Assembly (NCBI GenBank): GCA_963796965.1
Contig: CAWCNS010000016.1
Coordinates: forward strand, 290,673-354,672
Source: Calditrichia bacterium
GTDB taxonomy: Bacteria > Calditrichota > Calditrichia > JAJRVZ01
Direction of reading: 5' to 3'
DNA: 64,000 bases
Shown: positions 1-64,000 of the stretch, piece after piece
Numbering within the stretch: the stretch's first letter is position 1
How the letters are laid out: each line of letters starts with the position of its first letter
The notes under the pieces: model-generated
The model's input: the letters and a program-made list of their open reading frames with translations, nothing else
What the model was told of the DNA's origin: nothing
The model's database searches: none
Made by a program: the position numbers and the translations under genes

Positions 1-1732
1 ATTCATAATATCGCCCTTCTTTTTTAATTAACTCCTCATGGGTGCCCTGTTCAGCAATCTTACCCTCCTCGATCACCAAAATCTGGTCTGCCTGGCGAAT
101 GGTACTGAGTCTATGTGCAATGACAAAGGTTGTACGACCCTTCATTAAATTGGATAAACTCTCCTGAATAAAAGATTCACTTTCGGTGTCCAGATTGGAA
201 GTTGCTTCATCCAGGATCAGAATCATTGGATCAGCAAGTAGAGCACGGGCAATAGCCACACGTTGGCGTTGTCCGCCGGATAATTTTACGCCTCGTTCTC
301 CGATTAATGTATCCAAGCCATCTTCAAACCGGTCCGTAAATTCGCTCACATGGGCTGCTTTTACTGCAGATAGAAGTTCTTCTTCGCTTGCATCCGGCTT
401 AGGAAATAATATATTTTCTCTTATCGTACCTTCGAAGAGAAAGTCATCCTGCAGGACAACGCCTAATTTTGACCGATAACTGCCAAGTTTAATTTTTGCC
501 AAATCGATCCCATCGACAGAAACATAGCCTGAAAGGGGTTTTAAAAAGGAAGCGGCAATACCTGCAATGGTGGTTTTGCCGGAACCAGAGGTTCCAACAA
601 GAGCAGTGACAGAGCCGGCATCAGCTTTAAATGAAATATCTTTGAGGACTTCTTTATTCTCCTCATATGAAAAATTTACTTTTTGAAATGATATATTGCC
701 TTGCAATTCTGTTAGAACTTCACTCCTGTTGGGCTCCTCTCCTTCCTTTTCCAGACTTAACACTTCTTCCATTCTGTCCAATCCCGCAAAGGCCTCCGTA
801 ATCTGGCTGCCGATATTGCTCATTTGGACGATGGGTGCAATTAAGAATCCCAGATAAAGGGTAAAAGCAAAAAAGTCACCGACTGTCATTTGACCATCAA
901 GAATAAGGTTTCCACCAACACCCATAATTAAAACGCTGGCGACACCTAAGAGTAATGTTGCTGCACTGGTAATCAGGCTCGTAGAGGTAAGCGATTTTTT
1001 AACATTCTGAAATAGCCGATCAAGACCTTTTTCAAATGTGGTGATTTCCTGGTGTTCCGCATTAAAACCCTTTATAACTCTTATACCACCCAGCGATTCT
1101 GTCAAACGTCCTGTTACCTCTGCATTGATCTCACCCCGTTTTCTAAAAATGGGGCGGATATAGGCAAAGGCTTTTAGAGAAACCAAACCGAATAAAATGA
1201 GTGGCAATACGGCAAAAAGGGTCATACGGGCATTTATATGGATCAGAATTCCTAAAGAGATAATTGATGTGAGAACACCACCAAATAACTGGACAAGTCC
1301 TGTACCCACTAAATTTCTTACCCCTTCCACATCGGTCATGATTCTGGAAACCAATGCTCCGGATTTGGTGTTATCGAAAAAACTGATCGGTAAGTGGATG
1401 ATCTGTTTTTGCACCTGGGATCGTAATAAAGCAATAAGGTGCTGGGCTTCAACACTAAGCATACGGGTGAGAGCAAAAGATGTAATAGCCTGAATTGTTA
1501 CTGCCCCGCCGACCGCTGCTAATAGTAAATAAAGAAGTCCCCGATCTCCCTGACCGATTACATCATCAATGAGATATTTACTGGCACCGGGCAGTACGAG
1601 ACCGCTCAGGCGATTTATGACAATTAAAACTAATCCAATCAGGAGAAGATACTTTCTAGGTAGCAGGATCTCTTTTAGAACATATCTGATGCTGTTTGTG
1701 GAGAATTTTTTCTTTTTCTTATTATCATCCAT
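1..1732 (-). CDS. ABC transporter permease/ATP-binding protein (MsbA-like exporter), C-terminus truncated by window edge
   Basis: Reverse-strand translation of approx 60-300 gives ABC signature LSGGQRQR, Walker B ILILDEAT and H-loop IAHRL; ATG start at complement 1732; the reading frame runs off the window start, so the C-terminus is missing. Confidence 0.85.
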   Translation of the reverse strand, partial: MDDNKKKKKFSTNSIRYVLKEILLPRKYLLLIGLVLIVINRLSGLVLPGASKYLIDDVIGQGDRGLLYLLLAAVGGAVTIQAITSFALTRMLSVEAQHLIALLRSQVQKQIIHLPISFFDNTKSGALVSRIMTDVEGVRNLVGTGLVQLFGGVLTSIISLGILIHINARMTLFAVLPLILFGLVSLKAFAYIRPIFRKRGEINAEVTGRLTESLGGIRVIKGFNAEHQEITTFEKGLDRLFQNVKKSLTSTSLITSAATLLLGVASVLIMGVGGNLILDGQMTVGDFFAFTLYLGFLIAPIVQMSNIGSQITEAFAGLDRMEEVLSLEKEGEEPNRSEVLTELQGNISFQKVNFSYEENKEVLKDISFKADAGSVTALVGTSGSGKTTIAGIAASFLKPLSGYVSVDGIDLAKIKLGSYRSKLGVVLQDDFLFEGTIRENILFPKPDASEEELLSAVKAAHVSEFTDRFEDGLDTLIGERGVKLSGGQRQRVAIARALLADPMILILDEATSNLDTESESFIQESLSNLMKGRTTFVIAHRLSTIRQADQILVIEEGKIAEQGTHEELIKKEGRYYE

Positions 1733-1955
1733 TGAATTTATATTTCCCTTCTTTATACAATGTTTTAATGAAATTTTGATTTAATTCATTTATACTAAAC
1801 TCTAAAGACTATAATTTTATTTTGAAATGGGGGATAAAAGAAAAATATTTTTAATCACGGATTGACAGAGGATAAAGTAACGAATTATTTTAATTTTGTT
1901 TTTATAATGCTTCATATTATTCTGCAGTAAAAATATATATGCCGTGAAATTTCAC

Positions 1956-4900
1956 TCACTTTCTATTTTTACTCAGGGGTAGCTGTTTAAGTCCATCGAT
2001 GGGGAGTCGCAGCTTTTCAGCTAATTCTTTGATATCGGTGAGATCCTCTTCATTAACATAGTGAACGTCCAAAAGCCCACCTGCCTTGTAGCCTGTGCGG
2101 AGAAAATTCATTTCGTCAAGACTGAGACTCCAGCCTTCCAACCAATTGTTGAGATCACGTTGTTGATCGGGATTACCTGAAAAATTTACCAGAAGATCGA
2201 TATCACTTCCTGCCTGCGCTGTTGTGTTTTGTGTACTACCGACTAAATAGAGGGATTTTACACCAAATCTCTGAGCATCCAATTGTGCAGCCATCTTTTC
2301 AGCCATCTCACTCCGCCAACGCCAGTGCTTTCCTTTCTGCTCAACCATAAATTCCTGGATTTCGTCATCTGTAAATACAGAGGATGTGTAGGGACTTAAC
2401 ATTCCGACAGCTTTATCAATATCAGCATTCATTAGCACCCTTAAAACCATGCCATTTGTTGCTTCCGGAACTTCAATGACATGAATAGTATCACTAAGAT
2501 TTGAGTAGGCAGGTAAGAGTTCATAGAGTGTATTGGGTGATTTTAGCATGAAATCTTCATTAAAAATTACATTCTCTTCATCCGGATAAAGAGGAAGATA
2601 CCGAATCCCGGCTTCGACCAGATCCTGGAAAAAATGAGTGCCAAATGAGAGATCCGGAACATAGTTTCCCTTTTTTCGTGCGACTTCAATTAACATCGCC
2701 GTATTGTTTATGTCCGAATAGGTAACACTCACACCAAGTTTTATATCTCCACGGCTACCCCAGCGGCCAGGCCCGATGAGGATGAATTGACGTTTGGGTA
2801 AAATTTGATTCAATTTTCCTATTGCTTTCCCAATAGCTTTTAGGTCATTGATCGTCGAAATTTCGCTATATTTCTCGGGATTCACATAAACAATATGGGT
2901 GATATCCGGTACGGTTCCATTAGAAACGAATCTGTTTGCTGTAAATATAATTTTATCGGCTGATATATCTTTTGGTATAGGAGAGGGCGCATCATATTTT
3001 GAATAACTCTGAGGTCGGCTTTGCAAAAGATAAAAATCTTTACCATCTGATGCGAATTCTATATCTACCGGATAAGCAAGAGCATTTTGAAGGGTTTTAA
3101 GGATTATATGGATCTCTTTTATAAAATCCGTATTATTGATTAAGCCATCAAAAGTAAAGATTACATCTGCTTCACTAAAATCTGTCTGAAAGGCCATCGG
3201 TTTTTTGAGGTGATCATGCTCATATATAGACACAAGTTTTTCGATGGATGGATAATCATTCCCAAATTTTTTCAACAAGTCTTTTATCTTAATGGTTTCA
3301 AAGGCATTTGTTTTGAGATTTAGGACGTCAATCATTTGGGGTGAATAACGTGCCATATCTTCTACACTTACATTTGCCCGCAGGCCCGGTTGCCCGGCAG
3401 CAATCAATACAGGATAATCGGCACTTAGACGATCAACCGCACGTGTCCCTAACCCTGGTACGAGGCGCACTAATCCATCTTCGCGCTTAATACGTGGTGA
3501 CCAGCGAAATTCATTATTACTGAAAGCTACCCCAGCAAAAGCCGGAAAATAATAATCTCCTACCTGTTTTCCTACAACTTCCTGAATCATGATACCCATC
3601 TCTTCGTGATAATCGATTAACCCCCGTTCAGAACGATATTGCATCGGATCCGGTCCGAGTGTGGAAGCATAAACTTCGGCTACAGCATCTAAAAGCGCTT
3701 CAAGATTATCATTTTTTGTTCCCTGGTTAGCGAGAAACAAACTTTTATACTTACCTGAAAATGCTGATCCCAGCCGGTCCTCAAGAATACTGGAACTTCT
3801 AACGATTACAGGCGAATTTCCAAAATCATCGAGGGCCATCGATAAGCCCTGTACGATCTCCTGAGAGAAATGTGAATTTTTAAACAATTGAACAACATGG
3901 GGATATTCTTTGCTGACTTCATCAATGGGTTTATATTTTTGTTCTAGCATTTCCTCCAAATTATTATAATACATAAACTGAATCATAGCATCAGAGGATA
4001 TATACCAGGTTTTAGGCAGTTTTATGTTCTCAAAAATTTGGTTGTTTGATTTTTGACTTTGGAGAATTCGGTATGCAAGGATAACGCCTGCGGTTTTTCC
4101 ACCCAATTTGCCATGACTGCCGGGAGGGAAAATGAGATGAAGCAACAATTCGTGAAAATCACTTATCCTGATAAAGTTTTTTGCAATTACCACATATTCT
4201 AATTGATCCGTTAAGAACCGTCGGATAAGTCCTGCCCTTATACCGATGCGGGCCGATGGGGCTAATTCCAATCCTTCTTCAGGTGCTATCTGGAAATACC
4301 GTCTAACAGCTTTGTTGATATCTGTTAAGGAAGAGTTTATGTCTGAAGTTGCCCGAACAAGAAAACTGGTTTTATCCTGCTGGATCCATTTGCGAATATT
4401 ATTAAATATTTCTTCGTCCTGCATATTCTTTTCGGCAATCTCGAAAACTTTGTTACTCAGTTCATAGGAATCACCGAGAGCGCGGGTTTGGAGAGGACGA
4501 TTGGTGTCAGCTACAATATCTTCTTCGCCATATCGTAGTACAGGTAAAAATTGTTGCAGGATTTCTTCTGCTTCGGCAATCCCTTTCCATATTAGATGAT
4601 TTAGCATTTTTCTCGATATTCTAATAAAAACATCTGGATCAGTTTTTTTCAGAAGATCAAGTATAATTCGCCACTCACTCTCATTTTTATGTTCATTTGC
4701 ATCGTTACGAATACCCAATCCCTTGAATACACCACGCAAATTCTGATACATGATGTGATCACCAAGCCGTTTTGCAATAGTTTCTAAAACCCGCTTCTCT
4801 TCTTTTATAAAGGGGCCGTCATCCATTTCAGGCTTTTCTTTTAGATAGTAGATTTCTATTCGTCCGACGGCTTGTTTTTCAACAAAGATATTTTGAATAA

Positions 4901-5147
4901 GTACCCAGGCCGTGTCTTCAAAATCATGGCCTGTTATTAACTCATCCTGAAAGTAAATTTTTGCGCGGCAAATATCCGGATATTGCATCGCAGGAGGTAG
5001 GACTTCAGAAACTTTGATTAGTATACTTTTAAGATCTGACGTGGTGTTTTGTAAGATCTCCTCAACCTCGTATATGCAGTTTAACTCTTTGGCACGTTCC
5101 AGCAGGTTCCCAAATAATTTGTCGATGGGTTTTGATTTCTTAGCCAT
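1956..5147 (-). CDS. Large multidomain protein: PEP-synthase/PPDK-type ATP-binding domain plus C-terminal Pol-beta-type nucleotidyltransferase domain
   Basis: Intact 1063-aa ORF. Central region has PPDK_N-like motifs (GGKTAGVILA, VRSSSILEDRLGSAFSGKY); C-terminus has NTase motif LVGSTQNTTAQAGSDIDLLV. N-terminal approx 330 aa unassigned. Confidence 0.75.
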   Translation of the reverse strand: MAKKSKPIDKLFGNLLERAKELNCIYEVEEILQNTTSDLKSILIKVSEVLPPAMQYPDICRAKIYFQDELITGHDFEDTAWVLIQNIFVEKQAVGRIEIYYLKEKPEMDDGPFIKEEKRVLETIAKRLGDHIMYQNLRGVFKGLGIRNDANEHKNESEWRIILDLLKKTDPDVFIRISRKMLNHLIWKGIAEAEEILQQFLPVLRYGEEDIVADTNRPLQTRALGDSYELSNKVFEIAEKNMQDEEIFNNIRKWIQQDKTSFLVRATSDINSSLTDINKAVRRYFQIAPEEGLELAPSARIGIRAGLIRRFLTDQLEYVVIAKNFIRISDFHELLLHLIFPPGSHGKLGGKTAGVILAYRILQSQKSNNQIFENIKLPKTWYISSDAMIQFMYYNNLEEMLEQKYKPIDEVSKEYPHVVQLFKNSHFSQEIVQGLSMALDDFGNSPVIVRSSSILEDRLGSAFSGKYKSLFLANQGTKNDNLEALLDAVAEVYASTLGPDPMQYRSERGLIDYHEEMGIMIQEVVGKQVGDYYFPAFAGVAFSNNEFRWSPRIKREDGLVRLVPGLGTRAVDRLSADYPVLIAAGQPGLRANVSVEDMARYSPQMIDVLNLKTNAFETIKIKDLLKKFGNDYPSIEKLVSIYEHDHLKKPMAFQTDFSEADVIFTFDGLINNTDFIKEIHIILKTLQNALAYPVDIEFASDGKDFYLLQSRPQSYSKYDAPSPIPKDISADKIIFTANRFVSNGTVPDITHIVYVNPEKYSEISTINDLKAIGKAIGKLNQILPKRQFILIGPGRWGSRGDIKLGVSVTYSDINNTAMLIEVARKKGNYVPDLSFGTHFFQDLVEAGIRYLPLYPDEENVIFNEDFMLKSPNTLYELLPAYSNLSDTIHVIEVPEATNGMVLRVLMNADIDKAVGMLSPYTSSVFTDDEIQEFMVEQKGKHWRWRSEMAEKMAAQLDAQRFGVKSLYLVGSTQNTTAQAGSDIDLLVNFSGNPDQQRDLNNWLEGWSLSLDEMNFLRTGYKAGGLLDVHYVNEEDLTDIKELAEKLRLPIDGLKQLPLSKNRK

Positions 5148-5404
5148 AGGTTGATCCGTTATATAATTAACAGTTTTTAACCAAGATCCTACTCAATCTT
5201 CTGTATAAATTATGTTTGTCCGTCGTCTGCTAATCTGTAAAGAGGTCCCGGTGGGACGTCTCTACAAACAAGTGACAGAAATTAAACCTTGTGAACCAGA
5301 TGAATTATTATTATTGAAAAAAAATATGCACCTAAATTAAAACATCCGCTGTCAAATAGCCAACGGATGTTTTAATAATACTGTGTATAATAAAAACAAA
5401 TATC

Positions 5405-6691
5405 CTATACCCAGCCACGATCTTTGCATGCCTGAGCAACCCGGCTAATGGCAATCACATAGGCAGCATCACGCATATATAGTTTACGTTTCGTTGCCAG
5501 ATCATTGACGGCATGAAAAGCTGAAGTCATTTTTTCATCTAACCGGGTAAGAACTTCATCTTTTCCCCAGAAATAATTCATATTACTCTGCACCTGTTCA
5601 AAATAACTACAGGTTACACCACCGGCATTTGCGAGGAAATCAGGAATTACATATATCTTTTTTTCTTCCAAAAAATTATCTGCTTCAGGCGTTGTTGGTC
5701 CATTCGCACCTTCAGCAATAATTTTCACTTTTTTATTTATCATATGAACATTATCACCACTTATCTGATTTTCCAATGCACAAGGCATCAGAATATCCAC
5801 TTCCTGTTTCAACCAGTCATCAGCGGGGAGTTGTTCATAACCCAATTCTAATGCTTTATCTTTCTCAATACCGCCAAAGCGATCGGTTATCTGCAATAAT
5901 TCATCTAAATCAACGCCTGTATTTCTACGATAGGTGTACGCAGTCTGGTCATTTTGATCCCAGCAGGAGACCGCAATCACTTTTCCTCCGAGCTCTGCAT
6001 AAAGCCGGATTGCATATTGGGCAACATTTCCAAATCCCTGTACGCTGGCAATGGTATCCTTGGGGTTAATATTCATATCTTTTAGTGCTTCCCGCAATGT
6101 ATATATAAGGCCATAGCCAGTCGCTTCGGTTCGGCCCAATGAACCTCCCATACCAACAGGTTTACCTGTAATAAACCCGGGGAACTTTGATCCCTGGACT
6201 GCCTCAAATTCATCCAGCATCCACAGCATATGCTGTGCATTGGTCATTACATCAGGGGCCGGAACATCATTTATCGGACCAACATTTTTGGCCATCTGTC
6301 GAACCCAACCACGACAAATCTGCTCCTGTTCTTTTAAACTTAGATTATGCGGATCGCAAATAACACCGCCTTTGCTACCGCCGAGGGGAATGTCAACAAC
6401 GGCGCATTTCCAGGTCATCCAGGTTGCTAGTGCACGGACTGTATCAATCGTTTCCTGAGGATGAAAACGGATACCACCTTTTCCAGGTCCACGTGCATCG
6501 TTATGTTGTACCCGGAAACCCCGGTAGACTTTTACCGAGCCATCATCCATGTGGACCGGTATACTGAAATGGTATTCACGCAGAGGATTGCGTAGCAACT
6601 CTCGGATGCCTGCGTCCAGATTAATCAGATCGGCAACTTTATCAAATTGAGCCTGCGCCATTTCAAAAGGATTAAATGATTTTCCAGCCAT
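5405..6691 (-). CDS. gdhA: NAD(P)-specific glutamate dehydrogenase
   Basis: Glu/Leu/Phe/Val dehydrogenase motifs (catalytic PLGGSKGG, Rossmann GFGNVAQY). Start placed at MAGKSF (complement 6691) where an AAAGGA RBS precedes; the track ORF extends 12 codons further upstream. Confidence 0.85.
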   Translation of the reverse strand: MAGKSFNPFEMAQAQFDKVADLINLDAGIRELLRNPLREYHFSIPVHMDDGSVKVYRGFRVQHNDARGPGKGGIRFHPQETIDTVRALATWMTWKCAVVDIPLGGSKGGVICDPHNLSLKEQEQICRGWVRQMAKNVGPINDVPAPDVMTNAQHMLWMLDEFEAVQGSKFPGFITGKPVGMGGSLGRTEATGYGLIYTLREALKDMNINPKDTIASVQGFGNVAQYAIRLYAELGGKVIAVSCWDQNDQTAYTYRRNTGVDLDELLQITDRFGGIEKDKALELGYEQLPADDWLKQEVDILMPCALENQISGDNVHMINKKVKIIAEGANGPTTPEADNFLEEKKIYVIPDFLANAGGVTCSYFEQVQSNMNYFWGKDEVLTRLDEKMTSAFHAVNDLATKRKLYMRDAAYVIAISRVAQACKDRGWV

Positions 6692-7044
6692 GGTATAAGT
6701 TCCTTTCAAAAAAAAAGGTTGAATCAATTAGATAGCGTTTCCACTTAAATTTCAGGGTGGAAGATCCCGACAATTTAAATAATAGTTCATTCAAATTGCA
6801 ATAGAATATTGCTTTATTATTCACCGCCCGGGCAATTCAAATATCCCTGATATTTTACTTGTTCATTAAATCACATGCAAGGCCTTTTATGGTGTTTTTT
6901 TGTGTTACATCCTTTATATTTTGCCCGAGTTGTTTGGGTGATTGGGATTTAGAGGCACATACCAATATTACAAAAATAAAAGTAGAATTAATTCAGAAAA
7001 AATACGATATTTAAAATATCGACAATAATTCAAGGAACTTAATT

Positions 7045-7626
7045 ATGCAAAACATTTCCTATGCCGGTCAATTTCGTCCAGCTGTAAAACGCCAAGCGTT
7101 GGTTTATGATTTAATGATGGTTCTTGGGGCATCCATATTTATTGCCTTAAGTGCACAAATTGCTATTCCTGTGCCATTTAGTCCTGTACCGATCACTTTA
7201 CAGACCTTTGCTGTGCTTCTAACCGGCGCTTTTATAGGAAGCCGATTGGGAATCCTTGCGGTGCTTGCTTACTTGCTGGAGGGAAGTCTTGGAATTCCCG
7301 TTTTTGCCCAGGCCCATGCGGGATTAATTCATTTGGTCGGGCCCACTGGTGGCTATTTGCTAGGTTTTGTTCCGGCTGTTTTTATTACGGGCCTTCTCGT
7401 TGAGCGAGGGAATCAGATCAGCGTACTCTGGTCTCTATTCATAATGACTATTGGAACAGCAATTATTTTCCTCTTTGGTCTTACCTGGTTATCCCTGGTA
7501 TTTAATAGTTCAGAGGCACTCTTAATGGGTCTTTATCCTTACATTCCAGGTGCGATAATAAAAATTGTTGCAGCTGCCTTGATATTGGTAGGCAGTGATA
7601 AAATTATTAAATCAAAATTTGAGTAA
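7045..7626 (+). CDS. bioY: BioY family biotin transporter S-component
   Basis: 193-aa polytopic membrane protein with the BioY-type conserved core (IPVPFSPVPITLQTFAVLLTG). Confidence 0.75.
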   Translation: MQNISYAGQFRPAVKRQALVYDLMMVLGASIFIALSAQIAIPVPFSPVPITLQTFAVLLTGAFIGSRLGILAVLAYLLEGSLGIPVFAQAHAGLIHLVGPTGGYLLGFVPAVFITGLLVERGNQISVLWSLFIMTIGTAIIFLFGLTWLSLVFNSSEALLMGLYPYIPGAIIKIVAAALILVGSDKIIKSKFE

Positions 7627-7872
7627 CCCCTTCCAGCCCTTTATATGATGATTATTAGAATCGTTTTAATTCGTTCATGAAATTCCATCGGTTGCAAAAC
7701 ATCTGACTTTTTATAAGTTATATATAGTGTGAACAGTTGGGCCAAGACATTATTGACTCTAACTCCAAAGTTTATAGAAGAAACCAGAAAATACTTTTTG
7801 TATTAATATTAACTTTTCTATTTCGCACCATTTTATCTAAAACCAGACAGAAAAAATCAATTGGAGCAAAAC

Positions 7873-8313
7873 ATGAAAATATTTCTTTTTTTTATACTCA
7901 TCGTTCAATTAATATCTGCAATATCTCTGGCACAAAATTCAACGATCACAAGTGGTGATTTAACAGTTATCGTTAATGGTCTGGAGAGTGAAGAGGGTAA
8001 AGTTATGATAGCCCTTAGTCATAGTCAGGAAGATTATGACACAAAGGGCGAACCTTTTCGTGGTGGAATAGCTGACATTAGCGATTTGACAGCGATCTGG
8101 ACTTTTAAAAATATTCCAAATGGAACCTATGCCCTCAAAGTATTTCATGATGAAGATGAGGATGAGGAACTGGATACGAACTTTATCGGAATTCCATCTG
8201 AGGATTATGGATTTTCAAACGATGCCAAAGGAAGTTTTGGACCAGCAAGTTGGGAGGATGCAAAATTTCTGTTTGAAGTGAAATCTGATACGGTTGTGAT
8301 TAATGTAGAATGA
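7873..8313 (+). CDS. Secreted DUF2141-like protein
   Basis: Signal peptide (MKIFLFFILIVQLISAISLAQ) followed by a DUF2141-like domain; ATG at 7873 preferred over the TTG at 7861. Confidence 0.6.
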   Translation: MKIFLFFILIVQLISAISLAQNSTITSGDLTVIVNGLESEEGKVMIALSHSQEDYDTKGEPFRGGIADISDLTAIWTFKNIPNGTYALKVFHDEDEDEELDTNFIGIPSEDYGFSNDAKGSFGPASWEDAKFLFEVKSDTVVINVE

Positions 8314-8444
8314 AATAAATATTCAATAATCAACATGGAATACTCAATGTTCAAGTAGGAGCGGACCCGTGTGTCCGCCCTGTCGATGTATCATGATATA
8401 TTAAATATTTGGTACGGAATGTCCAATTTTTGGGAATTAAGAGA

Positions 8445-10046
8445 ATGGAAAATCAAGACAAGAAATATGATGTAATTATCATCGGTTCGGGGATGAGCGC
8501 CTTATCTTGTGCAAGCATTCTCTCTCAAATGTACAAGAAGAAGGTGTTAATCCTGGAGCAGCATGGGAAAATCGGTGGTTTTACGCATTCCTTTAAACGA
8601 AAAGCAAAATATGAATGGGATGTGGGATTGCACTATGTTGGGGGAATGCGTAAGGGTGAGATGGATCGGTCCGCATTTGACTATATAACGCGAGGGCAGC
8701 TGAAGTGGCAGAAAATGCCCGATCCCTACGATACATTTATGTATCCAGGTCTGACCTTTAAAGCGAGAGGTGGGGCAGATAATCTTCAAAATGATCTCAT
8801 TGATAAATTTCCTGCAGAAGAAAGAAGTATCAGGCAATATTTTAAGGACGTCAAAATCATCCTCCATTGGTTTGCCAGGTATAATAAAAGTCTAATCTTG
8901 CCTGGTTGGATGAAATTTATATCCTGGTTGATAAAAAGGCCGGGAATGGTTAAAGCAACCATGTTAACCGGGGATTATCTTAACCAAAATTTTGAAGATC
9001 AGCGTTTAAAAGCTATCCTGGCATCACAATGGGGTGATTACGGATTACCACCCGGAAAAAGCGCTCTCGTGATTCATATGCTGATTGCACATCATTATTT
9101 TGAAGGCGGCTATTACCCGGTTGGGGGATCAAAAAAGATAGCCGAAACTATCACACCCGTAATAGAAGATGCAGGGGGTACCCTACTTACCCGTCACCGT
9201 GTAGAAGAAATTATTGTCAAAAATGGTAAAGCAACAGGTGTGCGTTGTTTGGCAGGAACAGGGGAGGCATTAGAAGAAAAAACTATTTTCGCTAATAATA
9301 TAATCTCTGCTGCCGGTGCTTTTATAACTTATAACAAACTATTACCCGGGAAATATGCAAAGACGATGAGTGAAAAATTGAAACCTTTTCTACCGGGTCT
9401 CAGTAATGTCTCACTCTTTATTGGATTAAAAGAAGATCCAGAAAAATTGGGTTTTAAAGGTGGGAATTTTTGGATATATGATTCTTTTGACCATGATAAT
9501 ATATTTAATAACAGGAATGATTTGATAAAGGGGAAGGTTAGGGCGGCCTATGTTTCATTTCCCTCAAAAAAAAATCCACAAGCATTGTCACATACAATGG
9601 AAGTGCTTGTTTTTGTTGATTATGAACCCTTTGCGAACTGGGAAAAACAACCCGTAAAAAAACGTGATGAAACTTATACTCAGATAAAGGACAAAATTTC
9701 TGATGGAATTATCTCTTATATCGAAGATAGATTTGCCGGATTTAAAGAATTAATAGACTTCTACGAATTGGGTACACCATTGACGAATGTCCATTATACA
9801 GCCCATATGTTTGGTAATGTATATGGCATTCCTGGTATTCCGGAACGGTACCGATCTAATGTTGTTAGTTATCGTACCCCTGTTAAAAATTTGTATCTGA
9901 CGGGGGCCGATACAGCTGGCCATGGTATTTCAGGAACCCTGATGTCTGGTTTGTTGACCTGTGCTGTTATGATGGGTCTCCCTTCCCATTTGATAAAAAT
10001 ATTTGCAGGAGTGCAAAAATTCAGCAAAAAACTCGATAATGGATAA
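8445..10046 (+). CDS. FAD/NAD(P)-dependent oxidoreductase, phytoene-desaturase/retinol-saturase-like family
   Basis: N-terminal dinucleotide-binding motif DVIIIGSGMSALSCA; about 530 aa, typical of CrtI-like amine-oxidase-fold enzymes. Start at 8445 preferred over TTG 8409. Confidence 0.75.
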   Translation: MENQDKKYDVIIIGSGMSALSCASILSQMYKKKVLILEQHGKIGGFTHSFKRKAKYEWDVGLHYVGGMRKGEMDRSAFDYITRGQLKWQKMPDPYDTFMYPGLTFKARGGADNLQNDLIDKFPAEERSIRQYFKDVKIILHWFARYNKSLILPGWMKFISWLIKRPGMVKATMLTGDYLNQNFEDQRLKAILASQWGDYGLPPGKSALVIHMLIAHHYFEGGYYPVGGSKKIAETITPVIEDAGGTLLTRHRVEEIIVKNGKATGVRCLAGTGEALEEKTIFANNIISAAGAFITYNKLLPGKYAKTMSEKLKPFLPGLSNVSLFIGLKEDPEKLGFKGGNFWIYDSFDHDNIFNNRNDLIKGKVRAAYVSFPSKKNPQALSHTMEVLVFVDYEPFANWEKQPVKKRDETYTQIKDKISDGIISYIEDRFAGFKELIDFYELGTPLTNVHYTAHMFGNVYGIPGIPERYRSNVVSYRTPVKNLYLTGADTAGHGISGTLMSGLLTCAVMMGLPSHLIKIFAGVQKFSKKLDNG

Positions 10047-10051
10047 GTGAT

Positions 10052-10687
10052 ATGACAGTTATTGATCTCTCGCATACAATCTCACCTGAAATGCCTGTTT
10101 ATCCCGGGACAGAACCGCCGGTATTTGATATCCCTGTTTCAATAGAGAAAGATGGCTTTTTAGAGAAAAAAATTACCTTATTTTCACATACAGGAACACA
10201 TGTGGATGCCCCTGCCCACATGTGTGAAGGCGCCCTTACGCTAGACAAAATGAATGTCGATAATTTTGTGGGAGAAGGATTTATTATTGATGTTTATGGG
10301 CTACAGAACACGACTATAGAAAAAAGAGCACTTCTTCCATTTAAGGATAAATTGCAAAACACAGATTTTGTTCTCTTCTATTCGGGATGGAGTGAGAACT
10401 GGGGGAGCGAGAAGTATTTTACTGAATACCCGGTTCTTAGTGAAGAAGCTGCTGAATGGATCTGTGAATTTAATTTGAAAGGTATTGGTATTGATATGAT
10501 TTCCGTTGATCCTGTAGATTCACCCAATATGCAGGTTCACCAGGCTTTATTTAAACATAATCTTATCATTATTGAGAATCTCACCAATCTTGCTGCCATA
10601 ATAAAGAATGAATTTACCTTTTTATGTTTACCAATAAGAATAGATGAGGCTGATGGAGCACCAACGCGCGCAATTGCCATCTTTTAA
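10052..10687 (+). CDS. Cyclase family protein (kynurenine-formamidase-like metal hydrolase)
   Basis: HTGTHVDAPAHM motif typical of the putative cyclase / arylformamidase family. Confidence 0.7.
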   Translation: MTVIDLSHTISPEMPVYPGTEPPVFDIPVSIEKDGFLEKKITLFSHTGTHVDAPAHMCEGALTLDKMNVDNFVGEGFIIDVYGLQNTTIEKRALLPFKDKLQNTDFVLFYSGWSENWGSEKYFTEYPVLSEEAAEWICEFNLKGIGIDMISVDPVDSPNMQVHQALFKHNLIIIENLTNLAAIIKNEFTFLCLPIRIDEADGAPTRAIAIF

Positions 10688-10931
10688 TGGGTAATATATC
10701 AAGGTCCGATTAAAATTTTTAAAATTCTTCAAATAAAATTCAAAAAAATATAGTTGTATTCTTTGTCTTTTGTAAATCGACTTTCTAAATTGTATATCTG
10801 ATTTTAAAATTAAATTGTTTCACGCAATGGCGCAAAGAGCAAAAAGCATAGCAAGGTTGGATTTTCTCATATGCTCTCTGCTCCATGCGCTTTGCTTTTT
10901 GTATCTTTGTTAAATATTATATACTAAATAG

Positions 10932-12200
<1,269 letters not shown>

Positions 12201-12285
12201 GCAAAATAATAAAATCATACTCCGGGATGATAAATTTATGTAATCATCTTGCGGTTTCGAGTAAAAAATCTCTCCTTATGAGTAA

Positions 12286-12313
12286 AAAGACGTCTATAAT
12301 GGGCGTCTTTTTA
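12286..12313 (+). terminator. Putative Rho-independent terminator downstream of ahcY
   Basis: Stem AAAGACG / CGTCTTT with loop, followed by a T-run. Confidence 0.45.
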
Positions 12314-12455
12314 TCTATTCATGTTTGCCTCATCCCCCTGCCACTATATATTTTAAATACCTTTATATTAGTCAATAACAATATTTATCGTATACTTTTT
12401 GATATTTTATTTATATAATATTATATTTGAGCAACTGTTCAAGTGAGGATGTGTT

Positions 12456-12821
12456 ATGATTCTTGAAAATAGTCATGCAGACAAAGATCATCTAACGAAT
12501 GCAGAACGTATTCAGCATGTGCAGGACCAGTTACCTGATAATAACAGGTTGGATGATATGGCACAACTCTTTAGCATGCTTGCTGATCCTACGCGTTTGA
12601 AAATCGTAATAGCACTCAAAATAGCGGAACTATGTGTACATGAAATATCCGAAACAATCAATTTATCGGTTTCAGCTGTTTCCCATCAGCTTCGTCTCCT
12701 AAAAACGGCAAAATTGGTAAGGAGCAGACGTGCAGGGAAAATGATTTACTATGCCCTAGATGATGAGCATATAAGCCAATTATTATTACTTGTAAATACA
12801 CATGTCAGAGAAAATAATTAA
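12456..12821 (+). CDS. ArsR/SmtB family metalloregulatory transcriptional repressor
   Basis: Winged-HTH core (LADPTRLKIVIAL ... ELCVHEISE ... SAVSHQLRLLK); sits directly upstream of a heavy-metal P-type ATPase. Confidence 0.8.
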   Translation: MILENSHADKDHLTNAERIQHVQDQLPDNNRLDDMAQLFSMLADPTRLKIVIALKIAELCVHEISETINLSVSAVSHQLRLLKTAKLVRSRRAGKMIYYALDDEHISQLLLLVNTHVRENN

Positions 12822-12839
12822 ACTGGGTTATTATTAAAA

Positions 12840-14927
12840 ATGAAAGTTACAAAGGAATATCGTATAGAGGGGATGGACTGTGCTGACTGTGCCCGGCATT
12901 TGCAAGAAGCCGTGAGTAAGGTAGATGGGATTGGGACAGTTACAGTTAATTTTGTCAGCGGTAAGATGAGTCTTACAACCACAGATCAGCCCCCTTCTGA
13001 CCAGAGAATATTTAATACTGTAAAAAAATCGGGTTATAGAGCATACTCAACTTCGACTTCTTCTGAAGGTATGCGACCCACTCGGTGGATTCTATTAGTA
13101 ATATCGGGTTTATTTTTGCTTAGTGGCCTAATTCTGGAATCTCTTTTCCTTTCTGAGGTCATGAGCAAACTGGCCCTTGCTTGCGGTATTCTTTTCGGAG
13201 GTATACCCATTGCAAAAAAAGCAGTATTGGAGGCCAGAAATCGAAGACCAGGAATGAACTTCCTGATGAGCATGGCAATCATTGGCGCCATATTTATCGG
13301 AGAATGGCTGGAAGCCGGTACGGTGGTTTTTTTATTTGCCCTGGCTCAGTTCCTTGAGGCGCGCAGTATGGAAAAAGCCCGAAGATCAGTTAACAGATTG
13401 ATGGATGAAACGCCAAAGACGGCACACCTGATCTATGGGAAAGAGACTAAGGATATTCCTATTGAGGAAATAAAACCCGGAGATCATGTTGCGATCAAGC
13501 CAGGAGAAAAAATCCCGGCGGATGGAATTATTGTTGAAGGAGCATCTTTTATAGATCAGGCCACAATTACGGGTGAGAGTTTGCCGGTTCAAAGAAACAA
13601 AGGTGAAAAGGTATATGCAGGTACGCTTAATAAGGATGGATATCTGGAAATCGAGGTAAATCGTTCATATGATGATTCCACTTTTTCACGAATTATACAT
13701 TTAGTTGTGGAAGCCCAAACAAAAAAGGCTGAAAAGCAGATATTTATAGATAGATTTGCTGAATATTATACACCCGGCGTATTTCTGATGGCAGTATCGG
13801 TCGCAATAATCCCACCGTTACTATTTGATCTCCAGTGGGAAGTGTGGTTCTATCGTGCATTGGTTATGCTGGTCATTGCCTGTCCCTGTGCATTGGTAAT
13901 TTCCACACCTGTTACCATTATATCCGGTCTGACGGCGGCAATCAGACGGGGTGTGTTGATTAAAGGCGGTGTATTTCTCGAAAATTTCTCACGCATTAAA
14001 GCAATAGCTTTTGATAAAACCGGAACTTTGACAGAGGGGCGACCGGTGGTGCATGAAGTTATTGCTATAAATAACCAGGAGCGTGACGACTTGCTGGCCA
14101 TTGCAGGATCGCTGGAAGAAAAATCACAACATCCTATTGCTGAAGCAGTGGTTACTTTTGTGGAACAAGAGGGCATAAAGTTTCAGGAAGTAAGTAATTT
14201 TAGATCGTTAGATGGGAAGGGTGTTGAGGGAATAATTAATGGAAAATCCTATTTGCTAGGTAACCATAGATTGTTTGAGGAAAAGGGATGGTGTGATGAA
14301 AATATGCACCACAGGTTAGAAAAAGTAGAAGATGAGAGTCATACGGCAGTACTGGTCGGAAATGAACATTCAGTTATGGGTATCTTGTCTATAACTGATG
14401 CCTTGCGTCCTCAAAGCAAGATTACGGTCAGCAATCTTATCAGGAAGGGTGTTGATAAGATTATTATATTAACCGGTGACAATCACCGAACAGCTGAGAA
14501 AATTGCGCGATCAGTCGGAATATCCGATTATTATGCCGAACTTTTACCAGAAGATAAGGTCCGGGTGATCCAGGAACTTCATGGGAAATATGAGCAGGTG
14601 GCCATGGTCGGTGATGGCGTTAATGATGCCCCATCATTAGCTGCTGCTGATATTGGCATTGCCTTAGGATCCGGAAGTGCTGATGCGGCTTTAGAAACAG
14701 CAGATATTGTTTTAATGAAGGATGATTTGAGTAAACTCGAATACGTAATGGACCTAAGTCATAAAACGATGAGCATTATTAAACAAAATATATTCATCGC
14801 ACTTGGATTGAAATTCATATTTCTTGCCCTTGCTCTTCTGGGCCTGGCCACACTTTGGATGGCTGTCTTTGCAGATATGGGAGCCAGTCTCATTGTTATT
14901 TTTAATGGTATGCGCACACTGCGCTAG
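12840..14927 (+). CDS. Heavy-metal translocating P1B-type ATPase (Cd/Zn/Pb-type)
   Basis: N-terminal HMA domain GMDCADCA, membrane CPC motif, phosphorylation site DKTGTLT, hinge GDGVNDAP. Confidence 0.9.
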   Translation: MKVTKEYRIEGMDCADCARHLQEAVSKVDGIGTVTVNFVSGKMSLTTTDQPPSDQRIFNTVKKSGYRAYSTSTSSEGMRPTRWILLVISGLFLLSGLILESLFLSEVMSKLALACGILFGGIPIAKKAVLEARNRRPGMNFLMSMAIIGAIFIGEWLEAGTVVFLFALAQFLEARSMEKARRSVNRLMDETPKTAHLIYGKETKDIPIEEIKPGDHVAIKPGEKIPADGIIVEGASFIDQATITGESLPVQRNKGEKVYAGTLNKDGYLEIEVNRSYDDSTFSRIIHLVVEAQTKKAEKQIFIDRFAEYYTPGVFLMAVSVAIIPPLLFDLQWEVWFYRALVMLVIACPCALVISTPVTIISGLTAAIRRGVLIKGGVFLENFSRIKAIAFDKTGTLTEGRPVVHEVIAINNQERDDLLAIAGSLEEKSQHPIAEAVVTFVEQEGIKFQEVSNFRSLDGKGVEGIINGKSYLLGNHRLFEEKGWCDENMHHRLEKVEDESHTAVLVGNEHSVMGILSITDALRPQSKITVSNLIRKGVDKIIILTGDNHRTAEKIARSVGISDYYAELLPEDKVRVIQELHGKYEQVAMVGDGVNDAPSLAAADIGIALGSGSADAALETADIVLMKDDLSKLEYVMDLSHKTMSIIKQNIFIALGLKFIFLALALLGLATLWMAVFADMGASLIVIFNGMRTLR

Positions 14928-15117
14928 TCTTCTATCGGCCAATAAATCTGAGAATTATTGTGCGTATAAGATTTCTATTTGAAAACAATTTTACCCGCAA
15001 GACTATCCAGGCTTTTAAATTATTTCTATTCCGAAAATTAATATAATCTCACTGAAAACATAAATATTCTTTCCTGCCTGCCGATAATAACTCTAATCTA
15101 TCATATTATAATCGGCC

Positions 15118-18100
15118 ATGACAAAATCTAAAACACCATATTTTAAATGTCTCAGTATGAATACAATCATGTTTACCCTAATGCTGATTCATATGATCTC
15201 CACAATAGCTAGTGCACAGCGATATCCTTTCCGGACGTATAATGTTGCGGAGGGCATTTCCCAGTCCCAGATCAATGATATCATCCAGGATTATGATGGA
15301 TATCTCTGGTTTGCATCAGCAGAGGGATTAACACGTTTTAACGGTCATGAATTTAAAACATTTGGCAAATCAGATGGGTTAGCCGGCTCATTGATAAATA
15401 AAATTTTGCTGGACAGTGAGGGCAATATGTGGCTGGGATACCGTGATAAAGGTGTCTCAAAGTATCTTGTTAAAGAAAAAATATATATACCGGTCTTCCT
15501 TCCTGCAGGTCTTGAGACAGCGGATATTGTAGACATTATAGAGACTGTTGATGGATCATTATTATTTGCCACAGATGATGATGGCGTGTTGATATACCAT
15601 GAAGGGATATGGAAATTAATAGATGATGATGAGGGCCTCCCGTCGAATAAAGTTTTTTCATTATGCTCTGTCAACGATAAAATCTGGATAGGAACCGCGA
15701 GAGGTCTTTGCATATTAAGCGGGGATCAATTTGAAGTTGACACAACGTCATATAAAAGTAACTTTACCCGCTTTGCAGATGAGGAAATTTCTGCATTGAT
15801 GTGTGATCATGAAGAAAATATTTGGATAAGTACAGCAGGATCGGGAATTTTCCGCTTCATCCCCAATTCCGAGACGAATGGAGAGGATACATTATTAAAT
15901 GTATCTGAATTACTAAACCTTCCTCAAATATTCCCCCAATGTATTATTGAGGATCAGGAGCAGAACATTTGGGTCGGGACAAAAGAAAAGGGTGTTATCA
16001 GGTTTGGTAGTGATATTTTTGGTAAAGATTCAGTATTTGTGATCATTAATAAACAAAATGGGCTCGACCGTGTGGATATCTCAACCATATTTCAGGATAG
16101 TGAAGGTTCGTTCTGGTTTGGATCTAATGGAGGAGGTGTATATCAGTATAGGGGAAATTGTTTTGAAAAGTACGGTGAAATGGAAGGATTACTCGACGAT
16201 GTTATTTGGGCAATATTTGAAGACCAACAAGGTGGATTTTGGTTCGGTTCTGAAAATGGACTGACCCATGTTAAGAATGGGGAAGATTGGCAAGATTTTT
16301 ATTATTTCTCATCAGATCAGTGGCAGGGTAGTAGAAGTATTCTGGATATTGATGCGGATTTAAATGGAAATCTTTGGTTGGTTGTGCATAATTCGGGTAT
16401 ACGCGTATTAAATTCAAGGACCAAATTGTTCAGTAAAGTACCGGAGTTGGAAGATAAAAAGGTTATCTGTATTGAAAGAGGAAATGCTAACGATTTCTGG
16501 TTCGGCACTTTTGACAATGGCACTTTCTACATGGATCTTGATTCAGGAATTGTGATTAATTATAAAGCTGATGATGGATTGGCGAGCAATACTGTTTACG
16601 ATATTATCAAATCATCAAAAGGGGACATATGGTTTGCAACAAATAATGCCGGTATAACGAAATACGATGGATCAAAATTTATTAATTATGGTAGGAGTTC
16701 CACATTTGAAAATAGTTCTGTCCTTACCCTGGCCGAAAATTCCAAAGGGGATATCTGGATTGGTACAGAGGGTGAAGGCCTGTTCCGGTTTGATGGACAG
16801 AAATTTGAGAGTTATTCTCAAAAGTATGGCTTGTGGAAGGACGATATCTATTCTGTAGTTTGCGATGATCAGGACAATGTATTTATTGGTACGCGAAGAG
16901 GAATCGAAAAATTTAGTCCAAGTGATAGTCTGACAAAGAAATTCGGAAAAGTTGAAGGTTTTTCAGCAGTTGAGACCAATCAAAACTCAGTGTATAAAGA
17001 TGCTGCGGGTCGCCTCTGGTTCGGTACTATTCAGGGTGCGATAAGATATAATCCGGCAAGTGAGCGGCGAAATAATGTACCGCCCAAAACATATATCGAT
17101 AATGTCCGTGTATTTCTACAGGATCAGCCTTTACCTGTTGACAGTTCATATGTGCATACCGATAATCATTTAACATTCAATTATACAGGTCTTAGTTTTG
17201 TAGCCCCGGAAGATATAAAATACAGCTATTTACTGGAAGGTTTGGATCGCGATTGGTCCCCCTTGTCTTCAGAGCGGTACGCTACCTATGCAAATCTATC
17301 ACCTGGTGAGTATACGTTTAAAGTAAAATCCATTAATAGTGAGTCCATCTGGAGTAAGGAACCCGCGTCTTATAAATTTTCAATAAGGACACCTTTTTGG
17401 CAAAAGAGCTGGTTCTATGTGCTTTTAGTTTTTAGCATAGGTGCGATAATTTATGGATCCCATCGATATCATGTTCGCAAGATTTACAAGAACAATTTGC
17501 TCTTAGAAAAGATGGTTCATTCACGGACCAGTGATCTGGTTACAGAGAAGGAAAAAGCCCAGGAAGCTTTTAATGCACTCAGGGAAAGTGAACAAAAGTT
17601 AAAACAGGTGACGGAAAGCATAAATGCTTATCTTTGGAGTTTGAATATTGATGATTCAGGCAACCTGGAGAATACATTCATTACAGATACCTTTTTTAAG
17701 ATTGTTGGTTATGATCGTCATGAATTCCCACAAGCAAAAAATAAAATGGAAAGGTTTTTGAAAATTGTCCACGAGGATGACAGACAGTATATTAGGGAAT
17801 CATTTATACGGGCAAAAAAAGGTGAGACAATTAACCTGAATTATCGAATCGTTAGCAAAGAACAAGAATACCACTGGCATTATATTCATGCTTTTCCGAT
17901 AGAAGACGTCCAGGGGAAAGTTAATCTTATCCATGGTGTGGGATTTGATATTACGAACCGTAAACTGGCCGAAGAAGCATTGCGTAAAAGCGAAGAAAAA
18001 TATGCAACATTTTTGCGCTATAGTACAGAAGCCATCTGGTGTGTTGATCTTAAAGAGCCAATTCCGGTAACATTACCCGTCGAAGATCAAATTGAGCGAA

Positions 18101-19920
18101 TTCTCCACGATGCTTACCTTTCCGATTGTAACGATGCGATGGCCAATTTGTATGGATATAATTTAGCCATTGAGATCATTGGATTACCTCTTAGTGCCGG
18201 GTTGTTAAGGGATGTGCCGGAAAATAGACAATACCTCCATCAATTCATTGAATCCGGTTATCGTTTAAGAAATGCAGAATTTAAAGAGCTCGATAATTCG
18301 GGAAACGTAAAGATTATGTTAGTTGGTTTTGTTGGGATTCTAGAAAAGGGTCATTTGGTAAGGGCCTGGGGAATGCAGCGTGATATTACCGAACAAAGAC
18401 GTGCTGAAGAAGCGCTGAGAGAAAGTGAGGAGATGTACCGCAGGCTCATCGAGCGTTCACCTGATACAATTATTGTACACAGTGAAGGAAAAATTGATTA
18501 TATCAATTCGGCAGGAGTAAAACTTTATGGGGGAAAGCATGTATCAGATTTCCTGGGGCATAAGTTGAAAGAATTCTCTCATTCTGATTTTTGGGAGTTA
18601 GGGCAGATGCGAATTCAGCAAATATATCAGGAAAAAAGAGAAGTTAGCCTGATGGAACAAAAAATGGTTCGTCTTGATGGTACTGAATTTGACGTAGAGG
18701 TTATGGGCGCACCAATAATTTATAATGGCAGGGCCAGTGGACAATCAATTGTACGTGACATCACTGAACGCAAAAAAATGGAAGCAGAAATACAAAAAGG
18801 TCAAAAACTGGATTCGGTAGGAATTCTGGCAGGAGGTATTGCTCACGATTTTAATAATATTCTTACAGCAATTTTAGGAAATATATCTCTTGGGAAAATG
18901 TATACAGAGTCCCATGGAGAAGCGAATGCCGTATTAAGTGAAGCTGAGAGGGCAACTCTGCGAGCCAAAGATCTAACGCAACAATTGCTTACTTTTTCTA
19001 AGGGTGGGGCACCGGTAAAAGAAACCACATCAATATATGAGATTATAAAAGATTCTACAAATTTTGTACTACGCGGATCAAATATTGATGCTGACTATGA
19101 GTGTCCTTCAAATTTATGGTCTGTGGATGTAGATGCTGCCCAAATTAGTCAGGTCATACAAAACCTGATTATTAACGCCGAACAAGCTATGCCAGATGGT
19201 AAGAGAATATTAATTAGACTAGAAAATAAAGAGCTGAAAAAACCAATCTTTCCAAACATGCAACCGGGAAAATTTGTTGAGGTCAGAATAATAGATAAGG
19301 GGATTGGAATATCTGATGAACATCTGAGCAAAATATTTGATCCTTATTTTACAACGAAGCAAAAAGGTAGTGGTCTTGGTTTGGCCACCTCGTATTCCAT
19401 AATCATCCGTCATGGTGGCCATATCAATATTACCTCTCAAATGGGGAAGGGAACAGAGGTCCTCATATATATTCCGGCTTCAGATAAACAGGTGCCTGAG
19501 AAAAAAATTGATGAAGATAAGATCCTTTCAGGCAATGGGCGAATACTTGTAATGGATGATGAGAGGTTGTTGCTCCAACTGTCAGAACAGTTTCTCAGCC
19601 ATCTTGGATATCAGGTGACTACTGTAACCGACGGCGAAAATGCCATAAAAGAATATAGGAGAGCGAGTCAGGAAGGTTCACCATTTTCATTGGTGATTAT
19701 GGATTTAACGATACCGGGAGGAATGGGAGGTAAGGAAACCATCAAGGAATTAAGGAAAATTGATCCTAATGTAAGGGCAGTTGTTTCAAGTGGTTATTCA
19801 AATGATCCGGTGATGGCAAACTATATGGAATTTGGATTTCAGGCAGTTTTGACCAAACCCTACAAAATTGAAACCATGAGTTCTGTAATCGCTGAGGTTG
19901 TAAATGAGCATTCAGCATAA
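15118..19920 (+). CDS. Hybrid sensor histidine kinase/response regulator with periplasmic two-component-regulator propeller and Y_Y_Y domains
   Basis: Intact 1600-aa ORF: signal/TM start, repeated propeller-type repeats, TM helix, PAS-like regions, HisKA H-box (IAHDFNNIL), HATPase_c (GSGLGL), C-terminal receiver (LVIMDLTIPG). Confidence 0.85.
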   Translation: MTKSKTPYFKCLSMNTIMFTLMLIHMISTIASAQRYPFRTYNVAEGISQSQINDIIQDYDGYLWFASAEGLTRFNGHEFKTFGKSDGLAGSLINKILLDSEGNMWLGYRDKGVSKYLVKEKIYIPVFLPAGLETADIVDIIETVDGSLLFATDDDGVLIYHEGIWKLIDDDEGLPSNKVFSLCSVNDKIWIGTARGLCILSGDQFEVDTTSYKSNFTRFADEEISALMCDHEENIWISTAGSGIFRFIPNSETNGEDTLLNVSELLNLPQIFPQCIIEDQEQNIWVGTKEKGVIRFGSDIFGKDSVFVIINKQNGLDRVDISTIFQDSEGSFWFGSNGGGVYQYRGNCFEKYGEMEGLLDDVIWAIFEDQQGGFWFGSENGLTHVKNGEDWQDFYYFSSDQWQGSRSILDIDADLNGNLWLVVHNSGIRVLNSRTKLFSKVPELEDKKVICIERGNANDFWFGTFDNGTFYMDLDSGIVINYKADDGLASNTVYDIIKSSKGDIWFATNNAGITKYDGSKFINYGRSSTFENSSVLTLAENSKGDIWIGTEGEGLFRFDGQKFESYSQKYGLWKDDIYSVVCDDQDNVFIGTRRGIEKFSPSDSLTKKFGKVEGFSAVETNQNSVYKDAAGRLWFGTIQGAIRYNPASERRNNVPPKTYIDNVRVFLQDQPLPVDSSYVHTDNHLTFNYTGLSFVAPEDIKYSYLLEGLDRDWSPLSSERYATYANLSPGEYTFKVKSINSESIWSKEPASYKFSIRTPFWQKSWFYVLLVFSIGAIIYGSHRYHVRKIYKNNLLLEKMVHSRTSDLVTEKEKAQEAFNALRESEQKLKQVTESINAYLWSLNIDDSGNLENTFITDTFFKIVGYDRHEFPQAKNKMERFLKIVHEDDRQYIRESFIRAKKGETINLNYRIVSKEQEYHWHYIHAFPIEDVQGKVNLIHGVGFDITNRKLAEEALRKSEEKYATFLRYSTEAIWCVDLKEPIPVTLPVEDQIERILHDAYLSDCNDAMANLYGYNLAIEIIGLPLSAGLLRDVPENRQYLHQFIESGYRLRNAEFKELDNSGNVKIMLVGFVGILEKGHLVRAWGMQRDITEQRRAEEALRESEEMYRRLIERSPDTIIVHSEGKIDYINSAGVKLYGGKHVSDFLGHKLKEFSHSDFWELGQMRIQQIYQEKREVSLMEQKMVRLDGTEFDVEVMGAPIIYNGRASGQSIVRDITERKKMEAEIQKGQKLDSVGILAGGIAHDFNNILTAILGNISLGKMYTESHGEANAVLSEAERATLRAKDLTQQLLTFSKGGAPVKETTSIYEIIKDSTNFVLRGSNIDADYECPSNLWSVDVDAAQISQVIQNLIINAEQAMPDGKRILIRLENKELKKPIFPNMQPGKFVEVRIIDKGIGISDEHLSKIFDPYFTTKQKGSGLGLATSYSIIIRHGGHINITSQMGKGTEVLIYIPASDKQVPEKKIDEDKILSGNGRILVMDDERLLLQLSEQFLSHLGYQVTTVTDGENAIKEYRRASQEGSPFSLVIMDLTIPGGMGGKETIKELRKIDPNVRAVVSSGYSNDPVMANYMEFGFQAVLTKPYKIETMSSVIAEVVNEHSA

Positions 19921-20079
19921 TTCACTAATATATATCTTTTTGTCCTAAAATCTACCAAGAAACTCCGATAATTTTCAAAATCTAACCTTACTTTTGCTTG
20001 AAAAGAAAATAGTATTTTCTTACCTTAAAATCTTTGCTTTAATGACAATAAATCAATTATTGTGTTCTAAGGAGGAGAA

Positions 20080-22167
20080 TTGAAAAATTATAAAACAGAT
20101 CAATTAAGAAATGTAGCCTTAGGGGCACATGGCGGTGCGGGTAAAACCACTCTGGCTGAGGCAATGCTTTTTAATATGGGTGAAATTAGCCGGATTGGTT
20201 CTATTGAGCAAGGTACGACTACTTCTGATTATGATCAGGATGAGATGGAACGTCAAATATCCATTAATACATCGATGTTACATGGTGAATGGAATGATCA
20301 CAAATTGAATATTATTGACACCCCTGGATATCCTGATTTCTTTGGTGAAGTAGTTGGTGCTTTTCGAGCAGTAGAAAGTGTTATGATAGTTATTTCAGCA
20401 ACTGGAGGGGTCGAGGTTGGGACAGAACTTATCTGGGAGGAAGCGAAAAAACTTGGTTTACCGCGAATAATGGTAATTAATAAACTGGATAAGGAGAATC
20501 TTGATTATGATAGTGTCTTGACATCTCTTCAGGAGAGTTTTGGGCATCAGGTTGTGAGTGCGCAATTTCCTGTTAATGTTGGACCTGGTTTTAACAGTAT
20601 TGTAGATCTTATTCGCATGAAGTTAATGAAATTCAACACAGACGGCAGCGGCAAATATTCTGAAGAAGCAATACCTGACGATTTGAAGGTAAAAGCGGAT
20701 GATCTTCATCTGAAACTGATCGAAGCAGTTGCAGAGAGTGATGATTCATTAATGGAAAAATATTTTGAAGCAGGTGAATTAACCGAAGATGAATTCAGGG
20801 CTGGTTTGCGGAAAGCAATTCTGGCTAATGAGGTCTATCCGGTTTTTTGTACATCAGCAACTGATAATATTGGTGTTCGCAGGTTAAATGATGTTATTGC
20901 CAACTTTGCTCCCGCTCCCTGTGACATTAAAACAATTCCTGCATTAGATAGCAATGATAAAGATGTCGAAATCTCCTGTGAAATTACCGGATCTGCATCG
21001 GCCATGGTATTTAAAACTATTTCTGAGGATCATGTCGGTGAATTATCTTATCTAAAGGTGTTTTCTGGAGCGGTAAAGGCTGGCGATGATATGCAAAACA
21101 GCACGCAAAGTAAATCTGAACGAATCGGGCAGATGTTTGTCCTGAATGGTCGAAATAAAAGCAGTGTGGATCGCCTTGTTGCTGGTGATATCGGAGCTGT
21201 GGTCAAATTAAAGTCTACCCATACGGGTGATACGCTATGTGATAAAAGCAAGATTATCAAATTTCCAAAGATCGCTTTTCCTAAACCCAGGATCCGGACG
21301 GCCATCTTGCCAAAAGCAAAGGGGGACGAAGATAAAATTAGTGTTGGATTACATACATTACATGAAGAAGATCCAACCTTTGTTTCACAATTTGATCCGG
21401 AATTAAAACAAACAATAATTGCTGGTCAGGGAGAGATGCATCTGGCTATCATATTAAAACGGTTGCATAAAAAATACCATGTGGAAGTATTGGAGGAACC
21501 GCCAAAAATTCCATATCGTGAAACCATTAAAAGCAAGGCAGAAGCGCAAGGAAAGTACAAAAAACAATCGGGTGGACGTGGTCAGTACGGTGACTGCCAT
21601 TTACGGTTGGAGAAAAAGTCAAGGGGAGACGGTTTTGAATTTGTGGATGCTGTTGTAGGAGGAGTTATTCCTGGAAAATTTATCCCTGCTGTTGAAAAAG
21701 GTGTAGTGGAGCGAATGGATAAGGGCGTTATTGCAGGATTTCCAGTAGTTGATGTAAAAGTAACATGCTTTGACGGCAGCTATCATAATGTCGATTCCTC
21801 TGAAATGGCTTTTAAAGTGGCTGCCTCAATGGGTTTTCAAAAAGCCTTTATGGCTGCAAAACCTGTTCTTATGGAGCCTGTATATGATGTGACAATCAAA
21901 GTACCCGATGAGTTTATGGGCGATGTGATGGGAGATGTTTCCGGGCGACGTGGAAAGATTATGGGAGTGGACTCAGATGGAAAATTTCAGGTGATCAGAG
22001 CTAAAATTCCTCTGGCAGAATTATATAAATATTCAACTTCTTTACGATCGATGACTTCGGGGCGGGGAATTCATAACCGTGAGTTCTCTCATTATGAAGA
22101 TGTCCCTTCTGATGTGGCGGAAAAGATAATAGAGCAAGTGAAGAAAGAAAAGGAAGAAGAAGCCTAA
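20080..22167 (+). CDS. Elongation factor G family translational GTPase (EF-G paralog)
   Basis: G-domain motifs AHGGAGKTT, DTPGYPDF, NKLD plus EF-G domains II-V; TTG start preceded by GGAGGAG RBS; not adjacent to rpsL/rpsG, so likely a second EF-G copy. Confidence 0.85.
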   Translation: MKNYKTDQLRNVALGAHGGAGKTTLAEAMLFNMGEISRIGSIEQGTTTSDYDQDEMERQISINTSMLHGEWNDHKLNIIDTPGYPDFFGEVVGAFRAVESVMIVISATGGVEVGTELIWEEAKKLGLPRIMVINKLDKENLDYDSVLTSLQESFGHQVVSAQFPVNVGPGFNSIVDLIRMKLMKFNTDGSGKYSEEAIPDDLKVKADDLHLKLIEAVAESDDSLMEKYFEAGELTEDEFRAGLRKAILANEVYPVFCTSATDNIGVRRLNDVIANFAPAPCDIKTIPALDSNDKDVEISCEITGSASAMVFKTISEDHVGELSYLKVFSGAVKAGDDMQNSTQSKSERIGQMFVLNGRNKSSVDRLVAGDIGAVVKLKSTHTGDTLCDKSKIIKFPKIAFPKPRIRTAILPKAKGDEDKISVGLHTLHEEDPTFVSQFDPELKQTIIAGQGEMHLAIILKRLHKKYHVEVLEEPPKIPYRETIKSKAEAQGKYKKQSGGRGQYGDCHLRLEKKSRGDGFEFVDAVVGGVIPGKFIPAVEKGVVERMDKGVIAGFPVVDVKVTCFDGSYHNVDSSEMAFKVAASMGFQKAFMAAKPVLMEPVYDVTIKVPDEFMGDVMGDVSGRRGKIMGVDSDGKFQVIRAKIPLAELYKYSTSLRSMTSGRGIHNREFSHYEDVPSDVAEKIIEQVKKEKEEEA

Positions 22168-22265
22168 TAAATAGCTTATATCTCTATTTTATCTGCTAAG
22201 GAATAGTCGATCTTACAATAGTAACGACGCGATTAAGAGAAGAGGCTGTGCAAAAAAGAATTTTG

Positions 22266-22327
22266 ACCACGGAAATACCCCCGTTCTACGGGGGGTAATT
22301 CCGTGGTTGATTTTTTATTTTCACTCA
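22266..22327 (+). terminator. Rho-independent terminator downstream of the EF-G paralog
   Basis: Perfect 9-bp stem ACCACGGAA / TTCCGTGGT enclosing a GC-rich inner stem, followed by TTTTTT. Confidence 0.55.
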
Positions 22328-22508
22328 ACCTCTAAATCGCGTTGTTACATAATTCTGATTGCAAATTTGCTGTTCCAGTATCTTTTCCAATCATATAACG
22401 TGTATCCACAAAAACTGGAATGGTAAAGCACTTCTCTTATTTCATCTTGACCAAATAGATTTATTAGAAATTTATGTTATTTAACCATGGATTGAGTGGA
22501 AAAGAAGA

Positions 22509-23006
22509 ATGCATATGAAAAGATTATGGGCCCCGTGGCGCCTCGAGTATATAAAGAATGCACAAGATAATGGGGAAGGTTGTATATTCTGCCTCAAACC
22601 CGGTGAGTCCAGGGATAAGGAAAACCTCATTGTTTATCGTTCCCACCACTGTTTTGTAATAATGAATAAATATCCTTATAACAATGGGCATATCATGGTT
22701 GTACCTTATCTCCACGAGTCTGATTTTACCAGTTTCTCAGATGAGATCCTGCTCAATATCCAGCACATCATTCAATTATCTGTAAAAGCACTTCAAAATT
22801 CAATGAATCCACATGGTATTAATGTCGGTATTAATCTTGGTAGGAGCGCCGGTGCGGGAATAGTTGATCATCTACATTACCATCTTGTACCACGCTGGGA
22901 TGGCGATACCAATTTTATGCCAGTCCTGACCGGAACGAAAGTTATTTCTGAAGGTTTGACCGAATCGTGGGAAAAACTGCAAAAGGCATTCAGAGAAATT
23001 TCTTGA
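22509..23006 (+). CDS. HIT family hydrolase
   Basis: Histidine triad region HLHYHLVPR and conserved upstream CxxC/HCFVIMNKYP segment. Confidence 0.75.
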   Translation: MHMKRLWAPWRLEYIKNAQDNGEGCIFCLKPGESRDKENLIVYRSHHCFVIMNKYPYNNGHIMVVPYLHESDFTSFSDEILLNIQHIIQLSVKALQNSMNPHGINVGINLGRSAGAGIVDHLHYHLVPRWDGDTNFMPVLTGTKVISEGLTESWEKLQKAFREIS

Positions 23007-23221
23007 ATCTGTAGAATTCTTCGAGGCTTTGCCTTTGGGTTTACTATTTCTCCCTATCCTTTAGGAGAGGGTTGGGTAGAGGTAAATAGATGAAATTTTG
23101 TTTTTCGATATTTGTGTCGAAATATAACTGGCGAAATACTACAATAGGCATCAGGTATGGTCAGTTTTAAAGAATTTCTTTATTCAAATTGACCTGATAG
23201 TTATTTCAATAATTTAAACAT

Positions 23222-24458
23222 ATGATAACACTTATAAAAAACATCGGACAACTGTATAGTGTTGATACCAAGGGTGGTTATGGCGATTATATAAATTATA
23301 GTGACTGTGCAATCGTCCTTGAGAATGACATTATCAGCGATATCTATCAGAATCCTCAACCAAAAATAAGGAATGCTGATCGAACAATCGATGCCGGAGG
23401 GAACACAGTTCTCCCGGGTTTTGTCGATGCCCACACCCATCCGGTTTTTTGGCAGACACGGGAATCTGAATTCATTATGCGTATAAGAGGCATGTCCTAT
23501 GAGGAGATTGCTAAAGCAGGAGGTGGGATCAGGAACAGCTCACGCAGTTTTCAGAAAGCTTCTGAGGCGCAAATCAAAGAGGTTACCCGGGACCGAATCC
23601 GGACTTTTCTTGAATATGGTACAACAACGATTGAAGCTGAAAAGTGGTTATGGCTTGTCTTTGAAAAGTGAGTTAAAAGCATTGCAGATTATCGCTGATC
23701 TCAACAAGGAGCAGGCATTGGAGATGATCCCCACATTTTTGGGTGCCCATGAAGTACCGGATGAATATCGAAACAACCGCAATGAATATATCAATCTGGT
23801 GGTTAATAAAATGATTCCGGAAGTGGCTGAAAAAAAACTGGCCCGCTATTGTGATGTATTCTGCGAAAAAGGTGTTTTTACCCTCACTGAGACCAAATTG
23901 ATTCTTCAAAAGGCTTTGGAACACGGACTCCTGGGAAGAATTCATGCTGATGAATTACATGCCTTTGGAGCAGCTGAGTCTGCAGCTGAAATGAGTACAG
24001 TTACGGCCGATCATCTTGTAAAAACTTCTGACACAGGTATCCGGATGATGGCGGAGGCAGGTGTGATCCCTGTACTATTACCTGCCACTACTTTCTTTCT
24101 AAGGAAAGACGAATATGCACCTGCAAAAAAAATGCTTTCCGCCGGTTGTGAGGTAGCTCTTGCTACAGACTTTAATCCGGGTAGTTCAATGACACAAAGC
24201 ATGCAACTTGTTTGGACTATTGGGGCTCTTAAACTTGGTATGTTGCCCGGAGAATTGTTATGGGCAACTACCTATATTCCGGCAAAGAGCTTACAAATGG
24301 GTCAACAGGTTGGCAGTATTGAAAGAGGAAAACAAGCAGACCTGATTCTCCTGAATATCCCAAACCTTGATTTTCTGGCTTATCATATGGGAATAAATCA
24401 TGTGATGTATACAATTAAAAAGGGATTGATTGTATACAAGCAAGATAATCTGCTATAG
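23222..24458 (+). CDS. hutI: Imidazolonepropionase-like amidohydrolase (HutI family), reading frame interrupted by an apparent 1-bp insertion near 23637
   Basis: Frame 1 carries VDAHTHPVF ... GGGI ... EYGTTTIE; frame +1 continues with KSGYGL ... FLGAHEVPDEY ... ATDFNPGSS. Removing one base near 23637 restores TTIEVKSGYGL, which matches the HutI consensus. Confidence 0.75.
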
Positions 24459-25087
24459 AGTCTACCTAGTTTAAATAATTTATATATTTATGTGGCCAAC
24501 GAAGAATGACAAAAAGTAGTAGTTGCTCCTGGCTGGAACCTGCAAAGATTTATCTGATTCACTTTATACATTGTTATATATATTCCTTCAATTCATTTTC
24601 TTTATATTAAAAATTATTATTAATAGATATACTTTTCTGGCGTCTTTTAATATTATTCTTCAGAGATTTTTGTTGATTTGTGATCTTCCTGACAATTTCA
24701 TACAACCGATCTATATTCTACCCGTATAATAATATAAATTAAAAACAATCCTGCAGTTTTACATATGGTGAAGGTTCTGTCATTCTGTCCCGGATTTCAA
24801 TAGGGATAAGTCATATCATGTAAATGCAATGAAAAAAAATGCGTGGCACGTCACAAGGCACCTGAACGGAGATTGAAAATCATTGATACTAAATCAACAA
24901 AATAAAAGGATAATACGGATCAATTTAGTTATAAAAGGTTAATTGAAATTTATCCATCTTGGGAAGTGTAAATTTAGAAATTGCAGGTATCTTGTGTGAC
25001 TTTATGGCAGATTGTATCTTGACTTTACAGGGGGCATTTGATAACTTCAAATAAAATTAAATCACCTACTTTAACATATGTTTACTT

Positions 25088-26244
25088 ATGACTGATCAAA
25101 AACCAGATAAATATAACGATATAAAAAATGAAATTGGCATTTACGGCGAGTCACCCGAGATTGAGGAAATGTTACGGATCGTTGGTACGGTTGCCCCCAC
25201 GGACCTCTCGGTACTAATAAACGGAGAAAGTGGAACCGGAAAAGAGTTAATCGCTCGTGCCTTACACAACCTGAGTACACGGAAGGATAAACCCCTGATA
25301 TCTGTAAATACCGGAGCAATTCCGGAGGGGATACTAGAAAGTGAGTTGTTTGGCCATGAAAAAGGATCGTTTACAGGAGCTATTGGTCAAAAAAAGGGTA
25401 TTTTGAAGCTGCTGATGGTGGAACGATCTTTTTAGATGAGATTGGAGAGATGCCGCTTAATACACAAGTTAAGTTGTTGAGAGTATTGGAGGAATCGGAA
25501 TTTATGCGTGTTGGAGGTACCCAGTTATTTAAAGTAGATGTTCGTCTGGTAGCAGCAACAAATAAAAATTTGGAAAATGCTGTTAAGAATGGTGAATTTC
25601 GTCAGGATCTTTATTTCCGCCTCAAAGCCATTACAATCGATATTCCCCCACTGAGGCAGCGACGGGAAGACATCCCTCTTTTGGTTTCTTTTTTTACTAA
25701 TAAGTTTGAGGAAGAACAAAATCATTCATTCAAAGGTTTTTCACCCGAAGCTTTACAGCTGATGAAGGAATATGATTGGCCTGGAAATATCAGGGAGTTG
25801 CGGAACTTTGTTGAGACCTCTCTGATATTGAATAAGGGCGAAGTTGTAAACTCTACATACGTCAGTGCTAATTTGAAGCTCAGAGGAGATTCAAGAAATC
25901 TGCCGGTACCGCTAAACCGGCCTCATGATCAGGCAGAGCGTGAATTAATTTATCGCACACTTTGGGCACTTAAACTGGATGTTGATGAGATTAAAAATAT
26001 TTTATTAGAAATTCAGGGACGCAATTTTAGCACAGACAATCTTTCTGACATGTCGTCTATCGGGGAGGATGCAGTTTCGGACCCTGATGGTTTTGAACTA
26101 AAACCGATGACCATTGCTGCAATGGAAAGAGACATGATAAAAGATAATTTACGAAAGTTCGATGGTAATCGAAGAAAGACCGCGCGTGTCCTTCAAATCA
26201 GTGAAAGAACATTATACCGGAAAATAAAAGAATATGGCTTGTAA
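25088..26244 (+). CDS. Sigma-54-dependent transcriptional activator (AAA+ domain plus C-terminal Fis-type HTH, no N-terminal sensory domain), frame broken near 25390
   Basis: Walker A GESGTGKE; GAFTGA-like loop; restoring one G in the run at about 25388-25397 gives [25 protein letters not shown]; C-terminal HTH RKTARVLQISERTLYRKIKEYGL. Confidence 0.8.
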
Positions 26245-26731
26245 ATCACTCATTTTTTCTATCGGATTATTTATCACTATCTATGGTGTCGGATGTGTAT
26301 ATTCATTTGGTGGATCTATTCCTTCTGATGTTACTAAAATAGCAATCCCCTTATTTGATGACAATACTTCCTTCCCGGGGGTGCGGGAAGATCTGACAAA
26401 TTTGGTTATTGATGCATTTATCGCCAACAATATTCTCCAGGTGGTAGGTGAGTCGGAAACGGACCTACTGTTAACAGGAACCATTCTCTCAATAAGACAG
26501 CAAGCAGCGATCATTACAACCGGTGAAGAGGTTGATCAATTTGATGTCTATGTAAATGTGAAGGTTAAGTGTGAGCATTTGAGCTCCGGGAAAGTGTGGT
26601 GGGAGAAAACGCTGCGCCGTTTTGGTACCATGTCTGGGGCGGGGACTCAGGCAGATCAGCAGGAAGCCATAGGTGTGGCGATACTGCAAATAACAGATGA
26701 TATCCTCAATAATACATTAGCTTATTGGTAA
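26234..26731 (+). CDS. LptE-like LPS-assembly lipoprotein (putative)
   Basis: Signal peptide with lipobox-like GVGC followed by the LptE-like pattern YSFGGSIPSDVTKIAIPLFDDNTS; about 165 aa. Confidence 0.5.
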   Translation: MACKSLIFSIGLFITIYGVGCVYSFGGSIPSDVTKIAIPLFDDNTSFPGVREDLTNLVIDAFIANNILQVVGESETDLLLTGTILSIRQQAAIITTGEEVDQFDVYVNVKVKCEHLSSGKVWWEKTLRRFGTMSGAGTQADQQEAIGVAILQITDDILNNTLAYW

Positions 26732-26734
26732 TAG

Positions 26735-28197
26735 ATGATTCAATATATAATATTAAATATATATCTTGTATGTTTGGGTATAATTGGTATATTCTCAATA
26801 GAAGCGCTGTATCTTACCTTCAAATTCTGGCAGGGTTTAAAGAGAGAAGGTTTACAGAAAAAGAACGAATCACTACCAATTGTTACGGTCCAATTGCCGA
26901 TTTATAATGAACAATACGTAGCAAAGAGATTGATACATTCTGTCTGTTCTCTCACATATCCAATCGATAAACTTCAGATCCAGGTGCTCGATGATTCTAC
27001 TGATCAAACCACTCACATATGTAAAGAACAGGTAGATCTGTATAAAAAGAAGGGCTTTGATATTATCTATATACCCCGGGTTGTGCGCATCGGCTTTAAG
27101 GCAGGGGCTTTGCGCGAGGGTCTTGTAAAAGCAAAAGGAGAACTTATAGCAATATTTGATGCAGATTTTATGCCCGGCAAAGATTTTCTCTTAGATACCG
27201 TTCAGCAATTTAATGATCCACTGGTCGGAATGGTGCAGACACGTTGGGACCATCTTAATGAAGATTTCTCGCTTTTGACACGGGCACAGGCATTTGGGCT
27301 TTCTGGTCATTTTGTTGTTGAGCAAAATGGACGTAATAATGCGGGATGTTTTATAAATTTTAATGGAACTGCCGGAGTATGGCGCAAAAAATGCATTGAA
27401 GATGCAGGAAATTGGCAAGATGATACGTTAACAGAGGATTTGGATTTAAGTACAGGGCGCAAATCAAAGGATGGAAATTTTTATATTTGAACGAAATTCC
27501 AACATTATCAGAATTGCCCGCGGAAATCAATGCTCTCAAAGGTCAGCAATATCGCTGGACAAAAGGAGCCATCGAGACGGCTCGAAAAATTTTACCTCTT
27601 CTCTGGAGGAGTGACCACTCTATATTTAAAAAAATTCATGGAACCTTTCATCTTCTTGGGAATCTGGTTTATCCATTCATCTTTTTATTAGCGATATTAA
27701 ATTTACCGATTATACTGATAAAAAATGAAATGCCCCAAACAAGGATATATTTTGTGGTTTTTGCATTATTTATGCTTTCATTTGCATCATCGTTTATATT
27801 TTATTTACTTTCTCAAAAGGCGCTTCATAAAGACTGGAAGACACGACTGTTAATGTTCCCTGTCTTTATGTCCGGTAGCATGGGGTTTTCTATAAATAAT
27901 TCATGGGCAGTTATCCAGGGATTATTAAAAAAACGAACACCTTTCGTTCGTACACCAAAATACCATTTAGTAGGAAAAACGGGTACATTTAAAGGTAAAG
28001 GTTACAGCGCATCCATAGATAAAATGGTGTATGTGGAAATAATAATGGCTGTTTATAGCTGTATTGGTGTGCTTATAGCCATTTATTATCTTGAGTTAGG
28101 CATTCTACCCTTTATGATAATGTTTTTAATTGGATTTTCTATCACTGGATTTTTATCAATAAGTCATTATATTAAGATTAACTATAGGAGAGCCTGA
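26735..28197 (+). CDS. Processive family-2 glycosyltransferase (cellulose/chitin-synthase-like, QxxRW), frame broken near 27450
   Basis: GT2 motifs (DDSTD, DADF, TEDLDLS) in frame 1, then QQYRW and multiple TM helices in the next frame; a 1-bp deletion near 27448-27452 separates them. Confidence 0.8.
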
Positions 28198-28198
28198 A

Positions 28199-29440
28199 TT
28201 GGAAATTTCCGAAGATTCAATTAGTATGCCTGGCGGAGATATTCTGTTTGCCCGCCTCGCTTATAACTTGCTGGAATCTGGTGATGTTGAAGAGGCGACC
28301 AAGATTCTCGAGAAGGGTTTGCGGGCTTATCCATCATATGCACAGGCACATTATATTCTGGCCAAATGTTACATGAAACAACATTTAACGGATGAGGCGC
28401 GTGCAGAACTGGAACGTGTTCTTCGTTATGACCCTAACCATGGAAATGCGATAAAAGATCTTTCGAGTATGTACTTTTTAAATGGATTTCAGGATTTATA
28501 TAAAGAGTATCTTTTAAAACTATTCACGCTTAATCCATTAAACGAAGAAATTGTTGATGAAGTTAAAAAGTTGGGCGAATACAAACTCTGGGCACCAGTG
28601 ACAGAAAGTACTCCCCTGGCTGATTTAGCCAATACCAATTTGAAGGAAAAAAATATTCCTGAACCTGAGGAAGGGGCAGTAGTTGCACCTGAGATTCCAG
28701 AACAGGTGGAATCTAAGGACTACCCTGAACCTATATTTTCCGCTAAAGTTGATTTGAGTCAGTTTGATAATGTACATGACGATTTTACAACGATTTTGCA
28801 TGGAAATTTAGAACTTCCTCAAAAAAGTGTGATAATAGAAGATGAGGACCTTGATCTATTGAAAAGTAAAGAGGAAATATTTGGTGGGGAGGAAGAACCT
28901 GTTGAGATAACAGAATCTGCCCCTGAGGAAAGCCTCGAATCTATGAATGATATTTTAGGAGAAGATGAAGAATTAGTGATCCAACAGATTAAGGATACTG
29001 ATGATCACCTCCTTATTTCTGATGATGAAGATAACATGCTTCCGGGGGATATCTTAAATACACCTACCAAAGAGGAAGAAGCAAATGAGGGGATATCTAA
29101 AGAACCGGAAATTTCACAAACCAGAGTGGAAGAAGACCAGGTTGATATAGATAATATCCTCATGGAAAAATCTGATTCAATGGGTCTCAAAAAAGAAAGA
29201 CTTGCCGAGTCAGATCATCCTGTTGCAGATTTTGACCACCTGCAGGATGATGAAGAAAGCAAATTCGAACAACCAAAGATTATAAGTCAAACTCTTGGTG
29301 AGATTCTGGTATCACAAAAAAAATATTCAGAGGCAAAATCAGTATTTGAAGCATTAAAAGAAAAAACCCCCAACAATAAATCACTGGATGTGAAAATAGC
29401 CTATCTTGATAAAATTATAGGTTTGGAAAAAAAAACTTGA
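28199..29440 (+). CDS. TPR-repeat protein with acidic low-complexity C-terminal region
   Basis: N-terminal tetratricopeptide-like repeats followed by a long Glu/Asp-rich segment; TTG start 6 nt after GGAGAG. Confidence 0.65.
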   Translation: MEISEDSISMPGGDILFARLAYNLLESGDVEEATKILEKGLRAYPSYAQAHYILAKCYMKQHLTDEARAELERVLRYDPNHGNAIKDLSSMYFLNGFQDLYKEYLLKLFTLNPLNEEIVDEVKKLGEYKLWAPVTESTPLADLANTNLKEKNIPEPEEGAVVAPEIPEQVESKDYPEPIFSAKVDLSQFDNVHDDFTTILHGNLELPQKSVIIEDEDLDLLKSKEEIFGGEEEPVEITESAPEESLESMNDILGEDEELVIQQIKDTDDHLLISDDEDNMLPGDILNTPTKEEEANEGISKEPEISQTRVEEDQVDIDNILMEKSDSMGLKKERLAESDHPVADFDHLQDDEESKFEQPKIISQTLGEILVSQKKYSEAKSVFEALKEKTPNNKSLDVKIAYLDKIIGLEKKT

Positions 29441-29679
29441 ACCATATGAGATATTCCTAAATTATTGAACTTCTCCTCTACCTGTTAGTAAAATGGAATA
29501 AGTTATTAAGGAACCTTGAATTAGAGACTATTTCAAAACCGAACTTCTGGAAAATCGTTTATTTATTAAAATAATATTCTTAATCCAGTCGCCGGAACAG
29601 TGAGATATTTTCGTTCATGGTTTATGCGTTTTTCAACCATCTGAATATTATACTATAAATAAGATATATTAACTATCCA

Positions 29680-32600
29680 ATGATTTATAAGCCGCATGCT
29701 ACTTTCCTGATTTTGATTTCCTGCTTGATACTCTTTACTTCTGCTGGTATGGCAGCCGGCTCCCATAATAAAGAGTACCTCATTCGTATCGCAGGTGATC
29801 TTTCGTTAGAAATTGAAAACAGCCAGGCAAAGAATGCACCCGATTTTTTAAAAAAATCACTCCAGTTGGAAGACGGTTCGGAAATTACCAAAATTCTGGA
29901 TGTGCCAGCCTCTTTATTGTCGAGATGGTATCACATATCAATCGCACCCAATTCTCGAAATCAAATCTCAGCCCTTCAGCAAAATCGAGGTATAGAATTG
30001 GTCCAGGAAAACAATCATTTCCAGATACATGGACAGCTGATAAATGATTCCCTCTATTCAAATCAATGGTATCATAACAAGATTGGTGCCTTAGCATCAT
30101 GGGAAAATTATACCCTGAAACCGGAAGCACTTATTGCCATCATAGATACAGGTATTGACTATGAGCATCCGGATTTGGAGGGAAGTTTATGGATTAATGC
30201 AGAGGAGGACCTGAATGGCAATGGTCAATTGGATCCAGGTGACCAGAATAATCTTGATGACGATAACAACGGATATATTGATGATGTGATTGGTTGGGAT
30301 TTTACGGATGCGCCCCGACTAAACAGTGGGGGGGATGATACCAACCCTGATAATGATCCCATGGATGAGTATTCGGGTGGTCATGGTACAAAAATTGCCG
30401 GTATTATTGCTGCCCAAACGAATAATTATCGCGGTATATCGGGGTTGATTCCAGGTGCGAAGGTGATGAATTTGCGCTCGGGTACGGCAGATGGATATCT
30501 GGAAGAAGACGATGTTGCCCGAGCGGTGTTATATGCGATCAATAATGGTGCTAAGATTATTAATATGAGTTTTGGTGACGTGGTTCTTTCAAGATTTCTA
30601 AAAGATGTCATCGCGTATGCGTATTCTAAGGATATCATAATTGTTGCTTCCTCTGGAAATTCAGGCAATGATCAGGTCCATTATCCTTCTGGTCTTGCAG
30701 AAACTATTTCGGTTGGTGCTACAGATCAAAATGATAATCGGGCCAATTTTTCTAATTTCGGTGGAACCATTGACCTGGTGGCACCAGGTGTTGATATTCT
30801 AAGCACAAACCTGGGGGGAGGATATGGCATGGCCGGGGGAACAGCTTTAGCGCGCCTATGGTATCTGCGACAGCTGCTGTATTGATCTCTAAAAATAATG
30901 ATTTATCTGTTGAACAAGTCCGCAACCAATTAAAAACTTCAACTGATGATATCGGTGTACAAGGATGGGAACCCAAATTTGGCTCTGGCAGACTCAATAT
31001 GGAGAAAGCATCTCTAGTAAAGGACGAAAGTAGTCTGGTGATTCACCATCCCCGTACAGGATCGCACAGTGCTGATGACAGCATCGTGATTGTAGCCACA
31101 GCATTGGATCCAAATCTCATTTCACTGGATCTGGCTTATGGATTTGGTGCTGATCCCTTGGAGTGGATTGATATTCTAAAGGACTATGGATATCAAATTA
31201 TTGATGATACACTTGCAATTCTTCCCGTGGGAGTTATTCCGGATACTGTGCTGACATTGCGCTTACGTTTAAATACATGGCAGGGTCAAATTTCAGAAAA
31301 TCGCTCCCTGATAAGCCTGGACAGGACAGGACCAAAAATTGAAAATCACATGGTTGTTCGCCAACTTGATGGGGCTCAATATTCTTATCTTATAAAGTTT
31401 GAATCGGATGATGTTTGTACGGCTGATATCTTTATACGATCTAAGCCAGGTGATCAGGAATTTACCCCTGTTCATCTTTCCTACGAAACAAGAAACCATT
31501 ATTATCTGATTGGCCCAGAAAGAGATAGTGAATATTATTTAAAATTGACAAACTATAGTGGACTGGAAGAAATAGATGATAATAATGGTACTTATTTCCA
31601 ATTAAAATCAATTGATCAAAATATTATCCAAAATGAGTTTATTCAGACTGATCAATCTATTCCATCAGGGTACATTCTCACAGAGCCAATTGATTTTGAT
31701 CAGGATGGTAACTACGAGATCGTCATCTCAGCGTATGACGTAAATCGTAATTTTGGTCCGGTTGTTGTGTTTGAATGGGAAAACGGACAATTTGTCAAAC
31801 AGATGGAAACACCATTTAAAGCAATACCACGTTCCTTTGGTGATGCTGATAGTGATGGCAAACCGGAATTACTTTTGGGATATGGACAGAAAAGTTATTT
31901 ACTGGAATCCACGGGGTCTGATGGCTGGTCTTCACAAATTGTATGGTCAGATACAGGTGCTTTCTGGGCAAGTAGGATCACAGATCTTGACAATGATGGA
32001 ATTAATGAGATTCTGGGCAAGGAAGGACAGGATTTTGTCCTATATGAATCTACGGGAGACAATACTTTCTCAAAGGTTTTTACCTTTGAGAATTCGAGTC
32101 AGGGTAGTAATCAACTTGGTCCTCCACGAACTGAGATTGCTGATCTTGACAATGATGGATATTCTGAAATATATTTTGGTGACTATGATGGTGATATCAT
32201 TTCTTACGAGAATACGGGTAATGATACCTATAATTCGCTTGGATCTATTTCTCTTCCTCTGGAGGATGCAACAAATTTTTTTACTGCGTCAAACCAGACT
32301 TCGCAGGGTCTCCGATCATTGGTTGCTGGATCTCATACAAATACAAATGTAAGTGATGAGCATGAATTCGCTGCTCAATATTGGTCCTATTCAGTGATTC
32401 GGATGAATTCAAATAATTCCTACGAAATAAAGCAGGAAATTCCCGTCTACGGATATGCAGATCTTAGGGATTTCGAAGCAGGGTGCGCTACCGCTACCCT
32501 GAGTGAAAATGGTGAAGAGTTTGTTTTTCTTGCCCCATATCCTGATCTCTACGTTTTTAAAACAGAAGGCGACAGTCTCGTGCCAGTGTGGTATCATGAC

Positions 32601-33857
32601 GATGTAAATACAAACACCATCTTGGTATACGATTTTGATGGGGATAAAAAGAATGAATTCTTTTTTAATGGCAATGATCACATTGTTGCCTATACAGAAT
32701 CTCTCCTTGATAGGCCTCTCCCTCCATCCAACTTGGAGGCTTTTCCGCCTGATGAATCATCAATATCTCTCTCATGGAAAGCCGTCTCCCAGGCTGATAA
32801 ATATATTATTTACCGGGGGAATGATCCACAACATTTAGTCGCTTATGATTCTACTGAATGGGAACCCCTCTATATGGATAGAGATGTCGTTGAAGGGGAG
32901 CGCTATTTCTATGCCGTCGGTGTGGTTTCATTATCCTTTGAGCATATGTACAGTAATTTTAGTGAGACAGTTTCAGCAACTCCGAACGAAGCACCACAGA
33001 TTGATACCGTGCTGGTAAAAAATGAACGGCAGGTGGAACTGTATTTTAACGAGAAGATGGACATTAATTCGATGGCAACCGTAAATTTTTCACTTCTTGG
33101 AGAAGACAATCCGACCACATCTGCCATTTCTTTCTTCGATGGCCAGGCTGTATTACTCAGTTTTTTTCAACCATTCCAGGATGGAGAGATTTATGATTTG
33201 AGGATGCATGCGGTAAGAGATACAAACAGGACACCGTTGCTTGCCATGGACACCCTTCAGAATTTTACCTATTTTGCCCAAGCGGGCGATAAACCATATA
33301 TGCGGGAGTGGATCTATGCGGGAGATAGACGTCTGATTCTGAAATTTAATATGCCAATGGATCCAGAATCTATTTTAAATTCTGGTAATTATGATCTTGA
33401 GCCTTCCGGCTCTGTTATTGGCGTTGAACAAATAGGCACATCCAAAATGGATTTCCACATTAATCTCAGTAAAGATACATACCCCCCGGGTTCCGGAATC
33501 ACAACCTATTTGATAATGAATGGTTTGCAGAATGCACGGGGTGAACTTTTAAAGGAGGGGAATCGTATTGCTCTGATCAAAGCAGAGGATAATATTGATA
33601 ATATTATAGTGTATCCACAACCTGTTACCAGGGACAAAGACGGGCTTATGTTTGCAAATCTTATAATGGGAACAGAAATAAGAATATTTGATATAAATGG
33701 CCATTTTATTGTCTTGTTAAAGGAAGAGGATCAAAACGGTGGTATTAGATGGGATCTTAAGGATAATCGTGGACAAAAAGTTAACAGCGGAATTTTTCTT
33801 TATCAAGCTACCTTTGAAAATCAGAAGAAAATCGGTAAATTCACTATTATAAAATAA
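29680..33857 (+). CDS. Secreted subtilisin-like S8 peptidase with FG-GAP/VCBS-like repeats and T9SS-type C-terminal sorting domain, frame broken near 30843
   Basis: Signal peptide; catalytic Asp (IAIIDTGID) and His (HGTKIAG) in frame 1; the catalytic Ser motif (SFSAPMVSATAAVL) appears only after a -1 shift at about 30841-30845; FG-GAP-like repeats (DLDNDG, DFDQDGN); last approx 80 aa resemble a Por/T9SS CTD. Confidence 0.8.
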
Positions 33858-34064
33858 ATGAGAGAACGTTATAGCAGTAGGCCTCTCTATTTCCTGCTAA
33901 ATAAATTCTCGATTTATTTTTTTTGTGAATCCTTCATATATGTAACGGCGCGATTAATCGCGTTGCTTCAAGGATATGAAGCGCATACATAAATTAATTT
34001 TGTTGTGTATCGGAAATAATAGGCGAATCAAAAGTAAAATATTATGGTTAGTAAAAAGGTCTAA

Positions 34065-34718
34065 ATGAAGAGAATTACAAAATATACGAATCCTAAAGTG
34101 ATAGCAGTTACGGGTGGTATAGGGAGTGGTCAAAGCACCGTATGCAAAAGGTTAAGTGAATTGGGTTGTAGAATAATTGACCTGGATAAGAAAGCAAAGC
34201 AAATTATTGAAAAGGACGCTTCTTTACAGAGAGAATTGAAAAAAACTTTTGGGAAAGAGATTTTTACACCTGATGGAAATCTTAATCGAAAATTGCTCGG
34301 ACGTCTGGCGTTTAGTCATGAGTCCAAAACGATGGAATTAAATAAATTGGTTCACCCCAGAATGGTAGCCGATGTAGTAGAAGAAATGGAAACAGCTCGT
34401 TTCTCTGAGAAATACCCATTAATTGTCATCGATGCTGCTCTGATTTTTGAAATAAGTATAGAGCAAATGTTTGATGCAGTGATTGTTGTGTACGCAAATA
34501 AGGATAATCGCATACAACGTGTCATGAAAAGAGATGATCTTAAGCATAATGAAATACTTGCCCGCATGCGTCGTCAAATTCCTTTGGAAGATAAAAAGGA
34601 GTGGGCCGATCACGTTATCGATAATAATGGAACAATTGAAGAATTATATAAACAAACAGAACAAATTTTTAATAAATTGGTACATAGTATCAAAACTGCC
34701 CACCGAATTCGTGTATAG
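34065..34718 (+). CDS. coaE: Dephospho-CoA kinase
   Basis: P-loop VIAVTGGIGSGQST and CoaE-length protein (217 aa). Confidence 0.85.
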   Translation: MKRITKYTNPKVIAVTGGIGSGQSTVCKRLSELGCRIIDLDKKAKQIIEKDASLQRELKKTFGKEIFTPDGNLNRKLLGRLAFSHESKTMELNKLVHPRMVADVVEEMETARFSEKYPLIVIDAALIFEISIEQMFDAVIVVYANKDNRIQRVMKRDDLKHNEILARMRRQIPLEDKKEWADHVIDNNGTIEELYKQTEQIFNKLVHSIKTAHRIRV

Positions 34719-34942
34719 CATAGTCCTATAATAAATCTTTTACCTCATTTATTGCTTTATTGGGAAGAAAATTACATCAAATTAAGTTGTAAACTTTATT
34801 TTATAATAGAATAATAACAATTGCTTTGAGAGAGATTGCCACTGGAAATGTCTCCATATTGGAAATAGTCCGATATTAATTGTTTTGTCGCTACTATCTG
34901 ATTAATAATTTTAATTAAACAATAAGACGGGATATTACATAA

Positions 34943-35398
34943 ATGTCAAACCACTCAAATGCCGGCAAAGTGCCCATCATAGAACTTGTTCAGAAAAATG
35001 AGGAAATGGGATTACAGTTTTTTAGAGAATGTATAAATAAAACCAATCAATTTAGTGCACAATACATTCTGAATAAGCTTCTTCACAATTATACGGATCA
35101 TGTGAAAGATCTGATTCAAGAGTTTCAGAAGATTCCAACTGAAGGGATTAACCAAAGACTGGCGTATGATTTGGAAGAGAGATTTTCACCAAAAGATTTG
35201 TGTGTAGAATTTGATCTATCAACACTTACGTTCTTAGAGGCAGCCAGGATTGTAATTCGAATGACAGAGAAAAATATTGATTTCTATAAATATTTTATTG
35301 AAGGAAAACTAAATAAGCCAACTCAAAAGGCACTTAAAAAAATAGTGGCACAGAAAAAGCTTATGTGGATAAACTGCGAGACGAGTATACCAGGTTAA
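34943..35398 (+). CDS. Hypothetical protein
   Basis: 151-aa ORF with no motif I recognise; convergent with dnaA. Confidence 0.4.
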   Translation: MSNHSNAGKVPIIELVQKNEEMGLQFFRECINKTNQFSAQYILNKLLHNYTDHVKDLIQEFQKIPTEGINQRLAYDLEERFSPKDLCVEFDLSTLTFLEAARIVIRMTEKNIDFYKYFIEGKLNKPTQKALKKIVAQKKLMWINCETSIPG

Positions 35399-35435
35399 AC
35401 CCACACCGTTAAAATTCAGAATCGAAATTCTATGT

Positions 35436-36819
35436 TCATCCAGCGTACTCAAGGCGTTTCTTTAATTCCTGCATTTTCTTTCTGAAAGTTTTATCCTCAT
35501 CCATCCTTTTTACCATCATTTTTTGTGCATAGATAACAGTGGTATGGTCCCGTCCGCCGAAGTGGAGTCCTATGTTGACGGTTGAGTGATTTGTTAATTC
35601 TACGCTAAGATACATTGCCGCCTGGCGAGCCAGGGCCACATGTTGTTTCCGATCCTTTTTCATAAACCGCTCTTCAGGTACATTAAAATGTTTGGATGTC
35701 ATTTGAATGATCTGCTCAATCGTAGAGCTGACGTGATCTTGGCTTTCCAATCTCTGCCACTACGCTTCTCGCCAATTCCAGGGTTGGCTCCGTTTGTGTC
35801 AATAGTACCTGGGCCATCAGCCTGGTTAACGCACCCTCCAGTTCACGGACATTATGAATAAGGTTTACAGCAAGAAATTCAATGATCTCATTGGGGATTT
35901 CCAGATCGTTCTCTTCGCATTTTTTACTTAATATAGCCATGCGGGTTTCCAGATCCGGTGGCTGTATATCTGCAATCAACCCCCATTGAAATCTTGAGAC
36001 AAGTCTTTCTTCTAAAAATCCAAGTTCAGCTATTGGGCGATCCGAAGTAAGTACAATCTGCTTTTCTTTTTGATGAAGTTCATTAAATGTATGAAAAAAC
36101 TCTTCCTGTGTTTTACCTTTATTGTTAAAAAATTGAATATCATCTATCAGGAGCAGGTCGCAAGAACGGTAAAAACTTGAAAACTCAATGGCTTTATTTT
36201 GTTGGATAGAAGATATAAAATGACTGGTAAAACTTTCACTGGACGTATAATATACCTTTAGATCAGGTTTTTTTTGTCTAACCTTATTACCAATTGCTTG
36301 AACAAGGTGGGTTTTTCCCAGACCTGTACCTCCATAAATAATCAGCGGATTGTAATTGGTCTTTCCGGGCGCATCGGCCACGGCGCTGGCAGCGGCATGG
36401 GCAAATCGGGTGCCATCGCCAACAATAAAATTTTCAAAATTATACTGCGCATTTAGATTCGTTTCGATTCGTGGCGATGCTTGTTTGGTGGCAGGAACCG
36501 GTTCTGTCTCAAAGGTATTACCGGTGTATGGCGAGGAGTAGGTTTCGTCTGCCATCACCTCATATTTTATTCCTAAAGAATGACCGGCAACCTGCGCGAC
36601 AGCATTTTGGAGTAGTTTTAAGTAATGATTATCAAGCCACTCACAGAAAAATTTGTTAGGAACCCTGAGAACAATAAAAGTTTCCGTCAGAGAAGTGGCT
36701 TTTAGAGGTGCAAACCAGGTTTGAAAACTACGTGGATTAATGTTTTCTTTAATGATTTCAAGACTTTCATTCCAGATGTGTTCGTACGAAGCCTGGGTGG
36801 CTTCTAAACTATTGGACAT
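35436..36819 (-). CDS. dnaA: Chromosomal replication initiator DnaA, frame broken between about 35716 and 35760
   Basis: Walker A GGTGLGKTHL, Walker B LLIDDIQF, sensor motifs in the 35716-36819 frame; DNA-binding domain IV (ARQAAMYL ... FGGRDHTTV) in the adjacent 35436-35750 frame. Confidence 0.85.
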
Positions 36820-37352
36820 ATTGGATTTCCCTCACCTTTTCTGCAGTTATCCACACTGAAAATTTACAAAATATTTTTAGATTGCCACCTATGTTTTTAT
36901 TGCAATACGTGAGACAATAAACCAACGAAACATTGATAACTATCTGTTATATTTGAGGTTATGCACTGTTATAAAACGTTGGAGATTATTGGTGGCCGGG
37001 ATAGGCACTGTTCAGGCTGTGAATAATTAAAAAGTTATTCACAGCTTATTCACATGCTTAATTTCTCCCTCTATCAGTTTAAGAAGCAGGAATTAAGAGT
37101 CAAGTTTTTTACCTAAGTTTTTTCATATTTTTTGTGTATTTTTAGTTTCACGTTAAACAATAGTTCAACCGAGAAGAGGTAGTTGCAATGTGGATATAGA
37201 GTTAGGCTATATTTTTTATTTAGCCACCCTCAAGATTTGATTAACAATACAATTTATAGCATTCTTTTTAGTGAGATTTATGATAATTATTTGTAATATT
37301 TCAATCCACATGCAATATATTGAGTATCGGAAGAAATTAACAGGAGCACTGG
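36820..37352. other. Candidate oriC: DnaA-box cluster and AT-rich tract upstream of dnaA
   Basis: Perfect TTATCCACA at 36847-36855; TTATTCACA-type boxes at 37018-37026 (reverse orientation), 37035-37043 and 37046-37054; ATATCCACA-type at 37189-37197; ATCCACA at 37304-37310; flanked by AT-rich stretches. Confidence 0.6.
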
Positions 37353-37736
37353 ATGGAACGAGAAATTATTTTTAGTAAAGAAGCACCCGATCCCATTGGG
37401 CCTTATAGCCAGGCAATAAAATTTGGACAATTAATATTTACTTCCGGTCAGATTGCAATCGACCCAGCTAGTGGTGATGTGGTCGAGGGATCTGTCATTG
37501 AACAAACCGAACAAGTCCTTAAAAATCTTAAAGCTGTTCTGGAAGAGGCGGGATCATCTTTTGATAAGGTCGTTAAAACGACAATATATCTAAAAAACAT
37601 GTCTGATTTTGCTCAGGTCAATAAAGTCTATGGCAGTTATTTCGGTGGATCTTTACCGGCCAGAGCAACTGTTGAGGTGGCCAGATTACCAAAAGATGTA
37701 TTGGTGGAGATTGATTGTATTGCCTCCGGTGAGTGA
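37353..37736 (+). CDS. ridA: RidA/YjgF family reactive-intermediate deaminase
   Basis: 127-aa protein with the conserved YjgF-family core (PIGPYSQA ... TTIYLKNM ... [12 protein letters not shown]). Confidence 0.8.
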
Positions 37737-37986
37737 TAATTCATTTTAGGTAAATAATTCTATTTGACACAATGAGCCTAAGGTATTAATTTTCAATGAG
37801 TTCTAAGCGAATATTAATAAATCAGGAATCAGGAAATTGGTGTTGGTAATTGGTAATTGGGTATATGGGATTTGGATACCTGATATTCCTCACTGAATTT
37901 TCTACTACAGAATTCCAAATTTCACGTACTTTAATTTTAACATAAACATATAATTATTGTAACATCTAACATACCTGGTAGACAAT

Positions 37987-38862
37987 ATGCCCAACTACAA
38001 AATCATTGTAAATCCGGCAGCTTCCCGAGGAAAATGTTTGCATAGGGCTGAAGAGGTGCGCATTTTCTGTGACGCGAATCGCCTCGATTATGATCTGGTC
38101 TATACACAGAAACAGGGCGATGCACAAATGTATGCCAAGGCTTCTCGGGACAAGTTTGAATGTGTCGTAGCGGTGGGGGGAGATGGTACAATAAATGAAA
38201 TTGTAAATGGACTTATGGGGGGCAACGCCAAGTTGGGTATTGTTCCAATAGGGAGTGGTAATGATTTTATTCGGGCAATTGATATTCCTTCCAGTATAAA
38301 TGCCGCCCTTCAGAATTTGATTAGAATGAAAACTCAAAAAATTGATATAGGAAAAGCAGGTGATCGATATTTCCAGAATGGATTGGGAATTGGATTTGAT
38401 GCCTGGGTAGTAAAACGTTTATTGGAAATCAGGAAACTAAGCGGTACTGCCATGTATCTTTATGCAGTAATAAAGACGATTTATAGTTACAAACCACCAA
38501 CTGTTCATCTTTCTTATAATGACATTAATCGAACAGAAAAATTCTATCTTATAACAGTTGGAAACGGTACCAGTCTCGGAGGGGGATTTAAGTTAACCCC
38601 TGATGCCATAATTGATGATGGATTATTTGATCTGAATATTATAAGAAATTTGAATAAGATAGAAATTTATCAGAATTTAATCGGTGTCTTTTCTGGAAAA
38701 CATGTCCGATTGCCACAAGTAACTATGGACAGGTCGGACCATGTCCGAATAGAATCGGAAGAGGGATTTGCTGCACATGTTGATGGAGAACTCCTCTCCT
38801 TAGATCTTAGTTCGCTGGATGTTAAACTTCTACCGAAAGCCCTTGAAGTTGTTGTTTCATAA
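37987..38862 (+). CDS. Diacylglycerol-kinase-family lipid kinase (YegS/BmrU-like)
   Basis: DAGK catalytic-domain motifs VVAVGGDGTINE and GIVPIGSGNDF. Confidence 0.75.
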   Translation: MPNYKIIVNPAASRGKCLHRAEEVRIFCDANRLDYDLVYTQKQGDAQMYAKASRDKFECVVAVGGDGTINEIVNGLMGGNAKLGIVPIGSGNDFIRAIDIPSSINAALQNLIRMKTQKIDIGKAGDRYFQNGLGIGFDAWVVKRLLEIRKLSGTAMYLYAVIKTIYSYKPPTVHLSYNDINRTEKFYLITVGNGTSLGGGFKLTPDAIIDDGLFDLNIIRNLNKIEIYQNLIGVFSGKHVRLPQVTMDRSDHVRIESEEGFAAHVDGELLSLDLSSLDVKLLPKALEVVVS

Positions 38863-39664
38863 AGAGCAAATTATAAATATAGTTCTGGTAGGAATGTTGA
38901 TCCTCCAATCTATTCTCTATGCTCAGAATACTGATTCAACCTATTCTGAAGTTGTGGATTCTGCCCAGGTGCAATTATTAGATTCTCTAAACCTGATCAT
39001 GGCTGATCCGGCTGATACGATAAAGACAAGTCTTTGGCCGGCCCTGATTCGCTCAGCCATTATCCCGGGATGGGGGCAGATTGAACAGGAGCATCCGGGC
39101 CGTGCCGTTGCTTTTTATGGGTTGGGTCTGGCCTGTCTCTATAATATTGCCTATCAGTATCACTGGTATAATAAAACAAATGATAACAGTAATATGGTTG
39201 GTTTGAGACGATATACGATTATTTATTTAAATGTATGGGCGCTTAATCTTGCCGACGTTATTATCAGCTATGAAACAGGCAATGATAAACCCTGGCCACA
39301 AGATATGTATAGTGATATACCTCTAAAGTCACCCTGGGGAGCTGTGGCGCGATCGGCGATGCTTCCGGGTTGGGGGCAATGCTATAACGAGTCCTATGCT
39401 AAATCAGTCATTGCCTTTGGCGCGTTTTTTTATTTTGCAAACCGGATTTATAGTTATGAAAAACAATACAGAGAGACCGACGATATTTCCTACCGGGATA
39501 AACGGGTGACCAATACCTGGTATCTCGGTTTTACTTATTTTCTCATTTTGGTTGACGCTTATATTGATACGTATCTTTATAAATTTGATGAGACAATACA
39601 ATTTTCCTACCAATATCGACCAATTGAAAAAACATTTACCCTCGGAGTCAATGTTGTGTTTTAA
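38819..39664 (+). CDS. DUF5683-like membrane-associated protein with repeated PGWGQ motifs (start uncertain)
   Basis: Two IIPGWGQ / MLPGWGQ motifs; the track start overlaps the upstream gene by 44 bp, so an internal start is possible. Confidence 0.5.
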   Translation: MLNFYRKPLKLLFHKEQIINIVLVGMLILQSILYAQNTDSTYSEVVDSAQVQLLDSLNLIMADPADTIKTSLWPALIRSAIIPGWGQIEQEHPGRAVAFYGLGLACLYNIAYQYHWYNKTNDNSNMVGLRRYTIIYLNVWALNLADVIISYETGNDKPWPQDMYSDIPLKSPWGAVARSAMLPGWGQCYNESYAKSVIAFGAFFYFANRIYSYEKQYRETDDISYRDKRVTNTWYLGFTYFLILVDAYIDTYLYKFDETIQFSYQYRPIEKTFTLGVNVVF

Positions 39665-39668
39665 ACGC

Positions 39669-40061
39669 ATGTCCTATTTACTTATTTTACCATGTTTGAT
39701 GTTGCACTCATCCTTACAACAACTATCTGCCAGCGAAAAGCCTGAAACGCTTGATGCTTATGTTAAAAAGTTTGCTGTAGGAGAGAAGAAAAAAAGTTCT
39801 GATACGTGGTTCTCGCCTGATAAAGGTTATCATCTGGTTGGTAGTATGATTGGTACAACATTTTTCGGTCAAATAAGCCAACATGGCTTTAGTTCAAATT
39901 CGCAAGAATCCCGGTATATTGGAGCCGGGATAACTTTCTCTTTGGGATTGGCTAAAGAAATTTATGATTGCGGAAAGCCAAATAATATTTTTTCATGGAA
40001 GGATCTCACTGCAAATTGTGTTGGAATTATGATAGGTATTGTTCTATTAGGGGTTCATTGA
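39669..40061 (+). CDS. Hypothetical small lipoprotein-like protein (possibly DUF2279/YfiM-like)
   Basis: Start moved to the internal ATG at 39669 (MSYLLILPCLML signal-like segment); weak resemblance around WFSPDKGYH. Confidence 0.4.
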   Translation: MSYLLILPCLMLHSSLQQLSASEKPETLDAYVKKFAVGEKKKSSDTWFSPDKGYHLVGSMIGTTFFGQISQHGFSSNSQESRYIGAGITFSLGLAKEIYDCGKPNNIFSWKDLTANCVGIMIGIVLLGVH

Positions 40062-40062
40062 C

Positions 40063-41109
40063 GTGCATGATCTATTACATGAATATGTTGGCGTTATTCA
40101 CATACACTCAACCTACAGTGATGGGATGCGTCCAATTCCGGAAATCGCTCAAATTGCAAGCGAAGTAAGCCTCGATTTTTTAATGTTTACGGATCATAAT
40201 ACTTTGCAGCCTAAACGTGATGGTATGGAAGGTTGGTATAATGGCGTCTTGATCTCAACAGGATATGAAATCAATGATGCTGATGATCTTAACCACTATT
40301 TAACATTTGGACTTGATCGTGAACTTCCCCAAAATCTAAAACCTGCTGAGTATGTAAAAGAGGTCGATAAGCAGGGAGGTTTTGGAATTATTGCACATCC
40401 TGATGAGAAGCGAAGCGCTATAAAAGAGTTCCCCCCTTATCCCTGGACCGTCTGGGATTCAGATAAATTTCATGGTATTGAAGTTTGGAATCAAATGTCA
40501 GAATGGATGGAGGGTCTGACGCATTTTAATAAATATTGGCGTATTCTCCATCCACGCCGCTCCATACTTGGCCCTATGCCGGAAACACTTGAAAAATGGG
40601 ATATTGTAAACCAGCGAAGAAAAGTGTTGGGGATTGGAGGCGTAGATGCCCATGGTCATAAATATAAATTATGGGGTCTCTTTCAAATTACGGTATTCCG
40701 ATATAAGGTGCTCTTTAAGACCATTCGTATCCACATCCTTACTGATAAAGCTTTTGCCGGAGAAGGCGATCACGAGATGGATATACAGAATCTCTATCAA
40801 AGTCTCCGTGACTGTCGATGTTTCATTTCCAATTATTATTGTGGTGATGCAAAAGGTTTTCGATTCCAGGCTGAAAATAAAAGAGAAAAAGTGGAAATTG
40901 GAGGCCAATTAAAATTTGATAAATATACCCACTTACATGTAAATTTGCCACAGACCGCAGTGGTACACCTGATAAAGAATGGCCAAAAAATTTCTGTACA
41001 AAAAGGTGATTCACTGGTATTTGAAATAAACGGGCCAGGTTCCTATCGGGTTGAAGCTTATTACTTCGAACGACCCTGGATATTCTCCAATCATATTAGC
41101 ATAATCTAA
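40063..41109 (+). CDS. PHP-domain metal-dependent phosphoesterase
   Basis: N-terminal PHP motif IHIHSTYSDG and downstream His/Asp clusters (FTDHNTL, IAHPDE, GVDAHG); GTG start. Confidence 0.7.
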   Translation: MHDLLHEYVGVIHIHSTYSDGMRPIPEIAQIASEVSLDFLMFTDHNTLQPKRDGMEGWYNGVLISTGYEINDADDLNHYLTFGLDRELPQNLKPAEYVKEVDKQGGFGIIAHPDEKRSAIKEFPPYPWTVWDSDKFHGIEVWNQMSEWMEGLTHFNKYWRILHPRRSILGPMPETLEKWDIVNQRRKVLGIGGVDAHGHKYKLWGLFQITVFRYKVLFKTIRIHILTDKAFAGEGDHEMDIQNLYQSLRDCRCFISNYYCGDAKGFRFQAENKREKVEIGGQLKFDKYTHLHVNLPQTAVVHLIKNGQKISVQKGDSLVFEINGPGSYRVEAYYFERPWIFSNHISII

Positions 41110-41128
41110 CAATATTGGTAGACTAATT

Positions 41129-42532
41129 ATGTATATAGATGATGATCAGCCCAAAGAATTTTGTGGTATTGTTGGTGTATATGGTACTCCCGAGGCTTCT
41201 ATACTATCTTACCTGAGTTTATACTCTCTACAGCATCGTGGACAGGAAAGCGCCGGAATAGCCTCTAGCGACGGAGAGCAAATCTATAAACATCTTGGGA
41301 TGGGGCTTGTCTCAGATGTGTTTAATGAACAAATCCTGAATGAACTTCCCGGACATCTGGCTATTGGTCATAACCGCTACTCTACTACCGGTTCTTCCAA
41401 TGTGCAGAATATTGGACCGATAGTAGTGAACCATCGGCTTGGAACAATTGGTGTCGCCCACAATGGGAATTTGGTTAATTCATTTACTCTACGAGAAAAA
41501 TTAGAAAAAAGAGGATCCATTTTTCAAACGACGACCGACAGTGAGGTGATCCTCCATCTTGTCGCAAAGTCTAAAGAAGAAACGATCGAAGCTAAAATTC
41601 TTGATGCTGTCAGGCGTATAAAGGGTGCATTCTCTTTAGTTTTCCTTACCCGGGATAAAGTTATAGCTGTACGTGATCCGCATGGGTTCAGGCCACTCGC
41701 CATTGGAAAAAAGGGAGATGCATATATTTTTGCCAGTGAAACCTCAGCCTTTGATCTGATCGGCGCTGAATATGTTCGTGATGTTAAATGTGCAGAGATG
41801 CTGGTTGTTGATGGGCAGGGATTGCGGTCATATGAGATACAGAAGAAAATAAAACCAACCCATTGTGTGTTTGAGTTTATTTATTTCTCGCGTCCTGATA
41901 GTCAAATATTTAACGAATATGTTGATAAAACAAGACGAAAGTTGGGTAAAAACCTGGCAATAGAAAATCCCTGCGATGCAGATATCGTAATAAGTGTTCC
42001 TGATAGCAGCAATACGGCCGCGCTAGGGTATGCCGCGAGAAGTGATGCAAAATTTGAGATTGGTTTGATTCGAAATCACTATGTAGGAAGAACTTTTATC
42101 CATCCAAAACAGAAATTGCGGGATATGAATGTTCGTATAAAATTCAATACTGTGGGCGGTGTGATAAAAGACAGAAGAATAATCATTGTTGATGATTCAA
42201 TTGTTAGGGGTACGACGCTTCGGGCATTGGTCAAGCGTTTAAGAGATGCAGGAGCGAAAGAAGTTCATGTACGTGTAAGTTCCCCTCCCATTATTTACCC
42301 TTGTTTTTATGGTATGGATTTTCCTACGAAGGAGGAACTTATTGCAAGTCAGAAGGAGGTCGAAGAGACGGCTGCATACCTGGGTGCCGATTCCCTCCGC
42401 TATCTCTCCTTAGAAGCGATGCTGAACGCCATGCCTAAAGACAATGGACAGGCCTATTGCACAGCGTGCTTTAGTGGAAAGTATCCTATTCAGATTGAAG
42501 AAAAGCAATTTAAAGAGCGTAATGAGGGCTGA
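41129..42532 (+). CDS. purF: Amidophosphoribosyltransferase
   Basis: N-terminal nucleophile Cys in CGIVGVYG; PRPP-binding IIIVDDSIVRGTT; full-length 467 aa. Confidence 0.9.
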   Translation: MYIDDDQPKEFCGIVGVYGTPEASILSYLSLYSLQHRGQESAGIASSDGEQIYKHLGMGLVSDVFNEQILNELPGHLAIGHNRYSTTGSSNVQNIGPIVVNHRLGTIGVAHNGNLVNSFTLREKLEKRGSIFQTTTDSEVILHLVAKSKEETIEAKILDAVRRIKGAFSLVFLTRDKVIAVRDPHGFRPLAIGKKGDAYIFASETSAFDLIGAEYVRDVKCAEMLVVDGQGLRSYEIQKKIKPTHCVFEFIYFSRPDSQIFNEYVDKTRRKLGKNLAIENPCDADIVISVPDSSNTAALGYAARSDAKFEIGLIRNHYVGRTFIHPKQKLRDMNVRIKFNTVGGVIKDRRIIIVDDSIVRGTTLRALVKRLRDAGAKEVHVRVSSPPIIYPCFYGMDFPTKEELIASQKEVEETAAYLGADSLRYLSLEAMLNAMPKDNGQAYCTACFSGKYPIQIEEKQFKERNEG

Positions 42533-43478
42533 AAAGAATAACAGTTGGCTTTCCCGCCTGGATTATATTTTCCTCCTAAGACCCATGCTGTTTTTTCCTG
42601 GCTGGTCAACTATGCTGGCAGGTTATTTTATATCCACAAAAGATTACCTGATACCAATTCCTGGCCAAGATGTCGGCTATCTGACTATCTTCCTGTTGAT
42701 CTCTGGTTTTGCCATGCTCATGGGCAGCGCCTTTGTACTTAATCAATTAAGAGATATTGAAAGCGATAAAAAAAATAATAAATTATTTATTATATCAGAT
42801 GGAATTGTATCACCCTCTTCCGCCAGGAAAGAAGTCTTTATTCTTACGGTGCTATCAATAATCATAGGATTTTATCTTAATTATTTTGTAGGTATCCTAT
42901 TTATCTTATTTTTTGTTATAACGGGCATATTATATAATTATAAGCCTGCTTCCATGAAAGATCGACCCTGGGGATCTCTAATTGCCAATGCTTTAATGGG
43001 GTGGCTGGCATTTAGTATTGGCTGGTCGGTGAACTTTGAACCAGGAATGCCGCTGATCATCGACTCGCTCCCTTATTTTTGCTTTAACACAGCTCTATAT
43101 TTATTTACGCTTTTGCCTGATGTGAAGGGTGATAGGGTGGCAGGCAAGAAAACATTAGCAGTCGTACATGGAACAAAGAAGGTGATTCTCTGGGCATCCC
43201 TTCTATATGCTATTGGTCTGATAATTACAATTGCTGTTGTTGATTACCAGGCTCTTTTATTCTATCTGCTTTCGTTGCCATTTTTCGTGAAGAGTATCGC
43301 CACACGCCAGGTTCCTGATGCAATCAGAACCACAAAGTTTGGTATATTATTCTTTGCCCTGAGCATATGTTTACGCTGGCCCTATTATCTCGGGTTAATG
43401 GTTGCGGGATTTTTTATAACAAAATGGTATTTTAAGCATAGATTCGATTTTGAATATCCCAATTTTGCAGGGAAATAA
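42522..43478 (+). CDS. UbiA-family aromatic/isoprenoid prenyltransferase (integral membrane)
   Basis: Polytopic membrane protein with NQxxDxxxD (NQLRDIESD) and a second Asp-rich motif DVKGD; start placed at the ATG at 42522 overlapping the purF stop. Confidence 0.6.
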   Translation: MRAEKNNSWLSRLDYIFLLRPMLFFPGWSTMLAGYFISTKDYLIPIPGQDVGYLTIFLLISGFAMLMGSAFVLNQLRDIESDKKNNKLFIISDGIVSPSSARKEVFILTVLSIIIGFYLNYFVGILFILFFVITGILYNYKPASMKDRPWGSLIANALMGWLAFSIGWSVNFEPGMPLIIDSLPYFCFNTALYLFTLLPDVKGDRVAGKKTLAVVHGTKKVILWASLLYAIGLIITIAVVDYQALLFYLLSLPFFVKSIATRQVPDAIRTTKFGILFFALSICLRWPYYLGLMVAGFFITKWYFKHRFDFEYPNFAGK

Positions 43479-43484
43479 TTATTG

Positions 43485-43625
43485 GGAGAGAAGGGCGAAG
43501 ACGTGGAGCGTGGAGAGTTGAGCGAAAAGTGAAAAGAGAAGACAGAAAACGTGGAGCGTGGAGAGTAGAGCGTGCAGGGGCAGACCGCGTCGAAGATCCC
43601 GTTATACGGGGAGTCTGTCCTGGAT
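43485..43625. repeat. Composite intergenic repeat, copy A: direct repeats ACGTGGAGCGTGGAGAGT plus GGGGCAGACCGC-hairpin module
   Basis: ACGTGGAGCGTGGAGAGTNGAGCG occurs twice (43501-43523, 43549-43571); followed by GCAGGGGCAGACCGCGTCGAAGATCCCGTTATACGGGGAGTCTGTCC with a GC-rich stem-loop; related copies at 49306-49400 (inverted) and 50400-50470. Confidence 0.7.
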
Positions 43626-43882
43626 AGTGTTATCATGAATATGAATGCGACCGAAAAAATATATAAACGTCAAAGACGTCAAAGAAGGCACGAAGTACAC
43701 AAAGAACTATTTCTTATTTAAATCTTCATCATCTTAGTGCCTTCTTTGCGAACTTTGTGGTAGTCTTTTTAAATTTGACCCCTTAAAACGGGGCGCTCAG
43801 AATATTTAATTATAAATAATTCGTGAAATATGTTAAAATTAGTGGCATTCGTGGATAAAAGTATTCATTATTAATGCAGAAC

Positions 43883-43932
43883 CAAGTATCCAGAATCGAG
43901 CATCGAGAATCGAGAATCAAGTATCGAGAATC
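43883..43932. repeat. Short tandem repeat array (about 7-bp unit AATCGAG, 6 imperfect copies) just upstream of the ferredoxin start codon
   Basis: GAATCGAG CATCGAG AATCGAG AATCAAG TATCGAG AATCAAG read directly from the sequence. Confidence 0.7.
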
Positions 43933-43938
43933 AAGAAT

Positions 43939-44118
43939 ATGATTAAATTATATGAAAATACCTGCGATTTTTGCGGTACTTGTGTCGGTGTCTGCCCGGA
44001 AAATTGCATAGAATTGGAAGAAACCAGACTTACGGTAGATCACGATTTATGCACCCTCTGTAATAAATGTGTATGGATCTGTCCCGTGGAAGCTCTTTAT
44101 AAAGAAAATGTAACATGA
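43939..44118 (+). CDS. Small 2x[4Fe-4S] ferredoxin (FixX-like), not in the supplied ORF track (59 aa)
   Basis: Translation MIKLYENTCDFCGTCVGVCPENCIELEETRLTVDHDLCTLCNKCVWICPVEALYKENVT: two CxxCxxCxxxCP motifs; its stop overlaps the start of the downstream flavoprotein (ATGA). Confidence 0.7.
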   Translation: MIKLYENTCDFCGTCVGVCPENCIELEETRLTVDHDLCTLCNKCVWICPVEALYKENVT

Positions 44119-45311
44119 AAATAGATGAATGCTATGATGTAATCGTTGTTGGTGCTGGTCCTGCCGGAAGCCTGGCTGCTTATACGGCTGCAAAGGAAGG
44201 TGTATCAGTACTCTTGCTGGAAAAGGACAGGGAAATTGGCACACCGGTAAGATGTGCTGAAGCGGTGGGAAAAGACAGCCTTGATAATCTGCTTGATCAG
44301 GGCATTGATCCCAAATGGTTGGCAGCTACGATAAAAAAGTTCAGATTTGTTGCCCCCGACGGTTCAATCGTTTACCCGCAGGTGCCGATGACCGGCTATG
44401 TGTTAAATCGGAAGATTTTTGATTATGATTTGGCTCGTTATGCTGCTGAGGCAGGAGCGGTCGTTAGAACAAGAGCTTATGTCTCTGCTCTCTTGTGGGA
44501 AAATGATGCGATTGCTGGTGTAAAATGCCTGTTAGGTAAAGAAGAAAAGTACATAAAATCAAAAATAGTTATTGGGGCAGATGGGGTTGAATCAAGAGTG
44601 GCACGTTGGGCAAATATTGATACAACGACGGCAATGCGTGATATGGAAACATGCTCTCAGATGACCCTGGCGAATTTGTCCATCGATGATGATACATGTG
44701 CTTTCTACTTTTCGCAGAAAAAATTCCCGGGAGGATATGCCTGGGTCTTTCCTAAAGGCAATGGTACTGCAAATGTCGGATTGGGAATTTCAGGAAATAA
44801 TGCCCGCCAAAAATCAGCAGATTCCCTGCTCGCGTCATTTGTGGCGGAAACATTTCCTGCTGCATCTGTATTAAATAAAACCGTGGGTGGCGTGCCTTGT
44901 GCAGATCGCCCGAAAAAGATTTCTGCACCTGGTTTGCTCCTGGCCGGGGATGCCGCCATGCAAACTAATCCGGTTTCCGGAGGTGGAATCGCTACGGGAA
45001 TGACGGCTGGAAAAATAGCGGGAAGGATTGCAGCCAAGGCCATTAAATCTAATGACGTTTCTTTATCTTTTTTTGAAACCTATGAAAAAGAGTGGGACAA
45101 AGCCTGTGGAAATATCCAAAAACGTTATTACCGGTTAAAGGAAGGAATTAGTAAACTCACCGATGAGCAATTGAATAGAACGGCCGCTACCTTGAAAGAC
45201 GTCCCTCTGGAAAAACAAACACTAGTAAAGATTTTTCAGACAGCATTAATCAAACAACCGGCATTACTTGTAGATGTTCTAAAGACACTAAGTCCGTTTT
45301 CCAAACGATAA
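44115..45311 (+). CDS. FAD-dependent oxidoreductase of the geranylgeranyl-reductase / FixC family
   Basis: N-terminal FAD motif DVIVVGAGPAGSLAA, typical GGR-family length (398 aa), translationally coupled to the upstream ferredoxin. Confidence 0.75.
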   Translation: MKIDECYDVIVVGAGPAGSLAAYTAAKEGVSVLLLEKDREIGTPVRCAEAVGKDSLDNLLDQGIDPKWLAATIKKFRFVAPDGSIVYPQVPMTGYVLNRKIFDYDLARYAAEAGAVVRTRAYVSALLWENDAIAGVKCLLGKEEKYIKSKIVIGADGVESRVARWANIDTTTAMRDMETCSQMTLANLSIDDDTCAFYFSQKKFPGGYAWVFPKGNGTANVGLGISGNNARQKSADSLLASFVAETFPAASVLNKTVGGVPCADRPKKISAPGLLLAGDAAMQTNPVSGGGIATGMTAGKIAGRIAAKAIKSNDVSLSFFETYEKEWDKACGNIQKRYYRLKEGISKLTDEQLNRTAATLKDVPLEKQTLVKIFQTALIKQPALLVDVLKTLSPFSKR

Positions 45312-45329
45312 AAGGACTTAGATTTTAGG

Positions 45330-45605
45330 ACAATTAAAAAGCATTTACCTCGAAGTTCACGAAGGAATAATATAAGAAACGCCAAATGTCAAAATCGAAA
45401 TGCCAAATCAATTATTAATGTCCAATGATAATTATTTGCTTTTATAGTTAAGCATTTGATTTTGGACATTCATTTGACATTCGGGCTTGGGCATTAGACA
45501 TTTCGCCTTTTATCCTGTATTTGTTGAATCTTCGTGACCTTCGTGTTAGGTATTTAAATAAATGATTCGTGAAATTAGTCAAAATTTGTGTAATTCTTGG
45601 TCAGA
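45330..45605. repeat. Nested inverted-repeat element upstream of ftsY, ending with a copy of the ATTCGTGAAAT ... ATTC(G/T)TGG motif
   Basis: Outer IR CGAAGTTCACGAAGG (about 45338) versus CTTCGTGACCTTCGTG (about 45521); inner IR CGCCAAATGTCAAAAT versus GACATTTCGCC; motif GATTCGTGAAATTAGTCAAAATTTGTGTAATTCTTGG at about 45558-45600. Confidence 0.6.
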
Positions 45606-45656
45606 GTTTTATAATTGATTAGTCTTTTTGTATTTGAAAAAGGAGAGGAATAGTAC

Positions 45657-46577
45657 TTGGTAAAGTTTTTTAATCGAATTCAATCTAGTCTAAAAAAAAC
45701 ACGTGAAGGTGTTTTTGGAAAATTAAACAGAATTTTCACAGCCAAACGAAATATTGATGATGATCTACTCGATGAAATTGAGGAAATTCTAATCGCTGGT
45801 GATGTTGGTGTTGATACGTCTCTGGATATTATAGATAAAATAAAAGAACGTGTGCGTGCGGAAAAGTATGAAACCAGCGATGAACTGGAGTATCTGATCC
45901 GAGATGAAATCTCCGGTATTCTTCTTCCACCTGAGGTACCTGAGGAAAAGAATCAACAAGGATTACAGGTTGTACTTGTGGTCGGGGTGAATGGTACTGG
46001 TAAAACCACTTCGATTGCTAAATTAGCAAAGTTTTATATGAACCAGAACAAAAAGGTACTTTTAGCCGCTGCTGACACCTTTCGTGCTGCGGCAATTAAT
46101 CAGTTGAGTATTTGGGCAGAAAGGGTAGGTTGCGATATTATCAAACATCAGGATGGTGCTGATCCATCGGCTGTTGTGTTTGACGCGGTTAATGCCGCCC
46201 AGGCCAGAGATGTAGACTTCCTCATAATTGATACGGCCGGCCGACTACACACTAAATCAAATCTTATGGCAGAATTAAGTAAAATATCACGTGTTGTTCA
46301 AAAGAAAATTCCTGAAGCACCTCACCAGATAATCCTTGTCCTTGATGCCAGTACAGGGCAAAATGCCATCAATCAAGCGAAGGAGTTTAAGCAATCTGCC
46401 CAGGTTAATTCAATATTTTTAACCAAATTAGATGGTACGGCAAAGGGTGGGGTTGTCCTGGCTATAAATAAAGAATTACAGATACCCGTGAAATATATTG
46501 GCACCGGAGAACAGTTAGATGATATGGATGTGTTTGATGCAAATTCATTTGTGGAAGGATTATTTCTAAGAGAATGA
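45657..46577 (+). CDS. ftsY: Signal recognition particle receptor FtsY
   Basis: NG-domain motifs VGVNGTGKTT, DTAGR, TKLDGTAKGG; TTG start after AAGGAGAGG RBS. Confidence 0.9.
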   Translation: MVKFFNRIQSSLKKTREGVFGKLNRIFTAKRNIDDDLLDEIEEILIAGDVGVDTSLDIIDKIKERVRAEKYETSDELEYLIRDEISGILLPPEVPEEKNQQGLQVVLVVGVNGTGKTTSIAKLAKFYMNQNKKVLLAAADTFRAAAINQLSIWAERVGCDIIKHQDGADPSAVVFDAVNAAQARDVDFLIIDTAGRLHTKSNLMAELSKISRVVQKKIPEAPHQIILVLDASTGQNAINQAKEFKQSAQVNSIFLTKLDGTAKGGVVLAINKELQIPVKYIGTGEQLDDMDVFDANSFVEGLFLRE

Positions 46578-47875
46578 AGAAAGTTCATATGACATCGCTG
46601 GGATGTTCTAAAAATCTTGTCGATACGGAAGTGCTCCGCGGTCAGCTTAAATATAGAAACTTTACCTTTACAAAAAGACCTGAAGATGCAGATCTTATTA
46701 TTTTGAATACTTGCGGATTTATCAATGATGCTAAATCAGAGTCAATTCAGGCAATATTTGAAGCTGTAAAATTGAAGGAGAGCGACCAGAAAAAGCAAAT
46801 CTATGTAACAGGGTGTTTATCTGAAAGGTATAAGTCATCATTAACTGAAGAAATTCCTGAAGTTGATGCGATTTTCGGAACCGAGGATTATGCCAGCATT
46901 CTGGCCAACCTTGGTGAAGAAAAGTTTCATGCTGAAGAAATGTATCAGTTACGTGATTTAACAACCCCACAACATATGGCTTATATCAAGATTAGCGAAG
47001 GCTGCAATCATACCTGTTCATTTTGTGCCATACCGGGAATCCGTGGAAAACATCGGAGTCGCTCGATAGAGGATATTTTGTCTGAAGCGAGAATTCTGGC
47101 GGAGAAAGGAGTAAAAGAACTTATTCTTGTCTCGCAGGATACTTCCTACTACGGTAAGGATATTTATCAAAAATTCGAAATCGTAGAATTGCTTCGAAGA
47201 CTTGCCCGCGAAGATATGTTTACATGGATCCGCCCTTTATATTGGTACCCCACAAATTTTCCCATGGATTTTATACATTTGATGAACGAACATCCATCTA
47301 TCATACCTTATCTTGATATGCCTGTCCAACATGCTAGCGATAATGTGCTTCAATTAATGCGTCGTGCTGAAAGAAATGATAAATTACATGCTTTGTATTC
47401 TAAAATCAGGGAAATCAGATCTGACATCATTCTGAGGACAACGGTTATCGTTGGTCATCCAGGCGAAACGGAGGAAGATTTTGAGATATTAAAGCAATTT
47501 ATTTTAAAAAATCGTTTCGATAGGATTGGTTCTTTCATATATTCAGACGAAGAAGGTACTACGTCATATACATTAGATGAGAAGGTTAGTCCAGAAACAG
47601 CCCGAAATCGGCAATCTGAACTGATGATGCTGCAAAGTGAAATATCACTTGAAAATAATCAAAAACTTGAGAATTCTGTTCAAATTGTTTTAATTGACAG
47701 TTATAATAAGGATGAAAAGTATTATCTTGGCCGAACTTATCGCGATGCACCAGAGATTGATAATGAGGTTATAATCAGAGATGAAAAAGAAAACGAAAAA
47801 CTTATTGGTACTTTCCAAAACGTGCTAATTACCGACAGTTCGGAGTATGAACTTTATGGCACGTTTAACGTTTGA
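46574..47875 (+). CDS. rimO: Radical-SAM methylthiotransferase, RimO-like (MiaB family)
   Basis: N-terminal MTTase domain (SLGCSKNLVDTE), radical SAM CNHTCSFCAIP, C-terminal TRAM-like region; 433 aa. Confidence 0.8.
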   Translation: MKKVHMTSLGCSKNLVDTEVLRGQLKYRNFTFTKRPEDADLIILNTCGFINDAKSESIQAIFEAVKLKESDQKKQIYVTGCLSERYKSSLTEEIPEVDAIFGTEDYASILANLGEEKFHAEEMYQLRDLTTPQHMAYIKISEGCNHTCSFCAIPGIRGKHRSRSIEDILSEARILAEKGVKELILVSQDTSYYGKDIYQKFEIVELLRRLAREDMFTWIRPLYWYPTNFPMDFIHLMNEHPSIIPYLDMPVQHASDNVLQLMRRAERNDKLHALYSKIREIRSDIILRTTVIVGHPGETEEDFEILKQFILKNRFDRIGSFIYSDEEGTTSYTLDEKVSPETARNRQSELMMLQSEISLENNQKLENSVQIVLIDSYNKDEKYYLGRTYRDAPEIDNEVIIRDEKENEKLIGTFQNVLITDSSEYELYGTFNV

Positions 47876-47897
47876 TAATATGAATAGAACAGGAACT

Positions 47898-49190
47898 ATG
47901 AAAATGAAAAAAGTACTATACGATGGTCTCCTTTTCCTACTTGTATTGGCTAATTCATCTTTTGGCCAATTTTATGAGGAGAGTCGGTTAAGTGGTGCCG
48001 GCAATCCTTATTTCTCTATCGAACTGTTCCGAACGGTCTCCGATGATATGAAATCAGGCCAGATTTATATCTACAGCAATATTGTGAATGATGATTTAAC
48101 CTTTATTAAACATGATAGTCTTGATGTTTACTACTCTAAATTCGAGTGGGAAGTTGCCATTATGGATGAAGATGAGGAGCAAACATTGGGCTCGGATAAT
48201 GTAGTAAAAGAGGTTATGGAATCCGACTATAAAGAGACAAATAACAGAGAGAAGAAGATATTTCTATCTACCAATTTTGATATCCCGGCCGGAGAATATA
48301 TTGTTTTCGTGGAAATGCGTGATCTTATTACCAAGAAAACCGTCTCTCGAAAAGTAGAAATTGAAATGTTTGATTTTGAGAACAATCAAATGGATATGAG
48401 CGATATTCTTTTTGTTGATGAAGCAAGTTCTGATTCACTTGGTAATCCAACTCGATTTACACCACGTGTAGAAGATAATTTTTCACGTGAATCCCCCTAT
48501 ATTTATATCTATAATGAGGTTTATACTAAAGAAGTACCAGCAACCGTCTCAATCCGGTATCAACTGTTAAATAATGATGAAGATGTTGAGTTAGATACGC
48601 TTGTTTTTAGAGAGTTGGATAAACCGCTTACCTCTCATGTAATAAAGTTAGATAAACAATCCCTTTCAAGGAGTTATTATCGATGTGTTGTGCAGGCAAA
48701 AAGAGGGGGAGATCATGTAGAGCGGTTCCGGGGTTTGACATTCTATTGGATAAGTGTTCCTGAAACTCATGAAGATCTTGCCGAGGCCTTAAGACAAATG
48801 CGATATATACTTGATGGTGATTCTCTGGATTTTTATGAAGAAGCACCTCTCGAAGAACAAAAGGCATTTTTTGCTCGTTTTTGGGCGGCACGCGATCCGA
48901 ATCCGGATTCAGAAACGAATGAACTTTTGGTAGAATATTTCACACGCGTTAATTTTGCTAACCGGGAGTTCTCAAATTATTCAAATGATGGGTGGCTCTC
49001 CGACAGAGGCAGGATTCTGGTCAAGTTTGGATTCCCGGATGATGTTGAAAGGCATCCTTTTGAGATGGATTCGGTACCTTATGTGATATGGCGATATTAT
49101 GGATTGAGAAAGGTCTTTTTGTTTGTGGATAGAAGCGGGTTTGGCGATTACCGTTTGCCCCCTGAATATCAGAGTGAGGAATATCGGTAA
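47898..49190 (+). CDS. GWxTD-domain secreted protein
   Basis: Signal peptide from the ATG at 47898; C-terminal GWLSDRGRILVKFGFPDD matching the GWxTD-domain signature. Confidence 0.65.
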   Translation: MKMKKVLYDGLLFLLVLANSSFGQFYEESRLSGAGNPYFSIELFRTVSDDMKSGQIYIYSNIVNDDLTFIKHDSLDVYYSKFEWEVAIMDEDEEQTLGSDNVVKEVMESDYKETNNREKKIFLSTNFDIPAGEYIVFVEMRDLITKKTVSRKVEIEMFDFENNQMDMSDILFVDEASSDSLGNPTRFTPRVEDNFSRESPYIYIYNEVYTKEVPATVSIRYQLLNNDEDVELDTLVFRELDKPLTSHVIKLDKQSLSRSYYRCVVQAKRGGDHVERFRGLTFYWISVPETHEDLAEALRQMRYILDGDSLDFYEEAPLEEQKAFFARFWAARDPNPDSETNELLVEYFTRVNFANREFSNYSNDGWLSDRGRILVKFGFPDDVERHPFEMDSVPYVIWRYYGLRKVFLFVDRSGFGDYRLPPEYQSEEYR

Positions 49191-49261
49191 AGATCAATTT
49201 TCAATAGTCAATAAACAATAATCAATATTCAAATTCAGTCGATGAAGTGATTGTTTTTTAA

Positions 49262-49400
49262 TTTGTGAATTATTCTGTCCACGAATTTGATAATGTAATT
49301 GTCATTGCGGTCTGCCCCTACACTCTCTACTCTCCACCCTCTACGCACCGCACTCTTCTCTCTTCCCACACCTCTCCACCCTACATCAAAAACTTGAATA
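49262..49400. repeat. Composite intergenic repeat, copy C (inverted orientation), lacking the 28-bp hairpin module
   Basis: Reverse complement reads GTGGAGAGTAGAGAGTGTAGGGGCAGACCGC|AATGACAATTACATTATCAAATTCGTGG; identical to copy B except that GTCGAAGACCCCGTTAACCGGGGCCCTG is absent. Confidence 0.7.
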
Positions 49401-49506
49401 TTGACTATTGTTTATTGCATACGATTATTATCCGGCCTTGCCTATTTTATGACATCTTCGTATATTTTACTGCTCCACCTATTAGGAAACGGTGGTATTG
49501 GTATCT

Positions 49507-49580
<74 letters not shown>

Positions 49581-49746
49581 CAAGAGGCGGCACCATCCTC
49601 TGGGTTCTCCCCCTACCCAAATTTGGTGCTGCGGCAGAGAATGACGATAACGCTCGGTTTTGAGGTTGTCCCCCGGCCTTCAAGCCAGCCAGTCATTCTC
49701 TGTTTTTTTTCTGGAACAAATGAGAATTTGAATCGTTTTTAAACTA

Positions 49747-50099
49747 TGGGGACGATCTGGCTTCGACGGGCAGGATGCGGTTACGGATGGCATTCCGGGA
49801 TTATCGGATAGCCCGTGATTATCCGGTAGCACGACAAGTGCCGATTATGATTACGCAATGGCAGCCTAACTAGGTCTGTCACATCCTGAGGGACACTAAT
49901 CTACCGGGGTTTTTCAGGATGCCATTTTGGGTAGATCGATTCTTGAGGGTGTCAGGACCTTAAGAATTGTATTCTTCTGACTCGCAAAATTGTTGGTTGG
50001 TTATCATACCTGCAATGATGTTAAATCTAAATGATGACTAAGAATGTAGAGGTCTGTAATGGTGCCTGTTCGGACCCGGGTTCAATTCCCGGCGTCTCC
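49747..50099 (+). ncRNA. ssrA: tmRNA (SsrA), one-piece
   Basis: 5' end GGGGACGATCTGGCTTCGACGGG and 3' tRNA-like end GGACCCGGGTTCAATTCCCGGCGTCTCCA match tmRNA termini; candidate tag reading frame ends ...ADYDYAMAA with TAA at 49867-49869. Confidence 0.85.
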
Positions 50100-50260
50100 A
50101 CTAGTTCGGTAGAGAGTAGAGCGTAGAGCGTTAAGAGAAGAAGAGAGAAGAGGGAAGACAGAAGAGAATATGAGTTAAATATTCTCTCCTCGCTCTTCTC
50201 TCTTCCTTTTTTGTATTATACCTCACCCTCTACTCTTTACGCTCAACTCTCAACGGTAAA
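50100..50260. repeat. Purine-rich / pyrimidine-rich imperfect palindrome with GTAGAGCGT-type repeat words immediately 3' of tmRNA
   Basis: GGTAGAGAGTAGAGCGTAGAGCG then AGAAGAGGGAAGACAGAAGAGAATAT ... ATATTCTCTCCTCGCTCTTCTCTCTTCC (inverted arms), then CT-rich reverse copies of the same words. Confidence 0.6.
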
Positions 50261-50264
50261 AAAG

Positions 50265-50396
50265 ATGTCCACAACCCTTATGATCGCTATTCTCGCAATA
50301 GTAGTAGTTTACCTTCTCATCGCTTCAAAAAATCAACGAAAAAAATCAAACGAAGTTAAACGTCAGGGTGAAAGACCGTGCCTGGCGAAGGGATGA
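50265..50396 (+). CDS. Hypothetical 43-aa single-TM peptide (possible small membrane protein / type-I-toxin-like)
   Basis: MSTTLMIAILAIVVVYLLIASKNQRKKSNEVKRQGERPCLAKG: hydrophobic helix followed by a basic tail; no strong RBS; lies between tmRNA and repeat copy B. Confidence 0.3.
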   Translation: MSTTLMIAILAIVVVYLLIASKNQRKKSNEVKRQGERPCLAKG

Positions 50397-50399
50397 CCG

Positions 50400-50530
50400 T
50401 GAAGCGTAGAGCGTGGAGAGTAGAGAGTGTAGGGGCAGACCGCGTCGAAGACCCCGTTAACCGGGGCCCTGAATGACAAGTAAATATATTCGTGAAATTC
50501 TGTAAAAATTAGTGTAATTCGTGGTTAAAA
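50400..50530. repeat. Composite intergenic repeat, copy B (most compact complete copy)
   Basis: GTAGAGCGTGGAGAGTAGAGAGTGTAGGGGCAGACCGC + hairpin module GTCGAAGACCCCGTTAACCGGGGCCCTG + AATGACAAG + motif ATTCGTGAAATTCTGTAAAAATTAGTGTAATTCGTGGTTAAAA. Confidence 0.7.
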
Positions 50531-50560
50531 TCTTCCAAGAATTCACACCTACCCAGTATT

Positions 50561-50590
50561 GACATTGAATTGAAAAGTATCTAAATTTAA
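50561..50590 (+). promoter_or_regulatory. Candidate sigma-70-type promoter for tRNA-Gly
   Basis: TTGACA at 50561-50566, about 17-bp spacer, TAAATT -10-like hexamer, about 24 nt upstream of the tRNA 5' end. Confidence 0.35.
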
Positions 50591-50612
50591 CGTCCAAATA
50601 TAATAGTAATCT

Positions 50613-50686
50613 ATATGAAGAAGCGAGAGTAGACTCAGCTGGTAGAGCATCACGTTGCCAACGTGATTGTCGCGGGTTCAAATCCC
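50613..50686 (+). tRNA. tRNA-Gly (anticodon GCC)
   Basis: Acceptor GCGAGAG/CTCTCGC, D-loop with GG, anticodon loop TTGCCAA, T-loop TTCAAAT, discriminator T; followed by a T-run. Confidence 0.85.
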
Positions 50687-50900
50687 GTCTCTCGCTCTTT
50701 TTTTATTTGTGCAGACCACAAGTAAAAATTTTGGATTTCAGATTGCGGAATTTGGATTTAATTCCAAAATCCGAATCCGAAATCCAAAATTGAATGGCGA
50801 CGTACTCCCGCAAGACTAGAGCGGCCAGTAGACTTAAGGTAATCGAGTTGTTTGACAATAAACCGAGAAATGGATCGGGAGCGAATATTTATATTATTAC

Positions 50901-50973
50901 GGCGACGTACCCAAGTGGCTAAGGGAGAGGTCTGCAAAACCTTTATGCGGCGGTTCGAATCCGCCCGTCGCCT
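50901..50973 (+). tRNA. tRNA-Cys (anticodon GCA)
   Basis: Acceptor GGCGACG/CGTCGCC, anticodon stem GAGGT/ACCTT with loop CTGCAAA, T-arm GGCGG-TTCGAAT-CCGCC, discriminator T. Confidence 0.85.
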
Positions 50974-51073
50974 CCTCATAATAAGAAAAAAGACAAAAGA
51001 AATAAGAAAAAAGAATGTGACATGGATATTAAATTCATTTTTCATTAATCATTTTTCTATTGTCTTGATTCCC

Positions 51074-51159
51074 GCCGGGGTGGTGGAATTGGTAGACACA
51101 AGGGACTTAAAATCCCTCGGGAGTTAAATCCCGTACCGGTTCAAGTCCGGTCCCCGGTG
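51074..51159 (+). tRNA. tRNA-Leu (anticodon TAA), type II with long variable arm
   Basis: Acceptor GCCGGGG/CCCCGGT, anticodon stem AGGGA/TCCCT with loop CTTAAAA, long variable arm CGGGAGTTAAATCCCGT, T-arm ACCGG-TTCAAGT-CCGGT. Confidence 0.85.
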
Positions 51160-51166
51160 ATACCAC

Positions 51167-51195
51167 AAAATCCCGCTTATAGCGGGATTTTTTAA
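51167..51195 (+). terminator. Rho-independent terminator after tRNA-Leu
   Basis: ATCCCGC-TTAT-AGCGGGAT hairpin followed by TTTTTT. Confidence 0.6.
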
Positions 51196-51414
51196 ATTCG
51201 AAACTCTAATCTCTAAATCCTAAATAATTTTCAAATCCCAAGCACCAAACCCCAAATAAATCTCAATCTTCAATAACTAATTTCCAAACAATTTGAACAA
51301 TGGAAATTGGTATCTAATCGGATATTGGTATTTGGGTATTATTTGAAATTTGGTACATGTTATTTGGAATTTATCCTCCACGGGATTAATTAACTATTTC
51401 CATCAAAAAAGTCG

Positions 51415-52279
51415 GTGATTATAAATGTAGATAATAGTTCACCCGATGGTACGAAGGATATGTTGATGAACACACCAACGAAAGTTCCAAAGATATATAT
51501 TTCTACAGCACCAGGTGTTAAAGGAAAAGGAAATAATTTTAAAAACCTATTTGAAGCGGCTGTTGAACTTAATGCAAAAGCCGTTGTTGTTGTCGATGCA
51601 GATTTAAAAAGTATTACCACCGGATGGATAAAATATCTGGCCGAACCTTTATTGGGCCGTTTTGACTATGTGGCTCCCATCTATGCCAGACATAAATATG
51701 ATGGTTCCATCACAAATCATATCGCTTATCCGATGCTAAGAGCATTTTATGGTTTAAGAGTAAGACAACCTATTGGTGGTGATTTCGGATTTTCAGGAAA
51801 TTAGCGCGTGTTTTTCTAACAGAGAAACTCTGGAATGATAAAATAGCTCACTTTGGAATTGATATATGGATGACGACCATTGCCATCGCCAGAAGATTTA
51901 ATGTTTGTCAGGCCTTTTCAGGTACACCTAAAATTCACAATCCGAAAGATCCTGCGAAAGATTTAGGACCAATGTTTACGAAGGTTGTTATCACTACTTT
52001 TGATTTGATGATCGAATTTGAATACCTATGGAAAGATACTTCAGGTATCCAGCCAAGCAATATATATGGTTTTGGTCTTGGCGTTACTGGAAGCCCGCGG
52101 TTTTAACAGTTAATAAAGATGCTCTTTTTGACAGCTTATTTCAAGTTTGGAGCCGTTATGGAAATTTGTGGAAAAAAATCATATCACAACCAGAATTGAT
52201 TGAATTGGGTAAGATTGAGAAAATTGTCAAAACAAAAATTCTATTATCACAGCGATCTTTTGGGCAGAATTCTGTTTGA
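51415..52279 (+). pseudogene. Glycosyltransferase remnant (GT2/GT81, glucosyl-3-phosphoglycerate-synthase-like), N-terminally truncated and split into three frames
   Basis: Pieces 51415-51804, 51870-52106 and 52028-52279 together read VDNSSPDGT ... VVVVDADL ... QPIGGDFGFSGN | ... IAHFGIDIWMTT ... ; a stop codon lies in frame just upstream of 51415 and the expected N-terminal beta1 region is absent. Confidence 0.6.
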
Positions 52280-52504
52280 TTTTGCGATCGCATATCGGAA
52301 CAATGAAATACCTAAGGAAAAAATTATTGAAACTCTGATACCATTCTAACATTCCAAATTCTCTCTTTTGTAAATAAAACCGGTGAATTAGATACAAAAG
52401 AATGTGAAGATTATTTAGAGAGTATGACCGGGTATTTGAATCTAAAAATGCTCCTTTAATAGAGAGATGGGATCAGGATCAAATTAAATTGGGTCATAAA
52501 CTTT

Positions 52505-53401
52505 TTAAAAGAAAGATTTAGCATTGCTTTTAATTTCTGCATATTTATCAGGTTCATTGTCGTTCTCAATTGTCTCTTTATTCTTTTCCTTATCTTTTTT
52601 ATCGATTACAACAATACAGTCTGTTGGGCATTTATCTGTAGGTACCATTGTCTCCGTTCCATATAATTGATAGTTAATTTGAGCCAAATTATCTACTATG
52701 TTGATTTGGCCTTCATCAACAGCACGAACACAGATTCCACAAGCAATACAGGCTTTGGTGCATACTTTCCTGGCAATCTTTGGATTATCTTTATTTTTAC
52801 ATAATATGAAAAGTTTATGATTCTCAGGATGCAGTTCAATGACGCTACGTGGGCAGGCTTCAACACATTTACCACAACCAGTGCATTTGTCCTCTATTAC
52901 AACCGGTAGCCCGTTATTATTCATGTACATCGCATCAAAGGGGCAGGCATCAACACAATCACCATAACCGATACAACCGAATTCGCAGAGTTTTTCTCCC
53001 CCACCGACAATTGAAGCAGCAAGACATGAATGAATTCCTATGTATTCTGCTTTTTTCGCTGTTTCAACCATACCACCTTGACACATGACTCTGGCGATCA
53101 TTCGCTCTCTTTTTTCACTTCTACTCCCATAATTTCAGCGATTTCTTGAAGTGCCTCAGCAGAACAGACAGAGCAAATATCTATTTCAGCGTTCCCATTC
53201 ACCACATTTTCTGCAAAACTCGTGCATCCTGGGAATGCCACATGCACCACAATTTGCTCCTGGAAGTAGTTCACTAATCCGGCTGATACGAGGATCTTCC
53301 TCCACATGAAATATTTTATTTGCAATTGCAAGACCAATAGAGAAGATAAGGCCAAGTCCTCCCATGGCAAGTAGGGCTATAGAAATTGTGCTAATATCCA
53401 T
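52505..53401 (-). pseudogene. RnfB-like Fe-S ferredoxin (membrane anchor, CxxC Fe-S domain, 2x[4Fe-4S]), split into three frames
   Basis: N-terminal TM and PGANCGACG (53186-53401), then FPGCTSFAENVVNGNAEIDICSVCSAEALQEIAEIMGVE (53098-53370), then VMCQGG plus two CxxCxxCxxxCP ferredoxin motifs (52505-53101). No other rnf genes are adjacent. Confidence 0.7.
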
Positions 53402-53736
53402 GATGCTATTTCCACTTTATATGTTATCCTTAGCATTATTAGATTTTTAGTTGAAGAGTAAATTATTTTATCATAATTTATACCCAGAATTTTATGCCAA
53501 CTATAAGTTATTCAAAAATTCATATAATTTTAAGAATATATAATAACATCTATATAGCAATACTATTTCATCGCGCTTCAATAATGCAACTGTTGCATAT
53601 AATTTGTTGCAATATTGCAAGTTCGGGACTATAGACTTATCCATTTCATACTTTTTTTACCGTGCTTATATACGGTGAAATAAGCAAGTTAATCATCTTC
53701 ATGTAATTTTGGCTTACTAATTGCATTTCTTCCATT

Positions 53737-54063
53737 ATGAAAACTATTGCGATTCCAATATTTAAATCAAGGGTTTCTGTCAGATTAGATTGTGCTGAAG
53801 ATATACATCTGGTGACTATTGAAAAAGATAAGATAAAAACCAGAGATGCTGTGCGTCTGGTTTCGACGAATCCGCTGGAAAAAGTGAAAGTTCTCATTCA
53901 ATTAAATCCAGATGTATTGATTTGTGGTGGGCTGACAGAATATTGTAGTATCAGGCTTAAGGAGATAAATATTCAGATAATCCCTTGGGTTCAAGGAGAT
54001 ATAGAAGAGATTTTATCTCTGTATTTAAAAGGAGAGTTGAAAAAAAAACATTTAAACACATGA
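53737..54063 (+). CDS. NifX/NifB-like (dinitrogenase FeMo-cofactor-binding fold) small protein, putative
   Basis: 108-aa protein with IAIP ... VLICGGL pattern resembling the NifX/NafY/DUF family; weak assignment. Confidence 0.45.
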   Translation: MKTIAIPIFKSRVSVRLDCAEDIHLVTIEKDKIKTRDAVRLVSTNPLEKVKVLIQLNPDVLICGGLTEYCSIRLKEINIQIIPWVQGDIEEILSLYLKGELKKKHLNT

Positions 54064-54073
54064 GATATATTCT

Positions 54074-55037
54074 ATGATAAATATTTTTAACCATTCCCTG
54101 ATGATAACAGGATTTGTATTTGTGATGATGCTGGTAATCGAGTATGTCAACGTACTCAGCAACGGAGAATGGCAACAAAGGCTGGCTCAGCATAAATGGG
54201 GACAATACATTCTAGCTGCACTTACTAGGCGCCGTTCCAGGTTGTTTAGGTGCATTTATAGTGGTGGCGATGTATTCACATAGGATATTAACAGTCGGTG
54301 CTGTTGTTGCGGCGATGATTGCCACTTGTGGAGACGAGTCATTTGTTATGCTGGCCATGATTCCAAAAGAAGCTATATATATTCATGCACTACTTTTTGT
54401 TTTGGGAATTATTGCCGGGGCATTGACGGATATGATTTTTCGAGAGAAAGTTTCGCTACATCCATCAGGCTGTGATGACTTAAAGGTACATATTGATGAA
54501 AATTGTAATTGTTTTCCCAGTGGCCAAATAATACAGCAATGGAAGGAATATTCCGCTTTCAGGATTATCTTAACGGTAGGATTATTGGTATTCATTCTTG
54601 CAATTATTACCGGACAGATGGGTCCAAGCACCTGGAACTGGATAAGGATTACGATTCTGTTTGTCTCCGCAATTTCACTTTTCATTGTCGTTACTGTCCC
54701 TGAGCATTTTCTTGAAGAACATCTATGGGAACATGTGGCAAAGAAACATATTCCCCGTGTTTTTCTATGGACATTCGGTGCACTTATTTTAATGCATGTA
54801 TTGGTTGATTATCTACATTTGGAAGGTATGATTCGTGAAGGCAAATGGATCGTCCTTTTTGTAGCCTGTCTTGTCGGCTTAATCCCCGAATCCGGACCTC
54901 ACTTGATTTTTGTAACTCTCTACGCGCAAGGAACCATTCCCTTCAGCATTTTACTGGCCAGTTCCATTGTGCAGGATGGACATGGAATGTTACCCATGTT
55001 AGCCCAGTCGAGAAGATCATTCATATTCATTAAGTAA
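54074..55037 (+). CDS. Polytopic membrane permease (putative heavy-metal/ArsP-like exporter family), frame broken near 54229
   Basis: Removing one base near 54229 joins the two ORFs as ...AALTGAVPGCLGAFIVVAMYSHRILT...; multiple TM helices and an ATCGDESF motif. Confidence 0.55.
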
Positions 55038-55148
55038 TTAATCTAGTTGTAGGTTTAGTCGTTGGTATTATGTTCATGAAGTTGGGAGGCTAATGAAGGT
55101 GATAGACTACTTTCATGATGATGAGTAACATGAAAGGAGGTAATTAAA

Positions 55149-55517
55149 ATGAAATGGAAAGGCTGGATAAATGTCGTATTGGGGCTGTGGTTATTCACTT
55201 CAGTGTTTCTTGGCTTGGGCTCAGCTATCTGTACCTTGAATAATATCAGTATTGGCATTATTGTTCTAATGGTAAATTTTAGCATTGTTCATAATAAATT
55301 CTGGTTTGTATGGATCACGAATATCATTGCTTTATGGCTGATCTTTTCTGCTTTTAACCCGGATTTGGTGCGCGGGATAGGTCTTTACTTTAATAATATT
55401 TTTGTCGGTATGATTTTCCTTATCACAGGATTTGTCATCCTGGCACATGCTGATAGGTTAATTCAACATTCCAGATTAAATAAATATTACAACTACCTTA
55501 ATTATGGTAAAGAATAA
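55149..55517 (+). CDS. Hypothetical small membrane protein
   Basis: 122-aa ORF with about 4 predicted TM helices; no assigned family. Confidence 0.45.
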   Translation: MKWKGWINVVLGLWLFTSVFLGLGSAICTLNNISIGIIVLMVNFSIVHNKFWFVWITNIIALWLIFSAFNPDLVRGIGLYFNNIFVGMIFLITGFVILAHADRLIQHSRLNKYYNYLNYGKE

Positions 55518-55561
55518 AGTGAGGCTGCCGGGAAAAATATCTTCTTGAAGGAATAAAAAAT

Positions 55562-56533
55562 ATGAAAGAATTATCATTTGCTATTTCGAAAAGGCCTGAA
55601 ACGACTGAATTAGAAAAAGACTATGATCTCATTGTCCTTGGTGGTGGACCTGCTGGTTTAACCGCTGCCATTTACGCAGCACGGGCACAAATGAAAATAT
55701 TATTGCTTGAGAAGGAAGCCATTGGCGGTGAGGCAGCCAGTACTGATTTAATTGAGAACTATCCCGGATTTCCCGAAGGGGTCAGCGGATTCGAGCTGGC
55801 AGATCGTATGCGCCGGCAGGCGGAGCGGTTTGGAACTCAAATCTATTATGCACCTCCAGGCGAAATAAATTTAAAAAGTCAGCCTAAAACCATCACTTTG
55901 GAAGGGAAAACACTTAATACAAAAACAGTTATTATCGCTTCCGGCACCTCACCAAAGACCTTAAATATTCCCGGGGAAGCAAAGTTTAAAGGACATGGTG
56001 TTTCATATTGCGCAACCTGTGATGGTCCCATTTTTTCTGGCAAAGATATCGCCATTATCGGAGCCGGTAATTCTGGTTTGCAGGAAGGGCTGTTTATTTT
56101 GAAATTCGTAAAATCACTGGCCATGGTGGAATATTTGCCTACCATTCAAGCGGAGAAAATTCTTGAAGAGCGCATACGTGCACATGAAAATGTTAATTGG
56201 CTGCTCAATCATCAAATCACTTCCATAAATGGTGAAAAATGGGTTAACTCTATTACCGTGAAAGATCGAGAAACTGAAAAAGACAAAGAAATTCCTGTGG
56301 AAGGTGTGTTTATATATATAGGTCTAAATCCCAACACTGAATATATTGATGGACAGGTGGCCTTAGACAAGTGGGGATATATTATCACTGATCAGAAGAT
56401 GCAAACTTCTTTACCCGGAGTATTTGCTGCCGGTGATATTCGTGAAACTGAAATACGTCAGGTAGCTACCGCTATCGGTGATGGCGCCGTGGCCGCAAAC
56501 TCGGTACAACATTTTATTGAAAGATATTTTTGA
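55562..56533 (+). CDS. trxB: Thioredoxin-disulfide reductase
   Basis: FAD motif LGGGPAGLTAA, redox-active CATCDG, NADPH motif GAGNSG; 323 aa. Confidence 0.9.
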   Translation: MKELSFAISKRPETTELEKDYDLIVLGGGPAGLTAAIYAARAQMKILLLEKEAIGGEAASTDLIENYPGFPEGVSGFELADRMRRQAERFGTQIYYAPPGEINLKSQPKTITLEGKTLNTKTVIIASGTSPKTLNIPGEAKFKGHGVSYCATCDGPIFSGKDIAIIGAGNSGLQEGLFILKFVKSLAMVEYLPTIQAEKILEERIRAHENVNWLLNHQITSINGEKWVNSITVKDRETEKDKEIPVEGVFIYIGLNPNTEYIDGQVALDKWGYIITDQKMQTSLPGVFAAGDIRETEIRQVATAIGDGAVAANSVQHFIERYF

Positions 56534-56621
56534 GATCACTGATGATACGAAAAAAAATCTCTATCGAGGATCTTGTAATGAAGTTACCTGAGTCAATAAG
56601 TTAATTAAAGGAGGAATTAAT

Positions 56622-57271
56622 ATGGCTTTTATTCAGGAAAATGATCGGATTGAGATTCAAAATAAATTCGCTACAATGCAGCAACCGGTAAAAATCATAA
56701 ATTTTACTCAGGAAATAGAATGCACTTATTGTAGGGAGACTCGTCAGTTAATGGAGGAAGTTGCCGCTCTGTCAGATAAAATAAGCCTTGAGGTCTACAA
56801 TTTCATTATTGACAAAGAACAAGCCAACAAATATCAGATTGACAAAATACCGGCTACAATAATTATGGGGGAAATGGATTATGGCATTCGATTTTATGGT
56901 ATTCCCTCCGGGTATGAGTTTAGCACTTTGCTTGAAGATATTGTTATGGTATCTAAAAAAGACTCCGGGCTGGCTGATGATTCCAAGAAAATACTTTCAG
57001 AGATTCCTAAGCCCTTGAATTTACAGATCTTTGTTACGCCGACCTGTCCATATTGTCCTGCAGCGGTATATTTGGCGCATCAGCTTGCTTTTGAGAGCGA
57101 CCTGATTCGTGGAGAAATGATCGAGGCGACTGAATTTCCCCATTTATCACATCAAGTATAATGTCGGGAGCGGTACCGAAAGTGGTAATAAATGATACTG
57201 TCGAATTTGAAGGTGCCCTTCCTGAAAAGCAATATTTAGATAAGGTAATAGAAGCCACGAATAAGATATAA
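56622..57271 (+). CDS. Glutaredoxin-like protein-disulfide oxidoreductase (two thioredoxin-fold units, CTYC and CPYC), frame broken near 57150-57160
   Basis: Paralogous to the intact gene at 60805-61443; the C-terminal segment ...MSGAVPKVVINDTVEFEGALPEKQYLDKVIEATNKI is in a different frame and ends at the TAA at 57269-57271. Confidence 0.7.
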
Positions 57272-57436
57272 ACAATGGATTTGATTCGGTGAATAAAGTT
57301 ATTAAGCGAATCAAATTTATTTTACAGCGAGTATTTTTAATCTACAAATAAATTGTGAATTGGTGAAAAGGATAATTTAGATCAAATAGTGAGTTTTAAC
57401 ATTAGTAGATAAAGTTGCATGGGTGAAATTAATCTG

Positions 57437-59264
57437 ATGGAAACAAAATATTTTAAAAATAAGGAAGACTTAACTATTGCCATTATAGGCAGTGGTGGTG
57501 AGGGGTCATCTCTGCTGGTGAAATTTTACTTCGCGCCGGTTCTCAAAATGGTTTATATGGAATGATGTTAAAGAGCTATGGACCGCAAATTCGTGGTGGT
57601 GAAACTATGGCCCAAATTCGAATGAAAAATTCACTGGTTTTATCACAAGGTGATCTAATCGATGCGTTAATTATTCTAAATTGGGATCATTACTATCGCT
57701 TTGAGGAGGAGATATCTCTAGATGACAGGACAGTAATCTTTCATGATAACATTGAAATGCTTCCCCCAGACTTGTCATTTCCCCAAAAGATTCAATTTTT
57801 AGGGGTGCCGTTTACTGAAATTGCAAAAAAAACGTCAGGTACATCGAAATCCAAAAATCTTGTCGCACTTGGTTTTCTATCAGGTTGGTTTGGGTTGGGA
57901 AAAAAGGTTTTGAACGCGAGATTCAGCGACAATTTACCGGAAAAAACAAGGACATAATTTATGGTAACTTAAAATCTTTCAAAAAAGGGCTAGAATTGGC
58001 TGAAAGCAACAAAGCCGCAACACCTTTTGATTGGTCAAGTAAGAACCACAATCCAAAAATGATTTTAACCGGCAATGAGGCGATATCTTTAGGGTCTTTA
58101 TTTCGCTGGGGTGCAATTCTATGCTGGTTATCCTATTACGCCTGCCAGTGAAATTATGGAGTGGATGGCAAATGAGCTGCCAAAGTTTGAAGATATTTTC
58201 ATACAGACAGAAGATGAAATTACGGCAATTACAATGGCCATCGGAGCTTCATTTGCCGGAGCTAAATCAATGACTGCCACCTCTGGTCCAGGACTGTCTC
58301 TTATGACAGAAGCCATTGGTCTGGCTGCTATGGCAGAATTACCTGTTGTTATTGTGGATGTACAACGAGTAGGACCGAGTACCGGAATTCCAACAAAAAC
58401 AACCCAGGCAGACCTCTTTCATGCTGTTTTTGGCGGTCACGGCGATTATCCGCGCGTAGTTTTAGCCCCCGTAAACGTAGCCGATGCGATTACTATTGCT
58501 GTACATGCCTTTTATCTATCGGAAAAATATCAATTACCTGTGATTATACTAAGTGACCAATTTATAGGCCAACGTCTTGAGATTATTCCCCAGGTTGATT
58601 TTAAAGCAATGCAATCAATGGTTATAAATCGATCTCTTCCTTCAATCGAAGAATTACATAACTATAGCAGGTATAAAATGACTCCAAACGGTGTTTCACC
58701 GCTATCGAAACCAGGAATTAAAAACGGTATGTATACTGCATATGGCATTGAACACGATGAATTGAGTTTGCCAACATCTTCCTCTAATATCCAGAAACGG
58801 ATGAACAGGAAACGTTTGAAGAAAAATCAGACAATTTTGCAGCAGGAATCCGACATATTACTTCGTCTCGGTAATATGAATCCCAGGATTGGTATCCTTA
58901 GCCTGGGGATCTACCACAGGTGCTATTCAAGAAGCTGATTTCTTCACTCCTGGAAGATGATTATAACATCGGTACTATCGTACCACGCCAATTGAAACCA
59001 TTACCTACCAATCAAATTCAGTCATGGGTGAACCACTTAGAAGAATTGATTATTTTTGAGTTATCCGAGGGACAATTTTATACCTATTTAAAGAGTGAAA
59101 TAATATTGCCCAGAAAAACAGGTCTATTTGCTCGTCCGGGAGTGAACCCATTTACAGTGAATGAAATAATAAAGGCAATTATAGAAAGTAAATTAAAATG
59201 GAAATCTATTCAACAAAAGATTACAAAGCAATTTAAAACCGGTATGGTGCCCTGGTTGTGGTGA
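57437..59264 (+). pseudogene. korA: 2-oxoacid:ferredoxin oxidoreductase alpha subunit (KorA-like, gamma-alpha fusion), at least 4 frame disruptions
   Basis: ATG at 57437; IAIIGSGGEG then, after restoring one G at about 57514-57518, VISAGEILLRAGSQNGLYGMMLKSYGPQIRGGE; further pieces 57885-58151, 58111-58938 (YAGYPITPASEI, TSGPGLSLM) and 58920-59264. Confidence 0.7.
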
Positions 59265-60053
59265 TTATGCAATTTTAAATTCACTGTACCAGGCATTAGC
59301 CAAATTCAGCTACCACCAGAGGAGATTGCAATCATATCCGGAATTGGATGTTCCAGCCGTTTGCCGGGATATGTAAAAACTTACGGATTTAATAGCATTC
59401 ATGGTCGGGCATTACCTGTGGCTCAAGGTGTAAAATTAGCCCATCCGCAAACAACTGTAATTGCGGTTGCCGGTGACGGTGACGCTTTTAGCATTGGTGG
59501 TGATCATTTACCACATACTGCCCGGCGCAATATTGATCTAACTTATATCATAATGGACAATGGCATTTACGGAATGACCAAAGGGCAAAGCTCTCCTACA
59601 ACTGAAGAAAGCCAAAAGACAAAAACCACCCCCTATGGGATTATGGAGGAACAAATTAATCCTATTAAAATAGCATTGAGTTATGGAGTTTCTTTTATAG
59701 CTCGCGGATTTTCGGGAAATGTTAAGCAGATCGTTGATCTTATTATTCAAGGGATAAATCATCCGGGATTTTCGTTCATCCAAATATTAAGCCCATGTGT
59801 AACATTTATGGGGAAAGAACAATACGATATAATTCGCTCTCTGTCCAATGATCTTGGACAAGATTATGATGAAACCTCAGTTGAGGATGCATGGAATATT
59901 AGTAATGAAGTAGATATGATTTCCATGGGAGTGATCTACCGGGTAAAAAAACCCATTTATTGTGAGCGGTTGCATAATGTAGAAAAAATGGCTAGGACAC
60001 CGGGAAATATTAATTTTGATTCTCTTTTGAAGCGATATTTGGTTGCCTCATGA
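59199..60053 (+). pseudogene. korB: 2-oxoacid:ferredoxin oxidoreductase beta subunit (KorB-like, TPP-binding), 2 frame disruptions near 59232 and 59305
   Basis: MEIYSTKDYKAI (frame A), VWCPGCGDYAILNSLYQALAKFSY (frame B), EEIAIISGIGCSSRLPGYVKTYGFNSIHGRALP ... GDGD ... (frame C, 59361-60053). Confidence 0.65.
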
Positions 60054-60103
60054 ATAGATTTTAATTAGTCAGGGGTAAAAGTAAATATAAAGAAAGATAT
60101 AAT

Positions 60104-60739
60104 ATGCCTAAAACAAAGCCTTTTGATAAATATTGGAAAGAATATGAGGGGTGGTTCGCTGAACATCATCATGTCTATCTAACCGAAGTTGACGCAATTC
60201 ATCATTTTATTCCCAGGGATAGAAAAGGAATAGAAATTGGAATAGGAACGGGTAGATTTGCTATGCCATTTGGTATTAAAGAAGGCATAGAACCGTCCCA
60301 CGCAATGAAAAAGTTTGCAGAACGAAAAGGTTTAAAAGTTTACGATGGTGTGGCTGAAGAGTTACCGCTTTCAGACCACTCCTATGATTTTGCATTGATG
60401 GTAACCACTATTTGTTTTGTTGATGATATGCTAAAATCCTTCCTGGAAGTTAATAGAATTCTAAAAAGGGAAGGAATCTTTATTATTGGGTTGGTAGATA
60501 AAAATAGCCCATTGGGTAAAGAATACGAGAAGATAAAAGACCAGAATAAATTTTACAGAGAAGCTTTGTTTTATTCAACGGACGAAGTCCTTGATTACTT
60601 GAGAAAGGCACGATTTAAAATAGTTAAAATCATCCAGACTGTTTTTGGCACATTGAATACGGTTTCAGAGATTCAGCCATTTATAGAGGGGTATGGCGAG
60701 GGTGGTTTCGTGATAATTAAGGCAAAAAAACTTGTTTAA
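60104..60739 (+). CDS. Class I SAM-dependent methyltransferase
   Basis: Motif I IEIGIGTGRFA and post-I acidic residue; 211 aa. Confidence 0.75.
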   Translation: MPKTKPFDKYWKEYEGWFAEHHHVYLTEVDAIHHFIPRDRKGIEIGIGTGRFAMPFGIKEGIEPSHAMKKFAERKGLKVYDGVAEELPLSDHSYDFALMVTTICFVDDMLKSFLEVNRILKREGIFIIGLVDKNSPLGKEYEKIKDQNKFYREALFYSTDEVLDYLRKARFKIVKIIQTVFGTLNTVSEIQPFIEGYGEGGFVIIKAKKLV

Positions 60740-60804
60740 AATAAAAATGTTATATGTACAATGCTACTATTTTAAACTTAGAGTAAGAGTGAAAGGAGTG
60801 CATC

Positions 60805-61443
60805 ATGTTTAAACCATATGGATTAGATTTAGAAGTCGTTGAAGCCAAGTTCAGTTCTTTGAAAAATGATGTGAAACTGTTATTTTTCACGCAGGAAACA
60901 AAGTGCCCGCATTGTAATAAAACCCGCAGATTACTGGAAAGTCTTGCCTCCATTACACAAAAGATAGAGTTTGTTGCTTATAACTTCGCAATAAATAAGG
61001 AAAAAGACAGTAAATATCACATTTTTACAGTACCGGCACTTGCGTTAATCGGCGAAAATGATTATGGCATACGCTACTATGGATATCCACAGGGAATGGA
61101 GTTAAATGATTTTCTTGATGACATTATTTATGTCTCTAAAGGGGAAAGCACACTTAAGCCGGGTGTGGTAATTAAATTGCTTCAACTTAAAAAGCCGATC
61201 CAATTAAAAATCTTCATCTCCCCGGGTTGTCTCTATTCCCTTCCGGTAGCCAAATTGGCCTTAAAACTGGCGATTGCTAGTGAGTTTATTAACGTGGATA
61301 TTATTCATGCAAACGAATTCCTGGAACTGGCGGAGAACTATAATGTGCGCGGCATTCCAATGACTGTGATTAATGAGAAGAAAAATATATACGGCGCATT
61401 AGATGAGGAAGAGTATATAAATCATATTCTGGAGCTTATTTAA
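60805..61443 (+). CDS. Glutaredoxin-like protein-disulfide oxidoreductase paralog (N-terminal CPHC; second site degenerate CLYS)
   Basis: Alignable by eye with the 56622 gene along its length; the first active site is intact (CPHC), the second reads SPGCLYSLP instead of CPYC. Confidence 0.7.
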   Translation: MFKPYGLDLEVVEAKFSSLKNDVKLLFFTQETKCPHCNKTRRLLESLASITQKIEFVAYNFAINKEKDSKYHIFTVPALALIGENDYGIRYYGYPQGMELNDFLDDIIYVSKGESTLKPGVVIKLLQLKKPIQLKIFISPGCLYSLPVAKLALKLAIASEFINVDIIHANEFLELAENYNVRGIPMTVINEKKNIYGALDEEEYINHILELI

Positions 61444-61851
61444 TATATAGTAAACATTATGAAAAATTGCCTCATGAATAGTTTTCTAACCTAATTAATA
61501 CCGAAAAAAATGTATTGTATAATAACCGGCTGTCTTAAGTATTCTTTTTTAACAAATATATTTTCTTTCTTGCGACAGTTCCTTCTCAACAGTTGCGATA
61601 TTGCAACAATTAACTAGATTACTCCTTCAATATCTAATTTCCCCTTTCTTCTAATCCAATAATTATCAATAAATTAGCTGCCCTGTTTTTATTCTGGCCT
61701 GTGAATTGCATTATTTCTAAATAAAAGGAAGAATTTCAGCTGATGAATTATAGAATTCTATCTTTCTTCTTTATTAAACGGTAAATGATAGGTAAAGATC
61801 GAAATGATGAGATTAAAACTGATATAAATTGCAACTAAGGAAATTCAGGTT

Positions 61852-62798
61852 ATGTTAACATTTGGCCCAGTACCATCCAGACGCCTAGGGCGCAGCATGG
61901 GAATTAATAACATTCCTCCAAAGATATGTACCTATTCATGTGTCTATTGTCAGGTGGGCAGCACGATAAAGATGCGCATCAAGCGACAGATTTTTTTTGA
62001 ACCGGAAGAGATATTACAGGAAGTAAAAAAGAAAATTGAAAAGGTACATGAAGTTGGGGAAAACATTGATTATTTAACCTTTGTTCCCGATGGTGAACCG
62101 ACATTGGATATAAATCTCGGTCGGGAAATAGATCTCCTGAAGCCCTTGGGTATCAAAATGGGGGTGATAACTAATGCTTCCCTCATTTGGCGCGAAGATG
62201 TCAGGAATGAATTAAATAAAAGCTCGATTGGGTTTCTTTAAAAGTTGACTCTATCAAAGAAGACGTTTGGCGCAGGATAAACCGTCCTCACAAATCTTTG
62301 CAATTACCTTTGATTCTTGAAGGAATGATTGAATTCGCGCGGGAATATCAGGGAAAATTGGTAACCGAGACAATGCTAGTCAAAGGATTGAATGACAGTG
62401 AAATTGAATGTAAACAGGTTAGCGATTTTTTAAATCAAATCAGTCCTTCCACTACTTACATATCAATTCCAACAAGACCACCTGCTGAAAACTGGGTACA
62501 ACCTCCAAGCGAGGAAGTGCTCAATCAGACCTATCAAATATTCAGTAAAATTCATGACCATGTCGAGTTTCTGGTTGGATATGAAGGTAATGAATTTACC
62601 TTAACCGGAGATGTGGCGGAAGATCTGTTGAATATTACCGCTGTTCACCCCATGCGTGAAGAGGCGGTGAAAGAATTTTTTTCAAAAGCAAAGGCAGATT
62701 GGTCTATTATTCAAAAATTAATAAATAAGAATCTGCTTATGGAATCGGAATACGATAGGAAAAAGTATTACATGCGCAGGCTTCATAGGAGAAATTAA
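61852..62798 (+). CDS. Radical SAM protein (CxxxCxxC, Fe-S oxidoreductase family), frame broken between about 62230 and 62300
   Basis: PVPSRRLGRSMGINNIPPKICTYSCVYCQ in 61852-62241; C-terminal half continues in the 62298-62798 frame. Confidence 0.65.
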
Positions 62799-62824
62799 TT
62801 TGATCTACGGAAGAATATTTTATA

Positions 62825-63625
62825 ATGATGACACTGCATACTCAGGTAAGTATAATGAATTTTGATCAAAAGAGAATCAATCCAGGGGGAAATAGCCTGG
62901 TCGATGTCAAACTCACTGTCATATATGATATCTATCCTGTGATGAGCAACCTGCAACCGGGACGCGGTTTTGCCTGTGTGGCAGAAGTTGGAGAAACTAC
63001 CGTGCTTTTCGATACAGGTAGTGATGGAGCTATTCTCTTAGCAAATATGAATAGGCTGGGAATAGAACCACGAAGCTATCCAATTGATCCTGATTTCACA
63101 TAATCGCTGTGGTCATATTGGTGGACTTGATGATTTTCTGATAGAGAATCCAAAAGTATCAGTATATGTGCCGCAATCGTTTCCAGATTTAGTAATTGAA
63201 AACATTGAAAAAACAGGAGCAAAAGTCAACCGAGTTGCTGCTGCTAAGGAACTTCGAGCAAATGTTTTCACTCTAGGTGAATTTGCTGGCATTTTTAAAG
63301 AGCAGGCTATGGCCTTGCGGACATCAAAAGGTATCGTGGTGGTAACCGGCTGTGCACATTCTGGAGTATCAAGATTTTGCATAAAGCAAAGACTTTTTTC
63401 CCAGATGAACCTCTTTATCTGTTTTTAGGTGGATTTCATTTTTCTGGTTTGAGTGACTCAGAGATATCAAATATTGTAAAAAACTTCCAAAAGCTTAAGG
63501 TCCAAAATGTTGCCCCCTGTCATTGTACTGATGAAGCAGGCCGGCTACTTTTTCAGAAGGCTTATGGTGAAAACTATATTGAAATGGGCGTGGGGGGTGA
63601 GATAAAAATTCCATTTACTAATTGA
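62825..63625 (+). pseudogene. MBL-fold metallo-hydrolase, split into three frames
   Basis: LFDTGSDG ... (62825-63103), ISHNRCGHIGGLDDF ... VVTGCAHSGV (63084-63428), C-terminal segment (63377-63625); shifts near 63085-63103 and 63377-63428. Confidence 0.6.
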
Positions 63626-63852
63626 AGGGCAATATAAAATGCGTCAAGAAACTTTTAATACAGGTAGGAGGTTCCGGAACAGACTATGGTAGGCAGGGAA
63701 AGGGACAGGCCGGATATGGAGGTACAAAACCAGGGATTGGTCCGGAAGGATATTGTGTCTGTTCATCATGTGGAGAAAAAATCCCTCATGAGAGAGGCGT
63801 TCCTTGCCAATCAATTAAATGTCATAAATGTAATACTCCCATAATGAGATAA
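63622..63852 (+). CDS. Small Gly/Cys-rich protein (DUF5320-like), start uncertain
   Basis: GGSGTDYGRQGKGQAGYGGTKPGIGPEGYCVCSSCGEKIPHERGVPCQSIKCHKC: glycine-rich N-part and a Cys cluster resembling small zinc-ribbon-like DUF5320 proteins. Confidence 0.4.
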   Translation: MKGNIKCVKKLLIQVGGSGTDYGRQGKGQAGYGGTKPGIGPEGYCVCSSCGEKIPHERGVPCQSIKCHKCNTPIMR

Positions 63853-63873
63853 AAATAACATATTGTAAAAAAA

Positions 63874-64000
63874 ATGAAAGGAGTGCAAGTTTTGGAAGAA
63901 AAAATTCTTGATTATGAAAATATGGAGTGGCAAGAGGCCATGGGATATCCCCCAGGGACGAAAATACAGGTCTTTAGGGAAGAGGAAGGAGCAAAGACAT
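63874..64000 (+). CDS. Hypothetical protein, N-terminal fragment (runs off the window end)
   Basis: Open frame MKGVQVLEEKILDYENMEWQEAMGYPPGTKIQVFREEEGAKT... preceded by AAAGGAG; function not assignable. Confidence 0.35.
   Translation, partial: MKGVQVLEEKILDYENMEWQEAMGYPPGTKIQVFREEEGAKT

Follow-up and report, generated by a model that had tools for sequence, protein, structure and literature searches.

Which reaction is carried out by a dikinase-like protein whose gene lies directly downstream of a glutamate dehydrogenase (GDH) gene, and on what does it act? The locus belongs to a window of 64,000 nucleotides, the whole stretch of DNA that was analysed, 77% of which is covered by open reading frames of at least 150 aa. 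The dikinase-like gene shows an ATG start and zero internal stops, in line with the earlier note, which had described it as intact. Its 1063-aa product is identical to P0001 from a 369-kb public contig, and full-length orthologues share 54 to 87% identity with it. From the N terminus onward, the protein comprises a GAF-like domain, a helical domain, a PPDK_N-type ATP-grasp domain, a domain here called domain X, and a minimal nucleotidyltransferase. The locus contains the following features:

1956..5147, minus strand: dikinase-like gene, intact open reading frame of 1063 aa
1998..2330, minus strand: minimal (MNT-type) Pol-beta nucleotidyltransferase, residues ~940 to 1050 (Pfam, Foldseek)
2373..2969, minus strand: domain X, residues 727 to 925, conserved and outside any Pfam family
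2634..2636, minus strand: codon of His838 in the motif SFGTHFFQD, candidate phospho-acceptor (codon verified)
2970..4109, minus strand: PPDK_N-type ATP-grasp domain, residues 347 to 726 (Pfam PF01326)
4113..4679, minus strand: all-helical domain, residues 157 to 345 (AF2 helices 158 to 336)
4698..5114, minus strand: GAF-like sensor domain, residues ~12 to 150 (predicted fold)
5328..5381, minus strand: hairpin followed by a U-rich tract, 24 nt past the gdh stop codon
5405..6691, minus strand: glutamate dehydrogenase gene (gdh), directly upstream of the dikinase-like gene and its conserved partner

The gdh product, recorded as a called gene of 428 aa, contains the Pfam domains ELFV_dehydrog_N and ELFV_dehydrog and matches the Thermococcus GDH 1euz with an E value of 3e-125. 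On the other side, an ABC exporter gene starts at 1732 and continues past the window edge; both flanking genes are intact. The spacer between gdh and the dikinase-like gene measures 257 bp and includes the hairpin, which was first spotted by eye and folded afterwards (−23.5 kcal/mol; z = −6.7 against shuffles). A consensus terminator scan of the spacer missed this hairpin because its loop is 9 nt, and a sigma-70 consensus scan of the same spacer was uninformative. Since a strong terminator-like hairpin separates the two genes, co-transcription may be absent.

The ATP-grasp domain is the best-defined part of the protein. The match to PF01326 spans profile positions 3 to 322 of 328 (E = 1.3e-55; 189 bits against a cut-off of 27) and contains the motifs GGK349-351, R450-SSS-x-x-ED457, D695-x-E697, and Q709-x-R711, among which the GGKNAS, AVRSSATAED, MDIEWA, and VQARP motifs of Escherichia coli PpsA each find a counterpart. 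Residues K351, R450, D695, E697, Q709, and R711 are invariant across orthologues, with conservation judged in 82 of them. The PPDK_N assignment made in the earlier note therefore holds, and its quoted motifs are present and conserved. Foldseek matches of the domain include rifampin phosphotransferase 5hv3 (E = 1e-8), HpeI 9goj, and PPDK. As all nucleotide- and Mg-binding motifs are intact, the domain should bind ATP.

The ATP-grasp domain is always directly followed by domain X, and the pair is duplicated as a unit in 1630-aa forms of the family. Domain X thus occupies the place where PPDK and PEP synthase put their phosphohistidine domain. The swivel domain had been thought missing and replaced by the nucleotidyltransferase, with residues 710 to 900 taken for a linker; the first view is not supported in that form and the second does not hold, as alignment and a domain model show a conserved, folded domain of 200 aa with an invariant histidine directly after the ATP-grasp. 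His838 is invariant among 52 domain-X copies sharing 20 to 40% identity. The model of the domain (pLDDT 94) shows a swivelling beta/beta/alpha-like fold, in which His838 is the first residue of helix 123-130 (domain numbering). In this model, the fold class and the position of the invariant histidine at a helix N terminus appear compatible with a PEP-utilizers domain. Direct comparisons gave no such match: Pfam PEP-utilizers (PF00391) was not found in the 1063-aa protein or in the 52 diverse domain-X copies, an hhalign comparison with E. coli PpsA alone, as well as with PpsA plus PtsI, reached a probability of 0.1 on a very thin template alignment, and a Foldseek search of the model against the PDB yielded no match below E = 0.1. 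The 1.9 Mb of retrieved loci contained no PEP-utilizers proteins from which to derive a better profile. Domain X is probably a divergent phosphohistidine swivel domain, and it constitutes a new conserved domain with an invariant histidine outside current domain libraries.

The C-terminal domain shows the hG[GS]-x(9-13)-DxD pattern and a third acidic residue on a minimal alpha-beta fold. Pfam NTP_transf_2 (PF01909) matches residues 959 to 999 with 27 to 28.5 bits against a cut-off of 21, and the signature residues G970-S971, D982-I-D984, and D1027 are kept, with G970-S971, D982, D984, and D1027 invariant or at least 90% conserved in the 82 orthologues. This bears out the nucleotidyltransferase assignment of the earlier note. 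The closest structures are the MNT/MntA antitoxins 8xeh, 7bxo, and 8xeo as well as 2rff (Foldseek prob 0.97 to 0.99). Whole clades of the family do without this domain, so it is an accessory module. A two-step modifying enzyme combining phosphorylation with nucleotidylation, as first suggested for this protein, is possible.

The N-terminal 330 aa, formerly unassigned, resolve into two domains by Foldseek and AF2. Residues ~12 to 150 gave zero Pfam matches and are GAF-like by fold, with the AF2 order helix, helix, four strands, and long helix; the best counterpart is the GAF domain of NifA (8jrc; Foldseek prob 1.0, TM-target 0.51), followed by PDE5/6 GAF domains, CodY, and 1vhm. The helical domain had zero matches in Pfam and the PDB. 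A profile built for it detects the long clade, to which the 1063-aa protein belongs, and most but not all of the ~765-aa relatives tested, which lack the GAF-like domain and the nucleotidyltransferase. The profile picks up P0369-like proteins of this short clade and matches the more distant L142, L145, L161, and L165 proteins weakly or not at all.

The family is large, with at least 10 phyla represented, and its members are named in databases as 'PEP synthase' or 'PEP/pyruvate-binding domain-containing protein'. In line with the earlier note, which could name no characterised enzyme with this architecture, none was found: NCBIfam returns far-sub-threshold matches only for the 1063-aa protein, a PDB sequence search with it returns only fragments of the ATP-grasp or nucleotidyltransferase, and nothing was found in the literature on the family, its architecture, or its pairing with gdh. 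Tests against PEP synthase/PPDK, rifampin phosphotransferase (RPH), EI-Ntr, GlnE/GlnD, and HEPN-MNT showed no membership of the protein in any of these families, and sequence membership in the VadK type was not detectable.

PEP synthase and PPDK share the PPDK_N ATP-grasp with its K, R, D/E, and Q-x-R motifs but carry the TIM barrel PEP-utilizers_C (PF02896), for which Pfam found no match in the 1063-aa protein. GlnE, the glutamine synthetase adenylyltransferase, and GlnD are nucleotidyltransferases of the Pol-beta superfamily that covalently regulate proteins of nitrogen assimilation. In concept they illustrate how a nucleotidyltransferase might be paired with GDH, whose modification is hypothetical; the domains GlnE (PF03710) and GlnD_UR_UTase (PF08335) are absent from the protein (Pfam, E up to 1), which carries the minimal MNT type instead. 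MntA AMPylates a protein, its HepT toxin. MntA/MNT of type VII HEPN-MNT systems (7bxo, 8xeh) are the best structural matches of residues ~940 to 1050 and share the GS...DxD...D set, but they are encoded by a stand-alone gene beside a HEPN toxin gene, whereas the domain described here is fused to a 930-aa enzyme with gdh and the ABC exporter as neighbours. The NCBIfam MntA equivalog reaches 16.3 bits against a cut-off of 60.

By structure, the ATP-grasp domain comes closest to RPH and HpeHI (5hv1/5hv3, 9goj; Foldseek E = 1e-8 to 7e-6), which use a swivel-histidine mechanism, as is proposed for the dikinase-like protein. RPH contains a large substrate-binding domain between grasp and swivel, in contrast to domain X, which starts directly at residue 727, and HpeHI is a two-component enzyme, unlike the single 1063-aa protein. 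NCBIfam RPH models score 14 to 27 bits against cut-offs of 999 to 1700, and only the ATP-grasp aligns structurally. VadK (Rv1127c) from Mycobacterium tuberculosis is a truncated PPDK that autophosphorylates on histidine and binds or regulates methylcitrate-cycle enzymes (PMC13400623). Both proteins have a PPDK-type ATP-grasp and lack a TIM barrel; a His-carrier domain comes next in VadK and putatively in the present protein, and the proposed role of both is to control an enzyme of central metabolism after translation, by autophosphorylation and direct interaction. [quoted passage not shown] The PRK05878 model, the only sequence proxy for Rv1127c, scores 10.7 bits against a cut-off of 456, so VadK is not a close relative. 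EI-Ntr (PtsP) of the nitrogen PTS has an N-terminal GAF sensor coupled to a phosphohistidine swivel domain, from which phosphate goes to a protein, and is linked to nitrogen and carbon status (PMC4848567), but it draws on PEP by way of a PEP-utilizers_C TIM barrel, where the 1063-aa protein has an ATP-grasp. The likeness of VadK, EI-Ntr, and GlnE to the protein is one of functional analogy only.

The best clue to function is the adjacency of gdh. It was surveyed in 80 species genomes from Calditrichota, Ignavibacteria, Zixibacteria, Acidobacteriota, Planctomycetota, Fermentibacteria, Eisenbacteria, Spirochaetes, and other groups, 76 of which had enough upstream DNA to judge. A GDH gene adjoins the long-clade gene in 72 of these 76: no more than 700 bp upstream on the same strand in 62, upstream within 2.1 kb in 5, divergent in 4, and in an unusual arrangement in 1. 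In the ~765-aa clade, GDH lies directly upstream at 23 loci and is of a different subtype from the long-clade partner; the order X-GDH-X′ was seen at two loci. The pairing is thus nearly universal in the long clade and frequent in the ~765-aa clade, and a widely distributed, dikinase-derived family is genetically coupled to GDH. More distant family members (37 to 44% identity to the short clade) mostly lack the GDH neighbour. Between the two neighbours named in the earlier note, gdhA proved to be the one strongly conserved partner and the ABC exporter is not conserved; all neighbours other than GDH vary across the 80 genomes. A metallophosphoesterase gene stands tail-to-tail with the dikinase-like gene in 37 of the 80 long-clade genomes and at none of 82 loci of nucleotidyltransferase-less relatives; the window locus has no such neighbour. 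GlnE and CarA were rejected as recurrent neighbours, being confined to a single genome (L086 and its duplicate L087), as was GltD, since GltD-like genes are sporadic. No HPr or NPr-like partner recurs among the conserved neighbours. A Rosetta-stone search found a GDH fusion in none of 389 sampled family proteins. The GDH-specific insertion was rejected as the seat of a diagnostic modification site: it contains no invariant Ser, Thr, Tyr, or His and occurs also in GDHs beyond those paired with nucleotidyltransferase-bearing proteins.

The dikinase-like protein is tentatively read as a metabolite-sensing, ATP-driven phosphohistidine enzyme that regulates GDH after translation. In the proposed mechanism, the ATP-grasp domain would follow PPDK, PEP synthase, rifampin phosphotransferase, and VadK in phosphorylating a histidine on the domain behind it, which here would be the invariant His838 of domain X. 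The phosphorylated enzyme may then act on the co-encoded GDH, as gene context suggests, either by phosphoryl transfer or by phosphorylation-dependent binding, and glutamate catabolism or ammonium assimilation would be tuned as a result. To judge from its fold, the GAF-like domain could make the reaction depend on a metabolite, for instance 2-oxoglutarate, glutamine, or another amino acid; the GAF domain of EI-Ntr senses glutamine (PMC4848567) and that of NifA binds 2-oxoglutarate (PMC3854208). The MNT-type nucleotidyltransferase may carry out a second modification, for example by transferring NMP onto GDH or onto the enzyme's own chain, or it may mediate dimerisation. Counting against GDH as the substrate, the adjacency could mean shared metabolism or co-regulation. 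The failure of sequence searches to tie domain X to PEP-utilizers, the hairpin behind gdh, the lack of GDH fusions and of an invariant residue in the GDH insertion, and the rarity of a GDH neighbour in more distant family members also speak against this reading. It is possible, though rather doubtful, that the family as a whole forms a covalent-modification switch for GDH in at least 10 phyla, with a GAF-gated phosphohistidine relay, GlnE-like NMP transfer in the long forms, and reversal by the metallophosphoesterase.

PEP synthase, rifampin phosphotransferase, PigC, and glucan-water dikinase act on small molecules or glucans, and among the characterised ATP-grasp relatives named here VadK is the exception. 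HpeHI likewise acts on small molecules (PMC12167813). A small-molecule dikinase is accordingly an alternative, albeit an unlikely one: phosphorylated His838 would phosphorylate a metabolite related to glutamate or 2-oxoglutarate that GDH makes or consumes; this metabolite would bind to the helical domain or to the C-terminal half of domain X, and the product would perhaps be nucleotidylated. The place of RPH and HpeI as closest structural neighbours by Foldseek is consistent with this, as are the conservation of the helical domain in the long clade and most short-clade relatives tested and the frequent adjacency of pathway genes. Yet the protein shows no recognisable substrate-binding domain of known dikinases, neither a TIM barrel nor a RIF-binding domain, and a GAF sensor with an MNT-type nucleotidyltransferase is more typical of regulatory enzymes. 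Moreover, GDH and the phosphoesterase are the sole recurring neighbours, and no conserved metabolic gene nearby could use a phosphorylated product.

Quite improbable is a nucleotidyltransferase that makes a nucleotide-derived messenger or modifies the enzyme itself, with the ATP-grasp and domain X as a regulatory or energy-sensing module, the convergent metallophosphoesterase degrading the product, and the GDH adjacency reflecting co-regulation under nitrogen or carbon status. The preserved catalytic residues of the nucleotidyltransferase would fit, as would the occurrence of the phosphoesterase neighbour in 37 of the 80 long-clade genomes against none of the 82 loci of nucleotidyltransferase-less relatives, and a weak similarity to Adenyl_cycl_N (E = 0.013 to 0.05). 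The latter matches are far below cut-off, however; the minimal MNT fold of ~110 aa has none of the extra domains of cyclases and CD-NTases, the phosphoesterase is absent from the window, and large clades linked to GDH do without the nucleotidyltransferase. An ordinary gluconeogenic PEP synthase or PPDK, as source annotations ('pyruvate, water dikinase' or 'pyruvate, phosphate dikinase') imply, or a defence-system MNT protein, as matches to the PADLOC PDC-S09 models imply, is rejected as very improbable, because the protein has neither the PEP/pyruvate TIM barrel nor PF00391 and scores 10 to 51 bits on the NCBIfam equivalogs against cut-offs of 456 to 883, and because the PADLOC matches are confined to ~45 residues within the nucleotidyltransferase, no HEPN gene lies at either flank, and the position beside housekeeping gdh is stable across phyla, unlike that of mobile defence islands.

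The proposed regulation of GDH by the dikinase-like protein can be tested directly with proteins of cultured species. To our knowledge, post-translational control of bacterial GDH is poorly understood relative to that of glutamine synthetase. Should the protein prove to modify or bind GDH, the branch point of carbon and nitrogen would turn out to be under a new layer of regulation in environmentally dominant, little-studied organisms (Acidobacteriota, Ignavibacteria, Calditrichota, Planctomycetota, and sulfate-reducing Deltaproteobacteria). The recent finding on VadK would be broadened as well, in that dikinases would have been made into regulatory kinases more than once. A covalent-modification switch, if true, would do for GDH what the adenylylation cycle of GlnE does for glutamine synthetase.

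The target gene is an uninterrupted open reading frame of 1063 codons on the minus strand of the window. The gene, the domains of its product recognized by Pfam, and the gene directly upstream on the same strand are as follows.

Positions 1956-5147, minus strand: target gene
Residues 347-726 of the target protein: PPDK_N ATP-grasp domain (E=1.3e-55; 189 bits versus a cut-off of 27), with nearly the whole profile covered
Residues 959-999 of the target protein: NTP_transf_2 (27 bits versus a cut-off of 21)
Positions 5405-6691, minus strand: glutamate dehydrogenase (GDH) gene gdh, with a 428-aa product

The Pfam matches to Polbeta and MTPAP-like domains overlap the NTP_transf_2 region, and neither PEP-utilizers nor PEP-utilizers_C was detected in the protein by the same search. 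The NCBIfam models of PEP synthase, PPDK, rifampin phosphotransferase, and PigC/RedH reach 10 to 51 bits against cut-offs of 456 to 1700 and match the ATP-grasp part only. The ATP-grasp motifs GGK351, VR450SSS-x-x-ED, VD695-I-E697-FA, and LLQ709-S-R711-P align with those of E. coli PpsA, and the nucleotidyltransferase signature is G970-S971 ... D982-I-D984 ... D1027; among 82 orthologues, each of these is either invariant or conserved to at least 90%. The intact reading frame, the Pfam domains, and the conserved motifs therefore bear out the earlier note, which described a dikinase-type ATP-binding domain fused to a C-terminal nucleotidyltransferase. The genes surrounding the target (window positions 1 to 12200) are likewise intact. 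Elsewhere on the plus strand, pairs of long open reading frames overlap in different frames (23213-24455, 27424-29437, 38804-40058, 41105-43475, and 46538-49187); these could be the frame-broken genes mentioned in that note or ordinary overlapping genes. The longest open reading frame of the window encodes 1602 aa (15112-19917, plus strand).

A full-length AlphaFold2 model (pLDDT 76) was searched against the PDB with Foldseek. The ATP-grasp domain matches rifampin phosphotransferase 5hv3 (E=1e-8), HpeI, and PPDK. The N-terminal part had been left unassigned, which still holds for the all-helical residues 157-345 with zero PDB matches, but the first ~150 residues are GAF-like, matching NifA 8jrc (probability 1.0), PDE5/6, CodY, and 1vhm. 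The C terminus matches 2rff and the MNT/MntA minimal nucleotidyltransferases of HEPN-MNT systems. MntA antitoxins of type VII toxin-antitoxin systems, the nearest structural relatives of this nucleotidyltransferase, AMPylate a protein.

The region between the ATP-grasp and the nucleotidyltransferase, previously taken for a linker, is a domain in its own right (domain X, residues 727-925): it is the best-conserved part of the protein and, modelled alone, reaches a pLDDT of 94.4. It carries the motifs GPGRWGSRGD and SFGTHFFQDLVE. In an alignment of 52 copies with 20 to 40% identity to the window copy, including distant clades and a paralogous N-terminal copy, R795, G797, E821, S834, G836, H838, and F839 are invariant, and in the model, His838 opens a helix preceded by a strand and a loop. 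A Foldseek search with the domain model returned nothing significant, and no sequence method tried linked the domain to PF00391. Weak fold similarity and the pattern of conservation suggest that domain X is probably a swivel domain of the phosphohistidine type that has diverged strongly, in which His838 would be the acceptor, since it always lies directly behind the ATP-grasp and since the two have been duplicated together at the N terminus of 1630-aa relatives.

The family is large, with 4957 proteins found at E<=1e-3 in a word-indexed search, whose full-length orthologues are 54 to 87% identical, and 968 clusters at 50% identity found at E<=1e-30 in an exhaustive search of representatives. 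Its architectures are as follows.

~1060 aa: full length
~1630 aa: double module
~915 aa: without the nucleotidyltransferase
~765 aa: without the GAF-like domain and the nucleotidyltransferase (short clade)
~590 aa: possibly ATP-grasp and domain X only; at least one record (P0203, whose closest relatives are all 690 to 824 aa) may be a truncated gene call

The double-module form, found in 47 species among the best 80 of more than 567 relatives (for example, L004 8001-12902 and the proteins P0080, P0094, and P0118), carries an extra ATP-grasp and domain X ahead of the GAF-like domain, with its own GFGRWGS and SQGSHFFHN motifs and thus two putative His-carrier domains per chain. These relatives come from a scan with one genome per species, and the best 80 of the more than 567, about 50 to 67% identical over the full length, were taken for the context counts. 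They stem from Calditrichota, Ignavibacteria and Melioribacter, Zixibacteria, Acidobacteriota (Terriglobia, Aminicenantes, and Thermoanaerobaculia), Planctomycetota, Fermentibacteria, Eisenbacteria, Cloacimonadota, Delongbacteria, Spirochaetes, and Bacteroidota. The nearest relatives occur in Calditrichia metagenome-assembled genomes, and the ~765-aa clade is common in Deltaproteobacteria/Thermodesulfobacteriota.

The first three homologous loci viewed, from Calditrichota and Ignavibacteria, share the gdh-target pair, while every other neighbour differs; a genome labelled Caldithrix abyssi has the pair as well. Upstream DNA was long enough to judge GDH adjacency in 76 of the 80 species genomes. 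In 62 of these, a GDH orthologue, 61 to 79% identical, sits on the same strand no more than 700 bp upstream; 5 others have it within 2.1 kb, 4 have it adjacent but divergent, and 1 shows an unusual arrangement. Unsupervised clustering of open reading frames at the 80 loci yielded only two real recurrent neighbours, GDH (73 loci) and a metallophosphoesterase (36-37 loci). Of the two neighbours pointed out earlier, the upstream gdhA thus recurs across species, whereas the downstream ABC exporter is neither conserved across homologous loci nor recurrent.

A set of 82 metagenomic loci, drawn from the short clade and from more distant relatives, again has GDH as its sole recurrent real neighbour, here as another subtype about 48 to 51% identical to the window GDH. 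This GDH lies directly upstream at 23 loci, adjacent in another orientation at 6, and between two paralogues at 2; the most distant relatives mostly have no GDH neighbour. Because the pairing holds in two clades differing in domains and in GDH subtype, it argues for a functional link of GDH to the core of ATP-grasp and domain X rather than inherited synteny. Individual loci vary: at L118 (3-7253), the GDH gene stands between a split long-form gene set and a short-clade paralogue, and at L142 and L145 the order is X-GDH-X', with two ~780-aa paralogues. In a deltaproteobacterial genome (L086, 3066-5819 and 8802-11148), GlnE, the glutamine synthetase adenylyltransferase, rather than GDH lies upstream of the short-clade gene, with a GltD-like oxidoreductase pair downstream and carAB nearby, again nitrogen metabolism; this arrangement is not recurrent and was rejected as a family-wide context.

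The 257-bp spacer between gdh and the target gene contains a perfect hairpin of 16 to 21 bp (5328-5381, minus strand; -23.5 kcal/mol, z=-6.7), located 24 nt past the gdh stop and leading into a U-rich tract. The structure could serve as terminator or attenuator, and with such a strong U-tailed hairpin directly after gdh, the two genes may be transcribed separately or by regulated read-through. The GDHs paired with the long, nucleotidyltransferase-bearing clade (window positions 5924-5965, minus strand, residues 243-256; L004 to L084) share a 5-residue insertion, with the consensus S-C-W-D-Q-x-D-Q-T-S-Y-T-F/Y-R-K, and a second one of 3 to 4 residues in the domain that binds NAD(P), just past the second Rossmann strand. 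Neither occurs in Thermococcus GDH 1euz or in the GDHs whose partners are short-clade proteins resembling P0369; both are present in the GDHs of L142, L145, and L161, where the partner proteins have no nucleotidyltransferase. No Ser, Thr, Tyr, or His is invariant within the insertion.

The second recurrent neighbour is a calcineurin-like metallophosphoesterase of ~285 aa (PF00149, E=2e-7; for example, L055 5519-6379 and L009 9189-10022, both minus strand), with no PDB or NCBIfam match. It lies tail to tail downstream, usually 3 to 60 bp past the stop codon, in 37 of the 80 long-clade genomes (best 80 of more than 567). Where enough downstream DNA was available, it accompanies 31 of 42 forms with a double module and 6 of 26 with a single one; the 82 loci of relatives without the nucleotidyltransferase have none, and it is absent from the window. 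Speculatively, this distribution fits a role in undoing a modification that the nucleotidyltransferase may make.

The protein combines a dikinase-type ATP-grasp with all catalytic motifs, a conserved domain behind it with an invariant histidine, a GAF-like N terminus, and a nucleotidyltransferase whose active-site signature is intact, and its gene has GDH as a near-obligate neighbour. His838 would be phosphorylated at the expense of ATP, the GAF-like domain would gate the activity in response to a metabolite, and the enzyme may act on GDH, a target suggested by gene context only. Such a reading is reasonable because of three precedents. VadK, a truncated PPDK without the TIM barrel, autophosphorylates on its swivel histidine and binds enzymes of the methylcitrate cycle, tuning flux (PMC13400623); in EI-Ntr, the phosphohistidine domain is coupled to a GAF domain that senses glutamine (PMC4848567); and the GAF domain of NifA binds 2-oxoglutarate (PMC3854208).

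The main rival, itself rather unlikely, is a small-molecule dikinase whose substrate belongs to the metabolism of glutamate or 2-oxoglutarate. In its favour, the named characterised relatives other than VadK act on small molecules or glucans, and the helical domain is a possible binding site for a substrate; against it, a known substrate-binding domain and a downstream pathway gene are both absent. Synthesis of a nucleotide messenger by the nucleotidyltransferase is less likely than a small-molecule dikinase and altogether improbable. That the protein is simply a PEP synthase or PPDK of the ordinary kind, or serves in defence, is effectively excluded.

No description of the target family was found in the published literature, Pfam (for domain X and the helical domain), the NCBIfam equivalogs, or solved structures. 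Apart from domain X and the helical domain, its parts are domains of known kinds. The concept of a dikinase-derived regulatory kinase has one published example so far, and the target family can tentatively be proposed as a possible new system for the modification of GDH.

What the first reader, a model, noticed from the sequence alone, without database searches (positions are those of the whole stretch)
23222..63625. About 20 single-base frame disruptions with a strong positional gradient, including essential dnaA
Reading frames of hutI (about 23637), the sigma-54 activator (about 25390, in an A/G homopolymer), GT2 (about 27450), S8 peptidase (about 30843), dnaA (35716-35760), GT remnant (x2), rnfB-like (x2), permease (about 54229), PDO (about 57155), korA (x4, one in a G-run at about 57515), korB (x2), radical SAM and MBL hydrolase (x2) are each restored by a 1-bp indel. 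None occur in the first 23 kb despite 3-5 kb ORFs there; 5 occur in 23-51 kb; about 15 in 51-64 kb. Because dnaA is essential and is broken, most of these are more plausibly assembly or base-calling indels than real pseudogenes, and the gradient suggests coverage or polishing varying along the contig. The alternative is genuine gene decay concentrated in the redox cluster. Every functional call in the second half depends on which is true.
Basis: seen in the sequence. Interest (0 to 1): 0.6.

Follow-up and report, generated by a model that had tools for sequence, protein, structure and literature searches.

The report
Assembly indel errors breaking genes
The many broken genes in this stretch, including the essential replication gene dnaA, are almost certainly one-base sequencing or assembly errors in a metagenome contig rather than real gene decay, so the genes should be read as intact.

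Summary
I find 27 one-base frame disruptions (16 missing bases, 11 extra bases). PDO has 2, korA 5, the "GT remnant" at least 6, and there is one hidden site in a small gene beside dnaA.

The distribution is patchy, not a smooth gradient:
- 1-23.2 kb: 0
- 23.6-35.7 kb: 6
- 35.8-51.3 kb: 0
- 51.4-63.4 kb: 21

Homopolymer density is the same in all four stretches.

Every broken gene becomes a full-length open frame of ortholog length after single-base repair. There is no in-frame stop in 5,980 codons, and Pfam domains become whole.

One site could be tested directly. A separate Logan contig of run ERR11523668, 99.87% identical over 3.8 kb, lacks the extra base at window 35725 and reads dnaA straight through. 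Four other Logan contigs covering 9.6 kb of unbroken stretches show no indel difference.

Close relatives carry intact hutI, the sigma-54 activator, GT2, S8 peptidase and DnaA.

Verdict: consensus indel errors of an error-prone, probably long-read, assembly, clustered in poorly supported patches. The cause of the patchiness is inferred, not shown. Interest is low; the practical value is that the genes should be annotated as intact.

The parts
23637..23637 (+). hutI (imidazolonepropionase): one extra base (GAAG[C]TGAAAAG), not in a homopolymer
   Evidence: The two fragments match PDB HutI 2bb0 residues 7-150 and 146-416. Repair gives 411 aa with Amidohydro_1 positions 1-339/345. The relative's gene is 410 aa.
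25389..25398 (+). sigma-54 activator: one base missing in the A7 run (or the adjoining G3)
   Evidence: The L110 ortholog aligns in frame 2 up to GQKKG and in frame 1 from [11 protein letters not shown]. The frameshift-aware alignment calls a deletion at 25389. Repair gives 385 aa, the ortholog length.
27450..27451 (+). GT2 glycosyltransferase: one base missing between TEDLDLS and YRAQIKGW
   Evidence: Repair gives 487 aa, the ortholog length.
30835..30843 (+). S8 peptidase: one base missing at GGA-AC_-AGC (catalytic GTSFSAP motif), next to a G5 run
   Evidence: Frame 1 matches the ortholog GGGY.MA.GT and frame 3 matches SFSAPMV. Repair gives 1392 aa against 1398 aa in L110.
35355..35359 (+). 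Small gene 34943..35398: hidden frameshift in an A-run (window A5, Logan A4, homology fits A6)
   Evidence: There is a gap between window and L118 here. The C-terminal match to relatives (AYV..L..EY.RL) lies in another frame. Repair to A6 gives 156 aa, as in the closest relative's contig.
35725..35725 (-). dnaA: one extra base (CGTA[G]AGCTG on the + strand), not in a homopolymer
   Evidence: Predicted at 35724 from the L110 ortholog. Logan contig L118 lacks exactly this base and reads ...RSRQLTIEQII... with an open frame of 250 aa. About 35 relatives at 80-92% identity are all intact at 458-459 aa.
51405..51410 (+). GT2-family gene ('GT remnant'): one base missing in an A6 run
   Evidence: Frameshift-aware alignment to P0252, P0256 and P0261.
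51798..51800 (+). GT2-family gene: one base missing (GFSG|KLARVF)
   Evidence: All five orthologs call a deletion at 51797-51803.
52090..52102 (+). GT2-family gene: one base missing (GVTG|KPAVL)
   Evidence: Four orthologs call a deletion at 52090-52102. The fifth, P0261, aligns only to 52010.
52205..52214 (+). GT2-family gene: one extra base; the position is only known within 52200-52276
   Evidence: Three of five orthologs call an insertion at 52205-52214. The overlap of the two stop-to-stop frames runs from 52200 to 52276.
52339..52348 (+). GT2-family gene: one base missing
   Evidence: Four orthologs. The permissible window is 52331-52346.
52413..52428 (+). GT2-family gene: one base missing near the C-terminus
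   Evidence: Four orthologs. The C-terminal motif F.E.KPYLLEQW matches FESKNAPLIERW in the next frame.
53110..53115 (-). RnfB-like Fe-S protein: one base missing in a run of six (A6 on the coding strand)
   Evidence: Four orthologs call a deletion at 53111-53123. Manual reading.
53236..53236 (-). RnfB-like protein: one extra base inside the FeS motif (CGACG[.]FPGC)
   Evidence: Pfam FeS is split into positions 1-12 and 11-32. After repair it is whole, 1-32/33 at 51 bits. Orthologs call an insertion at 53233-53236.
54224..54224 (+). ArsP_2 permease: one extra base (CTT[A]CTAGG)
   Evidence: Manual reading. ArsP_2 coverage rises from profile positions 58-335 (110.9 bits) to 16-335 (127.4 bits) after repair. 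No ortholog alignment was available.
57153..57166 (+). Protein disulfide oxidoreductase: two extra bases 13 nt apart (57153 and 57166)
   Evidence: Four orthologs each call two insertions. The KYNV motif lies in the middle frame. The second Thioredoxin_3 domain becomes whole after repair.
57502..57505 (+). korA: one base missing in a G4 run (GSGGEG|VISAGE)
   Evidence: Three orthologs call a deletion at 57507. Reading.
57900..57905 (+). korA: one base missing in an A6 run
58104..58104 (+). korA: one extra base (SLGSLF|AGVQFYAGYP)
   Evidence: All three orthologs call an insertion at 58101.
58896..58897 (+). korA: one extra base (CC)
   Evidence: All three orthologs call an insertion at 58897. 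The LAWGSTTGAIQEA segment lies in the middle frame.
58937..58937 (+). korA: one extra base
   Evidence: Orthologs call an insertion at 58937-58958.
59225..59227 (+). korB: one base missing (MEIYSTKDYK|SNLKPVWCPGCG)
   Evidence: Repair gives 285 aa.
59300..59301 (+). korB: one base missing (YQALA|QIQLPPEE)
   Evidence: Four orthologs call a deletion at 59300-59315.
62218..62221 (+). Radical SAM gene: one base missing in an A4 run
   Evidence: The L002 ortholog changes frame at 62216-62226. Radical_SAM rises from 40 bits (profile 3-94) to 64.6 bits (3-160) after repair.
63071..63071 (+). MBL-fold hydrolase: one extra base
   Evidence: L002 ortholog. Manual reading.
63366..63370 (+). MBL-fold hydrolase: one base missing (CAHSGV|.KILHKAK)
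   Evidence: L002 ortholog, deletion called at 63370. Reading.

Best explanation
The 27 frame disruptions are one-base consensus errors of the assembly that produced this contig. The contig is 369,512 bp, from an uncultured Calditrichia-like bacterium, and is held by NCBI and ENA. It was most likely built from error-prone long reads with incomplete polishing. In the organism the affected genes are intact and functional. These are hutI, the sigma-54 activator, GT2, S8 peptidase, a small hypothetical gene, dnaA, a second GT2-family gene, the RnfB-like gene, the ArsP_2 permease, PDO, korA, korB, the radical SAM gene and the MBL hydrolase.

The errors cluster because consensus quality varies along the contig. 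They fall in patches of about 1-3 kb (51.4-54.2, 57.15-59.3 and 62.2-63.4 kb) and a sparser stretch at 23.6-35.7 kb. The likely cause is locally low or conflicting read support, or patchy polishing.

What is shown:
- the indels exist in the sequence;
- the dnaA indel is absent from a separate assembly of a run holding the same population;
- relatives carry intact genes;
- the repaired frames are clean.

What is inferred: that all other sites are errors of the same kind, and why they cluster.
For: 1. Direct test at dnaA. Logan contig L118 (run ERR11523668) matches window 32356-36189 with 3 mismatches and 2 one-base gaps. One gap is the extra base at 35725. Without it dnaA reads ...RSRQLTIEQII..., exactly as the orthologs do.
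2. Four other Logan contigs cover 9,585 bp of unbroken stretches (10030-11369, 22003-23124, 38379-42670, 46506-49336). They show 10 mismatches and no gap.
3. After one-base repair all 14 genes are open over ortholog length: hutI 411/410, sigma-54 activator 385/385, GT2 487/487, S8 1392/1398, DnaA 460/458.
4. There is no in-frame stop in 5,980 repaired codons, although 4.6% of random substitutions there would make one. With even 3-5 substitutions per indel, 3.7-6.2 stops would be expected, giving P(0) = 0.025-0.002.
5. Pfam domains split between fragments become whole and score higher after repair. This holds for FeS, ArsP_2, Thioredoxin_3, POR, Radical_SAM and Amidohydro_1.
6. DnaA is intact in all listed relatives at 80-92% identity, about 35 of them. 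A cluster of DnaA boxes lies just upstream of the gene.
7. Deletions are enriched at homopolymers (8/16 against 26%, p=0.03). This is the known error mode of nanopore consensus, which causes frameshifts at gene calling and depends on coverage (PMC9262707).
8. The broken protein fragments exist only on this one contig among about 15 billion proteins.
Against: - Only one listed site (dnaA) and one new site were tested against independent sequence. No independent DNA was obtained for any of the 21 sites at 51-64 kb.
- The Logan contigs are not an error-free truth set. At the A-run 35355-35359 Logan has A4, the window has A5, and homology fits A6. Logan's BioY protein differs from the window's at its C-terminus, where the window has the full Pfam match.
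- The Logan run differs from the window by about 0.1% in substitutions, so it may sample a slightly different strain.
- Eleven events are insertions outside homopolymers, which is not the classic nanopore signature.
- The sequencing platform and read depth of the source assembly are unknown to me.
- The 5' end of the GT2-family gene (51290-51347) cannot be restored by single-base edits. It could be a real truncation.
Confidence: 0.9

Rival explanations
1. Genuine gene decay. The redox and glycosyltransferase cluster at 51-64 kb, and perhaps some genes at 23-36 kb, are real pseudogenes in this strain, recently inactivated by one-base indels.
For: - The density at 51-64 kb is very high (1.7 per kb), and no independent sequence was obtained there.
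- The 5' end of the GT2-family gene next to the tRNA cluster is not recoverable.
- None of four intact proteins of this stretch has an exact copy in Logan, against seven of about thirteen elsewhere. So the stretch may be strain-specific.
Against: - There are no nonsense codons and no deletions larger than one base in 5,980 repaired codons.
- Intact genes (TrxR, methyltransferase, second PDO) lie between the broken ones.
- The same kind of lesion hits the essential dnaA, where an independent contig shows it is not real.
- Eight frameshifts in 2.2 kb of PDO-korAB without a single stop is not what neutral decay produces.
Confidence: 0.05
2. Mixed-strain consensus. The contig collapses two or more co-existing strains. 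Where the strains differ, or only a minor strain carries the region, the consensus caller emits spurious indels. This is still an artefact, but its cause is heterogeneity rather than simple low depth or missing polishing.
For: - Logan contigs of the same population differ from the window by about 0.1% in substitutions.
- One A-run has three different lengths.
- The errors come in kilobase-scale patches separated by clean stretches of about 2.9 kb.
- Short-read contigs of relatives break inside tRNA-Cys just upstream of the dense cluster.
Against: - No read-level data are available.
- The tetranucleotide signature of 51.4-64 kb is close to the rest of the window (r = 0.83-0.89 against 0.87-0.93 among the other chunks).
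- Substitution divergence in the compared stretches is low and even.
Confidence: 0.25
3. Recoding. The frameshifts are real and are bypassed by programmed ribosomal frameshifting or transcriptional slippage, so full-length proteins are still made.
For: A few sites lie in A6-A7 runs (25389, 51405, 53110, 57900), where slippage is conceivable.
Against: - Orthologs carry no frameshift at any of these positions.
- Most sites have no slippery sequence, and 11 are extra bases outside runs.
- The dnaA site is absent from independent sequence.
- 27 recoding sites in 40 kb would have no precedent that I know of (my own knowledge).
Confidence: 0.01

Closest known systems
Indel-induced frameshifts in long-read (Oxford Nanopore) assemblies and MAGs. 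Sereika et al. 2022 (PMC9262707) describe them. The IDEEL test and frameshift-correction tools such as proovframe, both cited there, address the same problem.
   Same: - One-base indels in the consensus truncate predicted proteins.
- Deletions favour homopolymers.
- Severity depends on coverage and polishing.
- Genes are restored by single-base correction against homologs.
- MAGs can be deposited with many such errors.
   Different: - Here 11 of 27 events are insertions outside homopolymers.
- The errors are strongly patchy within one contig rather than spread evenly.
- The platform of the source assembly was not established.
Pseudogene-rich genomes undergoing reductive evolution, such as Mycobacterium leprae and recently host-restricted symbionts (my own knowledge)
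   Same: Many neighbouring genes are interrupted by frameshifts.
   Different: Real decay also leaves nonsense codons, larger deletions and eroded conserved residues, and it spares essential genes such as dnaA. None of that is seen here. The dnaA lesion is contradicted by independent sequence.
Transcriptional slippage at long poly(A) tracts that rescues frameshifted genes in endosymbionts (my own knowledge)
   Same: Some sites lie in A6-A7 runs.
   Different: Most sites are not in such tracts, the tracts are shorter than those reported to slip efficiently, and orthologs are in frame.

Membership tests
Consensus indel artefact of an error-prone (long-read) assembly | The lesion is absent from independently derived sequence of the same population | tested here: met
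   The dnaA extra base at 35725 is absent from Logan contig L118. Only this listed site and one new site could be tested. The A-run site disagrees in both sequences.
Consensus indel artefact of an error-prone (long-read) assembly | All lesions are one-base indels whose repair restores a full-length, ortholog-like open frame | tested here: met
   14 genes and 27 edits, with lengths matching orthologs and whole Pfam domains. Exception: the 5' end of the GT2-family gene is unresolved.
Consensus indel artefact of an error-prone (long-read) assembly | Bias towards homopolymer runs | tested here: inconclusive
   Deletions are at runs of 4 or more in 8/16 cases against a 26% background (p=0.03). Insertions are at 2/11.
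Consensus indel artefact of an error-prone (long-read) assembly | Error density follows read depth or polishing coverage | not testable with these tools
   No reads or depth were available. The only indirect hint is that exact copies of intact proteins occur in Logan for 0 of 4 genes in 51-64 kb, against 7 of about 13 elsewhere.
Consensus indel artefact of an error-prone (long-read) assembly | The source assembly was made from long, error-prone reads | not testable with these tools
   I know only that the contig is 369,512 bp long and is held by NCBI and ENA. The run accession was not found in the paper library.
Genuine pseudogenes (gene decay) | Other signs of relaxed constraint: nonsense codons, multi-base deletions, lost conserved motifs | tested here: not met
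   No stop in 5,980 repaired codons, where 3.7-12 would be expected for 3-10 substitutions per indel. The motifs that could be read are kept.
Genuine pseudogenes (gene decay) | Lesions are reproducible in independent data | tested here: not met
   The dnaA lesion is absent in L118. The sites at 51-64 kb were not tested.
Programmed frameshifting or slippage recoding | The frameshift site is conserved in orthologs and has a slippery motif | tested here: not met
   Orthologs are in frame at every site. Most sites lack any run.

The most novel reading that the evidence does not exclude
Some of the 21 disruptions at 51.4-63.4 kb might be real. On that reading, a redox, 2-oxoacid:ferredoxin oxidoreductase and glycosyltransferase cluster just downstream of a tRNA/tmRNA cluster is being inactivated by one-base indels in a sub-population of this Calditrichia-like bacterium, recently enough that no stop codons have yet accumulated. 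No independent sequence was obtained for this stretch, so this is not formally excluded.
Probability: 0.04. Interest if true: 0.3.

Novelty: not a real feature. Interest (0 to 1): 0.08.

Why it matters
It matters for annotation, not for biology. Every functional call in the second half of the window should treat these genes as intact. That applies to dnaA, hutI, the sigma-54 activator, the S8 peptidase, korAB, the PDO/TrxR redox genes, the RnfB-like protein, the ArsP_2 permease, the radical SAM and MBL pair, and both glycosyltransferases.

The deposited MAG will look less complete and more pseudogene-rich than the organism is. Hidden errors near gene ends also exist, such as the one at 35355-35359. 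The contig therefore needs re-polishing or homology-guided frameshift correction before any comparative or metabolic inference. Nothing here would surprise a specialist.

Tried and rejected
1. A candidate extra frameshift at 44.1 kb. One ORF of L042 spans frames 1 and 3 there. Rejected, because the syntenic relative L110 has two genes, a 59-aa ferredoxin and a 396-aa FAD protein.

2. A third MBL event at 63447 from the frameshift-aware alignment. Rejected as an end-of-alignment artefact, because the next frame has a stop within about ten codons.

3. A foreign island or chimeric join after the tRNA cluster.
   - Prompted by TrxR's best GTDB match being only 67% and korA's best JGI match only 65%. 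Relatives' contigs also end inside tRNA-Cys.
   - Not supported. The tetranucleotide signature is like the rest of the window. The methyltransferase 60104..60739 has relatives at 90% or more in JGI, ENA, NCBI and Logan. No tRNA-derived direct repeat was found. The lineage simply seems poorly represented among genomes.

4. A chimeric query of repaired junction peptides, meant to find near-identical intact proteins for 51-64 kb. It returned only 27 distant hits and not even the window's own fragments. It says nothing about absence. It did supply GT and RnfB orthologs.

5. Exact look-ups of the dnaA fragment, the TrxR and the 151-aa ORF found nothing on record. The contig of P0001 (92% DnaA) has no retrievable DNA.

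6. A search of the paper library for the run accession found nothing.

Full report
**What the window is**

The window is part of a 369,512-bp contig held by NCBI and ENA. It comes from an uncultured bacterium related to Calditrichia. The best named DnaA and GWxTD matches are Calditrichia/Calditrichales MAGs. The contig is not among the GTDB species representatives searched.

Close relatives exist as metagenome contigs:
- DnaA at 92% identity (P0001), plus about 35 proteins at 80-84%.
- A syntenic ENA contig, L110, covering the equivalent of window 25-45 kb.
- Another, L114, covering 36.7-50.9 kb at about 78% DNA identity.

**Checking the observation**

ORF maps show the fragmentation directly. 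Fragments of one gene carry consecutive parts of one Pfam domain. Examples are FeS 1-12 then 11-32, and Thioredoxin_3 up to about position 72 then 49-76. POR, POR_N and PFOR_II lie on separate korA pieces. Homologs from other genomes align to the window with frame changes at the stated places. The two hutI pieces match PDB imidazolonepropionase 2bb0 residues 7-150 and 146-416.

I wrote a frameshift-aware protein-to-DNA alignment. On dnaA it called a single extra base at 35724. I then ran it with up to five orthologs per gene. With manual reading of the junctions this gives 27 events.

| Stretch | Events |
|---|---|
| 23.6-35.7 kb (6) | 23637 I, 25389-95 D, 27450 D, 30842 D, 35355-59 D, 35725 I |
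| 51.4-63.4 kb (21) | 51405-10 D, 51800 D, 52092 D, ~52208 I, ~52342 D, ~52425 D, 53110-15 D, 53236 I, 54224 I, 57153 I, 57166 I, 57502-05 D, 57900-05 D, 58104 I, 58897 I, 58937 I, 59227 D, 59301 D, 62218-21 D, 63071 I, 63368 D |

I = one extra base; D = one missing base.

**Distribution**

- There are no events in 1-23.2 kb, where the ten large ORFs have full-length Pfam domains.
- There are none in 35.8-51.3 kb, where gene lengths equal those of L110 and L114 and Logan contigs show no gaps.
- Rates are 0, 0.47, 0 and 1.69 per kb in the four stretches.
- P(no event in the first 23.2 kb) = 5e-6, and P(at least 21 of 27 in 12.4 kb) = 9e-11.
- Within 51-64 kb the events form three patches separated by two clean stretches of about 2.9 kb each.
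- Homopolymer density is the same everywhere, so sequence context does not explain the pattern.

The distribution is therefore a set of patches rather than a gradient.

**Are they real?**

The decisive result concerns dnaA. The CoaE protein next to dnaA has an exact copy on a Logan contig of run ERR11523668, and that contig, L118, could be fetched. L118 aligns to window 32356-36189 at 99.87%, with three mismatches and two one-base gaps.

One gap is the window's extra base at 35725, one position from the site predicted in advance from orthologs. Without that base the Logan contig encodes ...GKPRSRQLTIEQIIQMT..., colinear with the relatives, and its dnaA frame is open for 250 aa up to the contig end.

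The other gap is in an A-run at 35355-35359 in the small neighbouring gene. The window has A5 and Logan has A4. The C-terminal homology to relatives, and the 156-aa length of the closest relative's gene, fit A6. This is a hidden frameshift in the window. It also warns that the Logan contigs are not error-free.

Four further Logan contigs of the same run cover 9,585 bp of unbroken stretches. They show 10 mismatches and no gap. Indel disagreements therefore occur only where reading frames are broken.

**Indirect evidence for the other sites**

- After the 27 single-base edits all 14 genes are open frames of ortholog length.
- Pfam domains become whole and score higher (against 14 and 15).
- The 5,980 repaired codons hold no stop codon, although 4.6% of random substitutions there would create one. 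Real decay that had accumulated 27 indels should have left several: 3.7-12 are expected for 3-10 substitutions per indel, giving P(0) of 0.025 or less. The substitution-to-indel ratio is my own assumption from the pseudogene literature.
- Intact genes (TrxR, methyltransferase, second PDO) sit between broken ones.
- The broken fragments are singletons of this one contig among about 15 billion proteins.
- A cluster of DnaA boxes lies just upstream of dnaA. That fits a working initiator gene at or near the origin.

**Error type**

Deletions are moderately enriched at homopolymers (8/16 against 26%, p=0.03) and insertions are not. Homopolymer indels that cause frameshifts at gene calling, with a strong dependence on coverage and polishing, are a documented property of nanopore assemblies and MAGs (PMC9262707).

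The mixed insertion and deletion pattern, and the kilobase-scale patches, suggest stretches of poor consensus. Low depth, conflicting strains or unpolished segments could each cause that. A purely systematic homopolymer problem would not.

I could establish neither the platform nor the depth. The only hint is weak. Exact copies of intact proteins are found in Logan for none of four genes in 51-64 kb, against seven of about thirteen elsewhere.

**Alternatives**

- Real gene decay of the redox cluster is not formally excluded, because no independent DNA was obtained for 51-64 kb. It conflicts with the absence of stops and larger lesions, and with the identical kind of lesion in dnaA being demonstrably spurious.
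- The unresolved 5' end of the GT2-family gene is the only feature that might be a real truncation.
- An island or chimeric join after the tRNA/tmRNA cluster was considered and not supported.
- Recoding is excluded by the in-frame orthologs.

**Verdict**

This is an artefact of a known kind. The genes should be read as intact, and the contig needs re-polishing or frameshift correction. Confidence is about 0.9 that the large majority of the 27 events are errors. Interest is low.

Noticed in passing
window 36820-37352: Five DnaA-box-like sites lie in the intergenic region just upstream of dnaA: a perfect TTATCCACA at 36847, and one-mismatch copies at 37018, 37035, 37046 and 37189. This is a candidate oriC or dnaA promoter region. 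The window-wide count of such matches is not above chance (31 against 22 expected); only the local cluster stands out.
   Followed up: partly
window 59181-59261: The repaired korA frame runs about 21 aa beyond where orthologs end and overlaps the korB start (ATG at 59198). This may hide one more indel just before the true korA stop.
   Followed up: no
window 51290-51347: The 5' end of the GT2-family gene cannot be recovered. Homology to orthologs starts at 51347, about 15 residues into the GT domain. The stretch upstream has repeated ATTTGG-like motifs and an ATG followed by a stop after five codons. It holds either several more errors or a real truncation next to tRNA-Leu.
   Followed up: partly
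window 49507-51160; L114 and L115 ends: A cluster of tRNA-Lys, tmRNA (tag ADYDYAMAA), tRNA-Gly, tRNA-Cys and tRNA-Leu. The relative's contigs L114 and L115 both end inside tRNA-Cys (window 50887-50937), just upstream of the dense error cluster.
   Followed up: partly
window 7045-7626 (BioY) and 12456-12821: Logan proteins of the same run differ from the window here. P0280 has a different BioY C-terminus, where the window's version has the full Pfam match. P0284 differs by one residue (L to S in an ArsR-like HQLRLL motif). The Logan contigs therefore carry their own errors or strain variants.
   Followed up: partly
window 24459-25087: There are 629 bases without an evident gene between hutI and the sigma-54 activator, against 118 bases in the syntenic relative L110.
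   Followed up: no
window 55562-63625; L002: The gene order TrxR, protein disulfide oxidoreductase, methyltransferase-like, radical SAM and MBL-fold hydrolase is shared with locus L002, a MAG labelled Eubacteriales (TrxR 67% identical). TrxR-PDO is also shared with L003 and L004. This looks like a conserved thiol-redox module found in several phyla.
   Followed up: no
window 43939-45311: A 59-aa ferredoxin gene followed by a 398-aa FAD-dependent oxidoreductase looks like a frameshifted single gene when compared with a fused ORF in L042. It is two genes in the close relative L110.
   Followed up: yes

What the first reader, a model, noticed from the sequence alone, without database searches (positions are those of the whole stretch)
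42522..45311. UbiA-family prenyltransferase followed by a translationally coupled mini-ferredoxin and a geranylgeranyl-reductase-family flavoprotein
A UbiA-type membrane prenyltransferase (NQLRDIESD, DVKGD) is followed, after a repeat-rich spacer, by an unannotated 59-aa 2x[4Fe-4S] ferredoxin whose stop overlaps the start of a GGR/FixC-family FAD enzyme. A ferredoxin-GGR pair next to a prenyltransferase is the arrangement expected for ferredoxin-driven saturation of a prenylated lipid or quinone. In FCB-group bacteria, homologues of archaeal ether-lipid enzymes have been discussed, so substrate identity (menaquinone-type versus isoprenoid glycerol ether) is worth testing.
Basis: inference. Interest (0 to 1): 0.45.

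Follow-up and report, generated by a model that had tools for sequence, protein, structure and literature searches.

The report
Orphan prenyltransferase beside ferredoxin–isoprenoid reductase pair
A Calditrichia bacterium carries an uncharacterised membrane prenyltransferase next to a small ferredoxin and an archaeal-type isoprenoid-chain reductase, probably a small pathway for a saturated isoprenoid membrane lipid, but the prenyltransferase is not the "archaeal lipid synthase" homologue already reported from these bacteria.

Summary
A 318-aa UbiA-superfamily prenyltransferase (42522-43478) is followed by a 460-nt repeat-bearing spacer. Then come a 59-aa 2x[4Fe-4S] ferredoxin (43939-44118) and a 398-aa geranylgeranyl reductase (GGR, 44115-45311) whose ATG overlaps the ferredoxin stop.

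The reductase is a true GGR. It passes TIGR02032, its best solved relative is the Thermoplasma lipid reductase, and it has Cys47, PGGYAWVFP and LAGD. It is not FixC.

The ferredoxin-GGR pair, usually with the same 4-nt overlap, recurs in Calditrichota, KSB1-like genomes and Kryptoniota. It parallels the Methanosarcina GGR-plus-ferredoxin system.

The prenyltransferase is neither MenA/UbiA nor a recognised DGGGP synthase. It belongs to an orphan family (about 280 clusters at 50% identity) closest to the orphan AfUbiA, chlorophyll synthase and DGGGPS. In Caldithrix abyssi the family member (APF19683.1) is a different protein from the published "DGGGPS orthologue" (APF18322.1).

UbiA always sits between purF or a PHP-like gene and ftsY. 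Ferredoxin-GGR follows it in about 16 of about 47 informative genomes and GGR alone in 7. In six KSB1-like loci a pgsA-like phospholipid head-group transferase follows GGR.

Best reading: prenylation of an unknown lipid acceptor, then ferredoxin-driven chain saturation. The acceptor is unproven. Interest is moderate.

The parts
41129..42532 (+). purF (amidophosphoribosyltransferase). This is the upstream neighbour, and its stop overlaps the UbiA start by 11 nt. It is context only, not part of the pathway.
   Evidence: Pfam GATase_7/GATase_6/Pribosyltran. The purF-UbiA overlap or abutment recurs in relatives.
42522..43478 (+). Orphan UbiA-superfamily membrane prenyltransferase, 318 aa. It has motif 1 N74xxxD78xxxD82, motif 2 Y138...K146, motif 3 D200xxGD204 and a family-specific C-terminal tail RFDFEYPNFAGK.
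43479..43938 (.). Lineage-specific intergenic spacer with a dispersed G-rich repeat (43487-43573) and a GAATCGAG-type tandem (43873-43938). In most relatives the UbiA stop and the ferredoxin start are 0-70 nt apart.
   Evidence: Repeats; dispersed copies. Spacer lengths: 0-7 nt in L004-L006, L016, L044 and L048, and 226 nt in L002. Alignment with L002 shows that about 205 nt are extra in the window. No Rfam family matches. Promoter and terminator scans are at chance level.
43939..44118 (+). 59-aa 2x[4Fe-4S] clostridial-type ferredoxin, the presumed electron donor to the reductase.
   Evidence: Fer4 E=1.5e-14 and FdxA_fam E=4e-10. The eight cluster Cys are conserved in every locus read in full, at 48-93% identity to the window across phyla.
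44115..45311 (+). Geranylgeranyl-reductase-family flavoprotein, 398 aa. The GxGxxG FAD fold, Cys47, RKIFD, PGGYAWVFP and LAGD are all present. Its ATG overlaps the ferredoxin stop (ATGA).
   Evidence: GGR_cat PF22578 at 85 bits. TIGR02032 at 229 bits, above its 159 cutoff. 3oz2 at 208 bits with 37% identity over 369 columns.
45657..46577 (+). ftsY. With rimO and a GWxTD protein it forms the conserved downstream boundary of the slot that holds UbiA and, variably, ferredoxin-GGR.
   Evidence: Pfam SRP54; synteny table.

Best explanation
Proposed two-step lipid-tailoring unit in a Calditrichia genome:
1. The orphan UbiA enzyme uses its Mg2+-binding Asp motifs to ionise a polyprenyl diphosphate and transfers the chain to a membrane-embedded acceptor. 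The donor is most likely C20 geranylgeranyl diphosphate, because that is the donor of its nearest characterised relatives, ChlG/BchG, HPT and DGGGPS. The acceptor is most likely a hydroxyl or carboxyl group of a glycerolipid-type molecule rather than a naphthoquinol or benzoate.
2. The FAD enzyme GGR saturates the double bonds of that chain. It draws low-potential electrons from the co-translated 2x[4Fe-4S] ferredoxin, which is itself reduced by enzymes such as the pyruvate:ferredoxin oxidoreductase also encoded in the window.

Shown: the identities and intactness of the three genes; the conservation of the ferredoxin-GGR module; the placement of the UbiA outside the quinone and canonical DGGGPS families.

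Inferred: that GGR acts on the UbiA product, that the chain is C20, and that the acceptor is a glycerolipid.
For: - GGR identity and catalytic motifs are established.
- Ferredoxin directly precedes GGR, usually with a 4-nt overlap, in the window's clade, in KSB1-like genomes, in Kryptoniota (L061/L062) and in L063. This is the same pairing whose function was shown for M. acetivorans (PMC9385802; PMC10821996).
- Of roughly 47 informative loci, UbiA is followed by Fd-GGR in about 16 and by GGR alone in 7. These include clades whose UbiA is only 34-40% identical to the window's, so the arrangement looks ancestral.
- The three characterised UbiA subfamilies closest to this one (ChlG/BchG, HPT, DGGGPS) all work with a GGR partner (scores; the partnership itself is established knowledge).
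- Lipid context: a pgsA-like CDP-alcohol phosphatidyltransferase follows GGR in 6 KSB1-like loci. plsY-gpsA follow UbiA in L024. cdsA lies two genes upstream in L064. A YegS-type lipid kinase lies five genes upstream in the window and its relatives.
- POR subunits occur at 57.5-60 kb in the window.
Against: - In 24 loci (Calditrichaceae, including C. abyssi) UbiA is followed directly by ftsY, with no GGR within 10 kb.
- In L063 Fd-GGR occupies the same purF-ftsY slot without UbiA, and in Kryptoniota Fd-GGR sits elsewhere. The adjacency could therefore be inherited synteny within a very conserved housekeeping block (purF, ftsY, rimO) rather than an operon.
- In the window a 460-nt spacer separates UbiA from Fd-GGR.
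- No acceptor-specific residues could be identified, and the nearest solved relative (AfUbiA) has itself no known acceptor (PMC4106721).
- No GGGPS, G1PDH, GGPP synthase or CarS is encoded in the 64-kb window.
Confidence: 0.45

Rival explanations
1. Synteny without shared pathway. The Fd-GGR module works on products made elsewhere, such as archaeal-type ether lipids from the separate GGGPS and DGGGPS-like genes reported for Calditrichaeota/KSB1, or polyprenols. The orphan UbiA makes an unrelated prenylated molecule. The genes are neighbours only because both sit in an ancient conserved block.
For: - Both partners occur alone in the same slot: 24 loci with UbiA directly followed by ftsY, and L063 with purF-Fd-GGR-ftsY.
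- The surrounding genes (purF, ftsY, rimO, GWxTD) are functionally unrelated yet equally syntenic.
- C. abyssi has a separate GGGPS (WP_006928776.1) and a separate DGGGPS-annotated protein (APF18322.1). Villanueva et al. report both homologues in Calditrichaeota and KSB1 and relate FCB GGRs to euryarchaeal lipid reductases.
- The window has a 460-nt spacer between UbiA and Fd.
Against: - The UbiA-(Fd)-GGR order with gaps of 0-70 nt is kept across clades whose UbiA is only 34-40% identical to the window's.
- The nearest characterised UbiA subfamilies are precisely those that partner with GGR.
- A pgsA-like gene joins the cluster in KSB1-like genomes.
Confidence: 0.3
2. Quinone route. The UbiA is the lineage's menaquinone (MenA/MqnP-like) prenyltransferase, and Fd-GGR partially saturates the menaquinone side chain, as MenJ does in mycobacteria and as archaeal menaquinone-specific prenyl reductases do.
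For: - The gene is ubiquitous in the clade and sits in a housekeeping position, as a respiratory-quinone gene might.
- Automated names from JGI call it 4-hydroxybenzoate or DHNA prenyltransferase.
- AfUbiA, the closest structure, comes from an archaeon that makes saturated menaquinone (my own knowledge), and its acceptor is unknown.
Against: - MenA models score 40 bits or less against cutoffs of 102-522, and ubiA_other scores 32 against 181.
- The family profile gives E. coli MenA 28 and UbiA 23 bits, against 68-85 bits for AfUbiA, ChlG and DGGGPS.
- ApUbiA and UBIAD1 are not found by the sequence profile even at E<=10.
- GGR scores 76 bits on the MenJ model (cutoff 700), against 227 on a lipid-reductase model.
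- The recurring neighbours are phospholipid genes, not men or mqn genes.
Confidence: 0.12
3. The UbiA is itself a functional DGGGP synthase (a second, divergent one). It adds the second geranylgeranyl chain to GGGP, so the cluster is the bacterial counterpart of archaeal DGGGPS plus GGR plus ferredoxin.
For: - The best single-sequence PDB hit and the top Foldseek hit are MjDGGGPS.
- The best NCBIfam hit, PRK12884, is numbered next to the DGGGPS models PRK12882 and PRK12883. That it belongs to the same group is my recollection, not something I tested.
- GGR is of the archaeal lipid-reductase type.
- The pgsA-like neighbour would fit, since bacterial PgsA accepts CDP-archaeol (established knowledge; Villanueva 2021 obtained PG-archaeol in E. 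coli).
Against: - All DGGGPS equivalog cutoffs are missed by a wide margin.
- It is not the protein identified as the DGGGPS orthologue in C. abyssi.
- It is never next to GGGPS in about 60 loci.
- Published surveys report no G1PDH for Calditrichaeota.
Confidence: 0.1
4. The flavoprotein is a FixC-type ETF-quinone oxidoreductase with its FixX-like ferredoxin, unrelated to isoprenoid reduction.
For: FixC proteins also come with a small ferredoxin (FixX). There are weak FixC hits of 37-47 bits over the N-terminal FAD fold.
Against: - The GGR catalytic domain PF22578 and the PxxYxWxFP motif are present, and the full-length match to GGRs is far stronger.
- No etfAB/fixAB is found in any of about 60 neighbourhoods.
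Confidence: 0.02

Closest known systems
Methanosarcina acetivorans GGR (MA1484) with its neighbouring ferredoxin (Isobe et al. 2014, as summarised in PMC9385802 and PMC10821996)
   Same: An FAD-dependent geranylgeranyl reductase of the euryarchaeal lipid-reductase type is encoded next to a small [4Fe-4S] ferredoxin that supplies its electrons. The synteny is conserved across many lineages.
   Different: Here the host is a bacterium. The ferredoxin lies upstream and overlaps the GGR start, whereas in the archaeon it is described as downstream. The substrate is unknown, and dependence on the ferredoxin has not been tested.
Thermoplasma acidophilum digeranylgeranylglycerophospholipid reductase (PDB 3oz2)
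   Same: It is the best solved relative: 208 bits and 37% identity over 369 columns. It has the same Cys47, PxxYxWxFP and LxGD motifs and the same length.
   Different: The window protein scores far below the NCBIfam equivalog cutoff (227 against 780), so it is a family member, not an orthologue. The Thermoplasma enzyme can use NADH in vitro; this one is paired with a ferredoxin.
AfUbiA, the orphan UbiA homologue of Archaeoglobus fulgidus (PDB 4tq3)
   Different: The AfUbiA acceptor is itself unknown, so the resemblance gives no function. The window family has its own invariant C-terminal RFxxxYPNFxG tail.
Archaeal DGGGP synthase (MjDGGGPS, PDB 6m31) and the validated Ca. Cloacimonetes GGGPS/DGGGPS pair (Villanueva et al. 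2021)
   Same: Both lie in the same branch of the UbiA superfamily and work in a pathway with a GGR. The published FCB GGRs are of the same archaeal type as this one (43% identity to the first 135 residues of the Cloacimonetes NIOZ-UU1 GGR).
   Different: This UbiA is not co-localised with GGGPS and misses the DGGGPS model cutoffs. In C. abyssi it is a paralogue of the protein that the literature counts as the DGGGPS orthologue.
Chlorophyll/bacteriochlorophyll synthase (ChlG/BchG) with ChlP/BchP, and homogentisate phytyltransferase
   Same: Profile similarity is comparable (71 bits to Synechocystis ChlG; HPT and BchG models at E about 1e-15). These enzymes use a C20 donor and have a GGR partner that reduces geranylgeranyl to phytyl.
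   Different: I found no photosynthesis or tocopherol genes in the window or in the neighbourhoods I scanned, and all model cutoffs are missed.

Membership tests
UbiA prenyltransferase superfamily (PF01040) | Pfam model matched above the gathering score | tested here: met
   86.4 bits against a cutoff of 34.2.
UbiA prenyltransferase superfamily (PF01040) | Asp-rich motif 1 NxxxDxxxD, the Y...K motif, and second Asp motif DxxxD | tested here: met
   N74/D78/D82, Y138/K146 and D200/D204 are invariant or nearly so in 47 family members. The motifs are as defined for MjDGGGPS in PMC9385802.
UbiA prenyltransferase superfamily (PF01040) | All-helical membrane fold of about nine transmembrane helices | tested here: met
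MenA / UbiA / MqnP quinone prenyltransferases | Curated NCBIfam equivalog score reached | tested here: not met
   The best MenA model scores 40.8 bits (cutoff 277), TIGR00751 28 (cutoff 102), and ubiA_other 32 (cutoff 181).
MenA / UbiA / MqnP quinone prenyltransferases | Closer to quinone enzymes than to other UbiA branches | tested here: not met
   The family profile scores EcMenA 27.8, EcUbiA 22.5 and EcCyoE 20.3 bits, against AfUbiA 84.6, ChlG 70.5 and MjDGGGPS 67.9. ApUbiA and UBIAD1 are absent from the profile hits at E<=10.
DGGGP synthase | Curated NCBIfam DGGGPS equivalog score reached | tested here: not met
   PRK12872.1-1 scores 38.6 (cutoff 278), PRK12882 28 (cutoff 296) and PRK12883 20 (cutoff 353).
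DGGGP synthase | Orthology with the FCB protein published as the DGGGPS homologue | tested here: not met
   The C. abyssi member of this family is APF19683.1/WP_006926683.1. The published DGGGPS orthologue is APF18322.1.
DGGGP synthase | Genomic association with GGGPS and a G1P source | tested here: not met
   There is no PcrB/GGGPS or G1PDH in the window, nor in the neighbourhoods for which Pfam gene tables were returned. The rest of the genome could not be searched.
DGGGP synthase | Transfers geranylgeranyl to GGGP | not testable with these tools
   This needs an enzyme assay or heterologous expression.
Geranylgeranyl reductase family (TIGR02032 / PF22578) | Family models matched above cutoff | tested here: met
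   TIGR02032 scores 229.1 against 158.8, and GGR_cat 84.7 against 27.
Geranylgeranyl reductase family (TIGR02032 / PF22578) | Catalytic Cys47, PxxYxWxFP cavity motif, LxGD and RxxFD FAD motifs, GxGxxG | tested here: met
   The window protein has C47, P205GGYAWVFP, L276AGD, R99KIFD and G13AGPAG. The motif definitions are from PMC10821996.
Digeranylgeranylglycerophospholipid reductase (equivalog level) | Curated equivalog cutoff | tested here: not met
   NF041160 scores 226.6 (cutoff 780) and NF041080 173.7 (cutoff 580). These are the closest named models, but the protein is not an orthologue by NCBI's criterion.
FixC / ETF-quinone oxidoreductase | FixC model score and neighbouring etfAB/fixAB | tested here: not met
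   NF007542 scores 47 bits (cutoff 610) and PDB 7koe FixC 37 bits. No ETF genes appear in any neighbourhood.
2x[4Fe-4S] clostridial-type ferredoxin | Two CxxCxxCxxxCP motifs in a protein of about 55-65 aa | tested here: met
   Cys 9/12/15/19 and 38/41/44/48. Fer4 scores 53.6 bits. The Cys are conserved in all orthologous ORFs read in full.
Ferredoxin-dependent GGR system (M. acetivorans type) | Conserved adjacency of GGR and a small ferredoxin | tested here: met
   In about 20 loci from at least four lineages the ferredoxin stop overlaps or abuts the GGR start. The gene order is the reverse of the archaeal description.
Ferredoxin-dependent GGR system (M. acetivorans type) | GGR activity requires the ferredoxin | not testable with these tools
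   This needs co-expression or reconstitution.

The most novel reading that the evidence does not exclude
The orphan UbiA family is a bacterial isoprenoid-glycerolipid synthase distinct from DGGGPS. For example, it could ether-link a geranylgeranyl chain to a glycerol-phosphate lipid such as GGGP or even a bacterial lyso-phosphatidate. With ferredoxin-GGR, and in KSB1-like genomes the adjacent PgsA-like head-group transferase, it would form a self-contained bacterial route to saturated isoprenoid (or hybrid acyl/isoprenoid) phospholipids in Calditrichota and KSB1. That would be a second, independent bridge across the lipid divide besides the Cloacimonetes GGGPS/DGGGPS pair.
Probability: 0.18. 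Interest if true: 0.8.

Novelty: new variant of a known kind. Interest (0 to 1): 0.42.

Why it matters
Whether FCB-group bacteria really make archaeal-like isoprenoid lipids is an open question bearing on the "lipid divide". So far the discussion rests on GGGPS/DGGGPS homologues.

This locus adds three things:
- Bacteria of several FCB-related phyla carry the full ferredoxin-plus-GGR reducing module known from methanogens, and it is conserved as an overlapping gene pair.
- In Calditrichota and KSB1 that module is ancestrally coupled to a second, uncharacterised UbiA prenyltransferase that has been overlooked, or lumped together with DGGGPS or "4-hydroxybenzoate prenyltransferase".
- The three-gene set is small (four genes with pgsA in KSB1-like genomes), so it can be tested directly by expression in a GGPP-producing E. 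coli.

If the product is a glycerolipid, it would reveal a new bacterial lipid class. If it is a quinone or another cofactor, it would assign a function to a whole orphan branch that includes the structurally solved but functionless AfUbiA.

Tried and rejected
- Looking up the window's own UbiA and GGR in the gene-position collection: not on record. The rest of this genome could therefore not be searched for GGGPS, G1PDH, MenA or the DGGGPS-like paralogue.
The scan with A1 is limited to two peptide patterns and did not return C. abyssi, although that genome has the gene. Its counts are therefore lower bounds and biased towards close relatives.
- Retrieving the validated Cloacimonetes DGGGPS/GGGPS sequences from the Villanueva supplement: the tables are truncated in the held copy. 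Only the first 135 residues of the GGR could be used.
- Isobe et al. 2014 (PMC3911245) is not held. The ferredoxin dependence is cited through two reviews.
- Rfam on the whole window found nothing in the spacer. Sigma-70 promoter and terminator scans were at chance level, so I make no claim about transcription units.
- A search for a second UbiA paralogue in about 1 Mb of fetched loci found none.
- The FixC/ETF-QO reading was rejected on scores and context.
- Chlorophyll or tocopherol synthesis was rejected for lack of any supporting genes and because the model cutoffs are missed.
- In the automated classification, L046 was mislabelled as "UbiA-GGR" and misplaced in the tree because of an ORF-end error. 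Searches show that it has the ferredoxin.

Full report
**Observation**

- ORF listing gives a UbiA-type ORF at 42444-43478, a 59-aa ORF at 43939-44118 and a 398-aa ORF at 44115-45311, all on the + strand.
- Database orthologues of the first protein are 318 aa and begin at the ATG at 42522. That start overlaps the stop of purF (41129-42532) by 11 nt.
- Pfam assigns PF01040 UbiA (86 bits), Fer4 (E=1.5e-14, two stretches) and GGR_cat plus FAD_binding_3 to the three proteins.
- The ferredoxin has two CxxCxxCxxxCP motifs. Its TGA overlaps the ATG of the reductase (ACATGAAA).
- The 460-nt spacer contains two copies of a ~38-nt G-rich repeat and a GAATCGAG-type tandem that abuts the ferredoxin start.
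- The G-rich core recurs in two other intergenic places of the window: 8 matches against 0.04 expected.

**Reliability of the sequence**

The window has indel errors. dnaA is split by a frameshift near 35724, and several other genes look split or truncated. The three genes of interest are full length relative to their homologues.

**Organism and conservation**

- The closest proteins come from Calditrichia/Calditrichota metagenome-assembled genomes.
- Neighbourhoods of relatives show a very stable block: RidA, YegS-type lipid kinase, DUF5683, a small ORF, a PHP-like protein, purF, UbiA, then variably ferredoxin and GGR, then ftsY, rimO and a GWxTD protein.
- I classified about 57 non-redundant loci from a scan of species-representative genomes, plus the window. 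UbiA is followed by ferredoxin-GGR in about 16, by GGR without ferredoxin in 7, directly by ftsY in 24, and by something else or a contig end in the rest (L046 corrected).
- The ferredoxin-GGR arrangement occurs both in the window's clade and in deep KSB1-like clades whose UbiA is only 34-40% identical to the window's. It is therefore probably ancestral, with later losses or relocations.
- In most relatives the UbiA stop and the ferredoxin start are 0-70 nt apart. The window's 460-nt spacer is a lineage-specific expansion: its 80%-identical relative L002 has 226 nt with similar repeats.

**The reductase**

- It passes the GGR family model TIGR02032 (229 bits, cutoff 159).
- Its closest named models are archaeal digeranylgeranylglycerophospholipid reductases (227 and 174 bits, both below the equivalog cutoffs). 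BchP/ChlP scores 122, MenJ 76 and FixC 47 bits.
- The best solved relative is the Thermoplasma acidophilum lipid reductase 3oz2 (208 bits, 37% identity over 369 columns). FixC (7koe) scores 37 bits.
- The motifs used to define archaeal GGRs are present: GxGxxG, Cys47, RxxFD, PxxYxWxFP and LxGD (definitions in PMC10821996).
- It is 43% identical to the first 135 residues of the Ca. Cloacimonetes GGR listed by Villanueva et al..
- The FixC alternative is rejected.

**The ferredoxin-GGR module**

- The same small ferredoxin directly precedes GGR, usually with a 4-nt overlap, in four settings: the window's clade, KSB1-like genomes, Kryptoniota (after dnaG and a thioesterase), and a genome where the pair sits between purF and ftsY without any UbiA.
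- All eight cluster cysteines are conserved in every locus where the ORF was read in full.
- This parallels M. acetivorans, whose GGR needs the ferredoxin encoded beside it. That synteny is conserved in many Euryarchaeota (PMC9385802; PMC10821996). The gene order is reversed here.
- I regard ferredoxin as the physiological reductant of this GGR as likely (about 0.85), by analogy and conservation, not by test.

**The prenyltransferase**

- It reaches no curated NCBIfam model. The best is PRK12884 at 57 bits (cutoff 269). MenA, ChlG, DGGGPS, HPT and CtaB models all score 20-42 bits.
- A full HMMER scan of 1.84 billion cluster representatives finds a discrete family: 281 clusters at E<1e-30 with end-to-end matches, 541 at E<1e-10 and 2527 at E<1e-3.
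- The family has an invariant C-terminal tail, RFxxxYPNFxG.
- A profile of 47 diverse members scores 84.6 bits on AfUbiA (4tq3), 70.5 on Synechocystis chlorophyll synthase and 67.9 on MjDGGGPS. It scores only 27.8, 22.5 and 20.3 on E. coli MenA, UbiA and CyoE.
- ApUbiA and UBIAD1 are not detected by sequence at E<=10.
- A crude NJ tree puts AfUbiA as sister to the family.
- The AF2 model is confident (pLDDT 94) and has the UbiA fold, but fold searches do not separate subfamilies.
- AfUbiA itself has no known acceptor (PMC4106721).
- The family therefore lies in the DGGGPS/ChlG/AfUbiA branch, not the quinone branch, and it is an orphan.

**It is not the published FCB "DGGGPS"**

- Coleman et al. 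2019 and Villanueva et al. 2021 report GGGPS and DGGGPS homologues, but no G1PDH, in Caldithrix/Calditrichaeota and KSB1.
- Coleman's supplement names the Caldithrix proteins. GGGPS is WP_006928776.1, and DGGGPS is APF18322.1, annotated as geranylgeranylglycerol-phosphate geranylgeranyltransferase.
- The C. abyssi member of the window's family is a different protein: EHO39799.1 / WP_006926683.1 / Calab_0146 / APF19683.1.
- That protein sits in the same PHP-like-UbiA-ftsY slot as the window's gene.
- The lineage therefore has at least two UbiA enzymes of this branch, and the one next to GGR is the uncharacterised one.

**Clues to the acceptor**

- The window encodes no GGGPS, G1PDH, polyprenyl synthase or men genes.
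- Across relatives the recurring extra neighbours are glycerophospholipid genes:
  - A pgsA-like CDP-alcohol phosphatidyltransferase lies directly after GGR in six KSB1-like loci (PF01066 at about 120 bits; TIGR00560 at 100-117 bits, cutoff 109).
  - plsY and gpsA follow UbiA in one Calditrichaceae locus.
  - uppS and cdsA lie just upstream of a distant family member.
  - A YegS-type lipid kinase lies five genes upstream in the window.
- The characterised subfamilies nearest to this UbiA (ChlG/BchG, HPT, DGGGPS) all use a C20 donor and work with a GGR.
- These points favour a membrane-lipid product over a quinone, but none is decisive.

**Mechanism proposed**

- UbiA ionises a polyprenyl diphosphate, probably GGPP, on its two Asp-motif Mg2+ sites and transfers the chain to a lipid acceptor. 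The catalytic residues are shown; the donor and acceptor are inferred.
- GGR then reduces the chain's double bonds with FAD and Cys47. The ferredoxin re-reduces GGR, and is itself reduced by enzymes such as the POR encoded at 57.5-60 kb.
- My confidence that UbiA and Fd-GGR act in one pathway is about 0.45.
- The main rival, at about 0.3, is that they are neighbours only by inherited synteny. Each occurs alone in the same slot, and the surrounding genes are unrelated housekeeping genes.
- A quinone route (about 0.12) and a bona fide second DGGGPS (about 0.10) remain possible. FixC is excluded.

**Novelty and verdict**

- The gene families are known, and FCB GGRs of archaeal type have been noted before.
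- What appears to be undescribed in the papers I could search is the conserved bacterial ferredoxin-GGR overlapping pair and its ancestral linkage to a distinct orphan UbiA family in Calditrichota and KSB1, with pgsA joining in KSB1-like genomes.
- This is a new variant of a known kind, of moderate interest. It gives a compact, directly testable candidate for bacterial isoprenoid lipid synthesis.

Noticed in passing
window 43487-43573, 49322-49345, 50398-50428: A dispersed short G-rich repeat (core CGTGGAGCGTGGAGAGT, about 7-nt periodicity) occurs in three intergenic places, two of them flanking the tmRNA/tRNA cluster: 8 matches against 0.04 expected. A related repeat is present in the homologous spacer of L002. 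Its nature is unknown (a REP-like element?).
   Followed up: partly
window 35445-36819 (-); also 23222-24458, 25450-26244, 29680-33857, 57562-60053: dnaA is split by a frameshift near 35724 (tblastn frames -2 and -3). The S8 peptidase, an amidohydrolase, a sigma-54 activator and the POR subunits also look split or truncated. This probably reflects indel errors in the assembly rather than pseudogenes.
   Followed up: partly
window ~6700-8000: GC skew turns from negative to positive near 8 kb, and gene orientation switches from - to + at 6.7-7.0 kb. This suggests the replication origin lies there, about 29 kb away from dnaA.
   Followed up: no
L044, L046, L048, L049, L050, L054 (for example L050:12321-12920): In KSB1-like genomes a pgsA-like CDP-alcohol phosphatidyltransferase lies directly after GGR, giving purF-UbiA-Fd-GGR-pgsA-ftsY.
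   Followed up: yes
L024:9465-11744: In one Calditrichaceae genome UbiA is followed by a DUF4416 protein, plsY and gpsA (bacterial G3P-lipid genes) instead of ftsY.
   Followed up: partly
L063:6212-13793 and L061:7804-9164: The ferredoxin-GGR pair with a 4-nt overlap also exists without UbiA. In L063 it occupies the same purF...ftsY-rimO-GWxTD slot. In Kryptoniota it lies after dnaG and a 4HBT thioesterase and is followed by a DUF7033 protein and an EamA transporter.
   Followed up: partly
window 43443-43478 (UbiA residues 307-318): The UbiA family ends in an invariant tail, R-F-x-x-x-Y-P-N-F-x-G, which I did not see in the aligned parts of AfUbiA, ChlG or MjDGGGPS. Its role is unknown; it could be a partner-binding or cap element.
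   Followed up: no
window 49507-51160: A tmRNA (49748-50103, tag ADYDYAMAA) lies within a cluster of tRNA-Lys, Gly, Cys and Leu genes.
   Followed up: no
window 52505-53101 (-): A 198-aa protein with several 4Fe-4S motifs (polyferredoxin-like) lies on the minus strand. It is unrelated to the 59-aa ferredoxin.
   Followed up: no
L042:10979-12358 and L053:11033-12439: In two Calditrichia genomes a roughly 460-aa Na+/H+-exchanger-like membrane protein lies between UbiA and ftsY, where ferredoxin-GGR sits in the window.
   Followed up: partly

What the first reader, a model, noticed from the sequence alone, without database searches (positions are those of the whole stretch)
50400..50530. Multi-copy composite intergenic element with a modular GC hairpin showing compensatory base changes
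A composite element recurs at 43485-43625 plus 43811-43860, at 49262-49400 (inverted) and at 50400-50530. It consists of GTAGAGCGTGGAGAG-type words, a GGGGCAGACCGC core, an optional 28-bp module and an ATTCGTGAAAT ... TAAAATTAGTG ... ATTCGTGG motif; a partial copy of the last motif lies at 45558-45600. The 28-bp module forms a 5-bp GC stem whose two copies differ by paired substitutions (CCCGT/ACGGG in copy A versus CCCCG/CGGGG in copy B). That is the signature of selection on RNA or DNA secondary structure rather than on sequence. The inverted copy C lacks exactly this module (GCAGACCGC|AATGACA), indicating modular gain or loss. The ATTCGTG direct-repeat motif lies 50-90 bp upstream of tRNA-Gly, the ferredoxin/flavoprotein pair and ftsY, so it may be a shared promoter or operator. 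I do not recognise this as a described repeat family.
Basis: seen in the sequence. Interest (0 to 1): 0.55.

Follow-up and report, generated by a model that had tools for sequence, protein, structure and literature searches.

The report
Decaying REP-like mosaic repeat cluster
The three-copy "element" is real, but it is best read as locally copied, partly decayed pieces of a REP-type (GTAG-tagged) palindromic intergenic repeat embedded in lineage-typical short-word tracts of a Calditrichota genome, and the claimed compensatory hairpin changes do not hold up.

Summary
The repeat exists at the stated coordinates and is far beyond chance: A/B are 90% identical over 62 nt, B/C 97.5% over 40 nt, and GGGGCAGACCGC occurs exactly three times. 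An independent assembly of the same species ends one base short of the end of the 31-nt run that B and C share exactly, so it is not a misassembly. It is not one unit but a mosaic of four blocks typical of this Calditrichota lineage: GTAGAGN-type heptamer tracts, ancestral at these sites in relatives; a GTAG-tagged GC palindrome; a small GAAGA-YCCC..GGGR hairpin; and TTCGTG word arrays. The "GGGGCAGACCGC core" is the tag plus 5' arm of the palindrome. Intact versions are window 8355-8380 and the orthologue of site C in a 78% relative. Copy A keeps both arms, with the "28-bp module" as a 27-nt loop insert. B has lost the 3' arm and C the module too, which makes a decay series. Among the module copies no base pair changes on both sides, and the A, B and C regions fold no better than shuffles. 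Relatives lack the ATTCGTG motif at the orthologous sites yet keep the promoters. Closest known kind: GTAG-tagged REPs and BIME/BOX-like mosaics. Genome-wide copy number and a RAYT gene could not be tested. Interest is low to moderate.

The parts
43485..43575 (+). Copy A: purine-rich heptamer tract (GTGGAGC/GTGGAGA/GTAGAGC words), with an internal 48-nt-period duplication (43487-43524 / 43535-43572, 87%)
   Evidence: (D5)
43574..43620 (+). Copy A: GYAG-tagged palindrome. Tag GCAG 43574-43577; 5' arm GGGCAGAC 43578-43585; 27-nt loop 43586-43612 holding the small hairpin (CCCGT 43598-43602 / ACGGG 43606-43610); 3' arm GTCTGTCC 43613-43620
   Evidence: sequence; the covariance model of the intact palindrome matches 43568-43630 at full length with a 26-nt loop insertion; fold
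43671..43770 (+). Site A: long hairpin built of CACGAAG/CACAAAG words (arms 43671-43695 / 43733-43757) followed by a T-run. Terminator-like; a similar hairpin lies at a different locus in L016
   Evidence: I9; z = -3.75
43779..43793 (+). Copy A: second module-like hairpin CCCC-TTAAAAC-GGGG. Its 3' flank CGCTCAGAAT resembles B's CCCTGAATGACA
43812..43860 (+). Copy A: box array ATTCGTGA-N11-ATTAGTGG-N1-ATTCGTGG, 85 nt upstream of the ferredoxin start codon
   Evidence: (D1)
45531..45600 (+). Partial copy P: TTCGTGACCTTCGTG followed by ATTCGTGA-N11-ATTTGTGT-N1-ATTCTTGG, 57 nt upstream of ftsY
49209..49235 (.). Left arm of a 27-nt, 93% inverted repeat of AATATTG-type tract words. Together with 49391-49417 it encloses copy C
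   Evidence: I5
49260..49390 (-). Copy C, read on the minus strand: heptamer tract, GTAG tag, core GGGGCAGACCGC (49307-49318), AATGACAA (49299-49306), single box ATTCGTGG (49279-49286), AATTCACA (49264-49271). It has no 28-nt module and no 3' arm
   Evidence: (I1, I2, I11)
49391..49417 (.). Right arm of the 27-nt inverted repeat that encloses copy C
   Evidence: I5
50396..50431 (+). Copy B: heptamer tract. It is orthologous to the tract after the small ORF in L008, so it is ancestral at this site
   Evidence: the alignment 50328-50428 with L008:12595-12691 runs on from the ORF into the tract
50429..50443 (+). Copy B: GTAG tag plus the 5' arm of the palindrome (the 'core' GGGGCAGACCGC, 50432-50443). 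The 3' arm is absent
   Evidence: 6-nt gap where A has AGTCTG; no full-length model match
50444..50471 (+). Copy B: the 28-nt module GTCGAAGA-CCCCG-TTAAC-CGGGG-CCCTG, with a 5-bp stem at 50452-50456 / 50462-50466
50472..50547 (+). Copy B: AATGACAAGTAAATA, then boxes ATTCGTGA 50488-50495, ATTAGTGT 50508-50515 and ATTCGTGG 50517-50524, then AATTCACA 50540-50547. It ends 12 nt before the conserved tRNA-Gly promoter
50559..50587 (+). Conserved sigma-70-type promoter of tRNA-Gly (TTGACA-17-TAAATT). Not part of the repeat; it marks the repeat's 3' limit
   Evidence: 85-87% conserved in L008, L012 and L018
8355..8380 (+). Intact family member: GTAG-GA-GCGGAC-CCGTGT-GTCCGC-CC, preceded by an AATATTC-type tract (8318-8357) and followed by TGTCGATG

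Best explanation
The 'element' is a patchwork of intergenic building blocks typical of this Calditrichota lineage. It has been copied and homogenised among three neighbouring spacers. It is not a single functional unit.

Its centre is a REP-type palindrome: an unpaired GTAG tag followed by a GC-rich stem (GGGCAGAC / GTCTGCCC). The intact form is seen at window 8355-8380 and, in a 78% relative, at the orthologue of site C. The copies form a decay series:
- Copy B has lost the 3' arm.
- Copy C has also lost the module.

The flanking GTAGAGN heptamer tracts are ancestral at these sites. Inference: because the tracts are alike at different sites and occur in both orientations, they provide homology for ectopic gene conversion or replication template switching. 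That would carry adjacent sequence (tag, 5' arm, module, TTCGTG boxes) from one spacer to another and keep the arms nearly identical.

Any function is most likely the generic one of REPs and hairpin-rich spacers: RNA 3'-end protection or attenuation, or binding of DNA-structuring proteins next to highly expressed RNA genes. The 28-nt module itself has no demonstrable selected structure.
For: Shown:
(1) The covariance model built from the two intact palindromes recovers copy A at full length with a 26-nt loop insertion, and also the L012 orthologue, but not B or C.
(2) The 3' flank of A (GTCTGTCCTG--GATAG) is homologous to GTCTGCCCTATCGATAG in L008 and GTCCGCCCTGTCGATG at 8355.
(3) The intact hairpins fold significantly better than shuffles (z = -3.5 and -3.3). 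A, B and C do not (z = -0.9, +0.15, +0.7).
(4) One true A-U to G-C double change separates 8355 from L008 site C. L012 has a different stem behind the same GTAGGGGC head at the orthologous place.
(5) B's tract is orthologous to L008's, yet B is 97.5% identical to C over 40 nt.
(6) Relative to L008, the window has about 125 extra nt between the tract and the conserved tRNA-Gly promoter. L012 has a different, larger insert at the same place.
(7) The site A spacer is 0 nt in L018 and L020, about 220 nt in L008 and 460 nt in the window.
(8) In the window the three composite copies lie within 7 kb and none occurs in the other 57 kb.
(9) From the literature: REPs end in an unpaired GTAG; their stems are 6-13 bp; some families have long loops, up to 27 bp, with inner self-complementary parts; and degenerate GTAG units adjoined to unrelated stem-loops occur in hundreds of copies in Pseudomonas (PMC3733652).
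Against: Genome-wide copy number is unknown. Both collection scans found no further copies and did not contain the source species, so 'REP family' rests on 4 members in 64 kb plus 2-3 in relatives. No RAYT or other transposase is present in the window or the fetched loci (gene tables). GTAG could be partly explained by adjacency to GTAGAGN tracts, although 8355 follows a different tract and still has GTAG. Gene conversion or template switching is inferred from identity patterns and was not observed. The orientation rule of the TTCGTG arrays, and the recurrence of an inverted-repeat bracket in L012, hint at selection that a purely neutral patchwork model does not predict.
Confidence: 0.55

Rival explanations
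1. Cis-regulatory module. The TTCGTG box array is the operator or upstream element for one DNA-binding regulator that co-controls fdx-GGR, ftsY and the tRNA-Gly cluster, and the repeat spread because it carries that site.
For: The full arrays lie 57-99 nt upstream of genes and point the same way. The same double box, TTCGTGTAATTCGTGG, lies 97 nt upstream of an unrelated gene in a 61% relative (L020:17926), and another lies 47 nt upstream of a minus-strand gene (L020:20418). The 9-10 nt period would put the boxes on one face of the helix. ATTCGTGR occurs 15 times in the window against 4.3 expected.
Against: Spacers between boxes are as conserved as the boxes, so A, B and P look like paralogous copies. 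The orthologous upstream regions in L008, L012 and L018 lack the motif, while the promoters are conserved. The same words, in the opposite sense, sit just after stop codons and form hairpin arms, which fits an RNA- or structure-level role better than an operator. No candidate regulator was identified. The DnaA-box reading was rejected.
Confidence: 0.12
2. Functional long-range inverted repeat. C (minus) and B (plus) are the two arms of a selected bracket around the tRNA-Lys / tmRNA / small-ORF cassette. It could act at the DNA level (cruciform, topological insulator or inversion) or as an RNA processing stem.
For: The window has a 55-nt, 85% inverted repeat, including 40 nt at 97.5%, with 1027 nt between the arms. 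In the 84% relative L012, the same cassette is bracketed at the same two places by an unrelated repeat of 59 nt at 95% plus 49 nt at 80%. L008 has a weak 24-nt version. The arms resemble each other more than they resemble their orthologues.
Against: L018 has no such bracket. Two strong terminator hairpins, after tRNA-Lys and after tmRNA, lie between the arms, and the tRNA-Lys promoter lies downstream of arm C, so one RNA carrying both arms is unlikely. Two insertions of any repeat have an even chance of being inverted. Template switching between pre-existing complementary tracts would produce such brackets without selection. No evidence of inversion: every assembly of the L008-type species that spans the cassette shows the same order.
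Confidence: 0.1
3. Miniature inverted-repeat transposable element (MITE) of about 125-150 nt that inserted at three sites.
For: Compared with L008, site B carries a discrete insert of about 125 nt between GAGAGT and ATTGACA, with AGT on both sides. There is presence/absence variation at 8355 compared with L016.
Against: There are no convincing terminal inverted repeats: GTAGGGG against GGGTAGG is at best 6 of 7 by eye. The three copies have different ends and different module content. The left part of the repeat at B is orthologous sequence, not an insert. No transposase was found, and plasmid and phage searches gave no match.
Confidence: 0.08
4. Structured non-coding RNA or cis-regulatory RNA whose 28-nt hairpin is under selection.
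For: A 5-bp GC stem is present in A1, B and A2. A possible relative in L008 upstream of ftsY (GAAGA-TCCC-TAT-GGGA-TGACAAAGTA) would make the outermost pair U-A, U.G or C-G in different copies.
Against: No pair changes on both sides among the window copies. Folding is no better than shuffles. No Rfam match even at E <= 1. No T-run follows the hairpin, so it is not an intrinsic terminator. The module is dispensable in C, and the alignment of the L008 copy is uncertain.
Confidence: 0.04
5. Assembly artefact: a duplicated sequence created by misassembly.
For: The window assembly has several frameshifted essential genes, so it is error-prone for indels.
Against: The copies differ from one another and sit in different, syntenic contexts. 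An independent short-read assembly reproduces copy C and ends one base short of the end of the 31-nt exact B/C run, as expected of a true repeat.
Confidence: 0.02

Closest known systems
GTAG-tagged REPs (repetitive extragenic palindromes; Di Nocera et al. 2013, PMC3733652; Nunvar et al. 2010, PMC2817692)
   Same: Both have an unpaired GTAG (GYAG) tag directly 5' of a 6-8 bp GC-rich stem and lie extragenically, mostly downstream of genes. Stem variants arise by complementary changes (8355 against L008). Members have either a short loop or a long loop containing an inner palindrome (copy A). Degenerate units adjoin unrelated stem-loops.
   Different: Copy number is unknown: 4 in 64 kb here, against typically more than 100 per genome. 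No RAYT gene was seen. No head-to-head or tail-to-tail dimers. The host phylum, Calditrichota in the FCB group, is not among those reported for GTAG repeats. Two of the three flagged copies are no longer palindromes.
BIMEs of E. coli and BOX elements of Streptococcus pneumoniae (mosaic intergenic repeats; own knowledge plus the PMC2817692 abstract)
   Same: These are mosaics of a palindromic unit plus other short conserved motifs, with optional internal modules. In BOX elements, boxB varies in number. They sit in intergenic regions next to highly expressed genes.
   Different: There is no sequence similarity. BIMEs have regularly alternating REP orientations, and BOX elements have a fixed A-B-C order; neither is seen here. 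IHF or gyrase binding is untested.
Heptanucleotide tandem repeats (long simple sequence repeats of Mrazek et al. 2007, cyanobacterial STRR, TAACTGA repeats of Beggiatoaceae; as described in PMC4679880)
   Same: All are 7-nt tandem words confined to intergenic DNA. Some lie directly upstream of start codons (43888-43938 before fdx; the same place in L008).
   Different: Here many different heptamers are used, the arrays are imperfect, and they typically occur as inverted pairs that form long hairpins with z down to -6.
18-nt palindrome aAACCGTTgaAACGGTTt of Caldithrix abyssi (PMC5317091)
   Same: It is a REP-like intergenic palindrome in the same phylum and is strand-specific.
   Different: The sequence is unrelated, it has no GTAG tag, it is not embedded in larger repeats, and it does not occur in this window.
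Quasipalindrome / inverted-repeat template-switch mutagenesis (own knowledge)
   Same: It would explain nearly identical inverted arms (B/C; 49209-49235 / 49391-49417; the L012 bracket) growing out of short pre-existing complementary tracts.
   Different: This is a mutational mechanism, not an element family, and it is inferred here rather than observed.

Membership tests
GTAG-tagged REP superfamily (PMC3733652) | Short stem-loop with a 6-13 bp stem | tested here: inconclusive
   Met by 8355-8380 (6-8 bp) and by copy A (8 bp including one G.T, 27-nt loop). Not met by B and C, which lack the 3' arm.
GTAG-tagged REP superfamily (PMC3733652) | Unpaired terminal GTAG (allowed variants include GYAG) | tested here: met
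   GTAG is present at 8355, B (50429-50432), C, L008 site C, L012 site C and L008:6110. A has GCAG. At 8355 the preceding tract is not of the GTAGAGN type, so the tag belongs to the unit.
GTAG-tagged REP superfamily (PMC3733652) | Extragenic, predominantly downstream of coding regions | tested here: met
   All members lie in spacers after ubiA, GWxTD, the small ORF and the DUF2141 gene.
GTAG-tagged REP superfamily (PMC3733652) | High copy number dispersed over the genome | not testable with these tools
   The source genome is not in any searchable collection. There are 4 members in 64 kb and none in 21 kb of L016.
GTAG-tagged REP superfamily (PMC3733652) | Associated RAYT (IS200/IS605-type tyrosine transposase) gene flanked by the repeats | not testable with these tools
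   None was found among the window ORFs scanned or in the gene tables of the loci. A RAYT is usually single-copy per genome, so 64 kb says little.
CGTC-tagged REPs (PMC3733652), considered for the 28-nt module because it begins GCGTCGAAGA | CGTC tag next to an 8-9 bp stem starting with A-T pairs, a 4-5 nt loop and a CCA tail | tested here: not met
   The stem is only 5 bp, is all G-C, lies 5 nt away from the CGTC, and has no CCA tail.
MITE | Terminal inverted repeats and target-site duplication at consistent ends | tested here: not met
   The ends differ among A, B and C. At best there is a 6/7 match at B and a 3-nt AGT.
Intrinsic terminator | GC hairpin immediately followed by a T-run | tested here: not met
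   No T-run follows the module or the palindrome in A, B or C, and the scan did not flag them. Neighbouring tract hairpins do have T-runs.
Known RNA family (Rfam 15) | Covariance-model match | tested here: not met
   No match at E <= 1 over 43400-45700. Over 49150-51450 only the tRNAs, tmRNA and hairpin noise matched.
DnaA-box cluster, considered because dnaA lies 7 kb away and box 3 of A reads CGTGGATAA | Several 9-mers matching TTATCCACA with at most 1 mismatch | tested here: not met
   Only one box (43850-43858) matches with 1 mismatch. Across the window such matches number 31 against 22 expected, which is not significant. True boxes cluster at 36847-37197.
Heptanucleotide simple-sequence repeats | Tandem 7-nt units in non-coding DNA | tested here: met
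   Tandem Repeats Finder reports period-7 arrays at 43502-43574, 49321-49382 and 50398-50429 and in many other spacers. Period-7 autocorrelation is 0.37-0.56 in about 10 spacers, against 0.25 in genes.

The most novel reading that the evidence does not exclude
Spacers in this Calditrichota lineage may be organised by a strand-oriented vocabulary of short word arrays that bracket transcription units.

In mRNA sense, CCACGAA-type arrays sit 11-107 nt after stop codons and TTCGTGG-type arrays sit 47-99 nt before starts. This held in 11 of 12 lone sites across four genomes. When both lie in one spacer they form a hairpin.

The B/C pair would then be one instance of a selected long-range complementarity around the tRNA-Lys / tmRNA / small-ORF cassette. 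That complementarity was re-created with unrelated sequence in the sister lineage L012. It would be structure-level conservation without sequence conservation, implying an unrecognised protein or RNA mechanism that reads these arrays.
Probability: 0.13. Interest if true: 0.6.

Novelty: new member of a known kind. Interest (0 to 1): 0.3.

Why it matters
If the assignment holds, it extends GTAG-tagged REP-like repeats to Calditrichota, a phylum (in the FCB group) where they have not been reported. It also gives a clear small-scale example of how such palindromes decay and are shuffled into mosaics by recombination between simple-repeat tracts. In practice it warns annotators that the spacers around the tRNA/tmRNA cluster of these genomes are repeat-rich, break short-read assemblies, and mimic 'covarying' hairpins. 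The side observations may be worth more than the flagged element itself. These are the word arrays oriented relative to genes, the recurrent inverted-repeat brackets around ssrA, and a highly conserved structured spacer between tRNA-Lys and tmRNA.

Tried and rejected
(1) The genome-contig scan with GAGNGTGYAGGGGCAGACCGC found only 6 chance hits in unrelated GC-rich MAGs.

(2) The metagenome-contig scan with AGTAGAGN{0,3}TGYAGGGGCAGACC found only the L008-type species at the orthologous site plus one chance hit.

(3) Exact-protein look-ups of three window proteins found nothing. The source species is reachable only through the 2.8-kb contig L007.

(4) DnaA-box reading of the boxes: rejected.

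(5) CGTC-REP reading of the module: rejected.

(6) The GGGGWSAS motif of TIRYT inverted repeats does not match, because the core has C at the W position.

(7) A sigma-70 promoter inside the boxes is not consistent across copies. Only copy A has a good match (11 of 12), and it is on the opposite strand.

(8) MITE ends were not found.

(9) Rfam at E <= 1 gave nothing. Plasmid and phage BLASTN gave nothing.

(10) MAFFT could not put the palindromes of L012 and L008 site A in register with the others, so those pairings were read by hand. The model search gave the structural alignment instead.

(11) The covariance-model search of all 137 kb in hand found no further members.

(12) The ORFs overlapping the copies (43385-43636 on the minus strand; 49265-49663) are treated as not coding: the first has no Pfam match, and the second was not scanned but runs across tRNA-Lys.

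Full report
SOURCE AND CONTEXT. The window is a 39% GC chromosome segment of an uncultured member of Calditrichota. The closest homologues of its GWxTD protein that carry a source name are labelled Calditrichales or Caldithrix. Nearly all genes lie on the plus strand. The flagged region contains ubiA, a ferredoxin, a geranylgeranyl-reductase-like flavoprotein, ftsY, a MiaB-like enzyme and a GWxTD protein. These are followed by tRNA-Lys, tmRNA, a small conserved ORF, tRNA-Gly, tRNA-Cys and tRNA-Leu. dnaA and a cluster of canonical DnaA boxes lie at 35.7-37.3 kb. The assembly carries frameshifts in dnaA, an amidohydrolase and a sigma-54 activator, so single-base indels are unreliable. Over the 2.8 kb covered by an independent short-read contig (L007) there are only 3 substitutions and no indels.

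- GGGGCAGACCGC occurs exactly three times, at 43577, 49307 (minus strand) and 50432. It occurs nowhere else even with 2 mismatches allowed.
- A and B are 90% identical over 62 nt. B and C are 97.5% identical over 40 nt. The box motif is 81-87% identical over 38-50 nt among A, B and the partial copy P.
- C lacks exactly the 28 nt at 50444-50471.
- L007 ends at window 49336, one base short of the end of the 31-nt exact B/C run at 49307-49337. A k-mer assembler would be expected to break at about that point at a true repeat.

THE 'COMPENSATORY' CLAIM FAILS. In register, A1 reads GAAGA-TCCCGT-TAT-ACGGGG and B reads GAAGA-CCCCG-TTAAC-CGGGG. None changes on both sides. The 54-nt regions around the core fold no better than shuffled sequence, with z = -0.9, +0.15 and +0.7. 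By contrast, neighbouring tract hairpins reach z = -3.75 to -6.0.

WHAT THE CORE IS. In L008, a relative with 78% protein identity, the orthologue of site C reads GTAG-G-GGCAGAC-CCGTGT-GTCTGCC-C on the same strand as copy C. This is a clean hairpin with z = -3.5. The 84% relative L012 has GTAG-G-GGCGAGTC-GAT-GACTCGCC at the same place, with z = -3.3. Inside the window, 8355-8380 reads GTAG-GA-GCGGAC-CCGTGT-GTCCGC-CC followed by TGTCGATG. That is 88% identical to the L008 unit and differs in the stem by one true A-U to G-C double change.

A covariance model of these two units recovers copy A (43568-43630) at full length with a 26-nt insertion in the loop, and it recovers the L012 unit.
- A retains the 3' arm, GTCTGTCC at 43613-43620, and the homologous 3' flank.
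- B lacks the arm; the alignment has a 6-nt gap where A has AGTCTG.
- C lacks the module as well.
This is a decay series, not a structure under selection.

THE OTHER BLOCKS.
(i) Heptamer tracts. Period-7 arrays occur in about 10 of 36 spacers. GTAGAGN-type tracts occupy the same places in L008, L012 and L018: after tmRNA, after the small ORF, before tRNA-Lys and after ubiA. The alignment of the window with L008 runs from the small ORF straight into B's tract, so that part of 'copy B' is orthologous sequence, not an insert. Tracts usually come as inverted pairs that form long hairpins, for example 50105-50254 at -62 kcal/mol with z = -5.75.
(ii) The small hairpin has a possible relative upstream of ftsY in L008: GAAGA-TCCC-TAT-GGGA-TGACAAAGTA.
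(iii) TTCGTG arrays. Arrays of the form (TTCGTG-N2-4)n-TTCGTGG occur in the window (A, B, P), in L020 at five places, and in L018 as four TCCGTG units. In mRNA sense, lone CCACGAA-type sites lie 11-107 nt after stop codons and lone TTCGTGG-type sites lie 47-99 nt before starts. There is one exception, at 63068. Pairs in one spacer are hairpin arms, for example the terminator at 22267-22306.

HOW THE COPIES AROSE (inference). Four observations bear on this.
- Relative to L008, the window has about 125 extra nt between the ancestral tract and the conserved tRNA-Gly promoter. L012 has a different and larger insert at the same point.
- The ubiA-fdx spacer is 0 nt in L018 and L020, about 220 nt in L008 and 460 nt in the window.
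- B resembles C more than it resembles its own orthologue.
- The region holds several nearly perfect inverted duplications: 49209-49235 with 49391-49417 at 93%, and B with C. L012 has an unrelated 59-nt 95% plus 49-nt 80% bracket at the same two positions.
The simplest account is ectopic gene conversion or replication template switching seeded by the similar, oppositely oriented tracts. No transposase, plasmid or phage similarity was found, and no consistent element ends, which argues against a MITE.

THE PROMOTER/OPERATOR IDEA. The boxes lie 85, 57 and 99 nt upstream of fdx, ftsY and tRNA-Gly. Several points weigh against a shared promoter or operator:
- The conserved tRNA-Gly promoter (TTGACA-17-TAAATT, 50559-50587) and the tRNA-Lys promoter are separate from the boxes and are conserved in relatives that lack them.
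- The spacers between boxes are conserved like the boxes themselves.
- The same words occur in the opposite sense after stop codons.
A regulatory role is not excluded, but it is not the best reading. DnaA boxes were considered and rejected.

COMPARISON WITH KNOWN FAMILIES. REPs are 20-40 bp palindromes that end in an unpaired GTAG. Their stems are 6-13 bp. Sub-families differ by complementary stem changes, some have loops of up to 27 bp with inner palindromes, and degenerate units fused to unrelated stem-loops occur in Pseudomonas (PMC3733652). The units here meet the tag, stem and location criteria. Copy number and an associated RAYT could not be tested. In that survey, GTAG repeats were reported from Proteobacteria, Cyanobacteria, Chloroflexi and the PVC group, but not from the FCB group. 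The Caldithrix abyssi genome paper describes a different 18-nt palindrome (PMC5317091). The mosaic arrangement recalls BIME and BOX elements. The tracts belong with heptanucleotide simple repeats (PMC4679880). The CGTC-REP definition is not met by the module.

VERDICT. The repeat is real, but its interpretation needs substantial correction. It is a locally homogenised, partly decayed mosaic built around a GTAG-tagged REP-like palindrome, which makes it a new member of a known kind. Interest is low to moderate (0.3). The most novel reading still open is that the gene-oriented word arrays and the recurrent brackets around ssrA are selected. I give that 0.13.

Noticed in passing
window 49582-49712 (also L008:11838-11965, L012:2138-2270, L018:11754-11885): The ~125-nt spacer between tRNA-Lys and tmRNA is more than 90% identical in four lineages whose neighbouring protein is only 65-84% identical. 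It folds to -50.7 kcal/mol (z = -5.9), ends in a T-run, keeps 42 predicted pairs (one compensatory, several one-sided changes) and has no Rfam match. It is a candidate conserved structured RNA or functional tRNA-Lys trailer.
   Followed up: partly
window 50266-50396: A small ORF of about 43 aa (hydrophobic helix followed by KNQRKKSNE) between tmRNA and tRNA-Gly is conserved in L008, L012 and L018. It has no Pfam match. The window copy has a 1-nt indel in its tail, and in L008 the reading frame runs on into the heptamer tract.
   Followed up: partly
window 8318-8354, 43888-43938, 49193-49232, 50105-50257, 50720-50800, 50983-51057, 51193-51225 and others: Imperfect 7-nt tandem tracts of many different words fill about 10 of 36 spacers. 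They usually occur as inverted pairs that form long hairpins (z down to -6). One tract abuts the ferredoxin start codon, and L008 has a different heptamer tract at the same place.
   Followed up: partly
window A, B, P, 49279, 57255, 22267/22299; L020:6174/6223, 11295, 17934, 20418, 20589; L018:6792; L016:17130: TTCGTG/TCCGTG word arrays with a 9-10 nt period follow an orientation rule relative to genes. CCACGAA sense lies just after stop codons and TTCGTGG sense lies 47-99 nt before starts. This held in 11 of 12 lone sites; pairs in one spacer form hairpins.
   Followed up: partly
L012:1737-1844 and 3269-3375: In the 84% relative, the tRNA-Lys / tmRNA / small-ORF cassette is bracketed by an inverted repeat of about 108 nt (59 nt at 95%). 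It is unrelated in sequence to the window's B/C bracket but sits at the same two positions.
   Followed up: partly
window 43479-43938 compared with L018:5318-5319, L020/L021:4766-4767 and L008:6025-6246: ubiA and the ferredoxin gene abut in more distant relatives but are separated by about 220 nt (L008) and 460 nt (window) of tracts and hairpins. This is spacer growth inside a formerly tight operon.
   Followed up: yes
window 35399-36819 (minus strand), 23222-24458, 25088-26244, 57562-59264: Apparent frameshifts split dnaA (domain IV continues in another frame), an amidohydrolase, a sigma-54 activator and pyruvate:ferredoxin oxidoreductase subunits. The assembly probably has indel errors.
   Followed up: partly
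window 36820-37352: A cluster of DnaA boxes lies upstream of dnaA: TTATCCACA at 36847, TTATTCACA three times at 37018-37054, and ATATCCACA at 37189. This is probably the dnaA promoter or the replication origin, although the cumulative GC-skew minimum is near 7-8 kb.
   Followed up: no
window 8318-8357 compared with L008:7628-7667 and L008:11505-11529: A 40-nt AATATTC-type tract is 92.5% identical between the window and a 78% relative at non-orthologous sites, and a 25-mer is shared exactly with a third site. It behaves as a conserved dispersed module in its own right.
   Followed up: partly
window 50796-50805 (tRNA-Cys is at 50901); L008:12960-13265; L018:12891-13260: A 10-nt copy of the tRNA-Cys 5' end lies 105 nt upstream of the gene. 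In L018 the corresponding place holds a called GIY-YIG ORF flanked by tRNA-Cys-like fragments, and L008 has tRNA-Cys-like fragments around a short uncalled reading frame that resembles it. This suggests the scar of a small mobile cassette.
   Followed up: no
L018:6905-7050: An 8-nt tandem array (TTGCGTCG) upstream of ftsY runs into a stretch of N in the public record, another sign that these spacer repeats break assemblies.
   Followed up: no
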